From positions 80,073 through 144,072 of the IMG/VR virus record IMGVR_UViG_3300032308_002078: a stretch of 64,000 bases of DNA; one strand, written 5' to 3'. A program made the translations under genes and the position numbers. Under the pieces are notes generated by a model that ran no database searches, was not told the DNA's origin, and worked only from the letters and a program-made list of their open reading frames with translations. The DNA comes from a virus. Lineage: Duplodnaviria > Heunggongvirae > Uroviricota > Caudoviricetes. This document shows positions 1 through 64,000 of the stretch, one piece after another (within the stretch, counting starts at the first letter, position 1; the number at the start of each line of letters is the position of its first letter).

Positions 1-516
1 AAAGAAGAACTAGTATTTTCTGCTTTAAATCATGACCTGGGAAAAATGGGTGATGAAGAAAATGAATCTTATATTCCTCAAGATGATAAATGGCGTAAAG
101 AAAAATTAGGGGAAGATTATAAATTCAACGATAGAATTCCTTTCGCATCTGTACCTGATAGAGGATTATATTTACTTCAATCTCATGGTATCCAGTATAC
201 ATTTAATGAAATGATTACTATCCAGACTCATGATGGTTTATATGATGAGGCAAATAAGAAATATCTTATGACTTATATGCCAGAACAAAAACCACGTACT
301 TCATTACCTTATATTGTTCATCAAGCTGATTTGATGGCTGCTAGGATTGAGTTTGAAAGGGAATGGTTACCAAAATTATTAGGTAACGTGCCAACTCAAA
401 AAAAGTCATTTACCTTGGAATCAAATAAAAAATCAATCCAAACTCCAGCTTCTAAATCTAAAGCATTAGGTAGCATAAAAAGTGAAGGATTAAAAAACAT
501 GTTAGATAACTTATGA
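1..516 (+). CDS. HD-domain phosphohydrolase, 5'-truncated by the window edge
   Basis: Frame 1 is open from base 1 (KEELVFSALNHDLGKMG...). It has the HD motif HDLGK and a distal HQAD motif. The ORF-track start at 46 is internal. Confidence 0.7.
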   Translation, partial: KEELVFSALNHDLGKMGDEENESYIPQDDKWRKEKLGEDYKFNDRIPFASVPDRGLYLLQSHGIQYTFNEMITIQTHDGLYDEANKKYLMTYMPEQKPRTSLPYIVHQADLMAARIEFEREWLPKLLGNVPTQKKSFTLESNKKSIQTPASKSKALGSIKSEGLKNMLDNL

Positions 517-794
517 TATTAACAATTATTATTCTCTCTATATTGGTCGTGACTCTTGGATTCACGACCTTTAATCTTCTTAAGAAAAATGAAAAACAAG
601 AAGATATTTTAGCAGGTTATATGACCTACTTAAACAAAATTTCAGACACTATTGAGTTAGCAGAAAAGAAAATGTTGGAAGTAGATGCTAAAGGTAGTTT
701 CAAATCAGATGATGAGGTAGGATTTTTCTTTGAACAAATTAAAGTAATTCAAGCTGCCTTAAATGTTTTTATTATTAAAAATATTTCTAAATAA
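513..794 (+). CDS. Small membrane-anchored hypothetical protein
   Basis: N-terminal hydrophobic helix (MILTIIILSILVVTLGF) followed by a helical region. Overlaps both neighbours (ATGA, TAATG). Confidence 0.6.
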   Translation: MILTIIILSILVVTLGFTTFNLLKKNEKQEDILAGYMTYLNKISDTIELAEKKMLEVDAKGSFKSDDEVGFFFEQIKVIQAALNVFIIKNISK

Positions 795-1504
795 TGGAAG
801 AGGTAGTAGTAAAAAAGAAGAAGAAGGGTGTTCAATATTTTACTCAAGACACTGAAAATGCTATTATTTTATATAATAACACTACTGATTTTGAGTTAAA
901 AAGTAGAATATATAATGATAGAATTCATTATGCCTTCTTTAAATTAACTGAGAATATTATTCATACCTTTAAATTTTATTATACTGAGGTAGATAATATT
1001 GAAGACTTACAACATGAAGTAATTACTTTTTTACTATCTAAAATCCATTTATTCAATCCAGATCGAGGAGCTAAAGCATATTCTTATTTTGGAACAATCG
1101 CAAAACGTTATTTGATTCTTTCAAATCAGAAAAACTATAAAAAACGTATTGATACTATTGGTTTAGATGCTCTTGAAGAAGATGAAGAACATTCTTACAC
1201 TATTGATGAATCATCATATGATGACCGTTTATCTAAATTTATAGATGAGTATACTAAACATTGTACTAAAAATATTTATGAATTGTTCCCTAAAGAATAT
1301 GATGCTCAAATTGCAGACGCAATTTTAGAATTATTTCGTAAACGAGAAAATTTAGATGTGTTTAATAAAAAAGCACTTTACATTTATATCCGTGAAATTG
1401 TAGATGTTAAAACTCCTAAAATTACAAAAATAGCAAATCAACTCTACGATATTTTTAAACAAGGTTACATATTTTATTTAGAGCACGGATATACAAATTT
1501 TTAG
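794..1504 (+). CDS. Phage sigma70-family RNA polymerase sigma factor (possibly the late sigma)
   Basis: Segment EDLQHEVITFLLSKIHLFNPDRGAKAYSYFGTIAKRYL resembles sigma region 2 (DLxQEG..L...F.P.RG..FSTY). Confidence 0.7.
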   Translation: MEEVVVKKKKKGVQYFTQDTENAIILYNNTTDFELKSRIYNDRIHYAFFKLTENIIHTFKFYYTEVDNIEDLQHEVITFLLSKIHLFNPDRGAKAYSYFGTIAKRYLILSNQKNYKKRIDTIGLDALEEDEEHSYTIDESSYDDRLSKFIDEYTKHCTKNIYELFPKEYDAQIADAILELFRKRENLDVFNKKALYIYIREIVDVKTPKITKIANQLYDIFKQGYIFYLEHGYTNF

Positions 1505-1510
1505 TTTTCA

Positions 1511-1518
1511 TATTTATA
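1511..1518 (+). promoter_or_regulatory. Putative late promoter box TATTTATA
   Basis: Intergenic TATTTATA just upstream of the gene at 1538. The same box recurs before many genes. Confidence 0.55.
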
Positions 1519-1537
1519 AAAAACTAAATGTATATTT

Positions 1538-1873
1538 ATGTCACAATTTGATAATGTAATTTTTGGAAAGAAAAAATTCTCTGATGTTTTAGAGGAAATT
1601 TACAATAACCAAAAGAAAAAAGACCAACAGGTTACCGCGCTTATAAGCGAACTAAAACCACTTATTTCTGATATTGGCGATGCTACATTAGTTGTTCCTT
1701 TAATTAAGGAATATATGGAGATAAGTGTTAAAAATGACGACTTATTAATTAAGATGGCAGCGTTAGCTCAACGTGCCATGGCTACAGTTTCAGCTGAAGG
1801 ATCTTTAACTATTTCTGATGAGGAAAAAGAGCAGTTATTGTCTGCTATGAATGAGTTAAAAGGAGGCAAATAA
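1538..1873 (+). CDS. Hypothetical helical protein, possibly terminase small subunit
   Basis: 111 aa, helical/coiled-coil. TerS-like in size and pattern only. Confidence 0.35.
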   Translation: MSQFDNVIFGKKKFSDVLEEIYNNQKKKDQQVTALISELKPLISDIGDATLVVPLIKEYMEISVKNDDLLIKMAALAQRAMATVSAEGSLTISDEEKEQLLSAMNELKGGK

Positions 1874-1877
1874 ATAA

Positions 1878-3125
1878 ATGGGTATTCTAAATAAACATAC
1901 TAATTCTCAAGTCAGTATTAATAATCAAACGAGTCAATCTCCTAATGGAATTACCTCGTCTCCTGTTTCTTTTTTAGCTGGAAGAGTAAAAAGTATTATT
2001 TTAGATGAAAACAGTGAAGGGTTTAATGAGTTTGGAGAAGGTAATCCTGGTTGGAATGGTTTAGGTTTAATTCAATTTCAAGACATTACTAATCCAACTA
2101 CTAAAATATCTCCCGCTAAACCTTTTTTTCCTAATAGTAAAAACTTTCCTTTATTAGAAGAAATAGTATGGATTATTCAATTACCTTCTACTAATATTAA
2201 TGGCACCTCTAATAACCCAGGTATAAGTACAACAGTTGAAAATTATTATTTAAATCCAACTGCTTTATGGAACCATCCTCATCATAATGGTTTCCCTGCA
2301 AATCCTTCATCACCTCCAGAAAATCAAAAAAGAGATTATTTACAAACCTCTATAGGTAATGTTAGAAGAGTAACAGACCAATCTACAGAATTAAATTTAG
2401 GTAAAACATTTATTGAACGTTCTAATATTCATCCTTTAAAACCATTTGAAGGTGATGTAATTTATGAAGGTAGATGGGGTAATTCTATTAGAATTGGTTC
2501 AACAGTTAAATTAAAAAAACCACTTGATACTCCTCTTAATAACTGGTCTACAGGAACTAGCACCTCAGGTGATCCTATTTTAATTCTTAGAAATGGACAA
2601 GGTACTCAAACTAATGAAGGTTGGGTTCCTATTGTAGAAGATATTAATAATGATGACTCGTCAATTTATTTTACAAGTACTCAAAAAATACCTTTAAAAG
2701 CATCAAGTACTTCTTATAATAGTTACAAAACAACTCCTACCACTCCTGATCAATATGCAGGAAAACAAGTTATTATAACTTCAGGTAGGTTAGTATTTAA
2801 TACAACTGAGGATCATTTATTACTTAGTTCTAAAAAATCAGTTAATTTAAACGCTCAAGAAAGTGTAAACATTGATGCTAAATTAGATACAATTGTTTCA
2901 TCACCTTCTATTAAATTAGGTTCAAAAGATGCAACTGAACCTATATTAAAAGGAGATGCTTTAGTGACTGAGTTGCAAAATTTAATTAATCAATTAATAC
3001 AATTAACTACTAATTTAGTAGCTGTACCTCAAGCATCTACAGCCGCTTCATTAGTACTTTCTGAATTACCTAAAATATCTGCAAGGATAGCTTTAACTAA
3101 ATCTAAAGTAAATAAAATAATATAA
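1878..3125 (+). CDS. Baseplate hub/central spike protein (gp5/gpV-like)
   Basis: Motif GDVIYEGRWGNSIRIGS and a C-terminal beta-helix-like run (HLLLSSKKSVNLNAQESVNIDA). Lies upstream of the gp25/gp6-like genes. Confidence 0.6.
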   Translation: MGILNKHTNSQVSINNQTSQSPNGITSSPVSFLAGRVKSIILDENSEGFNEFGEGNPGWNGLGLIQFQDITNPTTKISPAKPFFPNSKNFPLLEEIVWIIQLPSTNINGTSNNPGISTTVENYYLNPTALWNHPHHNGFPANPSSPPENQKRDYLQTSIGNVRRVTDQSTELNLGKTFIERSNIHPLKPFEGDVIYEGRWGNSIRIGSTVKLKKPLDTPLNNWSTGTSTSGDPILILRNGQGTQTNEGWVPIVEDINNDDSSIYFTSTQKIPLKASSTSYNSYKTTPTTPDQYAGKQVIITSGRLVFNTTEDHLLLSSKKSVNLNAQESVNIDAKLDTIVSSPSIKLGSKDATEPILKGDALVTELQNLINQLIQLTTNLVAVPQASTAASLVLSELPKISARIALTKSKVNKII

Positions 3126-3982
3126 TGGCTGAAGTTAGTTTACAAGTACTTGAAAACGCCCTGCCTAGTAGTTTAAAACTAACAGGATCAGATAAATTAG
3201 GGCAAACCATTATGGAAAAAGGCATTCAAATTAATGACCAAATCCAACCTCAATTAACTAATCTTCAGAATGAATTAACTAGTACTCCTAATGGTTTATG
3301 TTTACCTGCTCCTCAATTAGAGTTAATTATTTTACAACGAAACAATATTGTTAATAAATTAAATCAAATTTCAAGTGTATTAAACACAGCCACAGTGGCA
3401 GCAGGAATAACATCTACTTTATTAGATAGTTTAATAGCTGCTGCTCAACTTGTTAGAGCCGCTAAACCTGCTTTAATAGCTTCAGACACTGCTAGTGGTG
3501 GTGTTGGACCTTTTGCTAGTTTAGTATTACAAGCTAATGATGTTTTAGATATATTAAGATTTGATTCTTTAGGTAACTCTAAATTAAATAAATTAAAAAC
3601 TATAATTGACAATACAGCTGCTCCTATATCTATAACTGGTCTTTTTATATCTAATGCTATAGCTTCTTTAAATAGTATTGATATTATTTTAAAACAATGT
3701 TCTCCTTATTCAACTTATTTAGGTATAAGTGATGATTTAAATAACATTAATTTAAGACAGACTATAGCTGAAAGTACTTTAAATGATATTACTTATAAAG
3801 GTTTTGTTTTAGAAATAGAAGTAGTCCCATACACTCCAACTGTTAATAGAAGACGAGCTATTGGTAAAAACCAATCTGGTATAGTAACTATTCAAACCGA
3901 ATATTCTTTCACAACTTCTAATCAAGTTTTAATTAATGAACTAAAACTAATAATTGATAGAGATAATTTAAAAGCTTATTAA
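3125..3982 (+). CDS. Hypothetical baseplate-region protein
   Basis: 285-aa ORF coupled by TAATG within the baseplate cluster. Confidence 0.55.
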   Translation: MAEVSLQVLENALPSSLKLTGSDKLGQTIMEKGIQINDQIQPQLTNLQNELTSTPNGLCLPAPQLELIILQRNNIVNKLNQISSVLNTATVAAGITSTLLDSLIAAAQLVRAAKPALIASDTASGGVGPFASLVLQANDVLDILRFDSLGNSKLNKLKTIIDNTAAPISITGLFISNAIASLNSIDIILKQCSPYSTYLGISDDLNNINLRQTIAESTLNDITYKGFVLEIEVVPYTPTVNRRRAIGKNQSGIVTIQTEYSFTTSNQVLINELKLIIDRDNLKAY

Positions 3983-3987
3983 CTTAA

Positions 3988-3995
3988 TATTTATA
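3988..3995 (+). promoter_or_regulatory. Putative late promoter box TATTTATA
   Basis: Intergenic, directly before the ATG at 4000. Confidence 0.55.
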
Positions 3996-3999
3996 AACA

Positions 4000-4350
4000 A
4001 TGAAACCATCAGATTTTAAAAAAATGATTAAAGAGGCAGTAAAGGAAGCCATTCAAGAAGAATTGAAAGATATTCTATTGGAAGCTGTCCGTGCCCCTAA
4101 AACAATTGTTACGGAGTCAATCAAGGACACTTATGCTCAACCTCATCTTTCAAAACCAAAACAATTAACTCCAGCTGAAAGACAAGCAATGTTTGGAGGT
4201 ATTTTAGAAGAAATGCAAGTTGGTAAACCTGCTACTTCTGCTTATGCTGGTAATTTTCAAGCAAATGGTCCTGTAGATGCTATTAATGGTGCTTTACCTG
4301 AAGGTAGTGTAGGATTAGATCAAATTATGGCTTTAATGAACGGTAAATAA
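4000..4350 (+). CDS. Hypothetical protein with capsid-targeting-like N-terminus
   Basis: Starts MKPSDFKKMIKEAVKEAIQEELKDILLE, with repeated [ILV]xE. Confidence 0.55.
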   Translation: MKPSDFKKMIKEAVKEAIQEELKDILLEAVRAPKTIVTESIKDTYAQPHLSKPKQLTPAERQAMFGGILEEMQVGKPATSAYAGNFQANGPVDAINGALPEGSVGLDQIMALMNGK

Positions 4351-4757
4351 TGGCATTTGGAGCTAAAAAAATATTCCCTGTAGATTTTAAACCCGGCACC
4401 GCTGTTGGGGTAGGGTTACCTTTTAATGCTCCTGCTGTTTTTAGATCAACCTATACAACTAAAGATGCTATTAAATATAATTTAATTAACTTCTTTTTAA
4501 CAAACCAACCAGAAAGATATTTAAATCCTACTTTTGGTGCTAGTTTAAGATCTTTTATTTTCCAACAAATAGCAGAAAATAATATATCTGCCTTAAAACA
4601 AGACATTCAATCTCAATTAAATTTATATTTTCCTAATGTAGCGGTAGCAGACTTAAGTATTGATTCCATCCCTGATGCAAATCAAGTTAATGTATCCTTA
4701 ACATATAATATAATAAATACAGGAATATCAGATAATATTAATATTACATTCGCATAA
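4350..4757 (+). CDS. gp25: Baseplate wedge subunit, gp25/gpW-like
   Basis: Hallmark NFFLTNQPERYLNPTFGASLRSFIF; 135 aa; immediately precedes the baseplate J-like gene. Confidence 0.8.
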   Translation: MAFGAKKIFPVDFKPGTAVGVGLPFNAPAVFRSTYTTKDAIKYNLINFFLTNQPERYLNPTFGASLRSFIFQQIAENNISALKQDIQSQLNLYFPNVAVADLSIDSIPDANQVNVSLTYNIINTGISDNINITFA

Positions 4758-6616
4758 TGGCTATTAAAAGAAACATACAATACATTAATAAAGATTTCAC
4801 AGAATTAAGAGCTAGTCTTGTTGACTATGCTAAAACTTATTTCCCTACTACTTATACAGATTTTAGTCCTACCTCTCCAGGTATGATGTTTATGGAAATG
4901 GCTGCTTATGTAGGTGATGTTTTATCATTCTATATGGATAACCAAATCCAAGAAAACTTCTTACAGTACGCTCGTCAAACTAATAATTTATATGAGTTAG
5001 CTTATATGTTTGGTTACAAACCAAATGTAACTCAAGTCGCTACTAGTGTTTTAGATTTCTATCAACAAGTACCAGCTATTTCTTCAGGTTCAGTTCTTGT
5101 CCCTGATTTCTCATATTCATTGTTAGTTCCTGAAAGTTCAACTGTTGCCTCTACTTTATCACCTTCTGTTTCTTTCTTAATTCAAGATCCTATAGATTTT
5201 TCAGTTTCTAGTTCAGGTGATCCTACAGAAGTTACAGTTTATGAAGTAGATGGAAGTGGTAATCCTTTATATTTCCTTTTAAAGAAAGCCAGAAAAGCTA
5301 TTTCATCTACTATTAATACCACTACTTTTTCATTTGGTGTTCCTACTCAGTTTGCTACTGTTGATATTAACGCTGATAGTATTGTAGGTATTTTAGATGT
5401 TACTGATACTGATGGAAATAAGTGGTATGAAGTAGATTATTTAGGTCAAGAAATGGTATTTAATTCAATTAAAAATACTAACATTAATGATCCTAATTTA
5501 TCTCAATATCAAGGTGACACACCTTATTTATTAAAATTAGAAAAAATCCAAAGACGATTTGCAACTCGTTTCTTAGATAAAACTACTTTACAATTACAAT
5601 TTGGAGCAGGTACCGCTAATGATACTGATGAAAATATTATTCCTAACCCTAACAATGTGGGTATTGGTTTACCATTTGAATTATCAAAATTAACAACAGC
5701 CTATTCTCCAGAAAACTTCTTATTTACTAAGACATATGGTATTGCTCCTTCAAACACTACTTTAACTGTTAGATACTTAACAGGTGGTGGAGTTGTATCT
5801 AACGTTCCTGCTAATAGTTTAACTAGTTTAAATTCAACTGTCACTTTTCTTAATCAACAAACTAACACTAGTACAGCAAATTATGTATTTAATAGTTTAG
5901 CAGTTACAAACCCTGATGCCGCTGATGGAGGAGGAGATGGAGATACAATTGAAGAAATTAGACAAAACTCTTCAGCCAATTTTGCTACTCAATTACGTAA
6001 CGTAACTCAAAATGACTATTTAGTAAGAACACTTTCAATGCCTGCTAAATTTGGAGTTGTTTCCAAAGCATATATTGAACCTACTAAAGCACAGTCTATA
6101 TCAGCGGGTGAGTCTCAATCAGTATTAGACTTGTATGTGTTGTCTTATAACGTGAGTAATCAATTAACAACAACATCTGCCGCTTTAAAACAAAATATTA
6201 TTACTTATCTATCTCAATATAGAATGGTAAATGATTCTGTTAATGTTAAAGATGGATTTATTATTAATATTGGAGTTAATTTTGATATTATTATTTTACC
6301 TAACTACAATAGTAATGAGGTATTAACTAAATGTATTGTAGCTTTACAAGATTATTTTAGAATTGATAATTGGCAAATTAATCAACCTATTATATTAAGA
6401 GATATTTATATACTTTTAGATAAAATTGAAGGGGTACAAACAGTTAAAAATATTACAATCAATAACTTATCAGGAGAAAATTTAGGATATAGTCAGTATG
6501 CTTATGATATACCATCAGCTACACAAAACAATGTAATATATCCTTCTTTAGATCCTATGATTTTTGAAGTTAAATATCCTAGTCAAGACATTCAAGGCAG
6601 AGTAGTACCTTTATAA
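4757..6616 (+). CDS. gp6: Baseplate wedge subunit, gp6/baseplate J-like
   Basis: N-terminal DFTELRASL...YFP...MEMAAYVGDVLSFY..N..QE.FL and C-terminal GGGDGDTIEEIR...Q.RNVT..DY motifs. Confidence 0.8.
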   Translation: MAIKRNIQYINKDFTELRASLVDYAKTYFPTTYTDFSPTSPGMMFMEMAAYVGDVLSFYMDNQIQENFLQYARQTNNLYELAYMFGYKPNVTQVATSVLDFYQQVPAISSGSVLVPDFSYSLLVPESSTVASTLSPSVSFLIQDPIDFSVSSSGDPTEVTVYEVDGSGNPLYFLLKKARKAISSTINTTTFSFGVPTQFATVDINADSIVGILDVTDTDGNKWYEVDYLGQEMVFNSIKNTNINDPNLSQYQGDTPYLLKLEKIQRRFATRFLDKTTLQLQFGAGTANDTDENIIPNPNNVGIGLPFELSKLTTAYSPENFLFTKTYGIAPSNTTLTVRYLTGGGVVSNVPANSLTSLNSTVTFLNQQTNTSTANYVFNSLAVTNPDAADGGGDGDTIEEIRQNSSANFATQLRNVTQNDYLVRTLSMPAKFGVVSKAYIEPTKAQSISAGESQSVLDLYVLSYNVSNQLTTTSAALKQNIITYLSQYRMVNDSVNVKDGFIINIGVNFDIIILPNYNSNEVLTKCIVALQDYFRIDNWQINQPIILRDIYILLDKIEGVQTVKNITINNLSGENLGYSQYAYDIPSATQNNVIYPSLDPMIFEVKYPSQDIQGRVVPL

Positions 6617-6625
6617 TAAAATAAA

Positions 6626-7747
6626 ATGGCAGTAATTCAAATATTCCCCTCCAAAGACGCAACTTTATATTCTGCTTATCCTAATTTAAATACAGGATTA
6701 GATGAGATTGTTGAAGCTAATACTAACTTTATAACTGGTAGTTTAAGAACTGATGGTGATTTACCTCAAGCTACAAGATTTTTAGTTCAATTTTCTAATA
6801 CAGAAATTCAAAATATTTTTTCTACATTAGTAAAAACTTCTAGTTGGGATGCTAATTTTAAAGTATTTGCTGCTGATGTTACTGGTTTATCTAATACTAC
6901 TACTTTAGCAATTAATGCTGTAGCTGAGTCTTGGGAAATGGGAACAGGTCGTTACTATAATGAACCTGCTACAACAAATGGTGTATCATGGTTATGGAGA
7001 AATTACTCTGGAAGTACTTCTTGGACTACATCTAGTTTTACTGCGGGAACTACAGGTTCATATACTGGATCTTTTTATGGTGGAGGAGTTTGGTATACAG
7101 CTGCTCAAGCTAGTCAATCTTTTGATTATTATTCTCCTTTAGATATAGATGTTAATGTTAAAAGTATTGTTAATAATTGGTCATCAAGTGCTTTTAATAA
7201 TAATGGATTTATTGTTAGACAAACTCAATCTCAAGAATTTATTAATAACTTTAATCAACAAATAACTTTAAAATATTTTTCAAGAGATACTAACACTATT
7301 TATCCTCCTGCATTACAAATTAGTTGGGATGACTTTAGATTTAATACAGGTTCATCAACTCAAACTATATTAAATACATTACCAGCTACTATTACATTAG
7401 CACAAAATCCAGGAGTATTTTATAGTCAAAGTGTAAACAGATTTAGAGTAAATGCTCGTCCTGAATATCCAATTCAATTATGGCAAACAGAATCAGTTTA
7501 TACAAACAATTATTTTTTACCTACAGCTTCTTACTATGCTATTAAGGACTTAGAAACAAATGAATATATTGTTGATTTTGATACTACTTATACTAAACTA
7601 AGTGCTGATGCTACTTCTAGTTATTTTGATTTATATATGAATTATCTTCAACCAGAAAGATATTACACAGTTTTAATTCAAAGTAACATAGATGGTTCAA
7701 CAATTGTATTTAATGATCAATACTACTTTAAAGTAATTAATGGATAA
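6626..7747 (+). CDS. Virion structural protein (DNRLRE-like beta domain)
   Basis: N-terminal IFPSKDATLYSAYPNLNTG. Rich in beta-strand, Ser/Thr and Trp residues. Baseplate context. Confidence 0.5.
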   Translation: MAVIQIFPSKDATLYSAYPNLNTGLDEIVEANTNFITGSLRTDGDLPQATRFLVQFSNTEIQNIFSTLVKTSSWDANFKVFAADVTGLSNTTTLAINAVAESWEMGTGRYYNEPATTNGVSWLWRNYSGSTSWTTSSFTAGTTGSYTGSFYGGGVWYTAAQASQSFDYYSPLDIDVNVKSIVNNWSSSAFNNNGFIVRQTQSQEFINNFNQQITLKYFSRDTNTIYPPALQISWDDFRFNTGSSTQTILNTLPATITLAQNPGVFYSQSVNRFRVNARPEYPIQLWQTESVYTNNYFLPTASYYAIKDLETNEYIVDFDTTYTKLSADATSSYFDLYMNYLQPERYYTVLIQSNIDGSTIVFNDQYYFKVING

Positions 7748-8097
7748 TGGCTGAAATATTAAATTTAAATAAGCAAGTTTACAATAAAGCTCAATTTGAA
7801 AAAGTTATTGATACTTCTTTTTCACAATTAGTTAATGTATCTGCTTCTTTAACTTCATCATTACCTCCAATAACTGTAGATCAATTTTTTCAATATTACC
7901 AAAATTTATTCTTCCAGATACCTAAGAGTGGAAGTATAAATTCTTTTGAGTACATTATACAGACTGCTAATGATTACTTAGGTACAACCACTCAAGACGC
8001 AGATTTTAGTGCTTTTATTAATGAAATTAATTCATTAAGACAAGAAAATTTAGATTTACAACAACAATTAATAAGTATTTCAACAAAAAGTTTATAA
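7747..8097 (+). CDS. Hypothetical protein with C-terminal coiled coil
   Basis: 116-aa ORF coupled by TAATG. Confidence 0.55.
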   Translation: MAEILNLNKQVYNKAQFEKVIDTSFSQLVNVSASLTSSLPPITVDQFFQYYQNLFFQIPKSGSINSFEYIIQTANDYLGTTTQDADFSAFINEINSLRQENLDLQQQLISISTKSL

Positions 8098-8104
8098 TAA
8101 ATAA

Positions 8105-11100
8105 ATGAGCAGAACCGTTAATATAAACTCTATAAACCCTGTCACTTTTGAATATCAAACATATTCAATAGAAGATGATTCTCTTATTTTTAATACTAAT
8201 GTTGATACTACTTTTAATCCAACATTAGATATTATTGAATATTTTGTTTATGATTTAAATAATCAAATAGTATATTCTAATGTTACTGGTTATCCTGGAT
8301 ATACAATAAATGATAAAAATGTTGTTCTTGATCCTGAAAGAGATTTAGTTTCTCAAGGATTTACAATTGGACAATATAATACAGTTTATAATTTTGTAAG
8401 TCCTAAATTAGCATCAAACTCAACTAATCCTTATTATATATCTCAAATTAGTTCTGATAGAACTGAGGTTAGATTAGATACAACAACTATACCTAATGAC
8501 TTAGTTATTGCCTCTTCATTAGAATTAATTAATGATATTAATACTACAGCTGCTGATTATTATGACTTCTATTTAGATTTTGGAGATAATGAGTTAGTTA
8601 TTGCTCTTAATGCTTTACTAGATACAACAGATGCTAATAACCCCACAGTATTAATTAAATTATATGAACCACTTCCTCAACAATTTGATGTAAATTCTCA
8701 ATTATGGGTTGTGACCCAAGTAGCAGAACCTGTTGCTTATAATATTGATATTAATGAAACATTTGATGTTCTAGATAATACAATAACAATTTCAGGTCCT
8801 AATTATAATTTAAATGTTAATGATCAAATTAACAACTCAACAAATTATATAAGTTATAATAATTTAACATCAACTTCAGCTTCATATTCTCAAGGCACAG
8901 GAAGTTTAAAATATCAATTAAACAATATTTTAGCTCAAACAGGGATAGAAGTTAATATAGACTATTCAGATTATTCTAATTTTATTCATTTTTCATCTGC
9001 TCAAACAAGATTAGAAAATTTTTATTATAAATTATCATTATTAGGACAATACCAATATAGTGCTAGTTTTTCTAATAACTCATCTAGTGGTTCTTATTAT
9101 GTTTCATCTAGTAATATAATTTGGCAAACAAAAATAGATGAAATAATTACTACATTTGATGGTTATGAATATTATTTATATTATTCATCAGGTAGTACAG
9201 CTTGGCCTAAAACTAATACTGCTCCTCCTTACATAAATGCTTCAACAGGATCTGTAGCAGGACAAAACTGGTTCATATCTCAATCAGCTGTAGCTGAATT
9301 ATATGACCTTGAAAATAATAATGCTTTAACATTAGCTATCCCTTCTTACATTACAGATGATCCAGACAATACTCAGTTTGAATTATTTGTAGAAATGATT
9401 GGTCAACTTTTTGATAACATTTTTATTTACTTACAAAACATAACTACTAAAAATGATGCCGATAACCGTTTAACATATGGTGTATCAAAAGATTTAGTAG
9501 CAGACATTTTAAGAGACATGGGTATAACAATATACCAAAATAATTTCTCTTCTAATGATGTATATCAAGCGTTAATTGGCTTAACACCTTCTGGTAGTTT
9601 ATATAACCTACCATTTACTACAACTCAATACCCTGTACCAACAGGATCTTTCCTTGAGTATATAACAACTTATGTAACAGCTTCATCAACTGCTTCTTTA
9701 TATCCTACTGATGATATTAATAAAGAGCAATATAAGAGAATTTATCATAATTTGCCTTTATTGCTTAAGAAAAAAGGATCAGTAGCTGGTTTAAGAGACT
9801 TAATTACTACTTTTGGTGTTACTGATACTATTTTAAGAATTAATGAGTTTGGTGGTAAAGACAGAAATGTTAATAGTTATGATAACTGGCAAAATGAATA
9901 TGACTATGCTTTTTATACTAGTGGGTCTTCATATGTAAGTTCATCATTTGTATTAAATTCTGGTTGGGGAGCTACTAGTAACAATCCTCAAGCTGTAGAA
10001 TTTAGATTCAAAACCAATACCCTTCCTTTTAATACAGGTTCAGTTAGTAATGTAACTTTGTTTGATGCTGTTGGAAGTATTACTGATAGATCTATTATTA
10101 AACTTAGATACACAGGTTCAGGATATACTTCAGGTTCATATTCAGGTTCTATTGTTAATCCTTATTATCAATATGCTTTATTAGAATTTGTTCCTGATGA
10201 TTTTAATAATCCCTCAGTATCAGCAAGTGTTTATTTACCTTTTTATAATGAGGAATGGTGGAGTGTTTTAGTAAATGCTAGTGGAAGTACTGGTTTTACT
10301 TTATATGCTGCTAATAAAAATTATAGTGGTGAGGATGGAAATGTAATTAGTTTCCAAGCATCTTCATCAGTTACAGTAACTCAAACTCCTTGGAATAGTA
10401 CTACAGTAGCTTATTTAGGAGCAATTGCTTCCCCAGCATCACCTTCATTTACAGGTTCACTTCAAGAACTTAGATATTATGCTAAACCTATAACAAAAGA
10501 TAATTTTGACTCTTATGTTATGAATCCTTACTCTATTGAGTCAAGTGATAACTTAGCATTTAGAGCATCTTTAGGAGGAGAATTATATACTAGTTCAAGA
10601 TCAATTCATCCTAAAGTAACAGGATCTTGGGTTGCAACTTCATCATTTGCCTCTAATAGTAATTTTATTTTAAGTGGAAGTTATTCTTGGATTCCAAATA
10701 CTGAAATATTCTACTTTGATCAAGTACCAGCAGGTATTCAAAATGCTATCTCAAATAAAATAAAACAACAAAGTATTATTTTACCTTATAGTAGCAGTTT
10801 AAGCAACATACCTAATAATACCGTTTTATCCCCTTACAGATCAATTCAACAATTTCCAGCTGTAAGTTCTAGTTATACTAGAGATATTGACTATGTGGAA
10901 GTTGGTTTTTCACCTCAAAATGAAATAAATGAGGATATAAACTCACAATTAGGTTATTTTAATTTAGGAAACTATATTGGTGATCCAAGATTTCAATCTT
11001 CTTCATTAGATACTTATCCTGCTTTAGATGTTTTAAGAGATTATTATTTCCAAAAATATACTTCTAATTATCAAGAATTTGATTATATTAGATTAATAGA

Positions 11101-13477
11101 ATTTTTTGATAACTCATTATTTAAAATAGTTCAAGACTGGTCACCAGCTAGAACATCATTAGCAGCAGGTATAATAATTAAAAATACCTTACTGGATAGA
11201 AACAGATACCCTGTACCTCAAGTTAGTCCTTCTGCCTCTATTGCTTTTGTAGGTAGTGCTTCTGTTAATATTCCTTATGTAGTTGAAGATCAAACTATTA
11301 CCGGATCTATAGATGTAGGAAATATAACAGGTTCTAATGGTGGTTCAATGCCGGAATTATTTGGACAAACATCATCTGTTTATGCTTATCCTAATGTAGT
11401 TAACATAACTCAAAGTTGGGAAGGATCTACCCCTTCATTAAGTGGTTCTGTTCCCTTTACTCAAAATTCTCAAGAAGAATTCTTTAATGGACAATTAAGT
11501 GGTTCAAACTTAGTAGTAACTAATGGTACTTTAAGTGATTGTAATGTTGAAATAGTTCAAGTTTATGCTACTGGTTCTATTAACGGGCCATTTACAGGAA
11601 TAACTTTTTATTATTTCCCTAACTATGATTTTGAAACAGATAAAACTTATTATTTAACATTCACTGAAGCTAATGATGCTTCAGCCCTTGCTAGTGGATC
11701 TATTCAAATTACTGATTCATCAAACGTTTCTGGAAATCAAAGAATAATTTATTCTGGAAATGGAGATTTAGCTCCTGGTTCTTCTAGAACTATAAATAAT
11801 TTAGAAGTCCAAGGAATTATTCCTCCATTAATTTTCTCAAATAATAATGTTTTAGCATATATTACAGTAACAGCTTTTACAGCATCTGTTGCTTTTATAG
11901 ACCAAGATTGTGAGGTTTTATATGGAGATAATCAAATCCCAAGACCTAGTTACAAATACATGGATGTTGATTTTAGTGATAATCAAATAATAGCTGTAAA
12001 TGAACAAGCCATTTTAAGTGGTAGTGCTACTAGAGCAGCAGTACCTGATTCCTATTACACCTCAGCCCGTCAAATTAATTCAAGATATATTGGTAAAGAA
12101 TTAATAGTTTCTAATTTAAATAAATGGACTGAAGGAGATATATCTTATGGTAAATCAGTTACTGTAGGTAACCCTGAAGTTAATTTTGTATATTTTAATA
12201 GTGTAGGAAGCACATCACCAGAATGGGGTAATAATTTATCATCTAAAACACAAGCAAACATCAAATTAATAATTAATGACTCAGGAAGTGTTACTAAACC
12301 TATTAATGACGCAGAAGGAATTAATTTAGGAACTATTCAACAATCGTTTGTTGATAGTGGAAATGCAACTTTAGTTTTAGATGATTATGATACATTTGGA
12401 GTTAATTTAAACAACTTAAATGGTACTTGGCCTATATTTAAAAGTGGAGTAAGTATTGCTCCTATTTTATATACCCAAACAGCAAGTTATAATAATAATG
12501 GAGATATTATAGGATTTGGTTATACTGGATCTATTACTTTTGTACAAGGACAACAAGGCGCTGATGTTACTAAAAATGATTATCAATTATTAACTTATGG
12601 AGTTAATTTTAATTCTATAAATTCATCAACATCTTTGCCTTACATCTTAAATTTTTCAGATCCTGTTGTTTTAGGAGAATCAGGCAGTTTTAGTACAGGT
12701 TCAGATGCTTATAATCCTACAGGTTCTGTTGGTAGTTTATCAGGATCAGGATATGTATTAACTTTCCAAGCTCATATTGAAGCTAATGCTTTTTATACAG
12801 GAGAAATAGAATACGCTATACAGAAAAATGGTGTTAATGTAGCTACAACTATAATTAAACATGATAAAACAAAAACAGGAGATATATTCTATACTGATAA
12901 TAATGCTACTACCGCTTCATTATATACAGTTAAAGCCATAAACACAGGTTATTTAGGTGGTGGTACTGTTCAATTAAATGCTGCCTCTTATTTTAGAGTA
13001 ACCCAATATCCATTACCTGGTACAGGTATTTGTACTGATTTTTGGTACACTGGTTCTGGTACTCCTAATATTTTATTAGCTAGTACATCATCAAATGGTT
13101 TAAATCAATATGTAGGTTCAAGACAACAAAGTATTGAAAGAAGTGGATTCAATCCTATTTCTTTAGATTTTGAACCTCAACAATATGATGAAATTAGATT
13201 TCAAGGAATTGAGAATTTAGCTTATTCTATCCTTAATGTTACATCATCAAACGGTCAATTACAACTTCAATTAGATAGGAATATACCTAATGGAACTAAT
13301 TTAAGTTATTTCTTATTAAGAAGATATGTTAATGATCCTTCAAACATTATTTTGGATTTAAACAAACCAGCAGGAGCAAGTAGTGGTGGAGTATTAAAAC
13401 CAGAATACGTAACTGATGATTTAAATAAAAATCTAGACTCAATACTTCAGAACTTAAAATCAAAAGGACTAATATAA
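8105..13477 (+). CDS. Large baseplate wedge/short-fibre protein (gp7 / P2 gpI-like core with lectin-like beta domains)
   Basis: 1790 aa. Segment LLKKKGSVAGLRDLITTFGV resembles baseplate I/gp7 cores. The middle looks LamG-like (AVEFRFKT...WWSVLV...FTGSLQELRYY). Confidence 0.55.
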   Translation: MSRTVNINSINPVTFEYQTYSIEDDSLIFNTNVDTTFNPTLDIIEYFVYDLNNQIVYSNVTGYPGYTINDKNVVLDPERDLVSQGFTIGQYNTVYNFVSPKLASNSTNPYYISQISSDRTEVRLDTTTIPNDLVIASSLELINDINTTAADYYDFYLDFGDNELVIALNALLDTTDANNPTVLIKLYEPLPQQFDVNSQLWVVTQVAEPVAYNIDINETFDVLDNTITISGPNYNLNVNDQINNSTNYISYNNLTSTSASYSQGTGSLKYQLNNILAQTGIEVNIDYSDYSNFIHFSSAQTRLENFYYKLSLLGQYQYSASFSNNSSSGSYYVSSSNIIWQTKIDEIITTFDGYEYYLYYSSGSTAWPKTNTAPPYINASTGSVAGQNWFISQSAVAELYDLENNNALTLAIPSYITDDPDNTQFELFVEMIGQLFDNIFIYLQNITTKNDADNRLTYGVSKDLVADILRDMGITIYQNNFSSNDVYQALIGLTPSGSLYNLPFTTTQYPVPTGSFLEYITTYVTASSTASLYPTDDINKEQYKRIYHNLPLLLKKKGSVAGLRDLITTFGVTDTILRINEFGGKDRNVNSYDNWQNEYDYAFYTSGSSYVSSSFVLNSGWGATSNNPQAVEFRFKTNTLPFNTGSVSNVTLFDAVGSITDRSIIKLRYTGSGYTSGSYSGSIVNPYYQYALLEFVPDDFNNPSVSASVYLPFYNEEWWSVLVNASGSTGFTLYAANKNYSGEDGNVISFQASSSVTVTQTPWNSTTVAYLGAIASPASPSFTGSLQELRYYAKPITKDNFDSYVMNPYSIESSDNLAFRASLGGELYTSSRSIHPKVTGSWVATSSFASNSNFILSGSYSWIPNTEIFYFDQVPAGIQNAISNKIKQQSIILPYSSSLSNIPNNTVLSPYRSIQQFPAVSSSYTRDIDYVEVGFSPQNEINEDINSQLGYFNLGNYIGDPRFQSSSLDTYPALDVLRDYYFQKYTSNYQEFDYIRLIEFFDNSLFKIVQDWSPARTSLAAGIIIKNTLLDRNRYPVPQVSPSASIAFVGSASVNIPYVVEDQTITGSIDVGNITGSNGGSMPELFGQTSSVYAYPNVVNITQSWEGSTPSLSGSVPFTQNSQEEFFNGQLSGSNLVVTNGTLSDCNVEIVQVYATGSINGPFTGITFYYFPNYDFETDKTYYLTFTEANDASALASGSIQITDSSNVSGNQRIIYSGNGDLAPGSSRTINNLEVQGIIPPLIFSNNNVLAYITVTAFTASVAFIDQDCEVLYGDNQIPRPSYKYMDVDFSDNQIIAVNEQAILSGSATRAAVPDSYYTSARQINSRYIGKELIVSNLNKWTEGDISYGKSVTVGNPEVNFVYFNSVGSTSPEWGNNLSSKTQANIKLIINDSGSVTKPINDAEGINLGTIQQSFVDSGNATLVLDDYDTFGVNLNNLNGTWPIFKSGVSIAPILYTQTASYNNNGDIIGFGYTGSITFVQGQQGADVTKNDYQLLTYGVNFNSINSSTSLPYILNFSDPVVLGESGSFSTGSDAYNPTGSVGSLSGSGYVLTFQAHIEANAFYTGEIEYAIQKNGVNVATTIIKHDKTKTGDIFYTDNNATTASLYTVKAINTGYLGGGTVQLNAASYFRVTQYPLPGTGICTDFWYTGSGTPNILLASTSSNGLNQYVGSRQQSIERSGFNPISLDFEPQQYDEIRFQGIENLAYSILNVTSSNGQLQLQLDRNIPNGTNLSYFLLRRYVNDPSNIILDLNKPAGASSGGVLKPEYVTDDLNKNLDSILQNLKSKGLI

Positions 13478-13493
13478 AAACAAAACTTATATA

Positions 13494-13501
13494 TATTTAT
13501 A
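13494..13501 (+). promoter_or_regulatory. Putative late promoter box TATTTATA
   Basis: Intergenic, 13 nt before the ATG at 13515. Confidence 0.55.
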
Positions 13502-13514
13502 ATAAAATAAACAA

Positions 13515-14174
13515 ATGGGATATTTAAATAATACAGTAGTAACCGTGGACGCCATCCTAACAGATGTAGGACGTCAGTTATTAGCTCAACAAAATGGTCA
13601 ATTTAGAATTACTCAATTTGCTTTAGCAGATGATGAAATTGATTATACTCTTTATAATCCAAATAATCCATCCGGTTCTGCTTATTATGGTCAAGCAATC
13701 GAGAATATGCCTTTATTAGAGGCGTTTCCTCAAGCAAACCAAACCATGAAATATAAGTTAGTAACTTTACCTCGTGGAACAGCTAAATTGCCTATTCTTA
13801 ATTTAAATACATCTAATATCATAATGCCTCAAAGTGGTATTTATACTCTTACTCCTCAAACATTGAATTATTTAGGAGCTAACACTTATGAGCCATCAGG
13901 ATATTCAGCCACAATTTCAGATGTTAGATTAATGTCTACTTTTGAAGGTGTAGGTATTAATACACCAGCAGTAACTGCTTTGAATGTAGCTAACCAAACT
14001 ACTACAATTGGTACTAGTGTATCTAAAACAGTTGTTGGTACTACAATTAACATGAGAGCAACTACAGTAAATACATTATTTGGAACAAATAATACTTTAC
14101 AAGCTACTTTAACAGTAGTAGGTAGAGATAGTGGAGCTCGTTTAACTATTCCTGTAACAGTAACAAAAGCATAA
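13515..14174 (+). CDS. Tail/baseplate structural protein
   Basis: N-terminal AILTDVGRQLLAQ...ITQFALADDEIDY resembles tail-fibre/collar N-termini. C-terminal Ig-like strands. Confidence 0.5.
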   Translation: MGYLNNTVVTVDAILTDVGRQLLAQQNGQFRITQFALADDEIDYTLYNPNNPSGSAYYGQAIENMPLLEAFPQANQTMKYKLVTLPRGTAKLPILNLNTSNIIMPQSGIYTLTPQTLNYLGANTYEPSGYSATISDVRLMSTFEGVGINTPAVTALNVANQTTTIGTSVSKTVVGTTINMRATTVNTLFGTNNTLQATLTVVGRDSGARLTIPVTVTKA

Positions 14175-14186
14175 TAAAATAAAAAA

Positions 14187-15233
14187 ATGTCATTTAAAAG
14201 ATTAGAAGCCGATGATTTTGTAGTAAGTTCTGATGCTATTTCAGCAACAGCTTGGACTACAAATCTCCCAACCTTAACAGCATTTTTCACTTCTTCTGTT
14301 CAAGCCAACGGTAGTTCAGGAGATTATTATGTAAATGTTTTTGATACAGCTGCTACTTCCTCTGTTCAATTTGCTATTGCCTATGGTAATGCTTTTGGTA
14401 GTGGTAGCCAAGTATATAACCCAGCAGTAGATGGTTTATCTCCTACAAGTACTATTTTTGGTCAATGGCAAGATTTAGTAATTGGAGATGAAAATACATT
14501 GTTCCAATTTGGAGCAATTTCTTCTTCAGAATTTTTTGCTTTACCTATTGAAAGACAATGTTATAAAGAATCTTTATTCTTAGGTTCATTATCATTAACT
14601 ATTAAAGGCCCTACAACTGCTTCAGGTTCAATTACATTAACTGATAATAGTGCTTATGTTACTACTACAGTATTTAATGAAGCTGGTAGAGTATTCCAAT
14701 TAATTTCAGGTTCAGCTGGGGTTAGATATACAGGATCTAATACTACAGCAGATGGTTTTTCACTTAACTCAGGATCTTATGGTTGGTTATTACCTGATAT
14801 TGGAACTATTATCTTAAACCCATTAGCCTTATCCGCTCCAACAGCAAGTGGTGGTATTGGATTTGTTTATAGTGGCTCAGCATTCTCAGGTTCATTAGCT
14901 TATTCATCCGCTACAAATGCTAATGCTGCTTTATTTAGAGCAATTAGTGGTTCTGGTGCTTTTACTTTAAATTCTCAAGAAACAATTACTTCAGATTATG
15001 TGTTTGTAAGACCAAGAAGCTCAGAATTTAATTACTCAGAAAACCCATCATTTATTTCAGGTTCAACTGGTGAAGTATTATATTCTCAATTTATTAATAG
15101 TCCTCAAGTATATATTACAACCATTGGTTTATATAATGATTCAAATGAATTATTGGCGGTTGCTAAGTTATCACGACCATTATTAAAAGATTTTACTAAA
15201 GAAGCTCTTGTGAGAGTTAAGCTTGATTTCTAA
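14187..15233 (+). CDS. Baseplate/tail-collar structural protein, paralog 1
   Basis: C-terminal YITTIGLYNDSNELLAVAKLSRPLLK motif, shared with the next gene. Confidence 0.55.
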   Translation: MSFKRLEADDFVVSSDAISATAWTTNLPTLTAFFTSSVQANGSSGDYYVNVFDTAATSSVQFAIAYGNAFGSGSQVYNPAVDGLSPTSTIFGQWQDLVIGDENTLFQFGAISSSEFFALPIERQCYKESLFLGSLSLTIKGPTTASGSITLTDNSAYVTTTVFNEAGRVFQLISGSAGVRYTGSNTTADGFSLNSGSYGWLLPDIGTIILNPLALSAPTASGGIGFVYSGSAFSGSLAYSSATNANAALFRAISGSGAFTLNSQETITSDYVFVRPRSSEFNYSENPSFISGSTGEVLYSQFINSPQVYITTIGLYNDSNELLAVAKLSRPLLKDFTKEALVRVKLDF

Positions 15234-15238
15234 AATGA

Positions 15239-16261
15239 ATGGGTACTTTCAAACAATTTTTAGCGTCGGATATAATAATTACTCCGCTTGAATTAAATAA
15301 GTCATTTAATTTTGAGGGGGCAGCCGCGTTAACTAGTTCTGTAGTTGGTATTGATAGGTATTTAGGAACAAACATAACAAGTTATCCTTTTAATCCAACT
15401 ACAGATCCCCAAACAGGACAAATCAGTACTCAATATCAAAGATTAATATACAGTTCTATTGAACAGCTTTATTATTCTAATTATTTAAATGCTACAGCAA
15501 GTTATGGTTCTCCCGCTACTACTGCTAGTCTAGTTGCAGGATACAATACAGAAGGAGATGTTTTAGTAGGTCCAACCTCATCAGCAGGTCGTTATTTTAA
15601 TTATCCTCAAACATCCTTAACTTTTGCTCATTACTTTCCTACATCTTCAAATTCAACAATTGGTGTTTTATCTGTACCTGTAGGATTATTTGGTAACTAT
15701 ATTCAACCTAATTCTTTTGTTTGGGAAGCAGATGGTTTACAAGTTTATGATGATGGGGAAGGTAATTTAATTTTCCAAACAACAGGACAAATTTGCGGTA
15801 ATATATTTTATGGACATGGTTTAGCTATTATAACCAGTGACTCTCAACCTCAAGGAGATGTATATGGAACTGCTATTTATGGTGGATCATTATATGGTGC
15901 TTCTGATGCTCAAGTTATTAATAGTTTTGTTACATCATCTAATGTAACTTGTTCATTTTCATCCTCACTTACAATTTATGAAACTCAATATAAATGTACT
16001 GCTAGAGAAAATGAATTTAATTTTAGTCAAAACCCAACTATAACTTCAGGTAGTACAGCTAACTCAAGTTCAGTAGGAACATTTTATACTCCAGCAGAAA
16101 ATTTATATGGATTTGCTACTGGTTCTTATTTTCAGCCTTATGTGACAACAATAGGACTTTATAATGAACAACAACAGTTGTTAGCGATAGGAAAGTTAGC
16201 TCAACCATTACCTTTATCGCCTACAACAGATACTACAATACTTATAAACATAGATAGATAA
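15239..16261 (+). CDS. Baseplate/tail-collar structural protein, paralog 2
   Basis: C-terminal ENEFNFSQNP...YVTTIGLYNEQQQLLAIGKLAQPLP matches the preceding gene. Confidence 0.55.
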   Translation: MGTFKQFLASDIIITPLELNKSFNFEGAAALTSSVVGIDRYLGTNITSYPFNPTTDPQTGQISTQYQRLIYSSIEQLYYSNYLNATASYGSPATTASLVAGYNTEGDVLVGPTSSAGRYFNYPQTSLTFAHYFPTSSNSTIGVLSVPVGLFGNYIQPNSFVWEADGLQVYDDGEGNLIFQTTGQICGNIFYGHGLAIITSDSQPQGDVYGTAIYGGSLYGASDAQVINSFVTSSNVTCSFSSSLTIYETQYKCTARENEFNFSQNPTITSGSTANSSSVGTFYTPAENLYGFATGSYFQPYVTTIGLYNEQQQLLAIGKLAQPLPLSPTTDTTILINIDR

Positions 16262-16264
16262 TAT

Positions 16265-16738
16265 ATGAATGAATGGTTTTTTCAAAATGATAGTGATAGT
16301 GGATTAAAGTCTAAAAAAACTTATTCTTCAATTGAAGATTTTCCAGATAACACTTTTGGTTTTATTTATATAGTAACCCATAGACCAACAGGTATGGCTT
16401 ACTTAGGCAAAAAAGTTCTTTACCATAATGTGAAGAAAAAACTAACAAAAAAGGAACTAGCAGAACAAACAGGTCCAGGCAGGAAGTCAGCCACTCGGGT
16501 GGTAGTAAAAGAATCAGACTGGAAAACCTATTATGGCTCTGCTAAACCAATTATGGAACTCATAAAAGGAGGTAAACAAGAGGAATTTACCCGTGAAATT
16601 CTACAATTGGTTCCTAATAAAAAACTTCTTACTTACTATGAATGTAAGTACTTATTTCAGTTAGGTGTATTAGAACACCCTGATAAATGGATGAATGATA
16701 ATATCCAAGGCCGCTTTTTCACAAAGGATTTTCTTTAA
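16265..16738 (+). CDS. denA: GIY-YIG nuclease, T4 endonuclease II (DenA)-like
   Basis: GFIYIVT...AYLGKK, ESDWKTYYGS, FTREIL and YYECKY..NDNI motifs. Confidence 0.65.
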   Translation: MNEWFFQNDSDSGLKSKKTYSSIEDFPDNTFGFIYIVTHRPTGMAYLGKKVLYHNVKKKLTKKELAEQTGPGRKSATRVVVKESDWKTYYGSAKPIMELIKGGKQEEFTREILQLVPNKKLLTYYECKYLFQLGVLEHPDKWMNDNIQGRFFTKDFL

Positions 16739-16774
16739 TTATATTCTCGGTAAATTTTTTAATATTTATCATCG

Positions 16775-17455
16775 ATGATAGGTATTTATAAAATTACAAA
16801 TCCTAAAGGTAAAATTTATATTGGACAATCTACTAATATAGAAGAACGTTGGGAAAAAGGTCACAAATATAGTTCGGGATGTGGTATTAAATTAAAAAAT
16901 TCTTTTAAAAAATACAGTTGGGAAAACCATGTAAAAGAAATTATTGAAGAATGTTTAGTAGAAGAATTATCAAATAAAGAAACTTATTGGATAGAATATT
17001 ATAATAGTTATAAAAAAGGACTTAACTCTACACCTAAAGGAGGAGTCCAAGGTTATAAAGATGAACAATGGAGAAAAGCTCATTCTAAGGGATTAAAAGG
17101 TAGAAAAGGTTATTGGGAAGGTAAAAAAAATCCAAAACATAGTGCTTTTTTAAAAGAAAAGGGTTGTGGTTTATCTTATAAAAGAACTCAAGAACATAAA
17201 GACAATCTTTCTATAATGATGAAAGAAGTATGGAGTAATAAAAAAGAAGAAATAAGTAAAAAAATTACTCAAGGTAAAATAGGTAAAGGATTAAAACCTA
17301 TTATTTGTGATACTTTATTTGGTATGGAATTTAAATCATTATCAGAAGCAAGTGAAGTTTTAAATCTAAATAAAGGTAACATATGTGAAGTTTTAAAAGG
17401 TAATAAAATTCATATTAAAGGATTTGTTTTTCGATATAAGGATTTGGATATCTAA
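16775..17455 (+). mobile_element. Free-standing GIY-YIG homing endonuclease with NUMOD-type C-terminal DNA-binding modules
   Basis: MIGIYKITNPKGKIYIGQSTNIEERW...E..WI..YNS...GLN, basic NUMOD3-like middle, C-terminal FKSLSEASEVLNLNKGNICEVLKG helix-turn-helix. Confidence 0.8.
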
Positions 17456-17476
17456 GGTTTCTTTTATATATTTATA
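17443..17476 (+). promoter_or_regulatory. Bipartite promoter TTTGG-N19-TATATT with overlapping TATTTATA box
   Basis: TTTGG at 17443-17447 and TATATT at 17467-17472. Confidence 0.6.
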
Positions 17477-17490
17477 ATAAATAAAAAGAT

Positions 17491-17730
17491 ATGGATAATT
17501 TTGATTTAAAGAAATATTTAGTAGAAAATAGATTAAAGGAAACTACTTTAACCGAAGCTAAATATAATGAATTTATGTTAGAATGGATGGTTCCTGGGAA
17601 AGAATCTAATACATTAATGTCTAAAAATTTAAAAGAATTATTTAATTTTATTGATGAAAAAAATATAAAAGACTATACTGTTAAAGGATGGGATGGGAGA
17701 AAATGGGATACTTTAATTAGTAGTTTATAA
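17491..17730 (+). CDS. Small putative internal head protein
   Basis: N-terminus MDNFDLKKYLVENRLKETTLTEA. Confidence 0.55.
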   Translation: MDNFDLKKYLVENRLKETTLTEAKYNEFMLEWMVPGKESNTLMSKNLKELFNFIDEKNIKDYTVKGWDGRKWDTLISSL

Positions 17731-17751
17731 TAAATAAAAATATATTAAATT

Positions 17752-17779
17752 AAGCTTGGGAAACCAAGCTTTCTTTTTT
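17752..17779 (+). terminator. Rho-independent terminator that also contains a promoter upstream element
   Basis: AAGCTTGG-GAAA-CCAAGCTT followed by a T-rich run. Confidence 0.7.
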
Positions 17780-17784
17780 ATATT
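17755..17784 (+). promoter_or_regulatory. Bipartite promoter CTTGG-N19-TATATT for the primase operon
   Basis: CTTGG at 17755-17759 and TATATT at 17779-17784. Confidence 0.6.
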
Positions 17785-17790
17785 ACATTA

Positions 17791-18720
17791 ATGCTAAATC
17801 AAGCCCTGATTGCGTTAGTGAATTCTGTACTAGGTACAGGTAAGTCTACCTCTAGAGGTAACCAGTCTCACCATTGTCCTTTTTGTAATCATGCTAAACC
17901 TAAATTAGAAATTAATTTTGATGAAGGTTCATCTCATTATGAAAAATGGCATTGTTGGGCTTGTGATAAAAAAGGTAAAAAAATTCAACAACTATTTAAA
18001 GCAGTAAAAGCAACACCTGACAAAATGGCTGAATTAAAAGCCATTGTTAAGTCATTTGTTGTTTATAATAAGCAAGAAGAAGTTGAAACTTTATCTTTAC
18101 CTAAAGAATTTAAACCATTAATTAATATTCAGAAATCAGATATTTTAGGAAGACATGCTTTAACCTATGTTAAATCTAGAGGCATAACAGATGAAGATAT
18201 TATGAAATATAATATTGGATATTGTTCTTCAGGTAACTATGGTAAAATGGTTATTATTCCTTCATATGATGCTGATGGTAAGTTAAATTATTTTACAGGA
18301 AGATCATTTGAAAAAGATTCAAAAGTAAAATATAGAAACCCATCTGTGTCTCGTGATATCATACCCTTTGAGTTGTTTATAAACTGGAATATACCGTTTA
18401 TATTATGCGAAGGACCATTTGACGCCATTGCTATCAAACGTAATGCAATACCGTTATTAGGCAAGAATATACAGTCTACTTTGATGAAAAAGATTGTAAT
18501 GTCTAGTGTCGAAAAAATATATATAGCTTTAGACAAAGACGCTCAAAAACAAGCATTAAGTTTTTGTGAGCGTCTGATGAACGAAGGCAAAGAAGTTTAT
18601 CTTGTAGACATGCAAGATAAGGACCCAAGTGAAATGGGTTTTAAGAATTTCATAGACATAATTTCAGACACATTACCCTTAACATTCTCAGGGTTACTTG
18701 AGAAAAAACTCTTTTTATGA
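17791..18720 (+). CDS. DNA primase (zinc finger + TOPRIM)
   Basis: HCPFC...WHCWAC zinc finger; LCEGPFDAI and IALDKDA TOPRIM motifs. Confidence 0.85.
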   Translation: MLNQALIALVNSVLGTGKSTSRGNQSHHCPFCNHAKPKLEINFDEGSSHYEKWHCWACDKKGKKIQQLFKAVKATPDKMAELKAIVKSFVVYNKQEEVETLSLPKEFKPLINIQKSDILGRHALTYVKSRGITDEDIMKYNIGYCSSGNYGKMVIIPSYDADGKLNYFTGRSFEKDSKVKYRNPSVSRDIIPFELFINWNIPFILCEGPFDAIAIKRNAIPLLGKNIQSTLMKKIVMSSVEKIYIALDKDAQKQALSFCERLMNEGKEVYLVDMQDKDPSEMGFKNFIDIISDTLPLTFSGLLEKKLFL

Positions 18721-19490
18721 GCAAAATAAAAAAATCTTACAATAGAATCTTAGAAGTATCAGATGATGCTAAACAAATAACATTACCAGACTCTCGTTAT
18801 TATAGACGAAACGGAGAATATTATCCATCAATTACTTATGTTTTAGGTTATTATCCTAAAGGTAAGTTTTTTGAGGACTGGCTTAAAAAAGTAGGTTACT
18901 CTGCTGAACATATTGTTAGAAAAGCAGGTGAGGAAGGAACAGCAGTTCATGAAATGATTGAAGAATACCTTGAAGGTAAAGAAATGAATTTTATGAACCA
19001 ACATGGTAATCCTCAATACAGTCCTGATGTGTGGCAAATGTTTTTACGTTTTGTAGACTTTTGGGAAACCTATAATCCAAAACTAATTGAGGCTGAAGTT
19101 CATTTATTTTCAGATGAACTAAAGGTAGCAGGTACTTGTGATTTGATTGTTGAAATTGAAGATAAACTATGGTTAATTGATTTTAAAACATCTAACCACA
19201 TCCAGCCTACTTATGAATTACAGACAGCTATTTATGGAAAGTGTTATGAGGAATGTTATGGTAAAAAAGTAGATAACTATGGTATTCTTTGGTTAAAATC
19301 AGCTAAACGTAAACCCAATAAAGACAAGATGCAAGGTAAAGGATGGGAAATGGTTTTATCTACTAGAACACACGAGGAAAACATTGATATCTTTAAGACA
19401 GTAAAACGTTTATTTGATTTAGAAAATCCTACTCACGCTCCTATATTTACTGAGTTTAAGACCACGGTAAAAAGGGATTTGGCAATCTAG
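18717..19490 (+). CDS. PD-(D/E)xK exonuclease (Cas4/RecB-like)
   Basis: YPSIT.VL, GTAVHEMIE, EAE.HL, AGTCDL, LIDFKTS and QTAIY motifs. Confidence 0.8.
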   Translation: MSKIKKSYNRILEVSDDAKQITLPDSRYYRRNGEYYPSITYVLGYYPKGKFFEDWLKKVGYSAEHIVRKAGEEGTAVHEMIEEYLEGKEMNFMNQHGNPQYSPDVWQMFLRFVDFWETYNPKLIEAEVHLFSDELKVAGTCDLIVEIEDKLWLIDFKTSNHIQPTYELQTAIYGKCYEECYGKKVDNYGILWLKSAKRKPNKDKMQGKGWEMVLSTRTHEENIDIFKTVKRLFDLENPTHAPIFTEFKTTVKRDLAI

Positions 19491-19511
19491 AATTTTTTTT
19501 ATATATTTATA
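19478..19511 (+). promoter_or_regulatory. Bipartite promoter TTTGG-N19-TATATT with overlapping TATTTATA box
   Basis: TTTGG at 19478-19482 and TATATT at 19502-19507. Confidence 0.6.
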
Positions 19512-19524
19512 GATAAATAAAAAA

Positions 19525-19758
19525 ATGAAAGATATTATAAGAATGAACCAATTAGCAGGTACTATAACTGAAGGCCAAGCTAAAAAAATGTCAAAAGTAT
19601 TAACTGAAGAAATGGATGCTTTTGGTTATAGTAACTCAGTCCAATCTGTTATTAACCAACTTATAGATATGGGTAAAGAAGGTAAACAAGCTCTAGCAAC
19701 ATTAGAAAAAATTCCAGATTGGAATGAAATGGTGCAAGCTGCTGTAGACGATTTCTAA
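19525..19758 (+). CDS. Small putative internal head protein
   Basis: N-terminus MKDIIRMNQLAGTITE. The RxxxLAG motif also ends the scaffold protein. Confidence 0.55.
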   Translation: MKDIIRMNQLAGTITEGQAKKMSKVLTEEMDAFGYSNSVQSVINQLIDMGKEGKQALATLEKIPDWNEMVQAAVDDF

Positions 19759-19780
19759 AAATAAAATATATTTAAAATTA

Positions 19781-19806
19781 AGGGCTTGGTTATCCAAGCC
19801 TTTTTT
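19781..19806 (+). terminator. Rho-independent terminator containing a promoter upstream element
   Basis: GGCTTGG-TTAT-CCAAGCC followed by TTTTTT. Confidence 0.7.
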
Positions 19807-19814
19807 GTTATATT
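19785..19814 (+). promoter_or_regulatory. Bipartite promoter CTTGG-N19-TATATT
   Basis: CTTGG at 19785-19789 and TATATT at 19809-19814. Confidence 0.6.
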
Positions 19815-19831
19815 TATGACAAACCATATCC

Positions 19832-20593
19832 ATGATTGGACTGATATCACTCTTAAAAGAAATACAAGGCAAGCCAAAAGCAATTTTTATGGCTGGCCCT
19901 GCTGGTTCAGGTAAATCATTTATATCTCAAAAATTAGTACCTTCAAATTTTACTACTATTAATGTAGATGATACCTATGAGGAATTACTTAAATCCTCAG
20001 GTATCGGAATGAAATTAGCTAAAATGTCACCTGATGAATTAAAAAAATCAGGTGAGCTAATGGGTCAAGCAAGAAAAGCAACAGACGCTAAACTTCAAGA
20101 TGCTTCTAAAAATGCTAAAAATTTATTAATTGATAGTGTAGGTGGTTCATCTAAAATGTTACTTAAGAAAAAACAAGAATTAGAATCATTAGGTTACGAT
20201 ACGGCAATGATAATGACTTATGTATCTCCTATTACCTCACTAGAGCGTAATAAACAGCGAGACAGATCATTGTTGCCGAGTATTGTGATTCGTTCTTGGC
20301 GTGATGTAAATACCAATATAGACGCATACAGACAGGCGTTTGGTAACAATTTTTCCCTAGTAAATTTAGATCCTAAAGACGCTCAAAAAGATTTTGATGA
20401 GGATTTTATTTATAAAACTTACATTGAACCTTTAGGACAAGTAGGTAAGGAAAAATCACCTGAAGAAAAAGTAAAATCTAAAGCCGAGGCAGAACAATTA
20501 TATTCAGATATAAAACAAACTCTTAAATCACAACCAGAGTTTGATACAGTAGAACAAGCAAAAACAAAAATTACTAACTTTATAAACAAATGA
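19832..20593 (+). CDS. P-loop kinase (zeta-toxin/AAA_33-like) with capsid-targeting-like N-terminus
   Basis: Walker A FMAGPAGSGKS, INVDD, LLIDS and SLERNKQRDR lid motif. N-terminus MIGLISLLKE. Confidence 0.7.
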   Translation: MIGLISLLKEIQGKPKAIFMAGPAGSGKSFISQKLVPSNFTTINVDDTYEELLKSSGIGMKLAKMSPDELKKSGELMGQARKATDAKLQDASKNAKNLLIDSVGGSSKMLLKKKQELESLGYDTAMIMTYVSPITSLERNKQRDRSLLPSIVIRSWRDVNTNIDAYRQAFGNNFSLVNLDPKDAQKDFDEDFIYKTYIEPLGQVGKEKSPEEKVKSKAEAEQLYSDIKQTLKSQPEFDTVEQAKTKITNFINK

Positions 20594-20979
20594 AAACATT
20601 ACTAGATCTATTAAATGAAATAGAAGAGAAACAAATGAATCCAATTGAAGAAGCTGAAACTAATATGGTAGATGAAATTGGTAAATTTTTTGTAGTTGAA
20701 AAACCTAAATCCAAAAATGATAAAGTGGATGATATCATGTTTGAGTCTACTGTAACTTATTTTGCTAATCAAGTTAGAGGGGGTTTAGACGAAAAAACTG
20801 TTTTAGGTATTTATAAAGATAAAATGAGTGCCAAAAATAGAGCCTCAGAAGCTATTAAAGAGTTTGAAACTACTCTTAAAGAAATGGAAGATGCAATGGA
20901 AGCTTTCCGTGGTGCTAAAAAAGAAATTGAAGAAAAGAAAGCAGCTGCTAAAGAAAAAATTCAAAAACTTAAGCAATAA
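20590..20979 (+). CDS. Putative internal head protein
   Basis: N-terminus MKTLLDLLNE; C-terminal coiled coil. Confidence 0.55.
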   Translation: MKTLLDLLNEIEEKQMNPIEEAETNMVDEIGKFFVVEKPKSKNDKVDDIMFESTVTYFANQVRGGLDEKTVLGIYKDKMSAKNRASEAIKEFETTLKEMEDAMEAFRGAKKEIEEKKAAAKEKIQKLKQ

Positions 20980-23900
20980 TGAATGAACTAACTAAATTCC
21001 TTATTAAGGAACTGTTAGATGAATCTAAAACAGTAGCCATTTATGGTGGTGGGTTTAAACCACCTACCAAAGGTCATTTTAATGTTGCTGAGTTAGCTTT
21101 AAATGAATTACCAGATATAGATGAGTTAAAAATATTTGTTGGTAAAGGTGTTAGAGAAGGAATCACTCAAAAAGAATCTTTAGCAGTTTGGAACATTTAT
21201 AAAAAATATCTTTTACCTAAAGTTATCATAGAACCATCACCAAAAGGAGAACCAACAATGGATGTTATTCGTTATGCTAGAGAACATCCTGAAGAAAAAG
21301 TCTATTGGATTTTAGGCGCTAGAGATGGTGATGAAGGAGATATAAAAGATGTAGAGCAAAGAAAAAATTTATTAAAAAAATATCCTGAAGTTACAAATGT
21401 TGAGGTTAAAGTGATTACCTCAACAGGTGGTGTAAGTGGAACTAAAGCAAGACAATCCCTTAAAGCAAGAGATAAAGAACAATTCTTCCAATTTATCCCA
21501 GATATTAAAGAAAAAGAACAAGTATGGGATATTGTTTCTCCTGTTGTTAAAGAAGAAATTACTCCTGACCAAGTAAAACAAGCTGATACTTATGCTGACA
21601 AGCAATTAGCTCCAGTTGATGTTGATTTAACCTCAAAACATGTTTTTGATAGATTAACAAGCAGAGACTCAGATGTCACTTTAGCTCAATTAATTGGTTT
21701 CTTTAAAAGACTAGGTCAAAATAAAAAAGAATTTTTTGATTTCTTTAAAAAATATAAAGAGATTGTAGCTACAGATAAAAGAACTAACTTAAATATTCCT
21801 TTCCTTAATATGACAAATAAAGCAATAGCTAAAACCATTATGAGGAAAGATAATTTTATGTCTTCAAGTCCTAAATTAGTGTTTGAGGTAAGCAAAGAAA
21901 TAACACCTGATGATATAACTAGAATTTTAAAACGAACAGGTGAAGAGCAAGATTTATATGTTAAAGACTGGGATGAATTCACTCCGGAACTTTGTAATGA
22001 TGGGTTTTGTGATATATTTGCTGAAAAATTTAAAGAAGAATATCCTGGAGCTGAATTATGGCAAACTAGTGTTAGTACATCACCTTGGGGATTTGGACAT
22101 AGTTGGGTGAAATATAAAGATAAATTTTATGATGCTGAAACTCCAATTGGGGTTGAAGATTGGAGAGATTTACCTTACATCCAAAAATTATATCAAGTAG
22201 GTAAATCATATCCTGAAGATGTAAAACGAATAAATGAAGTAGGCGAGGCAAATCTTAAACCATACAAATGGGAAGAGGTTGATATGAATGGATGGGTTAC
22301 TTATGTTGAGTTTACAACAGAGAGTGAAACTGAATATAATGTAGATATAGCAACTGTTCCTTATTTTGATAAGGATTTAAATAATTACAAAGCTTTAGAA
22401 ATTGAATTTTTAGCTAAACCTAAAGATGCTCAAGGTTCATCTGCTAAAATAATAGTCAATAAAGGTGAACTTTATAGAGTAATGGCTACTATAACAGACA
22501 TAATTAAATATTATGTAAAGAAATTTAAAGCCAAAGCTATTTCATATTCACCTTCTAAAAAATCAGATGAGGAAGATTTTGGTTCTCAAAGAGACAATTT
22601 GTATAGAGCATTTATTTCTAAAGCAATACCAGGTGTAAGGTTTGAAAAAAACTCAAACTTTATAACAGCTATTTTACCTGACAATACAATCAATGAAGAA
22701 GATCCTAAAGTAGGAACAGGTAAAAAACCTAAAGGATCATCTCGTAGATTATACACAGATGAAGATCCTAAAGATACAGTTAGTATTAAATTTAAAACTA
22801 AAGAAGATATAGTTGATACTTTAAATAAAACATCTTTTAAAGCTAAATCTCATGCTCGTCAATCTCAAATAATTAATGTAGTTCATCAACGAGTAAGAGC
22901 AGCATATAGTAAAGCAAAAAATCCTGAGGTTAAATCAAGACTAAAACGTGCTTTAGATTATATTGAAAAACGTAAAGAAATGTCTAAAAAGAAAACAGAA
23001 CGTTTACGTAAAATGAAAGAAGCATCCGACCCACAAGCAGGTACAGCTTTACCATACGGTTCAGGATTTGCTCCTGTTAATGAAGGTCGTTATGATTCTA
23101 TAACTAGATTAGTAGTTAAAGATATAATAAATAGTTGGAAAAGTCAATTTAATGGTGAAGCCAGTGAGTTAAGATTTGAAGAAGATTATGAGTTAGAAAA
23201 TTCTAAAGGCCAACCCATTGACTTTGAACTTTTAGCTGTCTTAAATTTAAAAGAAACAGAAGATAAAACTTATATAGTAGATGGTGGAGCTAATGAAGAA
23301 TTAGATCCTCCTTATCTAGAAGTTAACTTTCAGGTTGACCCAAGGAATTTACCTAAAATGTGGTCTACTATATATAGTGATTTAATAGATGTTGTTAGAC
23401 ATGAAATAGAACATTTAACTCAATCAGGTGTTAATGTAATTTCTTCTAAAGAAATGGTTGATGACCAATCTATTAGACAAATGATTAATTGGGGTTTATT
23501 ACCTCAAGCTGAATATTTTAAGTTAGAAAAAGAAGTAGATGCTATGTTACAAGGCATGTACTTAAAAGCTAAAAAATCTAAAACACCTTTTAAAGATGTA
23601 ATTAATGATTACTTTGAAAAAGTAGGGCTAGAAGGTGAAGACAAGCAAGATGTTCTTGACTTATGGACTAAAAGACTAAAGGCATTAAACTTACCAGCTA
23701 TTCAAGAAAATGATACATTTGGTTTAAATGAATTAGCAAAAACCTTTATTAAAGAAACATTTGAAAAGGCTTGGAATCTCCAAGAAGGAATGTTATCTTT
23801 ATCTAAATATATGATAGACAATGGAATGAATATTAAACCATTGCCTAAAATAAAGGTTATAAAAGACGATGAAGAAAATGCGTCCCATCTTTTGGGTAAA

Positions 23901-24146
23901 ACAGCTTATTATGATCCGAATAATAAATCCATTACTCTCTATACTATGAATAGACACCCAAAAGATGTTTTACGTTCATTTGCTCATGAGATGGTTCATC
24001 ATGAACAAAATTTAGAAGGTAGATTAAATAATATTAATACTACTAATACAAATGAGGATGGAGATTTACCTGAGATTGAAAAAGAAGCATATGAAAAAGG
24101 AAATATGATGTTACGTAATTGGGAGGATAGTATTAAAAATGTATAA
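20979..24146 (+). CDS. Multidomain polyprotein: HxGH nucleotidyltransferase, Cys-His-Asp hydrolase-like module, two HExxH zinc-peptidase modules
   Basis: GGFKPPTKGH; FCDIFA...GHSWV...FYDAE; HEIEH...EVDA; HEMVH...EKEAY. Confidence 0.7.
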   Translation: MNELTKFLIKELLDESKTVAIYGGGFKPPTKGHFNVAELALNELPDIDELKIFVGKGVREGITQKESLAVWNIYKKYLLPKVIIEPSPKGEPTMDVIRYAREHPEEKVYWILGARDGDEGDIKDVEQRKNLLKKYPEVTNVEVKVITSTGGVSGTKARQSLKARDKEQFFQFIPDIKEKEQVWDIVSPVVKEEITPDQVKQADTYADKQLAPVDVDLTSKHVFDRLTSRDSDVTLAQLIGFFKRLGQNKKEFFDFFKKYKEIVATDKRTNLNIPFLNMTNKAIAKTIMRKDNFMSSSPKLVFEVSKEITPDDITRILKRTGEEQDLYVKDWDEFTPELCNDGFCDIFAEKFKEEYPGAELWQTSVSTSPWGFGHSWVKYKDKFYDAETPIGVEDWRDLPYIQKLYQVGKSYPEDVKRINEVGEANLKPYKWEEVDMNGWVTYVEFTTESETEYNVDIATVPYFDKDLNNYKALEIEFLAKPKDAQGSSAKIIVNKGELYRVMATITDIIKYYVKKFKAKAISYSPSKKSDEEDFGSQRDNLYRAFISKAIPGVRFEKNSNFITAILPDNTINEEDPKVGTGKKPKGSSRRLYTDEDPKDTVSIKFKTKEDIVDTLNKTSFKAKSHARQSQIINVVHQRVRAAYSKAKNPEVKSRLKRALDYIEKRKEMSKKKTERLRKMKEASDPQAGTALPYGSGFAPVNEGRYDSITRLVVKDIINSWKSQFNGEASELRFEEDYELENSKGQPIDFELLAVLNLKETEDKTYIVDGGANEELDPPYLEVNFQVDPRNLPKMWSTIYSDLIDVVRHEIEHLTQSGVNVISSKEMVDDQSIRQMINWGLLPQAEYFKLEKEVDAMLQGMYLKAKKSKTPFKDVINDYFEKVGLEGEDKQDVLDLWTKRLKALNLPAIQENDTFGLNELAKTFIKETFEKAWNLQEGMLSLSKYMIDNGMNIKPLPKIKVIKDDEENASHLLGKTAYYDPNNKSITLYTMNRHPKDVLRSFAHEMVHHEQNLEGRLNNINTTNTNEDGDLPEIEKEAYEKGNMMLRNWEDSIKNV

Positions 24147-24675
24147 GTTAACAGATTTATATAAACAACTAAAGGAGGAAGAAACTGAACCTCAACAACA
24201 GTATAAAATTTACTGTGACATGGATGGTGTTTTAACTAACTTTGAAAGCCGCTTTAAATCATTAAACCCAGAACATTTATCTCCAGCCCAATACCAGGCT
24301 AAATATAGTGTAGAAAAGTTTTGGAATTTTATTGATGAAGAAATAGGCGTTAAATTTTGGGTAGGAATGCCTTGGATGTCTGATGGTAAAGAGTTATGGG
24401 ATTATATTAAAGACAAACAACCAACTTTATTATCTGCTCCTTCAAGAAAACCACAATCTCGTTTAGGAAAAAGATTATGGGTTAAAAATAATATACCTGG
24501 AACTAAATTAATTTTATCCTCAGCTGATAAAAAACAAAATTACTCTAAACCAGATACCATACTTATCGACGATCGTCCTGACAACATTGACCAATGGAGG
24601 TTAAAAGGTGGTATAGGAATTTTACATACAAACACACAAGACACAATTAAACAACTACAAGCATATGGCCTTTAA
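24139..24675 (+). CDS. HAD-family 5'(3')-deoxyribonucleotidase-like phosphatase
   Basis: IYCDMDGVL, LLSAP, K..W and LIDDRPDNI motifs. N-terminus MYKLTDLYKQLKEE. Confidence 0.8.
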   Translation: MYKLTDLYKQLKEEETEPQQQYKIYCDMDGVLTNFESRFKSLNPEHLSPAQYQAKYSVEKFWNFIDEEIGVKFWVGMPWMSDGKELWDYIKDKQPTLLSAPSRKPQSRLGKRLWVKNNIPGTKLILSSADKKQNYSKPDTILIDDRPDNIDQWRLKGGIGILHTNTQDTIKQLQAYGL

Positions 24676-25450
24676 AAGAATAGTAGCAAACTCAGAAGAA
24701 GATTTGGAAACAATCATGAGTGATATTAAAGATTGGTTTAAAAATTCCAATGATTATAAAACTGAATTTAGCACTGAGAAACGTAAGTTTCAAGATCCTG
24801 ATACTAAAGCAATTGTTGAAAAAAGTATTGATGTTATTAAAGTAACAGATACTGCTAATGATAAGTTTTCAACTATTAAATTTCTTCCTATGAAAGAAAA
24901 AGGAGAAATGAAAGTAGAAATAGGTGGAGAAGGTGAAGCGGCTGTATCTGGTAAAATTTCTAACCAAATGAAAGGTAAAGGTAAACTAAAAAGCTATAGT
25001 AAAGATAAAAAAGTAGCTTTAAAAGAAGCCTTAGACAAACGTTTAGGACTTGTATTTTTAAAATATAAAGGACAATCGTTTCCTATGGATTATAAAACAG
25101 GTTCTAAATTTGAAAGATTTATTAAAGACTTAGAAAAATCAGGATACTTTTCAGATGAGGATGAAGTTTCAGATTTTATGTCAAGTAATGAATTTGAAAG
25201 ATACACTGATAAATTTAATGTTAGTTTAGAAGAACCAGGTTACAGTCCTGAAAAATTAAAATTAGCCCCTGAAAAGCCATCTTCAACTGTAGATTCTAAA
25301 CCTAGACAAACCAGAGATATGTCTACAAAACCAGGAGCAACTCCAGGAGCAACTTCATTGACAGATTTTGATTTACAAGAATTACTTAAAAAAGGTAAAG
25401 TTAAAACATCAGTATTAAAAGAAATTATTAAAAGAGAATACAAAAAATAA
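24665..25450 (+). CDS. Hypothetical protein
   Basis: 261-aa ORF in the operon, with internal LKEA and LVFE-type sites. Confidence 0.55.
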   Translation: MAFKRIVANSEEDLETIMSDIKDWFKNSNDYKTEFSTEKRKFQDPDTKAIVEKSIDVIKVTDTANDKFSTIKFLPMKEKGEMKVEIGGEGEAAVSGKISNQMKGKGKLKSYSKDKKVALKEALDKRLGLVFLKYKGQSFPMDYKTGSKFERFIKDLEKSGYFSDEDEVSDFMSSNEFERYTDKFNVSLEEPGYSPEKLKLAPEKPSSTVDSKPRQTRDMSTKPGATPGATSLTDFDLQELLKKGKVKTSVLKEIIKREYKK

Positions 25451-26022
25451 TGAGTAACGATTCGGTTTTAAAAAAAGAGTTCAAGTCTAAAGATGTAGAA
25501 CGTCTCCGTAACCTTGTAAAAGGTAAATATAGTGAGCGTACTACTATGGGAACTGGTTATACAAAAGCAAAAGAATTCCATAATGAAGGAGATATTTGGG
25601 AAGAAGATAGTCGAACATGGACAATCAAAAATGGCATAAAACAAAATATTACAAAATTAGATAAGGCAAAAGAAGGCATTGTTTTGCCTTTATTTTGCCC
25701 TAAGTGTTCTAAAGCAACTAAACAACATTTAGATAAAAAATGGTTTGTGATGTATGGTCATTGCTTTAATTGCCAGGTAGACCACGAACATCAACTTCGT
25801 AAAGAAGGTAAATTAGAAGCCTTTGAAAAAGATGTTATTAACCAACATTTAGAAGGTACTATTAAAGACTTTGAAGTGTGGTTTGATGAACTAATCAATG
25901 AAAAAGAAACCTTTATCACAGAAGCAGGTGATGTTGAAAAGTGGGATGGTAATGGTAAATCTCAATTACTTAAATATAAAGAGGAAGCTTTAGAGTATTT
26001 AAAGAAACAAAAGAAAGAATAA
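25450..26022 (+). CDS. Hypothetical zinc-finger protein
   Basis: CPKC and CFNC pairs. Confidence 0.55.
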   Translation: MSNDSVLKKEFKSKDVERLRNLVKGKYSERTTMGTGYTKAKEFHNEGDIWEEDSRTWTIKNGIKQNITKLDKAKEGIVLPLFCPKCSKATKQHLDKKWFVMYGHCFNCQVDHEHQLRKEGKLEAFEKDVINQHLEGTIKDFEVWFDELINEKETFITEAGDVEKWDGNGKSQLLKYKEEALEYLKKQKKE

Positions 26023-26041
26023 TATTTATTATATATTACAC

Positions 26042-27238
26042 ATGAAAGACATTCAAAAAATAAAAGAATTTTTCTCTCAACCTATGAAAGAATCATTAAC
26101 TGGAGGATACCCTCATACAAAATCATCAGGTGAAAATTTTGAAAAAATTACAATCACAGAACCAATAGATGATGCTACTAAAAATAAAATGATTAAAAAT
26201 TTTAGAGCAGCAGGTTGGGATGCTAAACCTAATAATGGTGGTGGTATTACTGCTATTAAAAAGGCAATGATGGAAGCTAAAAAAGAAACAGCTGTTGACA
26301 TGGCTAAAAAACAACTAGATCAATTAGGTGCCAAATATGAAATGTCAGGTAATAAATTTAAACCATTTAAAGTAATTTATAAGCCAACAGGCCAATCAGA
26401 TGAATTTTATGATACATTTGAAGATATTGTTGATTTATTTAACTTAAAAGGTGTTGTAAAATCATCAATAGGTGAAGCAAAATTCATGTCAGGAATGCTT
26501 TCAGGTAAAGACTTTATTAATGCTAAATTAAAAAATTATCCTAAAGCCAAAGCTAAAGTTAACCAATTAATTGATATGATTGGTGAATCAAAGTTTACAA
26601 TAGAAATGGCTGAGTGGATTTTTGATTTCTTTAATAATGCGCACTTTGAAAGTCCAATGAATGAAGCTCAAGAAGAAGATAAAGTAGATACCATTACAAT
26701 GGATGTTCCTTTGTTTATTCGTATGTTAGAATATTCAAGAGAAGATGCGGCTGAAGATATGGATTTACATGATATCACAGAAAAAGCAATTTCCTTAAAC
26801 AAAGAAAAAGATACTTTATCTATGGAAGATTATGATAAGATTGTAGGTTCTGCTGAAACAATGAATGAAGTTAACTTAAAGCAATCTAAATTATCATCAG
26901 CAGAATACCAACAAGCTAAAAAATTAAAAGATTTTAAATCAAGTGATTGGAAATGGAATGCTGATGAAGATTTATATATTAAAGTAGTTAAAGAAGCTAC
27001 AGACTACATGAAACGTAGAAAATCAGAAGATGATTATGCTACTAAAAAACCAAAACAACCAGCTTATACAGGTAAAACAGATTACCAAAAAGGTCGTGAG
27101 GCTGAAAAGAAACTAGCTGAAACTATTTTTTCTAAACTTAAAGAAGCTAAATCTACTCCATGTTGGAAAGGATATGAGCAAAAAGGAATGAAGAAAAAAG
27201 ACGGTAGACAGGTTCCTAATTGTGTTCCTAAAAATTAA
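26042..27238 (+). CDS. Modular putative internal head polyprotein
   Basis: Short modules separated by [MILV]xE sites. C-terminal CWKGYEQKGMKKKDGRQVPNCVP. Confidence 0.6.
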   Translation: MKDIQKIKEFFSQPMKESLTGGYPHTKSSGENFEKITITEPIDDATKNKMIKNFRAAGWDAKPNNGGGITAIKKAMMEAKKETAVDMAKKQLDQLGAKYEMSGNKFKPFKVIYKPTGQSDEFYDTFEDIVDLFNLKGVVKSSIGEAKFMSGMLSGKDFINAKLKNYPKAKAKVNQLIDMIGESKFTIEMAEWIFDFFNNAHFESPMNEAQEEDKVDTITMDVPLFIRMLEYSREDAAEDMDLHDITEKAISLNKEKDTLSMEDYDKIVGSAETMNEVNLKQSKLSSAEYQQAKKLKDFKSSDWKWNADEDLYIKVVKEATDYMKRRKSEDDYATKKPKQPAYTGKTDYQKGREAEKKLAETIFSKLKEAKSTPCWKGYEQKGMKKKDGRQVPNCVPKN

Positions 27239-27259
27239 TAATATTTATCAACATATATT

Positions 27260-28894
27260 ATGGCGAAATTTGACTTAAAAAAAGCAATATTAGAAAATAA
27301 AGCTACATTCTTTGGCTCCTTAACTGAAGGACAATTTTCTTGGATGACCCAAGACACAGGACAACAAATTGGATCCGAAGAAGAAAACATGATTCCAGTC
27401 TACATGTTTGATGATAAAGGCAAGTACTATTATGAAAAAAATTATGATGGGTATGGTGTATTTGGTGGAATGGATTATTATGAATTATTAGACAAAATGA
27501 ATGGTGGTAAGGGCGATAGAAGTAGAGGTATTGATTTAGCTTTTGATAAAGTAAAAACTGATAGTGAAATATTATTTCCCGCTTTAGTTACTAGACCTAA
27601 TGAGTTTGATTACACAACTCATGATTTTACTAAAGAAGCAAAACACGATCCTAACCAATCTTGGTATGCTGCTGAAGAAGATGAAGATTTTATTGATCAA
27701 AATGATGAAGAGGTATATGGATATGATGATGAAGATGAGGAAAATGAAGAAGAATTAGAAGAAGGATACATGGGTCAATTTTATGCTCCTGAGTATCTAG
27801 AGCAAAAATATGGTAAAGAAATGGCTTCAAAAATAGAAGCTGAAATTGAGGAAATGGATGAAAATTCTTATGACAGATTTACTGGAATGGAATCAGCTGA
27901 AGAAGTTGAAAATTATATCTCTGATATTAAAGATATGTTAAATTTAAATGAATTAAAAACTACAAATACAAAAATGAAAATGTCAGAATTTAAGGCTAAG
28001 ATCAAAGAAATGGTGTTAGCAGAAATGAACCTAGATGTAACTGATGAAACCTCAGGATATGATTTCTTAGCTGAAATTGAAGGCATGTTAGATGAAGAAG
28101 ATGGTTTAACTCCTCTTCAAGACTACATTTATCAATACGAAATAGAAATTAGTGGTGAAGATAGAGCACAAGAATTTTTAGATGATATTAGAAAATTAAA
28201 CACTCCAGATGATGTTTATAATTATTATGCTTATGATAGAGATTGGTCAGGTTCTATGGATGATGATTTAGAAAATATCTACAGACAAGTAAAAAGAAAA
28301 TTTAAAAATTTAGAAGAAGCTAAAAAAGACGAAGAAGTAGCAGATGAAGAAATTGAAGTAACAGATGAATTTTCTACAGAAGAACCCCAAGGTCCAGGTG
28401 GAATTGATGTTGCTCAAAACGCAGACGCTGACTTAACAGGTGATAAAAAAGATGTTCAAGACAACTTAGAAGCTGCTTTAGAAGCAGCTAAAGCTTTAGG
28501 TGATGATAAATTAGCTACTCAAATTGGTAACTCATTAACTTTCTTTACTAAACAACATGTTGTTAAAGAAGATTTAAATGAAGATGAAAACTTAACAGAA
28601 AGTAAATATAAAAAAGGCGATATGTTGCAAACATATGGTGGTGAAGAAGAAGTTACAGTAATAGATATAAAATCTAATTTAGCAGCTGCTTTAGCAGATA
28701 CTGAAAATCTTAAAGCTGTTGGATTACTTAAACAAAATTTACGTCAAAATCTTATAGATGATGAAGATAAAAATAAACCTTTTTATTTAGTAACATCTAA
28801 TTCCTTTCCAGAGGATATGTATTATGTTGAGTCTGAATTAAAAAGTTCAATAAATGAATCTATGTTCCCAATGTTAAAGAAAATTTTAAAATAA
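27260..28894 (+). CDS. Acidic modular putative internal head polyprotein
   Basis: N-terminus MAKFDLKKAILEN; many LxE sites. Confidence 0.6.
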   Translation: MAKFDLKKAILENKATFFGSLTEGQFSWMTQDTGQQIGSEEENMIPVYMFDDKGKYYYEKNYDGYGVFGGMDYYELLDKMNGGKGDRSRGIDLAFDKVKTDSEILFPALVTRPNEFDYTTHDFTKEAKHDPNQSWYAAEEDEDFIDQNDEEVYGYDDEDEENEEELEEGYMGQFYAPEYLEQKYGKEMASKIEAEIEEMDENSYDRFTGMESAEEVENYISDIKDMLNLNELKTTNTKMKMSEFKAKIKEMVLAEMNLDVTDETSGYDFLAEIEGMLDEEDGLTPLQDYIYQYEIEISGEDRAQEFLDDIRKLNTPDDVYNYYAYDRDWSGSMDDDLENIYRQVKRKFKNLEEAKKDEEVADEEIEVTDEFSTEEPQGPGGIDVAQNADADLTGDKKDVQDNLEAALEAAKALGDDKLATQIGNSLTFFTKQHVVKEDLNEDENLTESKYKKGDMLQTYGGEEEVTVIDIKSNLAAALADTENLKAVGLLKQNLRQNLIDDEDKNKPFYLVTSNSFPEDMYYVESELKSSINESMFPMLKKILK

Positions 28895-28900
28895 AAGTAT

Positions 28901-29071
28901 ATGAACACACAAGAATTAGCAGAAAAAATCGAGTTATTATTTGAAGAGTTTAAAGCAGAACACGCTAAAACTACAAAAGCAGCTCATGGCCGTGCCCGCA
29001 AGGCATTAGGTGAAATCAAGAAATTGGTTACCGAGTACCGTAAAGCTTCTATTGAAGAAGACAAAAAATAA
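28901..29071 (+). CDS. Histone H1-like (Hc1 family) small DNA-binding protein; not in the ORF track
   Basis: Translates as MNTQELAEKIELLFEEFKAEHAKTTKAAHGRARKALGEIKKLVTEYRKASIEEDKK (56 aa). KAAxxRARKA...xxxxRKxS resembles Bacteroidota Hc1-like proteins. Confidence 0.7.
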   Translation: MNTQELAEKIELLFEEFKAEHAKTTKAAHGRARKALGEIKKLVTEYRKASIEEDKK

Positions 29072-29077
29072 TAAACT

Positions 29078-30991
29078 ATGCTTAACGAACGTAACCTTAC
29101 CAAAGCAGAATTAGAGAAAAGAGAAGAAATTCTTAAAAATCTTAAAAAAGAAAAAAAATCCCTAGTTAAACGCTATGGTAAGGATGCGGAAGCAGTTATG
29201 TATGGAAGAGCTACCAACATAGCTAAAAAACAAGCTGAATCAATGAACAAAGAAAAACTAAAAGAACTCGTTAGAAAAACCTTACAACAGGAATCTAATT
29301 CTGAACCCACTACAATGGATGAAACTAGACTTTTTGATAATCTTTTTGTTAAAGTACAAAAAGAATTAGAAAATAAAGGCATTGTTGATGGTAATGACTT
29401 AATGCATCAATTTAAGACAAGAAAAACTTTAGAAAATATAAATAAAAAATTATCATTATATGATTTGATCTTTTCAAAAGGATTTAGTCCTGAAGAGCGA
29501 AAAAATTACGATTTTAATTTAATAAAATATTTTGAAACCCCTCAATTCTCAGCTGAAGATATTCAATCATATATAAATAATTCAAACAGTCCTATAAGTC
29601 TTGGAGATGCTATAGAAGGCTTACTTGAAAAATATGAAGATTATAAATCTGAAATGGGTGAAGGTAAAAAAGAAGATGTTACTGGCCCAAAAGGCAAACC
29701 AGATGGTAAAATTAATTCTCTAGATTACTTAGCTAAACGTAATACTGCTATTGAAAAGGCAAAAGGCAAAATAAAAGAAGCAAACATGCCTCAAGTAGAT
29801 CAAAACATGACTACTCAAGAAGCATCAGGGCATGCTGAAAGATTTGCTAAGTATATGTCTAATAAAGAAGGTGAAAATTTTTCAGTTACTATGGGTTCAG
29901 TTGATGGCCCATCATTTGATTTAGATTTAGATGGTGAACCATATGAAGGCGGTAGTTATATTATAACTGTAGACGGAGATATTGTTAACACAGCATTGTC
30001 TGGTAATCCTGTTTATGCTAACACTACAATGTTAGGCAATGATGATAAACCTTTTACTCCTCCTTCTGATCCTATTATGGATAGAATTAGAGCAGCAATG
30101 AAAAGAGATGTCAAAAAAGCACCTGTTAAAGAATATAATTTTGTTCCATCAGATGAATCTTTAGCTTTAACTTTTAGAAGTAAAGATGAATTTGAAAGAG
30201 CAAAAGAACACTTTGCATCTTCTTCAGATTTCCATCCTTTTGATATAAACGATGAATTTAAAACTTTCTTTTTTGAAGTTGAAGATCAAGCAGATGCTGA
30301 CAGTACTGAGTTTTATTTAACTCAAGAATTAGAAGGTGAAACTGATTTACAAGGATATTATTTTTCTATGGAACCTTCACCATTAAGTGAAGATATTGAC
30401 TTAGGTCATGAAGATAATGAGCCACATATGATTAAAGGTGAATTATACCAAATTGGTAAATACGCTATGAAATTATATGCTACATTAGAAGAATTAGAAG
30501 AAACAGGTGAGGAAATTGATTTCCCAGCTTGGTGGCAATCAAAAATTACCACAGCTAAAAATATGATGTCAAGTGCTAGACACTATCTTGATTTTGAATT
30601 AAAAGAACCATACATTGATGCTGCTGTAGACGCTGCAACAGGTGAAGCACCTCATATGGGTGAACCAATGATGGAAGCTGAAATTAGTGCTGAAGAAACA
30701 TTAGCTGTTAAAATTGCTAAAGCTCTTAAAGCAGAAGTTAACAAAGAGGCCTCAGATCAAAGCAACCTTAAACAAGCTAGAAAAGCTATGAATGATGGTA
30801 ATATAAAAGCTGCTAAAAAAATAGCTGAGCCTTATTTAGATGAAGATGTAGTTCCTGGCTCTAACATTAAAAAAGATAGTAAAGGAAAATGGAGAGTTTT
30901 ATCTGGTAAAACAGGTAAAAGGTGGCCTCAAACTTATGATTCTAAAAAAGATGCTGAAGATGCTTTACAAGCTTACCATGCTAATAAATAA
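29078..30991 (+). CDS. Modular putative internal head polyprotein
   Basis: 637 aa. Modules begin after MGE, IKE, VKE, LSE, MME and LDE sites. Confidence 0.6.
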   Translation: MLNERNLTKAELEKREEILKNLKKEKKSLVKRYGKDAEAVMYGRATNIAKKQAESMNKEKLKELVRKTLQQESNSEPTTMDETRLFDNLFVKVQKELENKGIVDGNDLMHQFKTRKTLENINKKLSLYDLIFSKGFSPEERKNYDFNLIKYFETPQFSAEDIQSYINNSNSPISLGDAIEGLLEKYEDYKSEMGEGKKEDVTGPKGKPDGKINSLDYLAKRNTAIEKAKGKIKEANMPQVDQNMTTQEASGHAERFAKYMSNKEGENFSVTMGSVDGPSFDLDLDGEPYEGGSYIITVDGDIVNTALSGNPVYANTTMLGNDDKPFTPPSDPIMDRIRAAMKRDVKKAPVKEYNFVPSDESLALTFRSKDEFERAKEHFASSSDFHPFDINDEFKTFFFEVEDQADADSTEFYLTQELEGETDLQGYYFSMEPSPLSEDIDLGHEDNEPHMIKGELYQIGKYAMKLYATLEELEETGEEIDFPAWWQSKITTAKNMMSSARHYLDFELKEPYIDAAVDAATGEAPHMGEPMMEAEISAEETLAVKIAKALKAEVNKEASDQSNLKQARKAMNDGNIKAAKKIAEPYLDEDVVPGSNIKKDSKGKWRVLSGKTGKRWPQTYDSKKDAEDALQAYHANK

Positions 30992-30994
30992 AAA

Positions 30995-31462
30995 ATGACT
31001 AAAGACGAATTAAAGGAAAAAATTAAGGCACTTGTAAAACAAGTTTACAAACCTGATACTTTATCTGTTAACACAGATGTTGATGTTACCTTAGATGCTC
31101 CTAAATTTCCTGTTCTATTAAAATTCCCAGAATTAAAAGATATTATTGTTAATTTATTAACAGACCAATACGAAATTTTTATAACAGATATTCAGTGGGT
31201 TGCCCCAAAACCAACAACTTTTAGAGTTGTACTTGGTAATGGTGAACCTTTTATGTTAACTTATTCTCCAAGAAGTTGGATTGCTCAAATAGAAGGTAAA
31301 AAATACTATTTGTTAAATTTAAACGAAGAAGAATCAGCTACTGAAGCTATTGTTAGAATGTTAGCATATGGTGTAACAGAAGAAAAACCAGGCGGAACAG
31401 AAACACCTGAAGAAACACCAGCTGAAACTCCAGCAGCAGAAGAAACACCAGCAGAAGCATAA
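30995..31462 (+). CDS. Hypothetical protein with acidic PAEET tail
   Basis: N-terminus MTKDELKEKIKALVKQ; C-terminal ETPEETPAETPAAEETPAEA. Confidence 0.55.
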   Translation: MTKDELKEKIKALVKQVYKPDTLSVNTDVDVTLDAPKFPVLLKFPELKDIIVNLLTDQYEIFITDIQWVAPKPTTFRVVLGNGEPFMLTYSPRSWIAQIEGKKYYLLNLNEEESATEAIVRMLAYGVTEEKPGGTETPEETPAETPAAEETPAEA

Positions 31463-31464
31463 TT

Positions 31465-32439
31465 ATGGACGCACTAGATTTATTTTTTAAGAAGTTTTCA
31501 TATAAATTTCCAAAAGGATATCCTGACATGAATAATCCTGAGGATAAAAGATTATTATTTGAATTAGTAGGAAATGTTACTGGTAATAAAATTATTAGTG
31601 AAGCTCAAACTGATTATGATAACAGGATTCGTAAAGCTTTAGGGTTACAAGAAAATGAAAAGATTCCAACTTGTCAAACTCCCTTATCTTTAGGTACTGA
31701 TTTTAGTTTAGGTGGTAAAGATAAAGAAATTTGGTCTACATTATATCCTATTTTACCATTAAAAAAAGATAGTGAAGTTCCTACAGCAGGAGCTGGTAAA
31801 GGAGAAATAGCTACCTATTGGGCTTTTGAGTATAATACTAAAAGTCACACAGTAGTTGATTCTAGAAAAGGTGAAGATCCTGATTTAACTATTGATGGTT
31901 TTGGATGTGAAATTAAATCATATGATACCTCAAATATTACTTTAGGTAAGTTTGCTAATGATAAAGAAAACGTTGCTTTATTAAATAAAGTATTTGGTAT
32001 TCTAACATTATTTAGTGAGTTTGATGAAACAAAACAAATTACAATCAATCCAGGTAACTTTAAAGCTAAAGATATTGTTCCTGCATTTGCTATTATGGCT
32101 AGTTTTGAAAAAAACAAAGCATTAAGGGATGTAGAAATGTTTAAGCCTTTATATTCTCGTATTGATTCATTATATGCTAAATTAGGTTTATCATCTGATG
32201 CTACTGCTGAAGAAGGTGCAGCTAAACTTTTAAAAAGAATATTAAAAACTAAACTTTTTAAGAAACCAAGAATGGGCAAAGAAACAGGATATATCTTAAA
32301 CGTAAATGAAGCAGGACAAGGCAAGTTTTATCTTATAAATGATGCTGTAATAGATGCTATAGACATTGAAAATATATTAAATGGTGTTTATGTTTCATCC
32401 TCAGAATTAGGAATGAATTTCCCTAAATTATTTAAATAA
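31465..32439 (+). CDS. Putative PD-(D/E)xK restriction-endonuclease-fold protein
   Basis: GAGKGEIA...DPDLTIDGFGCEIKS motif. Confidence 0.5.
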   Translation: MDALDLFFKKFSYKFPKGYPDMNNPEDKRLLFELVGNVTGNKIISEAQTDYDNRIRKALGLQENEKIPTCQTPLSLGTDFSLGGKDKEIWSTLYPILPLKKDSEVPTAGAGKGEIATYWAFEYNTKSHTVVDSRKGEDPDLTIDGFGCEIKSYDTSNITLGKFANDKENVALLNKVFGILTLFSEFDETKQITINPGNFKAKDIVPAFAIMASFEKNKALRDVEMFKPLYSRIDSLYAKLGLSSDATAEEGAAKLLKRILKTKLFKKPRMGKETGYILNVNEAGQGKFYLINDAVIDAIDIENILNGVYVSSSELGMNFPKLFK

Positions 32440-32447
32440 TATTTATA
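32440..32447 (+). promoter_or_regulatory. Putative late promoter box TATTTATA
   Basis: Context TAATATTTATAATCATGAA is identical to the site at 37178. Confidence 0.55.
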
Positions 32448-32450
32448 ATC

Positions 32451-33068
32451 ATGAACTTAAGAAAATTAGTTAATGAGGTATTAGAAGGTAAAGATTGCTG
32501 TACAGCAACTAAACCTACTAAAGCACCTATATTAAATGAAAATTTAAAGTCGCGTATCTTGATGACTGAGAATATGCAATATCATATAGACAGTAAAAAA
32601 CCGTTATTTGAGACAACATTACCATATGGTTCTAAAGAATATTTAGACTTATGGGTTGAAGCAAGATATTTGTATTCTCGTGGTGTTTTAAACGTTGAAG
32701 GTATTGACAAAGAAAAAATTACTGAAACTCATTTAGGTGAATATGGAATATTTGAAGGACAAATGGTTCCTTTAGATATGCCTATGTTAGATGAAAATAT
32801 ATTAACAGAAGCAGAATACCAAGGACGTAAAGTTGAATTAAATAAACCAATGCAAGGTGATATTAAAAAATTCAAAGTATATGTTAAAAACGCTAAAGGT
32901 AAAGTTGTAAAAGTTAACTTTGGATTTGGTGGAAAATCAGCTAAAGGTAAGCGAATGGTAATTAAAGCTAAAAACCCTAAAGCTCGCGCCGCCTACAGAT
33001 CAAGACACCATTGTGACAATCCAGGACCAAAATGGAAAGCAAATTACTGGTCTTGTAAAAAATGGTAA
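32451..33068 (+). CDS. Putative internal head protein with basic Cys/His C-terminal module
   Basis: N-terminus MNLRKLVNEVLE. After LTE/A: KKFKVYV...VNFG...RSRHHCDNPGPKWKANYWSCKKW. Confidence 0.6.
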   Translation: MNLRKLVNEVLEGKDCCTATKPTKAPILNENLKSRILMTENMQYHIDSKKPLFETTLPYGSKEYLDLWVEARYLYSRGVLNVEGIDKEKITETHLGEYGIFEGQMVPLDMPMLDENILTEAEYQGRKVELNKPMQGDIKKFKVYVKNAKGKVVKVNFGFGGKSAKGKRMVIKAKNPKARAAYRSRHHCDNPGPKWKANYWSCKKW

Positions 33069-33069
33069 A

Positions 33070-33459
33070 ATGATAAAACTACAAGACATATTAAAACAAA
33101 TTCTTGAAGAAGAAAAAGTAAAACGTGACAGATGTTTAAGAATAGCTGACCGTAAATTTGATAAACCTTCTGCTTATAAATCAGGAGCTGTAGTTAGATG
33201 TCGTGCTGGAAAGATTTGGAAAGATATTAAAGAAGAAGAACTAAATGAAGATGAAAGTCTTCATAAATGGTTTAAACGTTCTGGTCCTAAAGGTAAAGAA
33301 GGTGGTTGGGTAGACTGTAATGCCCCTGATGGTAAAGGAGGATATAAAGCATGTGGTAGAAAAGAAGGTGAAAAACGTTCTAAATATCCTGCTTGTAGAC
33401 CTACTCCTGCTGGATGTAAAGCAAAAGGTAAAGGTAAAACATGGGGAAAAACAAAATGA
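33070..33459 (+). CDS. Putative internal head protein with basic Cys-rich modules (start moved from 33013)
   Basis: MIKLQDILKQILEE start follows the previous stop. Modules DRC...SAY.SG.VVRCR and LHKWFK...WVDC...KYPACRP. Confidence 0.6.
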   Translation: MIKLQDILKQILEEEKVKRDRCLRIADRKFDKPSAYKSGAVVRCRAGKIWKDIKEEELNEDESLHKWFKRSGPKGKEGGWVDCNAPDGKGGYKACGRKEGEKRSKYPACRPTPAGCKAKGKGKTWGKTK

Positions 33460-33881
33460 TAAACTTATTAGATATATTAAGTGAAGCAGAGGTAGCAAAA
33501 TGCCCTGCTCCTACTCAAAACATTGAATTAAACCTTCAGAATAGGCAGAAGGCAATTAATGAATATGGATACGGACCATTAAACCCAAATGAACCTAATG
33601 AGAAATTTTGGCAGGCTAAAGTTGATATGTGGAAGCTTGATTCTGCAGAAGAAGCCAAAAAATCACTTTGTGGTAACTGTGCTGCTTTTGATGTAACAAA
33701 AAAGACTTTAGATTGTATTGCTAAAGGAATAGGTAATGATGAAGGTTCTGAAGATCCTTTTGATGTTATTGAAGCTGGAGATTTAGGTTATTGCCGGTTC
33801 CTTAAATTTAAATGCGCCGCTGCTAGAACTTGTGATGCTTGGGTTGTTGGAGGTCCTATCACAGATGACAAAACCGTATAA
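33456..33881 (+). CDS. Cys-rich protein with HiPIP-like motif (start moved from 33441)
   Basis: MINLLDILSEA; CGNCAAF...GYCRFLKFKCAAARTCDAW. Confidence 0.55.
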   Translation: MINLLDILSEAEVAKCPAPTQNIELNLQNRQKAINEYGYGPLNPNEPNEKFWQAKVDMWKLDSAEEAKKSLCGNCAAFDVTKKTLDCIAKGIGNDEGSEDPFDVIEAGDLGYCRFLKFKCAAARTCDAWVVGGPITDDKTV

Positions 33882-34137
33882 AGACATAGAAAAAACAGAC
33901 AAATATATTATTAGGGAATTTGATGAAAACATTGACCCTATAGAATTGATGTGGCATAGGGATAATGAGGATAGAATAGTTGAAATCCTAGATCCAGGAC
34001 AAGGTTGGAAGCTTCAATTTGAAAATGAATTACCTTGGGATTTAGAACCCAACATGTCAATATGTATATTAAGACATGAGTGGCACCGAGTTATAAAAGG
34101 CGAGGGAAAACTTAAAATAAAAATAAATAAAGATTAA
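33865..34137 (+). CDS. Small cupin-like protein (start moved from 33832)
   Basis: WHRDNEDR and HEWHRVIKG metal-binding-type motifs. Confidence 0.55.
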   Translation: MTKPYKDIEKTDKYIIREFDENIDPIELMWHRDNEDRIVEILDPGQGWKLQFENELPWDLEPNMSICILRHEWHRVIKGEGKLKIKINKD

Positions 34138-34868
34138 TGGCCTCAATTTTCATGACCGGAGTAGGGCAATCCCTAACATCATCTTTTGATACATTTTGGG
34201 ATGCAAAAACTGTAGCTAATAACTATGGTTATGGTTATTTAGGATCATTCCCTCCAGTAACTCCAAATGTTAATTATACTTTAGATTCAGGAAGCGGAGC
34301 AAATACTGCTTCTAAACCTTTACAAATGTATACTCCATTCCCAGCATCAACTGTAAGAGGTAAATTGTATTTTTTAACAAATACTAACTTCACATCAGAT
34401 TATGCTGCTTTAAGTACAGCAGGTTTAAACCCTAACTTATTTACAGAAATTCAAATACCATCAACTGGTCAATATTATGTTATTACACCTTCATTAGAAA
34501 GTGCTATAGGGTCTACTCAACAATATGTAGTACAATATGCTTTTACTGATGAGGATGATTTATATAATAACGCTTGGAGAATACAAGTTCACGGAAGTAC
34601 AACAGATCCTATAACAACTCAAGCTAACTGGGTTGCTTTAACAGTAGCAGGAGGATGGAATTTAGCCCCTTACAACCTAGATCCAGTTGGAACACCAGGT
34701 GATAAAGCAAAAATTGTAGCTTCTATTTTAGGATATACACCAAAAAGTATAGCTTTACAATCATCAATTAACCCAAAAGTAAAAGGGGCAATGGTAGTTG
34801 CGGGTGCTGGAACTCCTTTTGATAACTTATCTTATAACAACATTGTTCCTTTAGTTTATAAAACTTAA
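34137..34868 (+). CDS. Hypothetical beta-rich, probably virion protein
   Basis: 243 aa, rich in Thr/Ser/Gly/Tyr. Confidence 0.5.
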   Translation: MASIFMTGVGQSLTSSFDTFWDAKTVANNYGYGYLGSFPPVTPNVNYTLDSGSGANTASKPLQMYTPFPASTVRGKLYFLTNTNFTSDYAALSTAGLNPNLFTEIQIPSTGQYYVITPSLESAIGSTQQYVVQYAFTDEDDLYNNAWRIQVHGSTTDPITTQANWVALTVAGGWNLAPYNLDPVGTPGDKAKIVASILGYTPKSIALQSSINPKVKGAMVVAGAGTPFDNLSYNNIVPLVYKT

Positions 34869-34886
34869 TAGGAATAAAATTTTATA

Positions 34887-34936
34887 GACTGATTCATAGC
34901 CAGTCGCTCGCAAGAGATAAAAATATGGTAGCTGTG
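34887..34936 (+). ncRNA. Candidate structured RNA / pseudoknot element
   Basis: GACTG/CAGTC stem with a 9-nt loop, CTC-GCAA-GAG GNRA hairpin, A-rich tail, and downstream segments complementary to the loop. Confidence 0.35.
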
Positions 34937-34961
34937 GCACCCCTAAAAAGGTGCCATTTTT
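34934..34961 (+). terminator. Rho-independent terminator
   Basis: TGGCACC-CCTAAAAA-GGTGCCA followed by TTTTT. Confidence 0.8.
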
Positions 34962-34963
34962 AA

Positions 34964-34993
34964 TTTGGCCTTTAACGTAAAGTATGATATATT
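34964..34993 (+). promoter_or_regulatory. Bipartite promoter TTTGG-N19-TATATT
   Basis: TTTGG at 34964-34968 and TATATT at 34988-34993. Confidence 0.6.
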
Positions 34994-34998
34994 AATAA

Positions 34999-36354
34999 AT
35001 GAACATGAATAAGAAAATTGTAATTGTAGGAGCAGGTGTAGCAGGTGTTAATGCTGCCACTAAATTAGTAGACAATGGTTACGATGGTAAATTAATTACC
35101 ATTATTGACATGGGTAAAGATCCTTATAATAGGAAACCTGAAGAAGTAATGACAGGTTTTCTAGGTGCTGGTGGTTGGTCTGATGGTAAATTGACTTATC
35201 ATACTGCAATTGGAGGTCAATTGTCAAAATATTGTGGTGAAAAGAAAGCAATGGAATTGATGGATGAAGTTATTAACAACTTTAAACGTTTTCATCCAAA
35301 ACCTGAAGAAGTACAATGTTCAAATCCTGTTAAAGAACCAGAATTTATTAAACCATATTTTGGTTTGAGATTGTTTCCTGTTTGGCACGTAGGTACAGAT
35401 TATTTATCTGAGATTGCTAAAAATTGGTACGATTATTTAGTATCTAAAGGTGTTAGATTCTTATGGGAAGAAAAAGTAACTGAAATTGATTTTAACATAA
35501 ATAGTTTAACAACTAGTATTTTGAATACAACTGATACTAGAATTATAAGTTATGATGAACTTATTTTTGCTGTAGGTAAATCAGGTATTGATTTTGCTCA
35601 ACAATTACAAGATAGTTACAAACTAGAAACTGAACCTAAATCAGTACAAATTGGTGTTCGATTTGAAGCACCACAAAAACACTTTCAGAAATTAATTGAT
35701 ATTAGTTATGACTTTAAATTGTATCGTAAGTTTGAAGATAAAGGTGTTTCATTAAGATCATTTTGTACTAATAATAACGCCGCTTATGTTGCTGTAGAAG
35801 AAACATATGGAGATCATAGTTACAATGGTCATGCTAAGAAAGATATGCGCTACCGAAATGATATGACCAACTTTGGTATCTTGATGGAAATTAATGGTAT
35901 TGAAAATCCATTCGAATGGTCAAGAAATGTTGTTAACAAATTACAATTTGGTGGAACTGGTTTGTATTATTCACCTACTCGTCTTCCATCTACAACATCT
36001 GAGGGTGAAAAAGTTACTGCTTTTCCTATTAATACTTTAAAAGGTGTTAAAGAAATTATGGGTGAATATTGGGACTATATTGAAGATTTTATTACAGATA
36101 TGAAAAAAGTATTTCCAACATTACAAAATGATTGGGGTGTTTATATTCCTGAGGTAAAATACCTTTCACCTGAACCACTAGTTTATCCAAGTGATTTAGC
36201 TTTAGTTGATTATCCAAATGTTCACTTTGTAGGAGATGCTTTATCAGCTCGCGGCATTACAGTTTCAGGAGCACAAGGTATTTTATCTGTTGAAAAATTA
36301 GTTAAGGCAGAAGATTGGGATACTATTAATGGGGATTTGATTAACTGGAGATAA
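34999..36354 (+). CDS. FAD/NAD(P)-dependent oxidoreductase (COG2509-like)
   Basis: IVIVGAGVAG dinucleotide-binding motif, GAGGWSDGKL, RSFCTN...NGH...TNFGIL and VGD..S.RGI..S motifs. Confidence 0.8.
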   Translation: MNMNKKIVIVGAGVAGVNAATKLVDNGYDGKLITIIDMGKDPYNRKPEEVMTGFLGAGGWSDGKLTYHTAIGGQLSKYCGEKKAMELMDEVINNFKRFHPKPEEVQCSNPVKEPEFIKPYFGLRLFPVWHVGTDYLSEIAKNWYDYLVSKGVRFLWEEKVTEIDFNINSLTTSILNTTDTRIISYDELIFAVGKSGIDFAQQLQDSYKLETEPKSVQIGVRFEAPQKHFQKLIDISYDFKLYRKFEDKGVSLRSFCTNNNAAYVAVEETYGDHSYNGHAKKDMRYRNDMTNFGILMEINGIENPFEWSRNVVNKLQFGGTGLYYSPTRLPSTTSEGEKVTAFPINTLKGVKEIMGEYWDYIEDFITDMKKVFPTLQNDWGVYIPEVKYLSPEPLVYPSDLALVDYPNVHFVGDALSARGITVSGAQGILSVEKLVKAEDWDTINGDLINWR

Positions 36355-36355
36355 G

Positions 36356-36385
36356 TTTGGCTTTTTATAAAAAAGATGTTATATT
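36356..36385 (+). promoter_or_regulatory. Bipartite promoter TTTGG-N19-TATATT
   Basis: TTTGG at 36356-36360 and TATATT at 36380-36385. Confidence 0.6.
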
Positions 36386-36391
36386 AATATT

Positions 36392-36646
36392 ATGAGTGAT
36401 AAAAATAAATTTCAACCAAGTAAAAAATTAGTTAAGACTGATGGTACTATTGCTTGGGTATGGGAAGGCAAATTACATAATATGGAAGGTCCAGCATTGA
36501 TTCCTGAAGGTGATAATCGTAAACGTGAATATCATATTCATGGAATTAAATATACAGAAGATGGTTGGAAAGAAGCAAGACGTAATCGTGAAGGTTTGCC
36601 TTGGTATAAAACAGCAGCAGGACAAGCAGGTCAAAATAGAAACTAA
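36392..36646 (+). CDS. Small hypothetical protein with an LH.xxGPA repeat unit
   Basis: GKLHNMEGPALI...EYHIHG. Confidence 0.5.
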   Translation: MSDKNKFQPSKKLVKTDGTIAWVWEGKLHNMEGPALIPEGDNRKREYHIHGIKYTEDGWKEARRNREGLPWYKTAAGQAGQNRN

Positions 36647-36648
36647 TT

Positions 36649-37179
36649 ATGAAGATAGGATTATGTGGAACAATGAGTGTAGGTAAAACTACATTAGTAA
36701 ATGCTTTAAAAGAATTACCTGAATTTGTAGATTATAATTTTGCTACTGAGCGTTCTAAGTATTTACGTGATTTAGGTATTCCATTGAATACTGATTCAAC
36801 ATTAAAAGGTCAGTTTATATTTTTAGCTGAACGTTGTGCTGAGTTAATGAATGAAAACATTATTACAGATAGAACAGTAATTGATGTTATGGCGTTTACT
36901 AAAGCGGCTAAATCAATTAACTACTATGATGCTGAGGCGTTTTGTGATGCTGCTTATAAATTAGTTGGAGAATATGATTATATATTTTATGTATCTCCTG
37001 TTGGTGTTGAAATGGAAGATAATGGTGTTCGTGAAACTGATTTAAAATACAGAGAAACTATTGATAGTATTATTCATTTAATTCTATATAGAAGTAATCA
37101 TAAAATTAAAAAACTTGTTGAATTATCAGGTACTACTGAAGAACGTATAGCTAAAATTAAAGAAACAATTTTTGGATAA
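36649..37179 (+). CDS. P-loop nucleoside/nucleotide kinase (NadR/AAA_28-like)
   Basis: IGLCGTMSVGKTT, ITDRTVID, YDYIFY and DNGVR motifs. Confidence 0.7.
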   Translation: MKIGLCGTMSVGKTTLVNALKELPEFVDYNFATERSKYLRDLGIPLNTDSTLKGQFIFLAERCAELMNENIITDRTVIDVMAFTKAAKSINYYDAEAFCDAAYKLVGEYDYIFYVSPVGVEMEDNGVRETDLKYRETIDSIIHLILYRSNHKIKKLVELSGTTEERIAKIKETIFG

Positions 37180-37190
37180 TATTTATAATC

Positions 37191-37631
37191 ATGAAATTGT
37201 CCAAGTTAAAATCTGAGATTAAAGAATATATTGTAGAAATTTTATCTGAAGTAGATGATACAGCAACTGAAAAAGCAGCTAACACAGCTGCTATTAATGC
37301 TGAAAAATTAAAAATTAAAGCTTCACAAGAAAAACTTGCAAATTTACAAAAAGGAGTCACTGAATCAGAAGATGAAGATAGAGAACCTACTAAAGCAGAA
37401 TTAGAAAAGGAAAAAGTAAAAACCGTTTCTAAATTTAAAGTTAGTAATGATGATTTCCAAGACTTTAAAACTAAATTATCTACATTAGTTAAAAAAATTA
37501 AGGCAATGGAAAAAGGAGCTGAAAAAGATAAAAAAATGGCTGCCTTAAAACAATTTATTAAGAAACCAGAATTAGTTAAAGCGTTTAAAGAAAGAGACGT
37601 TAAAATTGATACTGGTGATTTGGTTGGATAA
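37191..37631 (+). CDS. Putative internal head protein
   Basis: N-terminus MKLSKLKSEIKEYIVEILSE; preceded by TATTTATA at 37180. Confidence 0.55.
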   Translation: MKLSKLKSEIKEYIVEILSEVDDTATEKAANTAAINAEKLKIKASQEKLANLQKGVTESEDEDREPTKAELEKEKVKTVSKFKVSNDDFQDFKTKLSTLVKKIKAMEKGAEKDKKMAALKQFIKKPELVKAFKERDVKIDTGDLVG

Positions 37632-37632
37632 T

Positions 37633-37974
37633 ATGAAAAAAACACTATTGATAATAGTTGTAATAGGACTGGTAGGTTTAATCGCCTACCAGTTATTTGT
37701 TTATAAACAAGGTTACTCTTCAATTAAAGAAGAACAATATAAAAAAACAGTTGATTCTTTAGTTCTTGAAATTGAAAAAAAAGATGTAAAAATTGCCTCT
37801 TTAGACTCAACAAGAGGAATTTTAGATTCATTACTCATTTCCGATAAAGCTAAATTAGCAGAACTTGCTAAAAAAGCTGAACAATATAGAAAAAAATATG
37901 ATAAAGAACGTAATCGCCTTCATGATATGTCTGATGATGATGTCATCAGCGAGTTCTCAAAAGCTTTTGAATGA
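37633..37974 (+). CDS. Membrane-anchored coiled-coil protein, i-spanin-like (start moved from 37606)
   Basis: MKKTLLIIVVIGLVGLIAYQLF transmembrane helix followed by a coiled coil. Confidence 0.5.
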   Translation: MKKTLLIIVVIGLVGLIAYQLFVYKQGYSSIKEEQYKKTVDSLVLEIEKKDVKIASLDSTRGILDSLLISDKAKLAELAKKAEQYRKKYDKERNRLHDMSDDDVISEFSKAFE

Positions 37975-38305
37975 TTCAGTAATCGTTCCTGTTAAAGCAT
38001 TGAGAAATGCTCTGTTGGTTAAAGCTGATAGAGATAACCTTAAATTAGAATTAAGTCTTACTCGTGATTCTATCAAACATATGGATACTATTATCTTAAG
38101 ACAAGATAGTATTATTAATGTTTGTGATTCTACTCGTGTAGAATTAGATAAAAAAGTTGAAGACTATAAAGGAGTTGTTAAAGCTAAAGACGGTATTATT
38201 GAAGAAAAAGATAAAAAAATTACCGACTTAGAAAGTAAAATAAGAGGCGCTTATGTCTCTGTTATATTTAGTACTATTGCTTTAATTTTAGCTTTAGCAC
38301 TATAA
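37898..38305 (+). CDS. Signal-peptide coiled-coil protein with C-terminal TM, spanin-partner-like (start moved from 37865)
   Basis: MIKNVIAFMICLMMMSSASSQ signal and C-terminal hydrophobic tail. Overlaps the previous gene by 77 nt in another frame. Confidence 0.45.
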   Translation: MIKNVIAFMICLMMMSSASSQKLLNDSVIVPVKALRNALLVKADRDNLKLELSLTRDSIKHMDTIILRQDSIINVCDSTRVELDKKVEDYKGVVKAKDGIIEEKDKKITDLESKIRGAYVSVIFSTIALILALAL

Positions 38306-38315
38306 ACTTAGTTAT

Positions 38316-39881
38316 ATGAGCCAAGATTTAAAACAAATAATTAGAGAAGAATACTTAAAGTGTGCCCAAGATCCAGCTCACTTTATGAAAAAATATTGCA
38401 ATATTCAGCACCCACAAAGAGGTCGAGTAATATTTAATCTATATCCTTTCCAGGATAAAGTATTAAACCTTTGGAAAGATCATCCTTATTCAGTTGTATT
38501 AAAATCAAGACAGTTAGGTATATCAACATTAGCTGCGGGTTATTCTTTATGGTTAATGTTATTCCATAAGGATAAAAACGTACTTTGTATTGCAACTAAA
38601 CAAGAAACCGCCCGTAACATGGTTACAAAGGTTAAGTTTATGTTTGATAATTTACCTTCATGGTTAAAAATAACAGCCGAAGAAAATAATAAATTATCAC
38701 TACGATTAAGTAACGGTTCTCAAATCAAAGCCACTTCAGCATCAAGTGATGCCGGTCGATCAGAAGCCGTATCTTTGCTAATTGTCGATGAGGCAGCGTT
38801 TATTGAACAAATTGGTGAGATTTGGGCTTCTGCTCAACAAACATTAGCAACTGGTGGTGGTGCAATTGTATTGTCTACTCCTTATGGTACTGGTAACTGG
38901 TTTCATAAAACATGGGTATCAGCTGAAAATGCTGAAAATGATTTTTTACCAATTAAATTACCTTGGTATGTTCACCCTGAACGAGATGAAAATTGGAGAA
39001 AACGCCAAGATGAATTATTAGGTGATCCTAGATTAGCAGCCCAAGAATGTGATTGTGATTTTAGTACTTCAGGGGATGTTGTATTTTATCCTGAGTGGGT
39101 TGAATTTATAAAAGAAACAACTATTAAAGATCCTGTAGAACGTAGAGGAGCAGACCAAAATTTATGGGTTTGGGAACCAGCTGATTATACAAGAGAATAT
39201 ATGATATTAGCTGACGTAGCTAGAGGTGATGGTAAAGACTCTTCTGCTTGTCATGTTATTGATATTGCTACTAACACACAAGTAGCAGAATATAGAGGAC
39301 AACTACCTCCTAAAGAATATGGATATTTCTTAGTAGGTTTAGGTTCAGAATATAATAATGCAATGTTAGTAGTTGAAAATGCTTCAATTGGTTGGGCAAC
39401 ATTAGATGCTATTATTGAAAGAGGATATCGTAATTTATATCACTCACCTAAATCAGATCAATTAACAGCTGAATCATACTTAAGAGTTTTTGATGGTGGT
39501 TCAGATATGACACCAGGATTTACAATGTCTTTAAGAACACGACCTTTAGTTGTAAATAAATTTAGAGAGTATGTAGGTGATCGTTCTGTAACAATTCGTT
39601 CAAAACGTTTGTTAGAAGAAATGAAAGTGTTTGTTTGGAAAAATGGTAGACCTGAAGCTCAAACAGGTTATAATGATGACTTAGTAATGTCATTTGGTAT
39701 TGGAATGTATTTAAGAGATACTTCTTTAAAATTCCAACAACAATCTCATGACTTAACTCGCGCTACACTAGGCAATATGAGTAAAAGCACATATATTGGT
39801 GCTTATAATTCAAACAAAGTAAAAAATCCATACTTATTAGAGACAGATAAAGGGATGGAGGATATTAGTTGGATTTTGTAA
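38316..39881 (+). CDS. terL: Terminase large subunit (T4 gp17-like)
   Basis: KSRQLGIST (Walker A), LIVDEAAF (Walker B), LSTPYG, ILADVARG and DDLVMS nuclease motifs. Confidence 0.92.
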   Translation: MSQDLKQIIREEYLKCAQDPAHFMKKYCNIQHPQRGRVIFNLYPFQDKVLNLWKDHPYSVVLKSRQLGISTLAAGYSLWLMLFHKDKNVLCIATKQETARNMVTKVKFMFDNLPSWLKITAEENNKLSLRLSNGSQIKATSASSDAGRSEAVSLLIVDEAAFIEQIGEIWASAQQTLATGGGAIVLSTPYGTGNWFHKTWVSAENAENDFLPIKLPWYVHPERDENWRKRQDELLGDPRLAAQECDCDFSTSGDVVFYPEWVEFIKETTIKDPVERRGADQNLWVWEPADYTREYMILADVARGDGKDSSACHVIDIATNTQVAEYRGQLPPKEYGYFLVGLGSEYNNAMLVVENASIGWATLDAIIERGYRNLYHSPKSDQLTAESYLRVFDGGSDMTPGFTMSLRTRPLVVNKFREYVGDRSVTIRSKRLLEEMKVFVWKNGRPEAQTGYNDDLVMSFGIGMYLRDTSLKFQQQSHDLTRATLGNMSKSTYIGAYNSNKVKNPYLLETDKGMEDISWIL

Positions 39882-39882
39882 A

Positions 39883-39890
39883 TATTTATA
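39883..39890 (+). promoter_or_regulatory. Putative late promoter box TATTTATA
   Basis: Intergenic, before the portal gene. Confidence 0.55.
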
Positions 39891-39911
39891 GTATATAATA
39901 AAAAATAAAAA

Positions 39912-41810
39912 ATGGCAGATAAAAGTTTATTCACTCGATTACAACGACTGTTTTCAACAGATGTAATCATTCGTAATCAGGGTGGCAATGAATTAAAAGT
40001 AATGGATGTTGACTCAATTCAACAATCCGGAGATATAGCGACTAACTCTTTAGTAGATAGATACAATCGCTTATATTCACCATCAACTACTTCATTACTT
40101 GGTTCACAATTAAATGTTAACTGGCAGTATCTTAGAACCATGGTCTATTCAGACTATGATAATATGGATTATGATGCTATTGTAGCTTCTGCTTTGGATA
40201 TTATTGCTGATGAAAGTACATTAAAAAATGATTTAAGTGAAGTATTACATATTAAATCAAGTGACGAAGATATTCAACAAATTCTTTATAACTTGTTTTA
40301 TGATGTTTTAAATATTGAATTTAATTTATGGTCTTGGATTCGTCAGATGTGTAAATATGGTGACTTTTTCCTTAAGTTAGAAATTGCTGAAAAATATGGT
40401 GTGTATAATGTTATTCCTTATACTGCTTACCATATTGAAAGACAAGAAAATTATGATAAAGAACATCCAAATGCTGTAAGGTTTAAATATTCACCTGAAG
40501 GTATTTACGCTGGTGGATCTGGTTATTATGGTACCCCAAATCTAGGAACATTTGATAATAATCCAGGTATCTATTTTGATAATTATGAAATGGCTCACTT
40601 TAGGTTGTTAACAGATGTTAACTATTTACCTTATGGTCGTTCATATTTGGAACCAGCTCGTCGTATATTTAAACAATATGTGTTGATGGAAGATGCTATG
40701 TTAATTCATAGAATTTCTCGCAGTCCAGATCGTCGTATATTCTATATTAATGTTGGTTCTATTCCTCCAAATGAAGTAGAAAATTTCATGCAGAAAACAA
40801 TTTCTACAATGAAACGTACTCCATTAATGGATAGTCAAACTGGTGAGTATAACTTAAAGTATAATATGCAAAACTTATTGGAAGACTTTTATATTCCAAT
40901 TCGTGGAAATGATACAACAACTAAAATTGATACTACTCCTGGTTTACAATATGATGGTATTCAAGATGTTACTTACTTAAGAGATAAATTATTTGCTGCC
41001 CTTAAAGTGCCTAAAGCATTTATGGGTTATGAAAAAGATTTAACAGGTAAAGCAACATTAGCCGCTGAAGATATTAGATTTGCTCGTACAATTGATCGTA
41101 TTCAGCGTATTACCTTATCAGAATTGTATAAAATTGCTTTAGTACATTTATATTCTCAAGGTTACACAGGTGAACAGTTAACAAATTTTGAATTAAATTT
41201 AACTACACCATCAATTATCTATGATCAAGAAAAAATAGCATTATTAACTCAAAAGGTAGAATTAGCTAAAAGCATCATGGAGGCTAAATTGTTACCTACA
41301 GATTGGATTTATGATAATATATTCCACTTTAGTGAGGATGAATATGATGAGTATAGAGATTTGTTAGTTGAAGATCAAAAACGTACCTTCCGCTATAATC
41401 AAATTATGGAAGAAGGAAACGATCCTAAAATGACAGGTAAATCATACGGTACACCACATGATTTAGCTTCATTATATGGTAAAGGTAGAATGTATACTGA
41501 ACCAGATAATGTACCTGTAGGATATGGTAGTGATTTAGATTTAGGTCGTCCAGTAGAAAATCCAACTAATAGAAACAAACAAAGTAGTCCTTTTGGTAAA
41601 GATAGATTAGGTACACATGGTATGAAACATGACGATAATGAATCTGATTCTATTCACCCTAACTATAAAGGAGGTTCTCCATTAGCTTTAGAGGCGAAAC
41701 AAATTTATCTTAAAAATAAAACTTTAATTGAAAGTTTAGGTAAAAAAGTAACACCTGAAAGAAGCAATGCTGAAGAAACATTGTTGGATGAAAGTAAGTT
41801 AAAGGAATAA
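39912..41810 (+). CDS. gp20: Portal protein (T4 gp20-like)
   Basis: MEDAMLIHRISRSPDRRIFYINVGSIPP, LEDFYIPIRG..TT.I.T.PG and LKVPKAF motifs. Confidence 0.92.
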   Translation: MADKSLFTRLQRLFSTDVIIRNQGGNELKVMDVDSIQQSGDIATNSLVDRYNRLYSPSTTSLLGSQLNVNWQYLRTMVYSDYDNMDYDAIVASALDIIADESTLKNDLSEVLHIKSSDEDIQQILYNLFYDVLNIEFNLWSWIRQMCKYGDFFLKLEIAEKYGVYNVIPYTAYHIERQENYDKEHPNAVRFKYSPEGIYAGGSGYYGTPNLGTFDNNPGIYFDNYEMAHFRLLTDVNYLPYGRSYLEPARRIFKQYVLMEDAMLIHRISRSPDRRIFYINVGSIPPNEVENFMQKTISTMKRTPLMDSQTGEYNLKYNMQNLLEDFYIPIRGNDTTTKIDTTPGLQYDGIQDVTYLRDKLFAALKVPKAFMGYEKDLTGKATLAAEDIRFARTIDRIQRITLSELYKIALVHLYSQGYTGEQLTNFELNLTTPSIIYDQEKIALLTQKVELAKSIMEAKLLPTDWIYDNIFHFSEDEYDEYRDLLVEDQKRTFRYNQIMEEGNDPKMTGKSYGTPHDLASLYGKGRMYTEPDNVPVGYGSDLDLGRPVENPTNRNKQSSPFGKDRLGTHGMKHDDNESDSIHPNYKGGSPLALEAKQIYLKNKTLIESLGKKVTPERSNAEETLLDESKLKE

Positions 41811-41845
41811 GAATCTTTATATATTTATAACAAAACCTTTTGGGG

Positions 41846-42703
41846 ATGAACATTAAACATTCTAAGTATAAAAATACAGGAATCTTGTTTGAATTGTTGG
41901 TAAGACAAATCACATCAGATACACTTTCGGGTAAAGATTCGAAAGCAACTAACATATTAAAAAAATATTTTGTTAAAACTGAGTTAGGAAGAGAGTATAA
42001 ATTATACGAAACAATTACTAAGCATAAAAATTTAACAGAAGGTAAAGCTGAAATTGTAATTAACTCTGTTATTGAATCTTCTAAAAATTTAAATAGAGGA
42101 GCTTTAAAAAGACAAAAATATAATTTAATTCAAGAAATTTCTAAGTATTATAACCTAGAAGAATTCTTTAAAACTAAATTACCTAATTATAAGTCTTACG
42201 CCGCGTTATATACGTTAGTAGAAATATATAATAGCGAAATGTTGTCTAATCCTGACCAAATCATTACTAATAAGATTGCTATTTTAGAAGGATTAACAAC
42301 TAAAGAAGTTAATAAAAAGAAAGTTGAAGATGATTTAATGGTTGAGTTCCAATCTTATGATAAAGATTTACGTATCTTAACTTATAAAGTAATGTTGGAA
42401 AAATTTAATGGTAAATATGCTACATTAAATGATAACCAAAAACTAGTATTAAAAGAATTTATCAATTCAGTTGATTCAACCCCAAAATTAAGAGACTTTT
42501 ATAATACTAAAATTACAGAAATTAAAAATGAATTAACTAGAATAAGTAAAAAAGTTAATGATAAAGTTGTAAAAATTAAATTAAATGAAGTAGCTAAAAT
42601 TTTATCACCATTAGGTAAAACAGCTAATGTGGGTAATGATGATTTAGTTAATTTGTTACAATATTATGAACTTTTAGAAGAACTTATTAAAACAAATGGG
42701 TAA
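41846..42703 (+). CDS. Conserved head-module hypothetical protein (ATG at 41846)
   Basis: MNIKHSKYKNTGILFELLVRQ; preceded by TATTTATA at 41822. Confidence 0.6.
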   Translation: MNIKHSKYKNTGILFELLVRQITSDTLSGKDSKATNILKKYFVKTELGREYKLYETITKHKNLTEGKAEIVINSVIESSKNLNRGALKRQKYNLIQEISKYYNLEEFFKTKLPNYKSYAALYTLVEIYNSEMLSNPDQIITNKIAILEGLTTKEVNKKKVEDDLMVEFQSYDKDLRILTYKVMLEKFNGKYATLNDNQKLVLKEFINSVDSTPKLRDFYNTKITEIKNELTRISKKVNDKVVKIKLNEVAKILSPLGKTANVGNDDLVNLLQYYELLEELIKTNG

Positions 42704-43265
42704 TTTTAAATATAAAATAAAACCAGTATCAGAAGAATCAAATATAGCTTCTAACTCTTTCTTCACATCAGGAGGAGAAGGAGAAAATCATACAGGCCCA
42801 TCACCAAGAAAATCAACATACGGTGCTTATAAACAAGCAGGATATAAAAAAGTAACAGAAGGTCCTGGAGCAACTATGGGTCCTGGTCCTGCTGCTAGTG
42901 AGACAGGAGTTAAAAATAACACTTATGTTAAAGATTTTAAATATAAGTTAGTTAACCAAAAAGCACTAAATAAAAAAGCAAAAGGTATTATTGTTAAACC
43001 ACTTTGGGAAGCAGATACTAATGTTGAAGAATATTTACAAGATATAAACATCACAAATCCCGATAATAAAAAATGGATTGCATCTCGTTTAATGGGGTTT
43101 GATGAATTAGAAAGAAAATTAAACGAATTATTACCTTTATTACAACAAGCAAAACATGAAACTATGGATTATTATAGACAAAATCCAGATTCATTTAGTG
43201 TTGTATATGGTACTGATTTAGCAAATGATTACTTAAACGATTTAATAGAACTATTTAAAAAATAA
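42696..43265 (+). CDS. Hypothetical head-module protein
   Basis: 189 aa, with VSEE, VTEG and LWEA sites. Confidence 0.55.
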   Translation: MGNFKYKIKPVSEESNIASNSFFTSGGEGENHTGPSPRKSTYGAYKQAGYKKVTEGPGATMGPGPAASETGVKNNTYVKDFKYKLVNQKALNKKAKGIIVKPLWEADTNVEEYLQDINITNPDNKKWIASRLMGFDELERKLNELLPLLQQAKHETMDYYRQNPDSFSVVYGTDLANDYLNDLIELFKK

Positions 43266-43270
43266 AAAAC

Positions 43271-43501
43271 ATGGCAAATATACCAGTTAACGCAACAGGC
43301 ATAGTATCAACAACATCAGTAACAGGGAGTTTTGCTGGCTTTACTGTTGTATCAGGATCAGCTACTTTTACAGGGTTAAAAGATATTAACAACGGTAGTT
43401 TAACAGCAGCTGCTAACTGGGTAATACCAGCAGGTGTTACTATTCCTTATTATATCACTAGTGCTTCCTTATCTTCAGGAGCTGTTTTGTTCTATACTTA
43501 A
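43271..43501 (+). CDS. Small beta-rich protein, possible capsid decoration
   Basis: 76 aa, almost no charged residues, with TGS/SGS/SAS motifs. Confidence 0.45.
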   Translation: MANIPVNATGIVSTTSVTGSFAGFTVVSGSATFTGLKDINNGSLTAAANWVIPAGVTIPYYITSASLSSGAVLFYT

Positions 43502-43514
43502 TATTTATAACAAA

Positions 43515-44444
43515 ATGAAAACCTTACAACAAGAATATCAATTAATAAAAGAAGGTAAAGGTAACAAAGACCACTTCTTAAAAGTAGCAAGAAATATGTT
43601 TCCTGAATATGTAGCTCATGGTAATGATTTCAATTCAGCTGTATCTATTTTAAAAAGTAAAAGTCTTTTAACTGAAGCAGCAGGTGGTGTTGTTACTATG
43701 AATAACTCACAACCTAATTGGTTTAGTATTTTTAACACTAATTTAAAAGAAGCCATTGGTGTTAAAGACAAAAAAGAATATGGTGACCAAAACGAGTTTG
43801 AAAAACCAGCTCCAGAAGTAGCTAAAGATTTAGCTAATCAGTTTGATAATAATGATCCTAAAAACATTGATAACCTTTATGGTCAGTCATTTTTGTTAGG
43901 TTATTTAACTGAAATGTGGGATGAGAAAAATGCTGATAAAACAGTAGGTGAGTTAAAAGATATTGTAGCTAAAAACATGGCTAAAGATATTAACTACTAC
44001 CACACAAATGCTTCATTTGGTGTTAAAGGAATCGGATACACTAAAGATGTAGTTGGAGGTGGAGAACCAGTAGAACCTAAAGGCAAATATAAGTCTTCAG
44101 GATATGGTGACATGCCTAAAACAGTTAAAGAAGGTTTAAACGAAGCAAAACGCCCTAATATTAATTCTCAAATTAAAGAATTAGAAAAATCATCCCAAGC
44201 AATTGCTTTAGAAGCAAAATTAGCTGCTATTGATGAGGCAATTGAAAAACGTAAATCTAAATTAGCATTAGCAGAATCAGAAGATTTAGCTGAAATGATT
44301 GATCAGTCTATGGTTAAAGTTCTTAACAAAGAAATTAAAGAACTTGAAAAACATAAAGCTAAAAACCAAAAAATCTATGAAAAGATGACAGGTAAAGCTA
44401 AAGAAGAAGTTATTGATGAAGATGACGATATGATGGCTTATTAA
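43515..44444 (+). CDS. Putative prohead core/internal protein (start moved from 43434)
   Basis: MKTLQQEYQLIKE follows TATTTATA at 43502 and resembles the T4 capsid-targeting sequence MKTYQEFIAE. Confidence 0.6.
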   Translation: MKTLQQEYQLIKEGKGNKDHFLKVARNMFPEYVAHGNDFNSAVSILKSKSLLTEAAGGVVTMNNSQPNWFSIFNTNLKEAIGVKDKKEYGDQNEFEKPAPEVAKDLANQFDNNDPKNIDNLYGQSFLLGYLTEMWDEKNADKTVGELKDIVAKNMAKDINYYHTNASFGVKGIGYTKDVVGGGEPVEPKGKYKSSGYGDMPKTVKEGLNEAKRPNINSQIKELEKSSQAIALEAKLAAIDEAIEKRKSKLALAESEDLAEMIDQSMVKVLNKEIKELEKHKAKNQKIYEKMTGKAKEEVIDEDDDMMAY

Positions 44445-44445
44445 T

Positions 44446-45054
44446 ATGAAACAAGTACTAATTGAAACTATACCATTTAATGTTACCCCCATACAGCTTA
44501 CTGAAGGTTTAAAAGCACCTTCTGGTAATCCTATGGTTCAAGGTATTTTAGCTACTGCTGAAGTAAAAAATGGTAACGGTAGATATTACCCTAGAGAAAT
44601 CTGGGAAAAAGAAATTGAAAGTTATAATAAAGTTGTAGCTGAAAACAGAGCAACAGGTGAGTTAGATCACCCCGACTCAACTATTATTTCTCTTAAAAAC
44701 GTATCTCATATTATTAGAGAAGTTTGGTGGGATGGAGATAAAGTAATGGGTAAAATAGAAATTTTACCTACAGTTTCAGGTAATATTTTAAAAGCACTTA
44801 TTGAAAATAATGTAACAGTAGGTGTATCATCTCGCGGTATGGGTTCATTAAAAGAAATTAATGAAGGTACTTTAGAAGTGCAAGATGACTTTGAATTATT
44901 ATGTTGGGATTTTGTATCAACACCATCAAATCCAGGCTCATATATGCAGTTAGTTAGAGAAGGTAAAGAAAATTTACCCGAAAATAAATTCGCTAAAGTT
45001 AATTCTTTATTAACAGAAATTTTATGTGCTAATGGCACATGCCCTATATTCTAA
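44446..45054 (+). CDS. gp21: Prohead maturation protease (T4 gp21-like)
   Basis: NGNGRYYP, GELDHP, GVSSRGMGS and WDFVSTPS motifs. Confidence 0.92.
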   Translation: MKQVLIETIPFNVTPIQLTEGLKAPSGNPMVQGILATAEVKNGNGRYYPREIWEKEIESYNKVVAENRATGELDHPDSTIISLKNVSHIIREVWWDGDKVMGKIEILPTVSGNILKALIENNVTVGVSSRGMGSLKEINEGTLEVQDDFELLCWDFVSTPSNPGSYMQLVREGKENLPENKFAKVNSLLTEILCANGTCPIF

Positions 45055-45082
45055 CCCTTCTTAGGATAGTATCCTTTGATTG

Positions 45083-45113
45083 ACCCTCCCTTAAAAAAGG
45101 AGGGTTTCTTTTT
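45083..45113 (+). terminator. Rho-independent terminator
   Basis: ACCCTCC-CTTAAAAAA-GGAGGGT followed by TTCTTTTT. Confidence 0.75.
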
Positions 45114-45262
45114 GCATTTTTGAAAAATACCGATATACGTATACCCGACAATATACGATTTTCTATATCGTATTATCAAGAAAATATTCTATTACACTTC
45201 GACATTCGTCAACAATAAGTGTATTTCCAACAAAAAATTATTTGAGGACAAAAAACAAAATT

Positions 45263-46504
45263 ATGGCAAACAGAGATTTGTTAAAAGAAGCCATTGCTGA
45301 TGCTAAAGCGGTTAAAGAAACTGCCATCGCCAATGCAAAAGCAGCTCTTGAAGAAGCCTTTACTCCTTTGATGCAAGAAAAATTCGCTAAAAAAATCGCC
45401 CAATTGGACGAAGAAGAATTAGAAGAAGCATACGAAGTAGAAGAAGGTGAAAAAGAAGAGATGCAAGAGATGTACGATGTAGAAGAAGCGAAAGCTGAAT
45501 CTACTGATTCTATGGAAGAAGGAGAATTAGAAGAACTTAATTTGGAAGAGCTCCTTCGTGAATTAGATGATTTGGAAGAAGATCAAACAATCAACGGAAC
45601 TGATTCAGAAACAGGAAACGAAGACCATGGTAACATTGTTAGCGTTAATGAAGCTGAAGAGGAAGAAGAAGAGGAAGAAATCGACATTGAAAACATGGAC
45701 GAAGACGATCTTAAATCATTCATCGAATCTGTAATCGCTGATATGGTGGCTGCCGGAGAATTAGAAGGCAACATCGAAGGTGGTGAAGAAGAAGAGGAAG
45801 AAAGTGAAGAAGAAGTTGAAATCAACGAACGTAAAAAGTACGGTGGTAACAAAGGTGATGTTCCTGCTTCAAAGCGTGGTGATAAAAAAGACACTGCTGA
45901 AGAAGAAGGCGTTGAAGACTACAAGAAAAAGAAAATGAAAGAAAACTACGGTGGAGAAGATCAATTAAATGAAGCTAGTGATGCTGATGCTCTTGCCCAG
46001 TTGTTAAATGTTTCTATACCTGTAGCTAACGCTATTATGGTCGCCGCTGGCGCCGCTGGAGCTGGTTTGATTGGTAAGTTAGGTCAAATGGTAGGTAGAA
46101 ATGCTGAAAAATCTAGCATGGCTGAAACTAATGAAATGGAAGAAATGAAGTCTGAGTTAGCTGAAGCTTACAAAACCATCCAAACTATCCAAACTGAATT
46201 ACAAGAAGTTAATTTATTCAACGCAAAATTACTTTACACTAACAAAATCTTCAAATCTAAAAATTTGACTGAAAGTCAAAAAGTAAAAGTATTAGCTGCT
46301 TTTGATAAAGCTGCTAGTGTTAAAGAAGCTAAATTAGTATTTGAAACTTTATCTGAAGGTATGAAAGAAAAGAAATCACCTGTTAACGAATCAATGTTAA
46401 GAGGATCTGCTTCTAAGCCTGCTGGTGTATCTGCTAAAAAGCCAATTCTTGAAGTAAACGACCAATTTGCTAGATGGCAAACATTGGCGGGAATTAAAAA
46501 GTAA
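45263..46504 (+). CDS. Prohead scaffold/core protein (gp22-like; ATG at 45263)
   Basis: Very acidic, many LxE sites, coiled coil; directly upstream of the major capsid gene. Confidence 0.75.
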   Translation: MANRDLLKEAIADAKAVKETAIANAKAALEEAFTPLMQEKFAKKIAQLDEEELEEAYEVEEGEKEEMQEMYDVEEAKAESTDSMEEGELEELNLEELLRELDDLEEDQTINGTDSETGNEDHGNIVSVNEAEEEEEEEEIDIENMDEDDLKSFIESVIADMVAAGELEGNIEGGEEEEEESEEEVEINERKKYGGNKGDVPASKRGDKKDTAEEEGVEDYKKKKMKENYGGEDQLNEASDADALAQLLNVSIPVANAIMVAAGAAGAGLIGKLGQMVGRNAEKSSMAETNEMEEMKSELAEAYKTIQTIQTELQEVNLFNAKLLYTNKIFKSKNLTESQKVKVLAAFDKAASVKEAKLVFETLSEGMKEKKSPVNESMLRGSASKPAGVSAKKPILEVNDQFARWQTLAGIKK

Positions 46505-46546
46505 ACAAAAAACAAAACAAAACAAAAAACAAAAACAAAAACTAAA

Positions 46547-48310
46547 ATGTCAAACGTACAACAATTATTAGAAAGCGCTGCGGGTTCTTGGAAGAACTTG
46601 CAAAGCGACGCTGCTAAATTGTCTAGCAAATGGAATAAAACCGGTTTGTTAGAAGGTTTAGTTGAGGTTGACAAAAACAATATGTCAATCTTGTTAGAAA
46701 ACCAAGCCAAGCAATTGGTAACTGAAGCCAACCAAATCTCTTCTAACTCTTCTTTCACTTCAGGTGGACAGGGTGAAAACTGGGCTGGTATTGCTTTGCC
46801 TTTAGTTCGTAAAGTATTCGGAACTATCGTTGCTAAAGAATTCGTTTCAGTTCAACCAATGAACATGCCTTCAGGACTTGTGTTCTTCTTGGATTTCCAA
46901 TATGGTAACTCTAAGACTCCTTTCACAGCTGGTTCATCTTTGTATGGTAACCGTAACACTGCTTCTCAGTTCCCCTTCTCTACTCCTGCTCCTGTAGGTG
47001 GTTTGTATGGTGGTCCTGAAGGTCGTTTCACTTACGCTACTAACCAATTCTCTAGCTCTGCTATTCAAATGACTGCTTCTATTGCTAACTCTTTAACTAC
47101 AGTTGGTGCTGGAACTGGTTCTATTGTTTCTGCTTCATGGGCTGAATTACAATTTGATTCTGATTACTCAGCTTCAGTTGCCGCTGGTCAAGTTTACAAA
47201 TTTACTGTAACTGCTTCAGCTATGCCTTCATTTGACCAAGATGCAGTTCGTGGATTCGTATTGAGTTCAGGTTCAAACTTCTCAGCTACTACTTTGTTAC
47301 CTAACTTCACAAGTTACAACTACACTGCTAATACTATTAGTTTCTTCTACACTGCTTCTGCTAACTTCGCTACTACTCCTCAATCAGGTTCATTAGTAAC
47401 TGTATTCTATCAGAAGTCTACTTCTCAAGATGGTATCAACGTTACTTCAGGTAACAACCAAGCTTCTGCTATCGGTGGTAACCAATCAGGTCGTGGTGAT
47501 TTCGAAGCTTCAGGTTCATTCTCTGTACCTAACGCTGCTAACTCAGCTCAGATTGATATCCCTGAAATCAACGTTAGAATGCAATCACAGCCTATCACTG
47601 CTAAAACCAAGAAATTGAAGGCAGTATGGACTCCTGAATTTGCTCAAGATTTAGCTGCTTACCAGAACATCGACGCTGAAGCTGAATTGACTAACATTAT
47701 GAGTGAGTACATTTCAATGGAAATTGATTTGGAAATCTTGGATATGTTGATTGAAGATGCAGCTGCTGCTACTGAGTACTGGTCAGCTATTAACAACCAG
47801 TCAATCACTGCTGCTGGTGTTAGTGCTTCTAGCTTAGGATTCTACAACACTCAAGGTCAATGGTTCCAAACTTTGGGAACTAAGATCCAAAAGGTGTCTA
47901 ACAAAATCCACCAGTTGACTTTACGTGGAGGTGCTAACTTCTTAGTTACTTCTCCTACTATCGCAACTATTTTGGAATCAATTCCTGGTTTCGCTTCTAC
48001 TTCAAACGGTGAAGCTGATCAAATGGAATATGCTTTCGGTGTACAGAAAATCGGTTCAGTAAACGGTCGTTACAAAGTTTACAAGAACCCTTACATGACC
48101 GAAAACTTGATCCTTATGGGTTATAGAGGTTCTCAGTTCTTGGAAACAGGTGCTGTATTCTCTCCTTACATCCCATTGATCATGACTCCTTTGGTGTACG
48201 ATCCAGAAACCTTCACACCACGTAAAGGTCTTTTGACTCGCTACGCTAAGAAGATGTTGCGTCCTGAATTCTATGGTAAGATCTACATCAGTGGATTGAA
48301 CACCATCTAA
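46547..48310 (+). CDS. gp23: Major capsid protein (T4 gp23-like)
   Basis: LLENQ, VSVQPMNMPSGLVFFL, KTKKLKAVWTPEFAQDL, DAEAEL.NI...I..EID.EI and GLLTRY motifs. Confidence 0.95.
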   Translation: MSNVQQLLESAAGSWKNLQSDAAKLSSKWNKTGLLEGLVEVDKNNMSILLENQAKQLVTEANQISSNSSFTSGGQGENWAGIALPLVRKVFGTIVAKEFVSVQPMNMPSGLVFFLDFQYGNSKTPFTAGSSLYGNRNTASQFPFSTPAPVGGLYGGPEGRFTYATNQFSSSAIQMTASIANSLTTVGAGTGSIVSASWAELQFDSDYSASVAAGQVYKFTVTASAMPSFDQDAVRGFVLSSGSNFSATTLLPNFTSYNYTANTISFFYTASANFATTPQSGSLVTVFYQKSTSQDGINVTSGNNQASAIGGNQSGRGDFEASGSFSVPNAANSAQIDIPEINVRMQSQPITAKTKKLKAVWTPEFAQDLAAYQNIDAEAELTNIMSEYISMEIDLEILDMLIEDAAAATEYWSAINNQSITAAGVSASSLGFYNTQGQWFQTLGTKIQKVSNKIHQLTLRGGANFLVTSPTIATILESIPGFASTSNGEADQMEYAFGVQKIGSVNGRYKVYKNPYMTENLILMGYRGSQFLETGAVFSPYIPLIMTPLVYDPETFTPRKGLLTRYAKKMLRPEFYGKIYISGLNTI

Positions 48311-48334
48311 TTTAGAATAACATTAGATTAAAAG

Positions 48335-48362
48335 AAGCCCCGAGAAATCGGGGCTTTTTTTT
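48335..48362 (+). terminator. Rho-independent terminator after the major capsid gene
   Basis: AAGCCCCGA-GAAA-TCGGGGCTT followed by a T run. Confidence 0.9.
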
Positions 48363-48366
48363 ACTA

Positions 48367-48390
48367 GTATAGGCCTATACAATATGTATA
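48367..48390 (+). promoter_or_regulatory. 14-bp palindrome plus variant late box TATGTATA
   Basis: GTATAGGCCTATAC at 48367-48380, then AATATGTATA. Confidence 0.45.
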
Positions 48391-48415
48391 CTAAAACGTT
48401 ATAAATTAGTTACTT

Positions 48416-49330
48416 ATGAAAGAGACTCCAAGTCAGTTACCTATCCAAAGTTTTGTTATGAACTTTCCCTTTTCCTTATCAACAGCAGATCCAAATAATA
48501 TTTGGATGCAAGAATTAACAGATGAGGAACTAGCAATTAATAAACCTAAAGCTTACAAGCAATTTATGGACTTGTATAATTTTGTTGCTGGTGGTGCTTT
48601 AGTAAACTTATTACCTTCAGAAGGCAATTTTCAAGACCAAGTTTATGTGGCTAATTTAGGTATTTATTTACCTCATATTAAAAAAGAAAATCATATTATT
48701 TTATCTAATTTTACTTCAGACCCTCGTAGAGGTGAAGAATTAGTTGGAGAAAAATATTTTAACCAAATGGGTTATAAAACAGCCATTTCTCCTTTTAAAT
48801 GGGAAGGTGAAGCTGATTTAAAATACCTTTATGGAAACAAATATATTGGTGGTTATGGTATTCGTTCAAATATTAAAGCATATGAATGGATGGAAGAACA
48901 ATATAATATGGATATTATCAAAGTAGCTATGGTTGATGAGTATTTATATCATTTAGATTGTTCTATTTTTGCTTTAAATACTGAACAAACTTTAATTTGT
49001 ACTGAATTGTTTGATGAGGACGAATTAAAAATGATTGAAAAAGAAACAGAAATCATTGATATTAATGTTGATGATGCTTTAGGTGGAATAACTAACTCTG
49101 TTCGCTTAGGTAATATGGTTTTATGTGCTTCAAACATTTCAGAAATGAAAAAAACTCATGAATATTATGAGGCTGAAGTTCATAAACTTAAAACGTTAGA
49201 AAAGATTTGTGGTGATGCTGGTATGGAACCTGTTATCTTTAACTTATCAGAATATATGAAATCAGGTGCTATGTTGTCTTGTATGATGATGCATTTGAAT
49301 AGAGTTGACCATAATAAAACCTTATTATAA
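48416..49330 (+). CDS. Amidinotransferase / DDAH / deiminase (pentein) family enzyme
   Basis: FQDQVYVAN, RRGEE, WEGEAD, YHLDC and C-terminal GAMLSC catalytic-Cys motif. Confidence 0.8.
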   Translation: MKETPSQLPIQSFVMNFPFSLSTADPNNIWMQELTDEELAINKPKAYKQFMDLYNFVAGGALVNLLPSEGNFQDQVYVANLGIYLPHIKKENHIILSNFTSDPRRGEELVGEKYFNQMGYKTAISPFKWEGEADLKYLYGNKYIGGYGIRSNIKAYEWMEEQYNMDIIKVAMVDEYLYHLDCSIFALNTEQTLICTELFDEDELKMIEKETEIIDINVDDALGGITNSVRLGNMVLCASNISEMKKTHEYYEAEVHKLKTLEKICGDAGMEPVIFNLSEYMKSGAMLSCMMMHLNRVDHNKTLL

Positions 49331-50061
49331 TGGCACAAACATTACAAGAATGGTTAAGTACTGAGGTTAAACAACTTCAAAAAATGCCTGTGGGTGAATT
49401 ATCTAATGTATTTTTCTTTAGAGACCCAATTCGTCCTAATTATATTGACCATGAGCATTTTTATTCACCAGCTGATGGAACTATTTTATATCAAAAGTTT
49501 ATTAAGGATCCTACTGAACCTATAGTTGAAATTAAGGGTATGAATTATACTCTTCAAGATGTTATGGGCGATGATGAGTACAATAAACCTTCATTAGTTA
49601 TTGGTATATTTATGTCGTTTTATGACGTTCACATCAATCGCATACCCTATGGAGGCCTGTTATCATATAAACCACTAGACGCGATACAGTCAACTAATAA
49701 GCCCATGTTAGCTGTAGAAAAGGATATTTTAAATAAAAAAATTAACCCCGCAAACATGGAGTACTTAAAGTATAATGAACGTATGTGGAATAAAATTTAT
49801 TCACCATCTTTAGATTATACTTACTACCTAATTCAGATTGCAGATGAAGATGTAAACGTAATTGCTCCATTTACTATGGATCAAAATGATATGTTTGCTC
49901 AAAACGAAAGATTTTCTTTAATAAGATGGGGTTCACAAGTTGATTTGGTGTTGCCATTAGATGATAGATATGATTTCGAGTTATGTTTAGATGATGCTAT
50001 GCATGTTAATGCTGGCTTAGACCAACTTGTAAAAATTAATTTTAATGAATACACAACCTAA
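49330..50061 (+). CDS. Phosphatidylserine decarboxylase-like pyruvoyl-dependent proenzyme
   Basis: FFFRDPIR, FYSPADG, IFMSFYDVHINRIP and WGSQVDL (equivalent of the GS-S/T self-cleavage site). Confidence 0.75.
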   Translation: MAQTLQEWLSTEVKQLQKMPVGELSNVFFFRDPIRPNYIDHEHFYSPADGTILYQKFIKDPTEPIVEIKGMNYTLQDVMGDDEYNKPSLVIGIFMSFYDVHINRIPYGGLLSYKPLDAIQSTNKPMLAVEKDILNKKINPANMEYLKYNERMWNKIYSPSLDYTYYLIQIADEDVNVIAPFTMDQNDMFAQNERFSLIRWGSQVDLVLPLDDRYDFELCLDDAMHVNAGLDQLVKINFNEYTT

Positions 50062-50773
50062 TCATGAAGATGATATCTTCAAAGAAAAGCGTAAGCCAAA
50101 AAACCCAATTAAGTTTAAAATTCAATTAAACGAAGAACAAAAAGAAGCTAAAGCTAAGATTTTAGATAATACTATTACCTTATTAGCTGGTGCTGCTGGT
50201 AGTGGTAAAACTTTACTTGCTTGTCAAATTGGTTTAGAAAAATTATTTATGAGAGATGTTGAGAAAGTAATTATTACTCGACCAACTGTCTCTAAAGAAG
50301 AAATTGGATTCCTACCAGGTGACTTAAGAGAAAAAATGGATCCTTGGGTTCAACCAATTTATCAGAATATGTTCTTACTTTATGATAAAACTAAGATTGA
50401 AGAACTTATTAAAGAAGATAAAATTGAAATTGTACCTGTATCATTTATGCGTGGTAGAACATTTGTAAACTGTGTAGTAATTGTAGATGAAGCCCAAAAC
50501 GTTACCCATGAACAAATGGAAATGATTGTGACTCGTATTGGTAAAGGATCTAAAATGATTATTTGTGGTGATGATGCGCAAGTAGACTTAAAACAAAAGC
50601 GTGATTCTGGATTTAAATTCTTATATACCGCAGCTAAACGTATTAAAAATCTTTGTGCTATATCTTTAAAACAAAACCATAGAGATCCTATTGTAGAAGA
50701 TTTGATTAATTTATATAATGATGCTTATGAGCAAGGATTTAGTTTAACTACAAACGGAAATTCTAAAAAATAA
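50045..50773 (+). CDS. phoH: PhoH-family ATPase
   Basis: GAAGSGKT, ITRP, IGFLPGDLREKMDPW, FMRGRTF, DEAQN, TRIG and GDDAQVD motifs. Confidence 0.92.
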   Translation: MNTQPNHEDDIFKEKRKPKNPIKFKIQLNEEQKEAKAKILDNTITLLAGAAGSGKTLLACQIGLEKLFMRDVEKVIITRPTVSKEEIGFLPGDLREKMDPWVQPIYQNMFLLYDKTKIEELIKEDKIEIVPVSFMRGRTFVNCVVIVDEAQNVTHEQMEMIVTRIGKGSKMIICGDDAQVDLKQKRDSGFKFLYTAAKRIKNLCAISLKQNHRDPIVEDLINLYNDAYEQGFSLTTNGNSKK

Positions 50774-50812
50774 ATTAGAACCATACTTTTTCAATATTTA
50801 TACGAAAAAGGC

Positions 50813-51235
50813 ATGGCAACTTTTACTTCCCAAATATATGAAATCTTAACACTTAATGGAGACAACGTAGGTTCTTCTGTTACTCAAACTATTAATGGTA
50901 TTAATTATGTTGATAATAGAATCCTAAGTATACCCTCAGGAGCTGTAACTACTCTTTTTAACATGGAAGCTACTCCAGGTGCAGGTACATTTGTAACAAG
51001 TAGTATTAAATATGTTAGAGTAACTAACACCTCAGCACTTACTCCTGTTAAATTAATTGTATCTTCTTCAACAGAAGCTATGAGTTATTTAATAGCTACA
51101 GGTAGTTCGTATATGATGTCTACAAGTAAAATGACTGGAAGTACTAGTGGTTTATCTTTTAGTGATGTTAAATCAGTTAAAGTAGAACCATCTGGTAGTT
51201 CAGGAAGTATAGAGTATTACATAGCAACAACTTAA
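50813..51235 (+). CDS. Small beta-rich virion protein
   Basis: 140 aa, Ser/Thr-rich; preceded by TATTTATA at 50795. Confidence 0.5.
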   Translation: MATFTSQIYEILTLNGDNVGSSVTQTINGINYVDNRILSIPSGAVTTLFNMEATPGAGTFVTSSIKYVRVTNTSALTPVKLIVSSSTEAMSYLIATGSSYMMSTSKMTGSTSGLSFSDVKSVKVEPSGSSGSIEYYIATT

Positions 51236-51244
51236 TAAAAAATT

Positions 51245-52468
51245 ATGTCTAACATTCCTATTTGGCCTGGTTCATCCTCATTTGCTCAAGTTTCAGCATC
51301 ATATGCTAATGGTGTTTGGCCCCCTCCAACTCCATTTGGGTTTTATGATAATGATTCTCAATTTCAAACTGATGCTAACAAAGTAGCTAACTTTTGTGCT
51401 TTACGTTTAGGTTATCCTATTGAAAACGTTGAATTACAAGATATTAATTTTTGGGCTGGATTTGAAGAGGCAACTACTATTTACGGAAACGAACTATATG
51501 CTTTTCAAACCAGAGACAATTACTTGTCTTTAGAAGGAGTTTCAGATAGAATTGATGTAAATAATTCTGTGTTTACTCCTACAATGGCTACTATTGTTAG
51601 ATTGTCTCAACAATATGGTGAAGAAGCAGGAGCAGGCGGTAATGTAACTTGGTTTAAAGGTAGGTTAACTTTAACTCCTGGAATTCAATCTTATGATTTA
51701 GCTAAATGGGCTGAAGATGAAGGTATTGTAGGTGGAATTGAAATTAAAAATGTTTGGTATCAACCACCACCAGCAATTAACCAATTATATTCTCCTTCTT
51801 TATTAGCAGGACAAGGTGGCTTAGGCGGTGTTCCTCCAGCTGGTATCTATGGCATGGGATATGGTTATTCTAATTACTTAATGATGCCTACAAGTTTTAC
51901 TATGCAAAACATTCAAGCAATTGAGATGCAAAACACAGTAACACTTTCAAATTATTCATTCAATATTGTAAATAATATTATTTCTGTATTCCCTGTTCCT
52001 GGAACTGGTTTAACAGGAGAAGATTTTGATGGTGGTGATGATTTAGGATACGGTCAATATTTAGTATTTGATTTTATTAAAATACAAGATAGATTAAATG
52101 CTGTGACTGCTGATGGTACTAATAAAATTGTAAATACTTCAAATGTACCTTATGTTAACCCTATTTACTCTAACATAAACTCAATAGGTAGAAGTTGGAT
52201 TTTTGAATATACATTAGCTAAAGCAAAAGAAGTATTAGGATTAGTAAGAAATAAATATTCTCAAATTCCTATTCCAGGAGCTGAAGTAACTTTAAATGGT
52301 GATAATTTAGTAACTGCTTCTGCGACTGAAAAAGAAGCTTTAATAGCTCGATTAAGAGAATATTTTGATCAAACTTCTCGTCAAGCATTACTTGAAAGAA
52401 GAGCAGCAGAATCAACAGCTAGAGTACAAGAAATTAACCAAGTTCCAATGACAATTTTTATAGGATAA
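51245..52468 (+). CDS. Neck / head-completion protein (gp13-like)
   Basis: RLGYPIENVEL and WIFEYTLAKAKEVLG.VR.KY..IP..G..VTLNG motifs. Confidence 0.7.
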   Translation: MSNIPIWPGSSSFAQVSASYANGVWPPPTPFGFYDNDSQFQTDANKVANFCALRLGYPIENVELQDINFWAGFEEATTIYGNELYAFQTRDNYLSLEGVSDRIDVNNSVFTPTMATIVRLSQQYGEEAGAGGNVTWFKGRLTLTPGIQSYDLAKWAEDEGIVGGIEIKNVWYQPPPAINQLYSPSLLAGQGGLGGVPPAGIYGMGYGYSNYLMMPTSFTMQNIQAIEMQNTVTLSNYSFNIVNNIISVFPVPGTGLTGEDFDGGDDLGYGQYLVFDFIKIQDRLNAVTADGTNKIVNTSNVPYVNPIYSNINSIGRSWIFEYTLAKAKEVLGLVRNKYSQIPIPGAEVTLNGDNLVTASATEKEALIARLREYFDQTSRQALLERRAAESTARVQEINQVPMTIFIG

Positions 52469-52469
52469 T

Positions 52470-53054
52470 ATGGCTTTATACGGAGGTGCCCGAGATATAT
52501 CAATGTTTAGAAGAGTCAACCGAGAGTTGATGGGGAGTATTATATCTCAAGAAGTCATTTACTACAAATATAAAATAACACAAACTAAAACAAACATGTA
52601 TGGTGAAGCCTTTGAAGGTAGAAACTATGCTGACCCTGTTATGTTATTTGCTTTAATAGAAGTAGGTCCTCAAGAATCTCCAACAAGTGATTTAGGTGTT
52701 GATTTCACTTGGACTATGACTTTTAGATTTTTACGAGACGATTTGTTAAGTAAATTAAACGAAGCTAACCAAGGAGGATTTGGTACATATCAACAACCTT
52801 TTATTCAGTACGGAGCTAATATTCACCCTGAGGTAGGTGATATAATACAGTATCAAAACGGTTATTGGGAGGTAGATAACACTAATGCTACCCAATTCTT
52901 TACAGGTAAAGACCCTCAATATCCTTATAATGATGCTGAAGGAAATAATCCTTTAAATCCAGGATTAGATCAATTTGGTTATAATGTGGAAGTAAGATGT
53001 GATTGTCACTACGTGCCTTCAGATCGATTAGATATAATTAAATCAAGAATGTAA
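52470..53054 (+). CDS. Neck / head-closure protein (gp14-like)
   Basis: Position after the gp13-like gene; MYGEA and PEVGDIIQY...YWEVD motifs. Confidence 0.55.
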   Translation: MALYGGARDISMFRRVNRELMGSIISQEVIYYKYKITQTKTNMYGEAFEGRNYADPVMLFALIEVGPQESPTSDLGVDFTWTMTFRFLRDDLLSKLNEANQGGFGTYQQPFIQYGANIHPEVGDIIQYQNGYWEVDNTNATQFFTGKDPQYPYNDAEGNNPLNPGLDQFGYNVEVRCDCHYVPSDRLDIIKSRM

Positions 53055-53926
53055 TGTCTCAAGTTAGAAAACCTATACCAAAAACCCAAAAGCAGCTTTC
53101 AAAAGAGCAGCATATACCTACTTATCCTCAAGCAGGTAATCCTAATGATTTTAACCCAACCCCAACTAACAACAGAGCATTAAATACAACATTTAAAGGT
53201 GATACTACAAAACCGTTTAGTGTTGGTATTCAAGATATAGATGAAGCAATTTTTTATTATTTTGAAAATATAATTCAACCTTCTGTAATACAAAATGGAC
53301 AAAGATTACCTGTTCCTGTAGTTTATGGTTCTCAAGAAAAATGGAAATCATTTCAAAAGGATGGGTATTATAGGGACCAACTTGGTAAAATACAAGCTCC
53401 GTTGATTATGTTTAAACGTACTAATATAGACAAAAATAGACAGATAGCTAACAAGTTAGATGCTAATAACCCTAACAACTTTGGTGTGTTTACTAAACGT
53501 TATAGTCCACAAAATGCTTATGATAACTTTAAAGTATTAAATAACAGGATTCCACAAAAAGAATATTATGCTGTGATTATGCCTGATTATTTAACTGTTA
53601 CTTATGAGTGTGTTGTGTTTACTTACTATGTAGAACAATTAAATAAAATAGTAGAATCAATGGAGTATGCTTCTGATGCTTATTGGGGTAATCCTCAACG
53701 TTACCAATTTAAAGCAATGATTGATTCCTTTGGTTTTCAAACAGAATTATCTCAAGATGATGAACGTATTGTAAGAAGTACATTTAATATTAAAATAAAT
53801 GGATATATAATTCCAGAGGTATTACAAAAAGATATTACAGCTTTAAAGAAATTTTCTAATAAAACTCAAATATTTATTTCAACAGAAACCACTATACCAC
53901 CAACACAACCTCCATCTACTAATTAA
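53054..53926 (+). CDS. Tail terminator / completion protein (gp15-like)
   Basis: DIDEAI..YF, VPVVYGSQEKW, PLIMFKR and PDY.TV.YE motifs. Confidence 0.6.
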   Translation: MSQVRKPIPKTQKQLSKEQHIPTYPQAGNPNDFNPTPTNNRALNTTFKGDTTKPFSVGIQDIDEAIFYYFENIIQPSVIQNGQRLPVPVVYGSQEKWKSFQKDGYYRDQLGKIQAPLIMFKRTNIDKNRQIANKLDANNPNNFGVFTKRYSPQNAYDNFKVLNNRIPQKEYYAVIMPDYLTVTYECVVFTYYVEQLNKIVESMEYASDAYWGNPQRYQFKAMIDSFGFQTELSQDDERIVRSTFNIKINGYIIPEVLQKDITALKKFSNKTQIFISTETTIPPTQPPSTN

Positions 53927-53953
53927 TATTAAAATTAATTCTAAAGTTTTTAA

Positions 53954-53961
53954 TATTTATA
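53954..53961 (+). promoter_or_regulatory. Putative late promoter box TATTTATA
   Basis: Intergenic, before the fibre gene. Confidence 0.55.
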
Positions 53962-53974
53962 AGTAAATAAAGGA

Positions 53975-56900
53975 ATGGCTGAAAATAGATATAGAGGTAA
54001 TAATCGTTTAGATAACCCCAATCAAGGTAGAGGTTTTTTTGATCGGTCATTAGCTTTTAATAAATTTAATTTACCCATTGTCACTGAAGGATGGGAAGGT
54101 TATGTTTTAACTATTAATGATGATGGTGTTGTTTCTTTAGTTTTAAGTGGAAATGGTGGAAGTGGTACAACAGGTACATCAGGTACTTCTGGTACATCAG
54201 GTTCAAGTGGAACAAGTGGTTCTAGTGGTTTATCAGGTTCAAATGGTACCTCAGGTATAAATGGTTCTTCAGGTACATCAGGATCAACAGCTGGTACAAG
54301 TGGTACTTCAACCACATCTGGCTCTTCAGGAACAAGTGGTAGTTCAGGTTCAACAGGTTCATTTGGTACAAGTGGTATAGAAGGTACTTCAGGTACTAGT
54401 GGAGGTACAAGTGGTACTTCTGGTACAAGCGGTTCATCAGGTTCTTCAGGAACAGCTGGTTCCTCAGGTTCAAGTGGATCAAATGGTTCATCAGGTAATG
54501 GTGGTAACTCAGGCCAATCAAGTACTTCAGGTACTTCAGGCTCATCAGGTACAGCAGGTACCTCAGGATTAAGTCAAACTAGTGGTACAGTTGGTACCTC
54601 AGGTTCAGCTGGTTCTTCAGGAACAGCAGATACAAGTGGAACTTCAGGTTCTAGTGGTAGTTCAGGTTCAAATGGTAACGCAGGTAATTCAGGCCAATCA
54701 AGTACTTCAGGAACTTCTGGTTCTTCAGGTACTACAGGTACATCAGGATTAAGCCAAACTAGTGGAACAACAGGTACATCTGGTACCTCAGGTTTAAGTG
54801 GTTCTACTGGTTCTTCAGGTTCAAGTGGAGCAGATGGTACTTCAGGAACTAGTGGAACAAGTGGTAGTTCTGGATCTAGTGGATCTAATGGATCTAGTGG
54901 AGCAGACGGTTCAAGTGGTACTTCTGGTACATCAGGTACAAGTGGTTCTTCAGGGTCAAATGGTTCATCAGGTAACGCAGGAAACTCAGGTCAATCAAGT
55001 ACTTCAGGTACTAGTGGGTCAAGCGGTTCAACAGGTACTTCAGGTTTATCTCAATCATCTGGCTCTTCAGGTTCTAGTGGTTCTTCAGGTTCAATAGGAA
55101 CTAGTGGAGCTAGTAATACATCAGGCACAAATGGAACAAGTGGTTCAAGTGGATCTTCAGGCTCTACAGGTACATCAGGTGTAGATGGGGGTTCAGGTGC
55201 TTCTAGTACTTCAGGTACAAGTGGCTCTTCAGGTTCAGCAGGTTCAGCAGGTACTTTTGGTACTTCAGGTAATGCAGGTACTTCAGGTTTAAGTAATACA
55301 AGTGGTTCTAGTGGTTCAGCAGGATCCTTTGGTACAACAGGTGATGCTGGTACTTCAGGTTCTAGTAACACTTCAGGAACTAGTGGTTCAGGTGGTTCTA
55401 ACGGAACAACAGGAAACGCTGGTAATAGTGGACAAAGTTCTACATCAGGCACATCAGGCTCAAGTGGTAGTACTGGTACATCAGGACTATCTCAATCTTC
55501 TGGTTCAGCTGGTTCAAGTGGTTCTTCAGGTTCAACAGGAACATCAGGTTCAAGTGGTTCTTCAGGTTCTACAGGTTCATCAGGCTCAAGTGGGGCCGAT
55601 GGTTCTTCAGGATCTTCAGGCACTTCAGGTTCATCTGGTTCTACAGGTTCATATGGTACTTCAGGAGATGCAGGCACATCAGGTAACTCAAACACCTCAG
55701 GTACTTCAGGTTCAGGTGGTTCAAATGGAACAACAGGAAACGCAGGTAACTCAGGTCAATCAAGCACATCAGGTACAAGTGGTTCTTCAGGCTCAACAGG
55801 CACTTCAGGTTTAAGCCAAACTAGTGGTACTAATGGTACCTCTGGTACTTCAGGTTCAACTGGTTCAGTAGGCTCAAGCGGTGGAGATGGTACTTCAGGT
55901 TCATCAGGCACTTCAGGATCTAGTGGATCAACAGGTTCAGCAGGTTCTTCAGGCGATAGTCAAACATCTGGTTCATCTGGAAGCTCAGGCTCTTCAGGTT
56001 CAGCAGGTACAACCGGTACATCAGGACTAGCAGGTGCTAGTGGTTTATCTAATACAAGTGGAACTTCTGGTTCAGGAGGTTCTAATGGTAGTTCAGGAGC
56101 AGCAGGTTCTGCAGGTACATCAGGTACAGCAGGTACATCTGGTTCTTCAGGTACTTCAGGTTCTAGTGGTTCTACAGGTTCTTCAGGATCTAGTGGTGCA
56201 GATGGCACTTCTGGTTCTGCTGGAACAAGTGGTTCAAGTGGATCTACAGGTACTTTTGGTACTTCAGGTGATGCTGGTACTGCGGGTAACTCAAATACTT
56301 CAGGTACTTCAGGATCAAGTGGTTCAAATGGAACAACAGGAAATGCAGGTAACAGTGGACAAAGTTCCACTTCAGGTACTTCAGGCAGCTCAGGTTCAAC
56401 AGGTACAAGTGGTTTAAGCCAAACTAGTGGTACAAATGGATCAAGTGGTTCTTCAGGTTTATCCGGTACAGCAGGTACCGCAGGATCTTCAGGTACAGCT
56501 GGCTCAACAGGTACAAATGGTTCGTCAGGTAATGCTGGAACTTCTGGATCTTCAAATACTTCAGGTTCTAGTGGTAGTTCAGGTACATCAGGTATAGCAG
56601 GTGCAGCAGGTTTTTCTGCTCAAAGTGCAACTTCAGGAACAAGTGGCTCAAGTGGTTCTAATGGAACAACAGGAGCTGCGGGTACATCAGGTTCAAGTCA
56701 AACAAGTGGTTCAGCAGGTAGTTCAGGTTCACAAGGTAGTACTGGTGCCGCAGGTACATCAGGATTAAGTCAAACAAGTGGTTCTAGTGGATCAAGTGGT
56801 TCACAAGGTAGCACAGGAGCAGCAGGTACATCTGGAGCTTCTAATACAAGTGGTTCATCTGGTTCTGCAGGTTCATTTGGTACAACAGGAGACGCAGGTA

Positions 56901-59710
56901 CATCAGGTAATTCAAATACCTCAGGTACAAGCGGTTCAGGTGGTTCAAATGGAACCACAGGAAATGCCGGCAACTCAGGTCAATCAAGTACTTCAGGTAC
57001 AAGTGGATCAAGTGGTTCAACAGGTACAAGTGGTTTAAGTCAAACAAGTGGTTCAAATGGTACTTCAGGATCTAGTGGATCAACAGGTTCAGCCGGTTCT
57101 TCAGGTAATAGCGATACTTCTGGTTTTTCAGGTACAAGTGGTTCTGCTGGTTCATCAGGATCTTCAGGTTCTACAGGTTCCTCAGGAACTAGTGGGGCAA
57201 GTAATACAGCAGGTTCTTCAGGTTCAAGTGGTACATCAGGTACTTCTGGCACTTCAGGTTCTAGTGGTTCTTCAGGTTCAACCGGTACATCAGGTGTAGA
57301 CGGAGGTTCAGGAGTTTCAGCAACCTCTGGTACATCAGGCTCAAGTGGTTCAAATGGTAGCACAGGTGCTGCTGGTACTTCAGGGGCTAGTCAAACTAGT
57401 GGTTCTAGTGGATCAAGTGGTTCACAAGGTACCACTGGTAATATTGGTACTTCTGGAGCTAGTCAAACTAGTGGATCAAGTGGTTCAGCAGGTTCTAATG
57501 GAACAACAGGAGACGCAGGTACATCAGGATCTTCTAATACTTCAGGCACCTCAGGATCAGCAGGTTCTAATGGAACTACAGGTAACGCAGGTACTTCAGG
57601 TGCCTCTAATACCTCGGGTTCATCAGGTTCAAGTGGTTCCTCAGGTTCTTCTGGTACAACTGGTACTTCAGGTTTAGCGGGTGCTAGTGGTATTTCAAAT
57701 ACATCAGGCACAAGTGGTTCTTCTGGTTCAAATGGAACTACAGGGGCAGCAGGTACATCAGGTTCAAGTCAAACAAGTGGTACAAGTGGATCTAATGGAT
57801 CTCAAGGTACAACAGGAGCAGCTGGTACTTCAGGCAATTCTAATACCTCAGGTACTAGTGGTTCAGGTGGATCACAAGGTACAACAGGTAATGCAGGTAC
57901 ATCAGGTGCCTCTAATACAAGTGGTACAAGCGGCTCAGGTGGTTCTAATGGAACAACAGGGGCAGCAGGTACATCAGGCTCAAGTAATACATCTGGTACA
58001 AGTGGTTCCTCAGGAACTTCAGGTATAGCAGGTGCTGCTGGTTTCTCAGCCCAAAGTGCAACCTCTGGTACTTCAGGTTCAGCAGGTTCAAATGGAACAG
58101 GTGGAGCAGCAGGTACATCAGGAGCAAGTAATACAAGCGGTTCTAGTGGTTCAGCTGGTTCTCAAGGTACAACAGGTAATGCTGGTACTTCTGGGGCCTC
58201 AAACACTTCAGGTACAAGTGGCTCAGCAGGTACAAATGGTACAACAGGAGCAGCTGGTATTTCAGGCTCAAGCAATACTTCAGGAACAAGTGGTTCAGGT
58301 GGTTCTAACGGAACAACAGGTGCCGCTGGAGCTTCAGGTTCATCTAATACATCTGGTACTTCAGGTTCAGGAGGTTCTGCTGGTACTGCTGGTGCGGCCG
58401 GTGCTTCAGGCTCAAGTAATACCTCAGGTACTTCTGGATCAGGAGGTTCTGCTGGTACAGCAGGTGCCGCTGGAGCTTCAGGTTCAAGCAATACTTCAGG
58501 TACAAGTGGTTCAGGAGGTTCTAATGGAACTAATGGAGCTGCTGGAGCTTCAGGGACTTCTAATACAAGTGGTACATCTGGTTCTTCAGGTTCATCTGGT
58601 TCTACAGGAACTTCAGGTGTAGATGGAGGTTCAGGTGTTTCAGCTACTTCAGGTACTTCAGGTTCTGCTGGATCTAATGGAACAACAGGTAATGCGGGCA
58701 CATCAGGAGCCTCAAATACTTCAGGTTCTGCTGGTTCAGCAGGTTCAAACGGAACTACAGGTAATGCAGGTACTTCAGGTGCCTCTAATACAAGTGGATC
58801 AAGTGGTTCAGCTGGTTCTTCAGGTACAACAGGTACTTCAGGATTAGCAGGTGCAAGCGGTATATCAAATACTTCAGGTACTGCTGGTTCAAGTGGTTCT
58901 AACGGAACTACAGGAGCTTCAGGAACATCAGGATCAAGTAATGTATCAGGTACTTCAGGTTCAGGTGGATCAAACGGTACAACAGGAGCAGCTGGTACTT
59001 CAGGAAATTCAAATGTTTCTGGTACATCAGGATCAGGTGGTTCAAATGGAACTACAGGAGCTGCAGGTACATCAGGATCATCAAACACTTCAGGAACATC
59101 AGGTTCTTCTGGTACTTCTGGTATAGCAGGTGCTGCTGGTTTATCTGCTCAAAGTGGCACTTCAGGTACAAGCGGTTCAGCAGGTACAGCAGGTCTTACA
59201 TTTAATGGTTCCTCAGGAATAAGTGGTGGTACATTTAGTAATCAACCTGATTATTTAGTACGTACTACAGGAACTACTACTATACAAAGTGTATCTTTCT
59301 TATATACTGATGTTACAAATAGTCGATTAGGTATTGGTACTACTTCTCCATCATATAAATTACATGTAAATGGAGCTGTAAGTGGTATATCTATTTACGC
59401 ATCAGATGATATTCAAGCATTCTCAGATCAAAGAGTTAAAGGTGATGTTAAATTAGTAAAAGATGCTATTGATAAAATTAATCAAATTAATGGTGTAACA
59501 TTTACAAGATTAGATGCTACTAGTGATAACAAACATAGACATGCCGGTGTAATTGCTCAAGAAGTAGAAAAAGTACTCCCAGAAGTAGTACATACAGATC
59601 CTCAAACAGGATTAAAATCAGTAGCTTATGGTAACTTAAATGCTTTGTTAATTGAAGCTATTAAAGAATTAAGTAAAAAAGTAGAAGAATTAGAGAATAA
59701 GTTAAAATGA
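53975..59710 (+). CDS. Very long Gly-X-Y (Ser/Thr-rich) tail fibre with C-terminal peptidase S74 intramolecular chaperone
   Basis: About 1690 aa of G-S/T-S triplets. C-terminal SDQRVK...INGVTF...GVIAQEVEKVLPEVV...VAYGNLNALLIEAIKEL. Confidence 0.85.
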   Translation: MAENRYRGNNRLDNPNQGRGFFDRSLAFNKFNLPIVTEGWEGYVLTINDDGVVSLVLSGNGGSGTTGTSGTSGTSGSSGTSGSSGLSGSNGTSGINGSSGTSGSTAGTSGTSTTSGSSGTSGSSGSTGSFGTSGIEGTSGTSGGTSGTSGTSGSSGSSGTAGSSGSSGSNGSSGNGGNSGQSSTSGTSGSSGTAGTSGLSQTSGTVGTSGSAGSSGTADTSGTSGSSGSSGSNGNAGNSGQSSTSGTSGSSGTTGTSGLSQTSGTTGTSGTSGLSGSTGSSGSSGADGTSGTSGTSGSSGSSGSNGSSGADGSSGTSGTSGTSGSSGSNGSSGNAGNSGQSSTSGTSGSSGSTGTSGLSQSSGSSGSSGSSGSIGTSGASNTSGTNGTSGSSGSSGSTGTSGVDGGSGASSTSGTSGSSGSAGSAGTFGTSGNAGTSGLSNTSGSSGSAGSFGTTGDAGTSGSSNTSGTSGSGGSNGTTGNAGNSGQSSTSGTSGSSGSTGTSGLSQSSGSAGSSGSSGSTGTSGSSGSSGSTGSSGSSGADGSSGSSGTSGSSGSTGSYGTSGDAGTSGNSNTSGTSGSGGSNGTTGNAGNSGQSSTSGTSGSSGSTGTSGLSQTSGTNGTSGTSGSTGSVGSSGGDGTSGSSGTSGSSGSTGSAGSSGDSQTSGSSGSSGSSGSAGTTGTSGLAGASGLSNTSGTSGSGGSNGSSGAAGSAGTSGTAGTSGSSGTSGSSGSTGSSGSSGADGTSGSAGTSGSSGSTGTFGTSGDAGTAGNSNTSGTSGSSGSNGTTGNAGNSGQSSTSGTSGSSGSTGTSGLSQTSGTNGSSGSSGLSGTAGTAGSSGTAGSTGTNGSSGNAGTSGSSNTSGSSGSSGTSGIAGAAGFSAQSATSGTSGSSGSNGTTGAAGTSGSSQTSGSAGSSGSQGSTGAAGTSGLSQTSGSSGSSGSQGSTGAAGTSGASNTSGSSGSAGSFGTTGDAGTSGNSNTSGTSGSGGSNGTTGNAGNSGQSSTSGTSGSSGSTGTSGLSQTSGSNGTSGSSGSTGSAGSSGNSDTSGFSGTSGSAGSSGSSGSTGSSGTSGASNTAGSSGSSGTSGTSGTSGSSGSSGSTGTSGVDGGSGVSATSGTSGSSGSNGSTGAAGTSGASQTSGSSGSSGSQGTTGNIGTSGASQTSGSSGSAGSNGTTGDAGTSGSSNTSGTSGSAGSNGTTGNAGTSGASNTSGSSGSSGSSGSSGTTGTSGLAGASGISNTSGTSGSSGSNGTTGAAGTSGSSQTSGTSGSNGSQGTTGAAGTSGNSNTSGTSGSGGSQGTTGNAGTSGASNTSGTSGSGGSNGTTGAAGTSGSSNTSGTSGSSGTSGIAGAAGFSAQSATSGTSGSAGSNGTGGAAGTSGASNTSGSSGSAGSQGTTGNAGTSGASNTSGTSGSAGTNGTTGAAGISGSSNTSGTSGSGGSNGTTGAAGASGSSNTSGTSGSGGSAGTAGAAGASGSSNTSGTSGSGGSAGTAGAAGASGSSNTSGTSGSGGSNGTNGAAGASGTSNTSGTSGSSGSSGSTGTSGVDGGSGVSATSGTSGSAGSNGTTGNAGTSGASNTSGSAGSAGSNGTTGNAGTSGASNTSGSSGSAGSSGTTGTSGLAGASGISNTSGTAGSSGSNGTTGASGTSGSSNVSGTSGSGGSNGTTGAAGTSGNSNVSGTSGSGGSNGTTGAAGTSGSSNTSGTSGSSGTSGIAGAAGLSAQSGTSGTSGSAGTAGLTFNGSSGISGGTFSNQPDYLVRTTGTTTIQSVSFLYTDVTNSRLGIGTTSPSYKLHVNGAVSGISIYASDDIQAFSDQRVKGDVKLVKDAIDKINQINGVTFTRLDATSDNKHRHAGVIAQEVEKVLPEVVHTDPQTGLKSVAYGNLNALLIEAIKELSKKVEELENKLK
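54149..59228 (+). repeat. Degenerate 9-bp coding tandem repeat with higher-order blocks
   Basis: Continuous GGT-ACT-TCA / GGT-TCA-AGT type units; recurring blocks such as GNSGQSSTSGTSGSSG. Confidence 0.95.
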
Positions 59711-60384
59711 CACTTCCAACCTCAAATATTAGTTTTAAAAACATATGGGAAGAAGCTAATGGCACTTACTCTTCAGGTATTATTAGTTTGTTAACTATGA
59801 GTTTTTTTTCCTATTTTGCTGGTCCTAATGGTTCTAGTTCTCAAACAACTAATAATTGGGGCCAAGGTGAAGGATCAGGAGCTAATAGAATATATGGTAC
59901 AACAGCCAAAACAACAGGAATACAAGTAGGAGATTTTGATGGACTAACATATTATTATGACAATTCAACTTTTCAAGTCACATTAGATGTAACCAATAAC
60001 AAAACAAATCCAGCTCCCCCTCCTCCAGTAGATAACGCAGTTAATGTTAATGTTGAATTATATGATTCTACATTTTCATATCAATATGTTCAAGGTGGAG
60101 GTATGGCTATGGCTCCTGGTACTTATGGGCCTTCAGCAGTTAGTCAACCTACAGGAGATCCTATTATTTTTAGAGGATACTGGATAGTTACAATTTCAGG
60201 AGCAAACCCTACATTTGCTGGAGGTACATGTAATATTGATATAAATGGAACTAATTATGTGACTGGAGGTACTTTATCAGCCGGTCCAACTCCTAATACA
60301 TTTAATTCAACAACATACGGAACAGCAGATGTAACTTCATATAGTGGTTATACAGGTTTGTATTTCACAGTAACTATAAATTAA
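59707..60384 (+). CDS. Fibre-associated distal / receptor-binding protein
   Basis: MTLPTSNISFKNIWEE N-terminus typical of genes following S74 fibres; beta-rich; ATGA coupling. Confidence 0.5.
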   Translation: MTLPTSNISFKNIWEEANGTYSSGIISLLTMSFFSYFAGPNGSSSQTTNNWGQGEGSGANRIYGTTAKTTGIQVGDFDGLTYYYDNSTFQVTLDVTNNKTNPAPPPPVDNAVNVNVELYDSTFSYQYVQGGGMAMAPGTYGPSAVSQPTGDPIIFRGYWIVTISGANPTFAGGTCNIDINGTNYVTGGTLSAGPTPNTFNSTTYGTADVTSYSGYTGLYFTVTIN

Positions 60385-60396
60385 TTTTTAATAAAA

Positions 60397-60430
60397 TTTG
60401 GATATTTAACTTACTTTTTATATATTTATA
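60397..60430 (+). promoter_or_regulatory. Bipartite promoter TTTGG-N19-TATATT with overlapping TATTTATA box
   Basis: TTTGG at 60397-60401 and TATATT at 60421-60426. Heads the glycosyltransferase operon. Confidence 0.6.
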
Positions 60431-60461
60431 GATATAAACTGTTACAAACAAAAATAAATTT

Positions 60462-60659
60462 ATGGCTACTAAAAAATTAACTAAAAAAGAGATTGAAGCT
60501 CGAAAAGTAGAAATTGTTAAGTTTTACAATGAATTGAAAGAAGAAGAAGCTGAATTGGGTAAAACATTGTCTGAAAAGTATGGTGTAGGCTCAATCAACA
60601 CTGAGAGTGGAGAATTTATTCCTTCTGAAATAGAAAATACTGAAGTCGCTTCCTTCTAA
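60462..60659 (+). CDS. Small coiled-coil protein, possibly a fibre assembly chaperone
   Basis: 65 aa; LSEKYGVGSINTESGEF. Confidence 0.45.
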   Translation: MATKKLTKKEIEARKVEIVKFYNELKEEEAELGKTLSEKYGVGSINTESGEFIPSEIENTEVASF

Positions 60660-60677
60660 TCTTATTTTAAAGGTTAT

Positions 60678-62669
60678 ATGGAAAAACTACTATATGTAGC
60701 CCCCCATTTATCAACAGGGGGGCTGCCTCAATATCTAACTAAAAAAATAGAACTACTCAAAAATAATTTTGAGATTTATTTAGCTGAATGGTCAGATTGT
60801 ACTGGGGGTGTATTAGTAGTTACTCGTAACAAAATTGTAAAGCTTGTTGATAAAGACAAGTTTTTTACTTTAGGAGACAACAAACAAGAACTTATTAATA
60901 TTATTAATCAGGTAAAACCTGATATTATCCATTTAGAGGAAATACCTGAGTTTTTTATGGATTTTAATATCGCAAACCAAATCTACACTCAGGATAGAAC
61001 CTATAAAATTGTAGAAACGTCTCACGATTCATCTTACGATATAACTCAAAAGAAATTCTTTCCTGACAAGTTTATGTTTGTGTCTCAATGGCAAATAAAT
61101 CAATATAAAGATATAGACATTCCTAAAGTATTAGTTGAATATCCTATAGAATATATTGATCGTCCTGACAGACAAGAGGCACTACAAAAATTAGGATTAG
61201 ATCCTGATAAAAAACATATTTTACATATTGGGTTATTTACTCCTCGTAAAAATCAAGCTGAGTTTTTTGCCTATGCTAAAGCATTACCACAACACGAATT
61301 CCATTGTGTAGGTAATCAAGCAGACAATTTTAAACATTACTGGGAACCATTAATGAATGATAAACCCGATAATTTAACTTGGTGGAATGAAAGAACAGAT
61401 GTAGATGCTTTTTATCAGGCTATGGATTTATTTTTATTTACATCCAGAGGTACAAACAATGATAAAGAAACAATGCCTTTAGTAATTAGGGAGGCTGTTT
61501 CATATCAAATACCAATTTTAATTCATAATCTACCTGTATATTTGAATTATTGGGATGATTATAATGTTAATTATTTAGATACAACAGACTTTAGTTATAA
61601 TTTAAGTTTAATTGAATCAAGTTTAAACTCTAGTAATTATATTAATGTAGAGGAAGAAGCAATTGTAGTTTCAACATATCCGTTATTAAATTCTATAGTT
61701 AAAACAACTAAAGAATGTATTGAGACTTTAAAACAAACAGGTAGAAAAATTATATTAACATCACATTTACCAATTCCTAAAGATTTACAGGAAATGGTTG
61801 ATTATTGTATTTACGATAAAAATAATTTACTAACAAAACATACATTCTATCAGTATACATGGTTTGATTTTGATAGTTGGAAAGTAGATTTAATGTTAAC
61901 AGGTGAAGATAATGATGTTTACCATGGACCTTCTGTTTATACAAACTATTACAATGCTGCCTCGTTAGCTAAAGATTTAGGTATTAAAAAATTATATTTC
62001 TTAAATTATGATTACCATTTAAAAAATACATCTTATATTGATAATATATCTTTAATACTAAATAATAAAAAAGCATATGTTGGTCTAAGAGAAGAACAAG
62101 AAGGTAATACAATTATTACTTATTTCTTAGCATCAGAACCTAAATTCTATTTAGATCATTTTCCATTAATTCAAACATCTAAAGAATATGATGATTTGAT
62201 GATAAAATGGGGTAGTGAATCTAATGGTTTAGAAAATTTAACTTACCACACATTTAATCAAGATAAAGATAAAATATATTGGGAAGATAAACTAAATTTT
62301 ACCAAATTAATAGATGAAAATTTTGAACATAAAGATTATTCAAGAGTAGAATATTTTTCTGTACTACCTGTTAAAGATCATCCTGAACAATTTGCTGTAT
62401 TTTTAAGTATAGCTAATTCCACAGATAATAGAGATATTGAAATAGCTGTTTATGAGGATGATAAAATGTTATTTGATGAAACAGTAAAAGTAACTCATAA
62501 ATTATCTTGGTTTAGACAAGTAGTATTTAATCCTGAAAAAACATATAAAGTATATTATAGTGCTTTTGATAGATACAATCAAAATTTAGTTGAAACTAAA
62601 AAAATTATAATAAATAAAGAATATTTTGAAAACCAATTACCTAAAAACGGATTTTTAACACTATTATGA
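60678..62669 (+). CDS. Two-domain glycosyltransferase (GT-B/GT4-like N-terminus plus a second putative GT domain)
   Basis: PHLSTGGLPQY, PDIIHL, GLFTPRKNQ and FYQAMDLFLFTS...ETMPLVIREA motifs. C-terminal IILTSH...DY.IYD and FLNYD. Confidence 0.8.
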   Translation: MEKLLYVAPHLSTGGLPQYLTKKIELLKNNFEIYLAEWSDCTGGVLVVTRNKIVKLVDKDKFFTLGDNKQELINIINQVKPDIIHLEEIPEFFMDFNIANQIYTQDRTYKIVETSHDSSYDITQKKFFPDKFMFVSQWQINQYKDIDIPKVLVEYPIEYIDRPDRQEALQKLGLDPDKKHILHIGLFTPRKNQAEFFAYAKALPQHEFHCVGNQADNFKHYWEPLMNDKPDNLTWWNERTDVDAFYQAMDLFLFTSRGTNNDKETMPLVIREAVSYQIPILIHNLPVYLNYWDDYNVNYLDTTDFSYNLSLIESSLNSSNYINVEEEAIVVSTYPLLNSIVKTTKECIETLKQTGRKIILTSHLPIPKDLQEMVDYCIYDKNNLLTKHTFYQYTWFDFDSWKVDLMLTGEDNDVYHGPSVYTNYYNAASLAKDLGIKKLYFLNYDYHLKNTSYIDNISLILNNKKAYVGLREEQEGNTIITYFLASEPKFYLDHFPLIQTSKEYDDLMIKWGSESNGLENLTYHTFNQDKDKIYWEDKLNFTKLIDENFEHKDYSRVEYFSVLPVKDHPEQFAVFLSIANSTDNRDIEIAVYEDDKMLFDETVKVTHKLSWFRQVVFNPEKTYKVYYSAFDRYNQNLVETKKIIINKEYFENQLPKNGFLTLL

Positions 62670-63613
62670 GAATTTGTCAAGTAAATCCTGGTTGTGGAAT
62701 ACCCATCCCTCCTCCATCATGGGGTGCAATTGAAAAAATTGTATGGGAATTAACCTGTAATTTAAAAGAATTAGGCCATGAAGTAAATATAAAATGGGCT
62801 AATGAAATCCATTCTGGAGAATATGATTTAGTTATAGTACATGTGGCTAATTTAGCGCTAAAATTAGCGTCTAAAAACGTATCATATGTGTTTCAACACC
62901 ACGACCATCATGCTTACCATTACGGAAAGGACTCTATTATATATAAACAAAATAGAGAAGCTATGGAAAAATCAGTTTTCTCCTTAGTACCAGCTCGTTA
63001 TTTAGTTGATTATTTTGATTTACCTAATGTGCATTATTTTTCACATGGAGTAAATACAGAAACTTTTAAACCAAATGATACAACATCTATTTATCATAGT
63101 TTATTAATGTTAGCAAATAATGGTTTAGGTGGTTATGGTTCATATGATAGAAAAGGATTTGAGTTAGGTATAAAAACAGCTATGGCTTCTAATTTACCTA
63201 TTACTATTGCTGGACCTAAAAATAATGAAAATTGGTTTAATGATAATCCATGGGTATTTGGTTATCCTAAATTAAGTGTTATAAGTGAACCTACAAATGA
63301 ACAATTAAGACAATTATATAATTCTCACACTATATTTTTACATCCTAGTGATTTAGAGGCAGGCCATCCTAATTTAACTTTATTAGAGGCAGCCGCTTGT
63401 GGTTTACCTATTTTAGGTTGGATTGAAGAAGAAACTACATTTCATGGTTTATGGAGAACACCTCGTGATTTAAGAGAAATGTTACGAGGATTAAATGTTA
63501 TTATAGATGAATATAATACTTACAGACAAAATGCTTTAAAAACAGCAGATGAATTGTCTTGGTTAAATCGTTCAAAAGAATTAATACAGTTATATGAAAG
63601 ACTTACTAATTAA
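62666..63613 (+). CDS. Glycosyltransferase family 4 (GT-B)
   Basis: WGAIEKIV, HGVNTETF, RKGFEL and FLHPSDLEAGHPNLTLLEAAACGLPI motifs. Confidence 0.85.
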   Translation: MRICQVNPGCGIPIPPPSWGAIEKIVWELTCNLKELGHEVNIKWANEIHSGEYDLVIVHVANLALKLASKNVSYVFQHHDHHAYHYGKDSIIYKQNREAMEKSVFSLVPARYLVDYFDLPNVHYFSHGVNTETFKPNDTTSIYHSLLMLANNGLGGYGSYDRKGFELGIKTAMASNLPITIAGPKNNENWFNDNPWVFGYPKLSVISEPTNEQLRQLYNSHTIFLHPSDLEAGHPNLTLLEAAACGLPILGWIEEETTFHGLWRTPRDLREMLRGLNVIIDEYNTYRQNALKTADELSWLNRSKELIQLYERLTN

Positions 63614-64000
63614 AGAATATAAAAATACTAAAATTTTAAATATAAAAAGCAAAAAACCTTCAAACACTTTTAATGTTAATTTTGTTGATGGTGCTTTTTT
63701 AGAAGTAGTAGGTCCTTTAAAAGAAGAATATAAAGTTACTTTTACAAATACTAAAACTAATGAAATAGTTCATAATAGTGTTATTAATAATAACATGTGG
63801 ACTCGTACTAGTATAAAGTATTATGTTGATTGGAAAATAGAAGTATACAATAATACATCAGGAGAAAAAGTATATGAACATATTTTTAACCCTAGAAATA
63901 AAAGAGTTTATATACATTTAGATTCAGGGGCAGTAGGTGATACTTTAGCTTGGTTTCCTTATGCTGAAGAATTTAGAAAAAAATGGGATTGTGAGGTAAT
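63594..64000 (+). CDS. TibC/Aah (BAHT)-like protein O-glycosyltransferase, 3'-truncated by the window; not in the ORF track
   Basis: Translates as MKDLLIKEY...FNVNFVDGAFLEV...NMWTRTSIKYYVDWKIEV...KRVYIHLDSGAVGDTLAWFPYAEEFRKKWDCEV. Matches remembered TibC/Aah motifs F.DG, KYYV...I.V and G..GD..AWFPY.E.F. Confidence 0.7.
   Translation, partial: MKDLLIKEYKNTKILNIKSKKPSNTFNVNFVDGAFLEVVGPLKEEYKVTFTNTKTNEIVHNSVINNNMWTRTSIKYYVDWKIEVYNNTSGEKVYEHIFNPRNKRVYIHLDSGAVGDTLAWFPYAEEFRKKWDCEV

Follow-up and report, generated by a model that had tools for sequence, protein, structure and literature searches.

In phage T4, the internal proteins IPI, IPII, IPIII and Alt carry a capsid-targeting sequence that the gp21 prohead protease cleaves off (Mullaney & Black 1996; reviewed in PMC9026906 and PMC3012670), and experiments have shown that residues 4 and 7 of this tag matter for targeting and residues 8 and 10 for processing (PMC9026906). 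Propeptides are likewise removed by a gp21-related prohead protease from the ejection and inner-body proteins of phiKZ, 201phi2-1 and SPN3US (PMC5694885, PMC7411985, PMC10052503). In these phages, as would be the case in the phage described here, many head-internal proteins, enzymes included, are cut by a T4-related protease on the C-terminal side of the Glu that ends a very short motif; their motif, however, is S/A/G-x-E, their propeptides are long and have no defined short address, and their capsids are jumbo. Processing in these phages is documented by proteomics, whereas here it is predicted from sequence. Finally, Iyer, Burroughs, Anand, de Souza and Aravind (2017, PMC5512222) predicted that the polyvalent proteins of phages and conjugative elements are packaged and injected, and proposed that they cleave themselves with a built-in metallopeptidase.

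We analysed a window of 64,000 nucleotides of DNA from a T4-like uncultured phage with Flavobacteria-type hosts, whose complete genome holds 212 genes, and compared it with about 160 related contigs and the cultured Flavobacterium phage immuto. About a dozen proteins of this phage begin with leaders that resemble the T4 tag, and for this reason we consider it probable that these proteins, enzymes among them, enter the capsid and have their leaders clipped off by the head protease. We put the probability that the leaders are T4-like capsid-targeting propeptides, removed by a gp21-type prohead protease, at roughly 0.65. The original prediction had proposed about 15 bearers. All of the N-termini that it quoted are present at their genes, and about a dozen of the bearers are real, our count being 11-12 between positions 17,491 and 44,444 and about 14 genome-wide (Table 1). 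Two gene starts were refined, that of the MIKLQDIL gene to 33070 and that of the MINLLDIL gene to 33456, the latter supported because orthologs begin exactly there; the gene at 19525, which carries a fourth type of leader, had been missed. As in T4, the protease belongs to the S77 family, the leaders are of similar length (10-20 aa) with hydrophobics at positions 4 and 7 and a cut motif [L/I]-x-E at 8-10, the tag is carried by unrelated proteins, the predicted cargo includes enzymes (Alt in T4), and the capsid protein and protease hold similar sites. In contrast to T4, this is a Bacteroidota-type phage with a capsid protein only distantly related to gp23, and some 10-14 bearers per genome are predicted from the genes, against four internal cargo proteins in T4.

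Table 1. Leader-bearing genes and head-module genes, with positions in the window.
Feature	Position	Strand	Leader or site	Other evidence
116-aa protein, outside 17,491-44,444	4000..4350	+	type C, MKPSDFKKMIKE	8 [LIV]xE sites (z = 5.1)
79-aa protein	17491..17730	+	type B, MDNFDLKKYLVE, then NRLKETTLTE	
77-aa protein	19525..19758	+	type D, MKDIIRMNQLAGTITE	copy of scaffold C-terminal tail
Zeta-toxin-like P-loop kinase	19832..20593	+	type A, MIGLISLLKE	Pfam Zeta_toxin, E = 4.6e-10
129-aa acidic protein	20590..20979	+	type A, MKTLLDLLNE	many [LIV]xE sites
1055-aa shuffled polyprotein	20979..24146	+	MNELTKFLIKELLDE	
5'(3')-deoxyribonucleotidase (HAD/NT5C)	24139..24675	+	MYKLTDLYKQLKE, acidic linker	PHROG 2643
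544-aa acidic protein	27260..28894	+	type B, MAKFDLKKAILE	
56-aa protein, weak candidate	28901..29071	+	MNTQELAEKIELLFE	small basic mature part, pI 9.8
205-aa Cys-rich protein	32451..33068	+	MNLRKLVNE, then VLE	
DUF5872 protein	33070..33459	+	MIKLQDILKQILE	Pfam DUF5872
141-aa protein	33456..33881	+	type A, MINLLDILSE	
146-aa protein	37191..37631	+	type C, MKLSKLKSEIKEYIVEILSE	directly upstream of terminase gene
309-aa head-module protein	43515..44444	+	[LI]-[LI]-[TS]-E, then [AG], at about residue 53	site conserved
Prohead protease, T4 gp21 family	44446..45054	+		Pfam PF03420 Peptidase_S77, E = 7.6e-30, above cut-off
Scaffold protein	45263..46504	+	C-terminal tail KKPILE then VNDQFARWQTLAGIKK	22 [LIV]xE sites
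Major capsid protein, gp23-like	46547..48310	+	QAKQLVTE at about residue 60	site conserved

At least four interchangeable leader types, all ending in [LIV]-x-E, occur in this lineage. We denote them type A (M-x-x-L-x-x-[LI]-L-x-E), type B (F-D-L-K-K-Y-L-x-E-N-K), type C (M-K-K-S-E-L-K-x-x-I-K-E) and type D (F-K-R-M-Q-K-L-A-G-I-I-x-E). AlphaFold models present the leader as a detached helix ending at the Glu, and Pfam and PHROG matches begin downstream of it. The type A leaders MIGLISLLKE, MKTLLDLLNE and MINLLDILSE have hydrophobics at the T4 targeting positions 4 and 7. Among 52 unique orthologs of the kinase, only positions 4, 7, 8 and 10 of the leader are conserved (L4, L/I7 and L8 in 51/52 each, E10 in 48/52), with positions 3, 5, 6 and 9 free. 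These are the positions that act as determinants in T4, which supports reading the leader as a capsid address followed by a cut site. The type B motif has 10 N-terminal and 0 internal occurrences in five genomes (p = 2e-13). For the eight-residue type D motif, R-[WMF]-Q-x-L-A-G-[ILVT], we found 11 occurrences in five genomes: five at scaffold C-termini, five near N-termini (four of them clear leaders) and one internal. That a short peptide suffices to load foreign cargo inside an HK97-fold shell is familiar from encapsulin cargo-loading peptides and from the coat-binding scaffold C-terminus of P22; encapsulin tags are usually C-terminal and uncleaved. The type D leader is similar in that it copies the C-terminal tail of the scaffold, and the scaffold tail of this phage may bind the shell.

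The gp21-like protease that had been placed in the window is indeed there, shares 38% identity with the T4 gp21 region, and is flanked by portal, scaffold and capsid genes. Conserved sites of the kind that ends the leaders are found in the capsid protein, the protease, the scaffold and the 43515 protein. In the protease these are QLTE at residue 20 and, close to the C-terminus, LLTE; that of the capsid protein is conserved in five genomes, and in an alignment with mature T4 gp23 the start of the mature T4 protein falls near residue 54. The N-terminal MKTLQQEYQLIKE of the 43515 protein, listed in the original prediction as a leader, proved unreliable as a cut site, its Glu being replaced by Lys in 7 of 30 orthologs. 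A caution is that a motif as short as [LIV]xE is frequent in a Glu/Leu/Ile-rich proteome.

The 1055-aa protein has an N-terminal HxGH nucleotidyltransferase domain, as judged from an AlphaFold model and PDB fold matches to NadD/PPAT, and contains at least five more modules and two HExxH motifs (HEIEH and HEMVH). Its modules are reordered, lost or gained across about 45 orthologs, in which the distance from a module boundary to the nearest [LIV]xE averages 2.7 aa, against 27.5 aa for random positions (0 of 10,000 trials as good), and the motif is depleted inside the modules. The protein resembles polyvalent proteins in that unrelated enzyme domains, putative zincin-like HExxH modules among them, share one chain, in that domain order varies among relatives, and in that the gene lies near virion genes. 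It differs from them in that the chain starts with a T4-like address and its joints bear the motif of the prohead protease. A search for a polyvalent-protein metallopeptidase (MPTase) in the 1055-aa protein gave no Pfam, PHROG or PDB sequence match, and the Pfam search found no polyvalent-protein domain. In about 15 orthologs the nucleotidase is fused in frame to the polyprotein, and it is otherwise a separate gene with its own leader. The nucleotidase match to PHROG 2643 (E = 1.9e-25) begins at residue 19, and the AlphaFold model comprises a detached helix (residues 2-13), a disordered stretch (14-22) and then a confident HAD fold whose best PDB matches are deoxyribonucleotidases. Residues L4, Y8 and E13 are kept in more than 55 orthologs, and E13 is invariant among the 22 that were aligned.

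A leader that targets a protein to the prohead need not mean that the protein reaches the next host. Most bearers could instead be accessory proteins of the core or scaffold that serve once and are degraded and expelled as the head matures, as T4 gp22, gp67 and gp68 are (PMC9026906). Strong enrichment in [LIV]xE marks four small leader proteins, those at 4000, 17491, 20590 and 32451 (z = 3-5), along with the scaffold and the head-module proteins; the 37191 and 43515 proteins are conserved beside head genes. Several of the small site-rich proteins do look closer to disposable parts of the head core than to enzymes for injection. As an account of most bearers, however, we think this rather unlikely. 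The mature kinase has no further [LIV]xE site against 3.4 expected, which, with the depleted interiors of the polyprotein, fits products meant to survive the protease; there are clear enzymes among the bearers, and packaging of an enzyme has a precedent in T4 Alt.

The leaders are transferable units appended to unrelated mature proteins. Among 159 families, 19 are mostly leader-bearing, 6 have at least two leader types and 13 mix tagged and untagged members, and one mature family may bear a leader of type A, B, C or D, or none, depending on the phage. The mature domain of the 33456 protein has a type B leader in two relatives (MNNFDLKKYLAE or MDNFDIKRYLQE), and the ortholog of the 20590 protein in one relative, G003, bears the type C leader MKLSDFKQLIKE instead. 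Leaders of DUF5872 orthologs differ in sequence, yet all end in [LIV]xE directly before the conserved KxDRCLRIA core. In the 32451 family the leader is present in 18 unique orthologs and absent from 12, which begin at the Cys motif; this protein has a second conserved site, APILNE, after the leader. By regular expression, 42 of 52 unique orthologs of the 37191 protein are leader-bearing (41 type C, 1 type A), and some of the ten negatives still hold an L-x-E site. The 28901 gene fails the strict leader pattern but its ortholog in another relative (G002) matches, and the 544-aa protein holds an internal fossil type C leader, MKMSEFKAKIKE, at about residue 240. The exchange, gain and loss of leaders on the same mature domain, the copy of the scaffold tail and the polyprotein joints at [LIV]-x-E support the propeptide reading.

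Helices of this sort might also serve in the cytoplasm, in oligomerisation, docking of enzyme complexes or as regulatory propeptides, with no relation to the capsid and with [LIV]xE incidental to an amphipathic helix. The promoters bear on this. A late-type AATATTTATAA motif, common to portal, core and tail genes, would suit synthesis during prohead assembly and precedes most leader genes, among them those at 17491 (a single-gene unit with a terminator at 17752-17771), 19525, 27260, 32451 and 37191 (12 nt upstream). The 19832-26022 operon, which encodes the kinase, polyprotein and nucleotidase, is preceded by a terminator hairpin and then TTTTTGTTATATTTAT. Because this arrangement of a hairpin plus TGTTATATTTAT matches that of the replication genes (DNA polymerase and primase), it suggests that the operon is expressed early or middle; four enzyme genes lie behind this early/middle-type promoter. 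Leaderless orthologs also occur: in one subclade the nucleotidyltransferase polyprotein is entirely without a leader, and the nucleotidase of G003 lacks one, so these enzymes work without the tag. In addition, a similar helix, MTKDELKEKIK, occurs in the 30995 family but lacks the terminal [LIV]xE. These points, the promoter of the four enzyme genes and the leaderless enzymes of some relatives, temper the capsid-targeting interpretation of the original prediction, which several lines of sequence evidence otherwise favour. A cytoplasmic role nevertheless strikes us as unlikely, since it leaves unexplained the type D copy of the scaffold tail, the match of conserved positions to the T4 targeting and processing positions, the mutual substitution of four unrelated leader sequences, and the motif common to the polyprotein joints and to the propeptide sites of the capsid protein and protease.

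Chance must also be weighed, as AT-rich codons near gene starts favour Lys, Glu, Leu and Ile and could yield helix-like N-termini ending in LxE. The genome has 31.7% G+C, MK starts are frequent, and about 3 chance matches per genome are expected. The T4 tag supplied a pattern fixed in advance, [hydrophobic]-x-x-[hydrophobic]-[LIV]-x-E, with hydrophobics at -6 and -3, L/I/V at -2 and the Glu at residues 9-16; in the null, each protein's own first 25 residues were shuffled. The pattern matched 12 of the 212 genes, against 2.9 +/- 1.7 in the shuffles, which bears out the predicted enrichment over an AT-rich background. Three relatives gave 11-16 matches against about 3; in G003 the strict pattern gave no significant enrichment (7 against 3.9 expected). 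T4, as a positive control, gave 13 against 4.4, with IPII, IPIII and gp24 recovered. Eight of the 12 matches fall within 26 genes at 17491-38305, compared with 4 among the 186 genes elsewhere (Fisher p = 6.3e-6). Some matches are plainly false, namely those on a dUTPase-like protein, on a GT2 and on the terminase (MSQDLKQIIRE), the last rejected because its Glu is replaced by Gln in orthologs. On reading the N-termini of primase, exonuclease, baseplate, fibre and glycosyltransferase genes we found no such leaders, in keeping with their predicted absence from baseplate, primase and glycosyltransferase genes; one match, on a baseplate/tail-region gene past the end of the window, is a chance one. 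Given this clustering, and leader motifs that are conserved, swapped as units and N-terminally restricted across about 160 related loci, composition is a very improbable explanation. Although a short N-terminal tag common to many unrelated proteins could in principle mark them for modification, for instance by a radical-SAM/SPASM maturase, this is hardly credible, as no radical-SAM gene was found in the complete genome by a search that was positive in 14 of 14 control genomes and the leaders are of four distinct types, not one fixed tag.

Under the capsid-targeting reading, each leader would fold as an amphipathic helix of 10-22 residues at the N-terminus and bind, while the prohead assembles, to its scaffold/core or inner shell; the gp21-type (S77) protease would then remove the leader after the terminal [L/I/V]-x-Glu. 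The same motif would serve to cut apart the shuffled modules of the polyprotein. The mechanism itself is already known from T4, and what we describe may be a variant of it: T4 has one leader type, whereas four interchangeable types occur here, one of them copying the scaffold tail, and among the candidate cargo are kinase, nucleotidase and nucleotidyltransferase enzymes as well as putative zincin modules, joined in shuffled polyproteins. The mature cargo, which would include the zeta-like kinase, the HxGH nucleotidyltransferase polyprotein, the deoxyribonucleotidase, the DUF5872 protein and several small proteins, would then be present in virions and delivered with the DNA.

The window comprises bases 80073-144072 of a 165,734-bp IMG/VR virus record that is apparently complete, has a G+C content of 31.7%, and carries almost every gene on the + strand. 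The phage is a T4-like myovirus, and the gp21-like protease originally predicted in the window is indeed there, among the head genes, as a Peptidase_S77 match (see table). By protein, the nearest named phage is Flavobacterium phage vB_FspM_immuto (hereafter immuto), whose capsid protein is 54% identical; its annotation places a 75-aa protein and a 30-aa ORF in the interval from the protease gene to the scaffold gene. IMG/VR holds more than 600 related contigs. When 10 kb of the head module was searched at the nucleotide level against GenBank phages, there were no matches. The comparison covered four relatives as whole genomes, namely immuto and those that we call G001, G002, and G003, together with about 160 related loci.

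Features of the phage genome. Single numbers are gene start coordinates in the window, which also serve as gene names; in leader consensus sequences the predicted cut follows the final E, or the E before N-K in type B.
Feature	Position or bearers	Detail
Large terminase, T4-type	38316	head gene
Portal, gp20-type	39912	Pfam E = 9.5e-69
Prohead protease, Peptidase_S77 (gp21)	44446-45054	E = 7.6e-30
Scaffold	45263	head gene
Capsid protein, gp23-like	46547	head gene
Leader type A	19832 (zeta-toxin-like P-loop kinase), 20590, 20979 (polyprotein), 24139 (5'(3')-deoxyribonucleotidase), 32451, 33070 (DUF5872 protein), 33456	M-x-x-L-x-x-[LI]-L-x-E
Leader type B	17491, 27260, gene at genome position 159257 (beyond the window)	F-D-L-K-K-Y-L-x-E-N-K
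Leader type C	37191, 4000	M-K-x-S-E-L-K-x-x-I-K-E
Leader type D	19525	R-M-x-Q-L-A-G-x-I-x-E
Gap between protease and scaffold genes	45055-45262	208 nt without open reading frame
Long (A)nC repeat tract	46505-46546	AAAACAAAACAAAAAAC..., directly 5' of capsid gene
GIY-YIG-type homing-endonuclease-like genes, multiple	16775-17455 and at least 4 other places in the genome	MIGIYKITNPKGKIYIGQS...; late-type motif upstream of each

The original prediction was that about 15 proteins carry leaders, short N-terminal peptides ending in [LIV]-x-Glu that resemble the T4 capsid-targeting sequence, and that these proteins are packaged, matured, and injected with the DNA. All of the N-termini on which it was based are found in the sequence. 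In the T4 IPIII tag, MKTYQEFIAE, targeting needs residues 4 and 7 and processing needs residues 8 and 10 (PMC9026906). Changing the Glu to Asp abolishes cleavage in T4. To avoid circularity, we took our search pattern from T4 ([hydrophobic]-x-x-[hydrophobic]-[LIV]-x-E, with the Glu at residue 9-16), and expected counts were obtained by shuffling each protein's own first 25 residues. This genome, with 212 genes, has 12 matches, as against 2.9 ± 1.7 expected. Counts were 11 in G001 (2.6 expected), 12 in G002 (3.2), 16 in immuto (3.4), and 7 in G003 (3.9, not significant); T4, the positive control, gave 13 (4.4 expected), and there the pattern picks up IPII, IPIII, and gp24. The matches are also clustered, with 8 falling in the 26 genes at 17491-38305 and 4 in the other 186 (Fisher p = 6.3e-6). 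The predicted enrichment over an AT-rich background is thus present, and because of this excess over shuffles and the clustering, composition is not the explanation of the leader pattern. Some matches were discarded: that of the terminase is a false positive, not conserved among orthologs, and those with the Glu beyond residue 16 (GT2, a dUTPase-like protein, and others) are unconserved or lie inside known folds. The N-terminal site of the head-module protein 43515 is not a reliable cut site: 7 of 30 orthologs have Lys in place of its Glu. The better candidate is [LI][LI][TS]E, which is conserved near residue 53.

The leaders fall into four types (see table). Across the five genomes, the type B motif occurs in 10 N-terminal copies and no internal ones (p = 2e-13). 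The few internal copies of type C still have the methionine, which fits gene starts that have been fossilised within fusions. At about residue 240 of the 27260 protein (27260-28894), NTKMKMSEFKAKIKEMV has the look of an entire type C leader, start methionine included, and a similar internal leader is seen in two G001 proteins. This sequence suggests that the 544-residue 27260 protein may be the fusion product of two leader-bearing genes. The 56-aa protein of 28901-29071, whose leader match is weak here and good in G002, has as its predicted mature part a 41-residue, strongly basic peptide (pI 9.8), recalling small basic internal proteins. Among GenBank phages, tblastn with the type B leader matched only immuto and a type C query matched nothing, so far as these searches go, and among cultured phages the leader sequences seem limited to the present lineage. 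In immuto, leaders of these types are found on gp095, gp094, gp093, gp092, gp087 (nucleotidase), gp084 (DUF5872), gp083, gp082, gp080, gp079, gp077, gp076, gp072, and gp071. Sequence searches of Pfam, PHROGs, and the PDB found no family for the 17491, 20590, 27260, and 33456 proteins or for the polyprotein.

Conservation within the leaders is confined to particular positions. Among 52 unique kinase orthologs, L4, L/I7, and L8 are each conserved in 51 and E10 in 48, while positions 3, 5, 6, and 9 are free; the conserved positions are the four genetically defined in T4. In the nucleotidase leader, L4, Y8, and E13 are invariant and are followed by a linker variable in both length and sequence. 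Of 159 families with at least 3 members in the related loci, 19 are mostly leader-bearing, 2 or 3 of these being false positives. One and the same mature family may carry different leaders: type A or B in the 33456 family, type A or C in the 20590 family, and, in one case, type C, D, B, or none, depending on the phage. Leaders are also present or absent as whole units. The G003 nucleotidase has none, the nucleotidyltransferase polyprotein is leaderless in one subclade, and unique members of the 32451 family number 18 with a leader and 12 without. The existence of leaderless orthologs means that the tag is dispensable for the enzymes. In the 32451 family (32451-33068 here), a hypervariable Cys-rich stretch (CC, CGCGC, or CxCGCxxC) directly follows the leader and precedes an invariant APILNE; members without a leader start at the Cys motif.

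Pfam and PHROG matches start downstream of the leaders. For the nucleotidase, AlphaFold (mean pLDDT 89.5) predicts a helix at 2-13 whose last residue is the Glu; residues 14-22 are disordered (pLDDT <50), and after them comes a confidently modelled HAD fold, with 5'(3')-deoxyribonucleotidases as its top PDB matches. Judged by such models, the leaders are add-ons to folds. The kinase (19832-20593) matches PHROG 12810 at positions 271-428 of a 788-position profile, so other phages carry this kinase as one internal module within a far larger protein.

The cleavage motif recurs in the predicted substrates of the prohead protease. In the capsid protein, QAKQ[LI]V[TVS]E is conserved at about residue 60, and alignment to mature T4 gp23 predicts a cut near residue 54. 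The protease itself has a conserved QLTE at residue 20 and an LLTE near its C-terminus, and the scaffold has 22 [LIV]xE sites. Outside its leader, the kinase has no [LIV]xE site, as against 3.4 expected.

The 1055-residue product of 20979 is, by its sequence, a predicted shuffled polyprotein. In BLAST comparisons with about 45 orthologs, segment ends gather at residues 195, 308, 416, 574, 701, 906, and 927, and the modules so delimited differ in order among relatives. Cuts in this protein are predicted after residues 15, 192, 303, 420/423, 573, 702, and 910-936. The nearest [LIV]xE lies 1-5 residues from these boundaries (mean 2.7, as against 27.5 at random; 0 of 10,000 trials were as good), while module interiors hold 8 such sites versus 15.9 expected (P = 0.012), with six control motifs undepleted. 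A model of residues 1-215 has a helix at 3-13 followed by an HxGH nucleotidyltransferase fold, with NaMN/NMN adenylyltransferases and PPAT as best matches, and its confidence collapses at 192-194; beyond this nucleotidyltransferase, no family was recognised in the modules. In about 15 relatives, the nucleotidase is joined in frame to the end of the polyprotein and lacks its own leader. Motif sites upstream of these fused domains were left uncounted, since chance occurrence is likely in a 20-residue window. The HExxH motif is present twice in the polyprotein (20979-24146), as HEIEH near residue 820 and as HEMVH near residue 1000, and its relatives carry a CxxC...CxxC ribbon as well.

The scaffold offers a clue to how the leaders might work. 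It ends in ...KKPILE, a predicted cut, and then VNDQFARWQTLAGIKK, a tail conserved throughout the clade, and type D leaders read (E/N)-x-F-(K/R)-R-M-Q-K-L-A-G-I-I-T-E before the cut. The 8-residue scaffold-tail motif occurs 11 times in the five genomes (~246,000 residues): 5 times at the scaffold's extreme C-terminus, 5 times among residues 1-20 of other proteins (4 being clear leaders), and once internally. Such a copy of the tail is hard to explain otherwise than as a way in which the leader would occupy the scaffold's binding site in the prohead.

By promoter-like motif, the leader genes fall into two groups. In 17491, 19525, 27260, 32451, 37191, 43515, and 4000, AATATTTATAA lies 12-30 nt 5' of the ATG, as it does in the portal, core, sheath, tube, and fibre genes; the 7-mer ATATTTA is found in 54 upstream regions versus 7.4 expected. 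The 19832-26022 operon (kinase, 20590 protein, polyprotein, and nucleotidase) is instead preceded by a terminator hairpin (19780-19803) and then TTTTTGTTATATTTAT, an arrangement that it has in common with the DNA polymerase and primase genes. A hairpin followed by TTTTT(G)TTATAT(T) stands before these and many early-region genes. Promoter-like elements of the two classes lie at 19780-19831 and 17752-17790, and many genes in the leftmost 80 kb of the genome are preceded by them too. A sigma-70 consensus scan gave no signal (51 sites, 49.8 in shuffles). Because the arrangement is of the replication type, the operon enzymes may be early products that act in the cytoplasm, regardless of whether packaging occurs as well, with the timing read from motifs only.

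Altogether, we consider capsid targeting with removal by the prohead protease to be the best explanation of the leaders, with a probability of roughly 0.65. This part of the original prediction stands; the delivery of active enzymes into the host goes a step further and is more doubtful. Not all bearers need be effectors: 4000, 17491, 20590, and 32451 are small and rich in [LIV]xE sites, and look more like degraded core components. A tag for a radical-SAM maturase is excluded, as the genome has no radical-SAM gene.

In every respect that can be compared at the level of sequence, the leaders resemble the capsid-targeting sequence of T4 IPI-III and Alt. What sets the system apart from that of T4 is its lineage, how many bearers there are and of what kind, the four interchangeable leader types, of which one copies the scaffold tail, and the shuffled polyprotein with protease-motif joints. 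The polyprotein is similar to polyvalent proteins (Iyer et al. 2017, PMC5512222), for which self-cleavage by built-in zincins, rather than cleavage by a prohead protease, was proposed. The ejection proteins of phiKZ and SPN3US are a measured analogue with a different motif. We found leaders of this kind described in the literature only for T-even and jumbo phages, and not for marine or Bacteroidota T4-like phages.

Tentatively, we propose that throughout this clade, abundant marine and freshwater T4-like phages of Bacteroidota fill the capsid with a changeable kit of enzymes made beforehand, which they deliver with the DNA. At least four interchangeable address peptides, one copying the scaffold's shell-binding tail, would direct the loading, and the prohead protease would remove the address and cut shuffled polyproteins into effectors. 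The kit would comprise an HxGH nucleotidyltransferase, the zeta-like kinase, a deoxyribonucleotidase, zincins, and small proteins. If this is true, there would be several interchangeable address peptides, and the cargo would be far larger and more enzyme-rich than that of T4. It would also allow virion cargo to be predicted by a sequence rule with no more than the genome to go on, and would single out proteins of unknown function that probably take effect in the first seconds after infection, perhaps in counter-defence or in nucleotide or NAD-type metabolism. The scaffold-tail mimicry, if read correctly, suggests how the address works, and the cultured relative immuto is a system in which the reading could be examined. 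Should the reading hold, capsid targeting of the T4 kind would be no T-even curiosity, and would instead represent a general, evolvable loading system in an abundant lineage of aquatic phages.

What the first reader, a model, noticed from the sequence alone, without database searches (positions are those of the whole stretch)
53975..64000. Candidate phage-encoded protein O-glycosylation system: Ser/Thr-saturated fibre next to a BAHT (TibC/Aah)-like transferase and two other glycosyltransferases
Seen: the fibre's ~1690-aa shaft is roughly half Ser/Thr. It is followed by an operon with a two-domain GT, a GT4 and an unannotated partial ORF at 63594 containing KYYVDWKIEV...GAVGDTLAWFPYAEEF. Established: TibC/Aah of E. 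coli are iron-containing transferases that heptosylate serines in repetitive autotransporter adhesins; glycosylated virions are known in some mycobacteriophages and giant viruses. Inference: the phage coats its fibre with glycans, with the BAHT-like enzyme adding the first sugar and the GT4s extending it. Possible roles are shielding, stabilising the shaft, or adhesion.
Basis: partly seen in the sequence, partly recalled or inferred. Interest (0 to 1): 0.9.

Follow-up and report, generated by a model that had tools for sequence, protein, structure and literature searches.

The report
Phage sugar-transferase cassette beside collagen-like fibre
A large phage of Flavobacteria-type hosts encodes a half-micrometre, proline-free, serine-packed collagen-like fibre next to a conserved set of sugar-adding enzymes, one a true relative of the bacterial TibC/Aah adhesin glycosylases, so it probably sugar-coats its own fibre, though no experiment shows this and the sugar is unknown.

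Summary
ORF 53975-59710 is a 1911-aa fibre. Its shaft is 50% Ser/Thr with no proline, and it is a Gly-X-Y collagen-like repeat ending in a Peptidase_S74 chaperone.

Downstream lie a 225-aa protein, a GT4 + GT-A-fold enzyme, a GT4-like enzyme, and the ORF at 63594. Extended past the window, that ORF is 400 aa. It matches TIGR04414 (TibC/Aah) at 304 bits (cut-off 200) and keeps the catalytic Asp, the ADP-sugar contacts and the four iron-finger Cys. Tail sheath and tube follow.

The three-enzyme cassette is conserved in over 100 related viral contigs. Where enough upstream sequence exists, a Ser-rich collagen-like fibre nearly always precedes it. The nearest cultured phage, Flavobacterium phage immuto, has neither. 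Microcystis phage Mel-JY01 and several unrelated contigs show the same pairing in other gene contexts.

Caveats:
- No heptose pathway is found in the phage, or in 151 sampled genomes of the likely host family, so "heptosylation" is unproven.
- Two close relatives keep the cassette with a non-collagen fibre.
- Nothing has been tested biochemically.

This scan has reported the same pairing on other DNA (at least 38 genomes). I found no paper describing it.

The parts
53975..59710 (+). Fibre gene (P0001, 1911 aa). It has a 58-aa N-terminal attachment part, a proline-free Gly-[S/T]-[S] collagen-like shaft (residues about 59-1700, nt 54149-59074), a short beta-rich tip, and a C-terminal Peptidase_S74 intramolecular chaperone (residues 1817-1873, nt 59423-59593).
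   Evidence: Pfam Collagen E 1.7e-155; S74 58.8 bits; X position S 41% / T 34%; Y position S 59%; 0 Pro.
59707..60384 (+). 225-aa protein (P0002) whose start overlaps the fibre's stop codon. It matches no family. It may be a fibre-associated or tip protein.
   Evidence: Homologues follow the fibre in L005, L006, L007, L038 and L164.
60462..60659 (+). 65-aa open frame in the only sizeable gap of the block. It was not examined further and may not be a gene.
   Evidence: mechanical ORF list.
60678..62669 (+). Two-module glycosyltransferase (P0003, 663 aa). Residues 1 to about 320 form a GT-B/GT4 module. Residues about 325-550 form a GT-A (nucleotide-diphospho-sugar transferase) fold, followed by a beta-sandwich (about 558-645).
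   Evidence: Pfam Glycos_transf_1 43.4 bits. Full-length model: Foldseek matches to BshA, MshA and sucrose-phosphate synthase, E 1e-9. C-terminal-half model: pLDDT 92.8, matching glycogenin (GT8), KdsB and COLGALT1 (GT25), E about 5e-6, TM 0.35-0.49.
62666..63613 (+). GT4-like glycosyltransferase (P0004, 315 aa). Its start overlaps the stop of the preceding gene.
   Evidence: Pfam Glyco_trans_1_2 27.2 bits (cut-off 25). Glycos_transf_1 and Glyco_trans_1_4 fall just under cut-off. PHROG 2170 glycosyltransferase.
63594..64000 (+). 5' part of the BAHT-family (TibC/Aah-like, GT9) protein glycosyltransferase (P0006, 400 aa). The gene continues to G000:144868, which would be window position 64796.

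Beyond the window follow a Ser-rich 209-aa fibre-like protein (P0007), an 83-aa ORF, tail sheath, tube, a long coiled protein in the tape-measure position (no family hit) and baseplate-region ORFs.

Best explanation
This is a late-gene, virion-module cassette with which the phage glycosylates its own fibre in the host cytoplasm.

Proposed steps:
1. The fibre polypeptide trimerises from its C-terminal S74 chaperone and zips into a very long, proline-free collagen-like triple helix. The 1500-1640 in-register residues at 0.286 nm each give roughly 0.43-0.47 micrometres. The chaperone is then cut off.
2. The BAHT-family enzyme puts a first sugar on serine or threonine hydroxyls of the repeats. It is an inverting GT-B enzyme with catalytic Asp116 and an adenine-contacting Arg296. 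Ser dominates the Y position, so Y-position Ser is the likeliest acceptor.
3. The GT4 module, the GT-A module and the second GT4-like enzyme extend the glycan. In relatives, extra enzymes in the same island tailor it (sulfotransferase, FkbM-type and other methyltransferases, GT2s, an SDR epimerase/dehydratase).
4. The glycan probably replaces hydroxyproline and charge pairs as the stabiliser and solubiliser of a Ser-rich helix. It may also shield the fibre or make it sticky.

Shown: the identities, the conserved catalytic residues, the linkage, and the lack of membrane segments. Inferred: that the fibre is the acceptor, the order of sugars, the donor and the role. The donor should be ADP-linked, but heptose is not assured.
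For: - BAHT membership: 304 bits to TIGR04414 over its whole length; 4RAP E 1.5e-54. The residues shown essential in TibC (PMC4358343) are invariant in 15 phage homologues: D116, K237, R296, W315 and the four Cys. TibC's T226 is Ser here.
- Cassette conservation: GT663, GT315 and BAHT keep the same order in the 80 best of 124 viral contigs (BAHT identity 55-96%), just upstream of sheath and tube.
- Linkage within the clade: among about 24 distinct relatives with enough upstream sequence, about 20 have a Ser/Thr-rich Gly-X-Y fibre directly upstream. All nine Y=Ser collagen-like loci found by the reverse search belong to this clade. Every one that reaches far enough carries the cassette.
- Absence together: the nearest cultured relative, immuto (sheath 55% identical), has no BAHT and shows no GT cassette and no Gly-X-Y fibre in the homologous 27-kb region examined.
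- Independent contexts: in Mel-JY01 the BAHT (42% identical, fused to an FkbM methyltransferase) lies 1.7 kb from an unannotated 1016-aa collagen-like ORF with S+T 0.40. This is about 24 kb from its sheath gene.
- Systematic sample: I took 8 BAHT cluster representatives at even ranks. Of 6 informative ones, 4 have a Ser-rich collagen-like ORF within 10 kb in unrelated gene contexts.
- Cytoplasmic enzymes: no transmembrane segment in any cassette protein. Start and stop codons overlap across the block.
- Precedents: SgtA lies next to bclA3 and O-glycosylates Thr/Ser of collagen repeats (PMC7157674). Glycosylated Thr stabilises Riftia cuticle collagen (Mann 1996, pmid 8757292, cited in PMC11923368). 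Mycobacteriophage virions are glycosylated (Freeman 2023, cited in PMC12619734).
Against: - There is no biochemical or proteomic evidence.
- Within the clade, linkage is confounded by conserved gene order. The cassette occupies a fixed slot between the fibre genes and the sheath.
- L005/L006 (BAHT 94-96% identical) keep the cassette, but their fibre is a Gly-rich beta-roll-like repeat with no Gly-X-Y runs. L051 has a Gly-Pro-Gln/Thr collagen. In L041 the cassette follows the major capsid gene.
- The canonical donor seems unavailable. The phage has no SIS, PfkB, epimerase or NTP-transferase hit and only one sub-threshold cytidylyltransferase-like hit. rfaE_dom_II and gmhA are over cut-off in 0 of 151 sampled genomes of the family of the Winogradskyella bin.
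- The hydrophobic thumb tip that TibC needs for its dodecamer (F265/V266) aligns to Asp-Glu here.
- The complex prediction gave no answer.
Confidence: 0.6

Rival explanations
1. The cassette does glycosylate a virion protein, but the main acceptor is not the collagen-like shaft. Candidates are the Ser-rich fibre-like proteins encoded directly downstream of the BAHT (the P0007 family, with a conserved N-terminal 'DVSQSVDAFTG' motif), P0002, or another structural protein.
For: - In E. coli the transferase gene lies directly upstream of its substrate gene (aah-aidA, tibC-tibA; established knowledge). Here P0007 (32% S+T) starts 4 nt after the BAHT stop.
- Members of the P0007 family occur in one to three tandem copies, 194-801 aa long, after the BAHT in many relatives.
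- The cassette persists when the upstream fibre is not collagen-like (L005/L006).
Against: - Many relatives (the L008-L039 group) have only the 83-86-aa ORF between BAHT and sheath, so they have no P0007-like gene.
- P0002 homologues are found in only a few loci.
- In independent contexts (Mel-JY01, L096, L099, L101/L102) the recurring neighbour is a Ser-rich collagen-like ORF.
Confidence: 0.13
2. The enzymes act on host molecules during infection, for example envelope glycolipids, capsule or host surface proteins. The purpose would be to block superinfection or remodel the cell, not to modify the virion.
For: - GT4 and GT9 enzymes commonly build LPS cores. P0003 has weak, far sub-threshold similarity to glycolipid glycosyltransferases.
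- Phage glycosyltransferases that change host serotype are known (reviewed in PMC12619734).
- The genome has a second, separate GT/methyltransferase cluster, so this phage invests broadly in glycan chemistry.
Against: - P0006 scores 304 bits to the protein-specific BAHT model, against 44 bits or less to the LPS heptosyltransferase models.
- No flippase or membrane-embedded partner is present, and no cassette protein has a transmembrane segment.
- The block lies inside the late structural module between the fibre and the sheath.
- BAHT homologues recur beside Ser-rich collagen-like ORFs in unrelated contigs.
Confidence: 0.12
3. The cassette modifies phage DNA (glycosylated bases), or the BAHT homologue is a non-catalytic assembly scaffold for the fibre.
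For: - Phage GT-B enzymes glycosylate DNA in T4-like phages, and diverse viral GTs hypermodify DNA (Pyle 2024, cited in PMC12619734).
- TibC forms a large ring around its substrate (PMC4358343), which could in principle be reused as a chaperone.
Against: - No BAHT-family member is known to act on DNA.
- The catalytic and donor-binding residues are invariant across the phage clade, which argues against loss of catalysis.
- The position is in the structural module, not the replication module. The other GT cluster, at G000:11213-18841 next to a nuclease gene, is the better candidate for DNA work.
Confidence: 0.05

Closest known systems
TibC-TibA and Aah-AIDA-I of E. coli (bacterial autotransporter heptosyltransferases, BAHT; TIGR04414; PDB 4RAP/4RB4; PMC4358343)
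   Same: The enzyme family is the same over the full length: beta-barrel, GT-B catalytic domain and iron finger. The catalytic Asp, the Lys/Arg/Trp donor contacts and the four Cys are kept. It is a cytoplasmic enzyme encoded beside a long, repetitive, Ser-rich surface fibre that could be modified many times over.
   Different: - The putative acceptor is a collagen-like triple-helix fibre of a virus, not a beta-helical autotransporter passenger.
- The thumb tip needed for the TibC dodecamer is replaced by an invariant phage motif ('GDEWHDSKLGGTL').
- TibC's Pro300, which determines donor stereo-selectivity, is Gly here.
- No ADP-heptose pathway was seen in the phage or in the sampled candidate host family.
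- The enzyme works in a cassette with three further GT modules.
SgtA-BclA3 of Clostridioides difficile and BclA of Bacillus anthracis (glycosylated collagen-like exosporium hairs; PMC7157674)
   Same: A dedicated glycosyltransferase gene lies next to a collagen-like protein gene. Thr/Ser within the Gly-X-Y repeats are O-glycosylated. The products are hair-like surface filaments.
   Different: - Those repeats are Gly-Pro-Thr, and the initiating enzyme is a GT-A O-GlcNAc transferase using UDP-GlcNAc.
- Here the repeats have no Pro, Ser is in the Y position, the initiating enzyme is GT9/BAHT, and the system is viral.
Mycobacteriophage virion glycosylation (Freeman et al. 2023, Cell Host Microbe, PMC10527164; known here only through citation in PMC12619734)
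   Same: Phage-encoded glycosyltransferases lie within the structural gene block and modify the phage's own virion proteins.
   Different: There the glycans sit on C-terminal extensions of the capsid and tail-tube subunits of actinobacteriophages. No BAHT enzyme and no collagen-like acceptor is involved.
Collagen-like tail fibres with Peptidase_S74 chaperones (for example prophage collagen-like proteins of E. coli O157:H7, PMC3368898)
   Same: A Gly-X-Y shaft combined with a trimerising, self-cleaving C-terminal chaperone in a phage fibre.
   Different: The usual phage collagens are Pro- or Gln-rich. In 70 of the 79 loci returned by the reverse search the collagen-like fibre has low Ser/Thr in its Gly-X-Y runs, with Gln dominating Y in the four whose positions I tabulated, and none of the 70 had a BAHT within 10 kb. 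The Ser-in-Y type seen here is the one that travels with the BAHT cassette.

Membership tests
BAHT (TibC/Aah autotransporter O-heptosyltransferases, TIGR04414) | Full-length match to the family model above its curated cut-off | tested here: met
   304 bits against a cut-off of 200; residues 24-396 match profile positions 10-374 of 374. 4RAP E 1.5e-54.
BAHT (TibC/Aah autotransporter O-heptosyltransferases, TIGR04414) | Catalytic base Asp110 and donor contacts Thr226, Lys230, Arg286 and Trp305 of TibC | tested here: met
   These align to D116, S233 (a conservative change), K237, R296 and W315. All are invariant in 15 phage homologues.
BAHT (TibC/Aah autotransporter O-heptosyltransferases, TIGR04414) | Iron finger: four Cys (TibC C339, C342, C358, C370) | tested here: met
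   C351, C354, C368 and C380 are invariant. Iron binding itself was not tested.
BAHT (TibC/Aah autotransporter O-heptosyltransferases, TIGR04414) | Beta-hairpin thumb with a hydrophobic tip (F265/V266) that builds the dodecamer | tested here: inconclusive
   The tip aligns to D269/E270 within an invariant phage motif. This is a loop alignment and the oligomeric state was not modelled.
BAHT (TibC/Aah autotransporter O-heptosyltransferases, TIGR04414) | Acceptor is the beta-helical passenger of an AIDA-type autotransporter encoded next door | tested here: not met
   No autotransporter is present. The neighbours are a collagen-like fibre and Ser-rich fibre-like proteins.
BAHT (TibC/Aah autotransporter O-heptosyltransferases, TIGR04414) | Donor is ADP-glycero-manno-heptose | tested here: inconclusive
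   The adenine-contacting Arg is kept. However, the phage has no heptose pathway. rfaE_dom_II and gmhA are over cut-off in 0 of 151 sampled genomes of the candidate host family, and glgC (ADP-glucose) in 47 of 151. The host itself is not identified.
Collagen triple-helix repeat fibres with an S74 intramolecular chaperone | Gly at every third residue over long runs, plus a C-terminal Peptidase_S74 domain | tested here: met
   61 runs covering 1503 residues, with in-register interruptions. Pfam Collagen E 1.7e-155 and S74 58.8 bits.
Collagen triple-helix repeat fibres with an S74 intramolecular chaperone | Stabilising Pro/Hyp or charge pairs in the X and Y positions | tested here: not met
   The shaft has 0 Pro and 17 charged residues in 1642. 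Actual triple-helix formation cannot be tested here.
GT4 retaining glycosyltransferases (GT-B) | Glycos_transf_1 domain and GT-B fold | tested here: met
   P0003 N-terminal half: 43.4 bits (cut-off 26.4); Foldseek matches to BshA and MshA, E 1e-9. P0004 is borderline: 27.2 bits to Glyco_trans_1_2 (cut-off 25).
GT-A nucleotide-diphospho-sugar transferases (GT8/GT25-like) | GT-A fold with a metal-binding DxD-type motif | tested here: inconclusive
   The fold match is moderate (glycogenin, KdsB, COLGALT1; E about 5e-6, TM 0.35-0.49; model pLDDT 92.8). Invariant acidic residues are D375, D380 and D445. No Pfam hit, and the motif was not assigned.

The most novel reading that the evidence does not exclude
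Phages of Bacteroidota, and independently other aquatic phages, build hair-like fibres 0.4 to over 1 micrometre long from a proline-free 'Gly-Ser/Thr-Ser' collagen. Its triple helix would depend on dense O-glycosylation by a virus-specific branch of the BAHT family that has left both its autotransporter substrate and possibly its heptose donor. In other words, it would be a glycan-stabilised collagen used as an alternative to hydroxyproline, with a swappable tailoring island (sulfation, methylation, extra sugars) that diversifies the virion surface.
Probability: 0.3. Interest if true: 0.8.

Novelty: new variant of a known kind. Interest (0 to 1): 0.65.

Why it matters
- It would extend protein hyper-glycosylation by the TibC/Aah family from a few enterobacterial adhesins to virions of abundant environmental phages. 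There are over 4000 close homologues in metagenomes.
- It would show a second route, after mycobacteriophages, by which phages decorate their particles.
- It would give a natural example of sugar-stabilised, proline-free collagen, which is of interest for collagen folding rules and for biomaterials.
- It flags a practical annotation problem: these fibres are mis-called or missed in deposited genomes, as in Mel-JY01.
- The open question of the donor sugar can be tested directly with recombinant enzyme and synthetic Gly-Thr-Ser peptides.

Tried and rejected
- Complex prediction of P0006 with fibre residues 1040-1120 gave no answer: score 0.01, partner pLDDT 28. It is not evidence either way.
- The promoter and terminator scan of 53000-64000 was not above the shuffled background, and Bacteroidota promoters are not covered.
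- tblastn of the shaft against cultured phages returned nothing, most likely because of the low-complexity filter.
- Foldseek on the full-length P0003 model reported matches only of GT-B (GT4) size and kind, so I folded the C-terminal half separately.
- The reverse search from the shaft found 79 Pro-free collagen-like loci. All nine Ser-in-Y loci turned out to belong to the window's own clade. The contrast of 3/9 against 0/70 (Fisher p 0.001) is therefore confounded by relatedness, and I do not count it as independent support.
- The scan of bacterial genomes with the phage BAHT profile found only two contigs, both phage contigs binned into Flavobacteriales MAGs. For this branch I could not confirm the earlier notes' claim that bacterial chromosomes carry the pairing.
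- The weak cytidylyltransferase-like hit in the 1055-aa ORF was not recovered in the Pfam scan, whose only hit was a sub-threshold DUF6934. I rejected it as a heptose-activating enzyme.
- Literature searches for BAHT or TibC together with phage or virus found nothing relevant.
Full report
**What is there**

The window is bases 80073-144072 of a 165,734-bp virus record that CheckV rates complete. ORF 53975-59710 encodes a 1911-aa protein.

- Residues 59-1700 are 34% Ser, 31% Gly, 16.5% Thr, 7.7% Ala and 5.5% Asn. There is no proline and only 17 charged residues.
- The shaft is not merely Ser/Thr-rich. It keeps Gly at every third position in 61 runs covering 1503 residues.
- Almost all breaks are single in-register triplets in which Gly is replaced: NTS 26 times, QTS 11, STS 8. 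This gives a 24-residue (72-bp) unit whose DNA copies are only 66-82% alike.
- Ser or Thr fills 75% of X positions. Ser alone fills 59% of Y positions.
- Pfam calls it Collagen (E 1.7e-155), with a C-terminal Peptidase_S74 intramolecular chaperone at residues 1817-1873. PHROGs call it a tail fibre.
- It is the only ORF in the genome with a Gly-X-Y run of 30 residues or more.
- If fully triple-helical at the established 0.286 nm per residue, it would be about 0.43-0.47 micrometres long. This length is an inference.

**The genes after it**

| Position | Protein | What it is |
|---|---|---|
| 59707-60384 | P0002, 225 aa | Overlaps the fibre stop; no family |
| 60678-62669 | P0003, 663 aa | GT4 N-terminal half, GT-A C-terminal half, terminal beta-sandwich |
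| 62666-63613 | P0004, 315 aa | Borderline GT4-like protein |
| 63594 onward | P0006, 400 aa | BAHT-family glycosyltransferase |

- For P0003, the N-terminal half scores 43.4 bits to Glycos_transf_1. Foldseek matches the full model to BshA and MshA at E 1e-9.
- I folded the C-terminal half of P0003 separately (pLDDT 92.8). It is a GT-A nucleotide-sugar-transferase fold. The best matches are glycogenin, KdsB and the collagen galactosyltransferase COLGALT1 (E about 5e-6, TM 0.35-0.49).
- The ORF at 63594 runs off the window. Fetched from the genome, it is 400 aa.
- None of these proteins has a membrane-spanning segment. The reading frames overlap or abut, apart from one gap of about 290 bp that holds the 65-aa open frame.
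- Downstream come a 209-aa Ser-rich protein, an 83-aa ORF, tail sheath (Pfam), an ORF in the tube position and a long coiled protein in the tape-measure position. The last two gave no Pfam hit and are named by position and by the matching genes of phage immuto.
- Upstream are a Gp23-type major capsid protein, PhoH and a head-completion/adaptor protein.
- The block therefore lies inside the late structural module.

**Is the last enzyme really TibC-like?**

Yes.

- It scores 304 bits against NCBIfam TIGR04414 (cut-off 200) over the whole profile. It scores only 44 bits or less to LPS heptosyltransferase models.
- It aligns to the TibC crystal-structure sequence at E 1.5e-54.
- The TibC paper (PMC4358343) names the catalytic base Asp110, the donor contacts Thr226, Lys230, Arg286 and Trp305, and the iron-binding Cys339/342/358/370.
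- These align to D116, S233, K237, R296, W315 and C351/354/368/380. All are invariant in 15 phage homologues of 56-73% identity.
- Two things differ. The hydrophobic thumb tip (F265/V266) that TibC needs to form its dodecamer aligns to Asp-Glu inside a motif that is itself invariant in the phage clade. Pro300, which sets heptose stereo-selectivity, is Gly.

**Linkage in relatives**

- A scan of IMG/VR found 124 contigs with homologues (55-96% identity). In the 80 kept, the order is two-module GT, GT4-like, BAHT, a variable stretch, then sheath and tube, wherever the contig reaches.
- About 24 distinct relatives have at least 1.5 kb upstream of the cassette. About 20 of them have a Ser/Thr-rich Gly-X-Y fibre directly upstream, with shafts from about 100 to over 3600 repeat residues.
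- The exceptions are informative:
  - L005/L006, the closest relatives, carry a Gly-rich beta-roll-like fibre with an S74 end and an added sulfotransferase.
  - L051 carries a Gly-Pro-Gln/Thr collagen together with a 2OG-Fe(II) oxygenase and two GT2s.
  - In L041 the cassette follows the capsid gene.
- Other relatives add more enzymes to the same island: a GT2-methyltransferase fusion, an FkbM methyltransferase, or an SDR epimerase/dehydratase. It behaves like a variable glycan-tailoring island around a conserved three-gene core.
- The nearest cultured phage, Flavobacterium phage immuto (sheath 55% identical), has no BAHT. It shows no GT cassette and no Gly-X-Y fibre in the homologous 27-kb region I examined.

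**Independent contexts**

Gene order is conserved within the clade, so I looked outside it.

- Only four of 50,697 deposited phage records have a BAHT.
- In Microcystis phage Mel-JY01 the BAHT is fused to an FkbM methyltransferase. It lies 1.7 kb from a 1016-aa collagen-like ORF (S+T 0.40) that the record does not annotate on that strand. This is about 24 kb from its sheath gene.
- I sampled 8 of the 150 best BAHT cluster representatives at even ranks. Six were informative:
  - Four had a Ser-rich collagen-like ORF within 10 kb in quite different gene surroundings (L096, L097, L099, L101/L102).
  - One was ambiguous.
  - One crAss-like contig had none.
- A reverse search starting from the shaft found 79 Pro-free collagen-like loci of two kinds:
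  - In 70 loci Ser+Thr makes up 0.15-0.36 of the Gly-X-Y runs; Gln dominates the Y position in the four I tabulated. None of the 70 has a BAHT within 10 kb.
  - In 9 loci Ser+Thr is 0.40 or more; Ser dominates Y in the four I tabulated. All nine belong to the window's own clade and carry the cassette wherever the contig reaches.
- That contrast is striking, but it is confounded by relatedness.

**Host and donor**

- The only hits to the phage BAHT profile in 185,579 species genomes are two phage contigs binned into Flavobacteriales MAGs. Together with immuto and the 30% G+C content, this points to Flavobacteriia.
- The phage has no SIS, PfkB, SDR-epimerase or NTP-transferase gene.
- In 151 sampled genomes of the family of the Winogradskyella bin:

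| Gene model | Genomes over cut-off |
|---|---|
| rfaE_dom_II | 0 of 151 |
| gmhA | 0 of 151 |
| glgC (ADP-glucose) | 47 of 151 |

- The enzyme keeps the Arg that reads adenine, so an ADP-sugar is likely. Calling the system 'heptosylation' is not justified for this phage.

**Mechanism, rivals and standing**

- The best reading (about 0.6) is cytoplasmic O-glycosylation of the phage's own fibre. The BAHT enzyme would start the glycan on Ser/Thr of the repeats, and three further GT modules would extend it. The glycan would stabilise and hydrate a helix that lacks proline and charge.
- Precedents:
  - SgtA/BclA3, a dedicated GT next to a collagen-like gene that O-glycosylates Thr/Ser in the repeats (PMC7157674).
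  - Glycosylated Thr in Riftia collagen (pmid 8757292).
  - Mycobacteriophage virion glycans.
- Rivals:
  - Another virion protein is the acceptor, notably the Ser-rich protein encoded right after the BAHT.
  - The enzymes modify the host envelope or host proteins.
  - The cassette modifies DNA, or the BAHT has a non-catalytic role.
- Nothing here is biochemical, and the complex prediction gave no answer.
- Searches of the paper library found no description of BAHT enzymes in phages.
- Earlier reports of this scan describe the same pairing on other DNA in at least 38 genomes. I treated these as leads only.

Noticed in passing
G000:C1:11213-18841 (outside the window; L103:11213-18841): A second glycan-type gene cluster: two GT4-like genes, two GT2 genes, a weak GT10-like hit, a Methyltransf_24 and several unknowns. 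It lies just after a PD-(D/E)XK nuclease gene. Its target (DNA, host or virion) is unknown.
   Followed up: partly
window 49330-50061: A phosphatidylserine-decarboxylase-like gene (Pfam PS_Dcarbxylase, 85.8 bits) lies between the major capsid gene and PhoH in the structural module.
   Followed up: no
L002:1873-2502 and relatives (for example L043:1583-3436, L046:2193-4454, L068:2932-5298): A family of fibre-like proteins shares an N-terminal 'DVSQSVDAFTG'-type motif and has very different lengths (194-801 aa). It occurs in one to three tandem copies between the BAHT and the sheath. One member ends in a Peptidase_G2 self-cleaving domain.
   Followed up: partly
L004:2-3052 (Microcystis phage Mel-JY01, PP395634.1): The deposited record annotates two minus-strand hypothetical genes and a short plus-strand gene where a single plus-strand 1016-aa collagen-like ORF runs to the record start. 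This is probably a mis-annotation of the fibre gene, which also wraps the record ends.
   Followed up: partly
L090 (NZ_JABDKL010000107.1) and L091 (NZWA01000020.1): Two contigs in Flavobacteriales MAGs are phage contigs of this clade (fibre, cassette, sheath, tube and so on). They are either binning carry-over or a trace of infection.
   Followed up: yes
L051:1-6417 and L045:250-2738: Relatives with a proline-type collagen fibre (Gly-Pro-Gln/Thr) carry a 2OG-Fe(II) oxygenase of the prolyl-hydroxylase kind plus GT2 genes in the same island. L045 shows the oxygenase homologue but its fibre lies off the contig. This suggests that hydroxylation goes with Pro-containing repeats.
   Followed up: partly
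L104:4553-18760 and L164:2-13018: Fibres of the same clade reach 4735 aa and over 4338 aa, with about 3600 residues in Gly-X-Y runs. If fully helical that would be over 1 micrometre.
   Followed up: no
L002:2512-2763 and relatives: A conserved 81-86-aa ORF always lies directly before the tail sheath gene. It matches no family.
   Followed up: no
window 20979-24146: A 1055-aa ORF with a sub-threshold cytidylyltransferase-like N-terminus (17.4 bits) and no other family. Other notes of this scan read it as a polyprotein.
   Followed up: no
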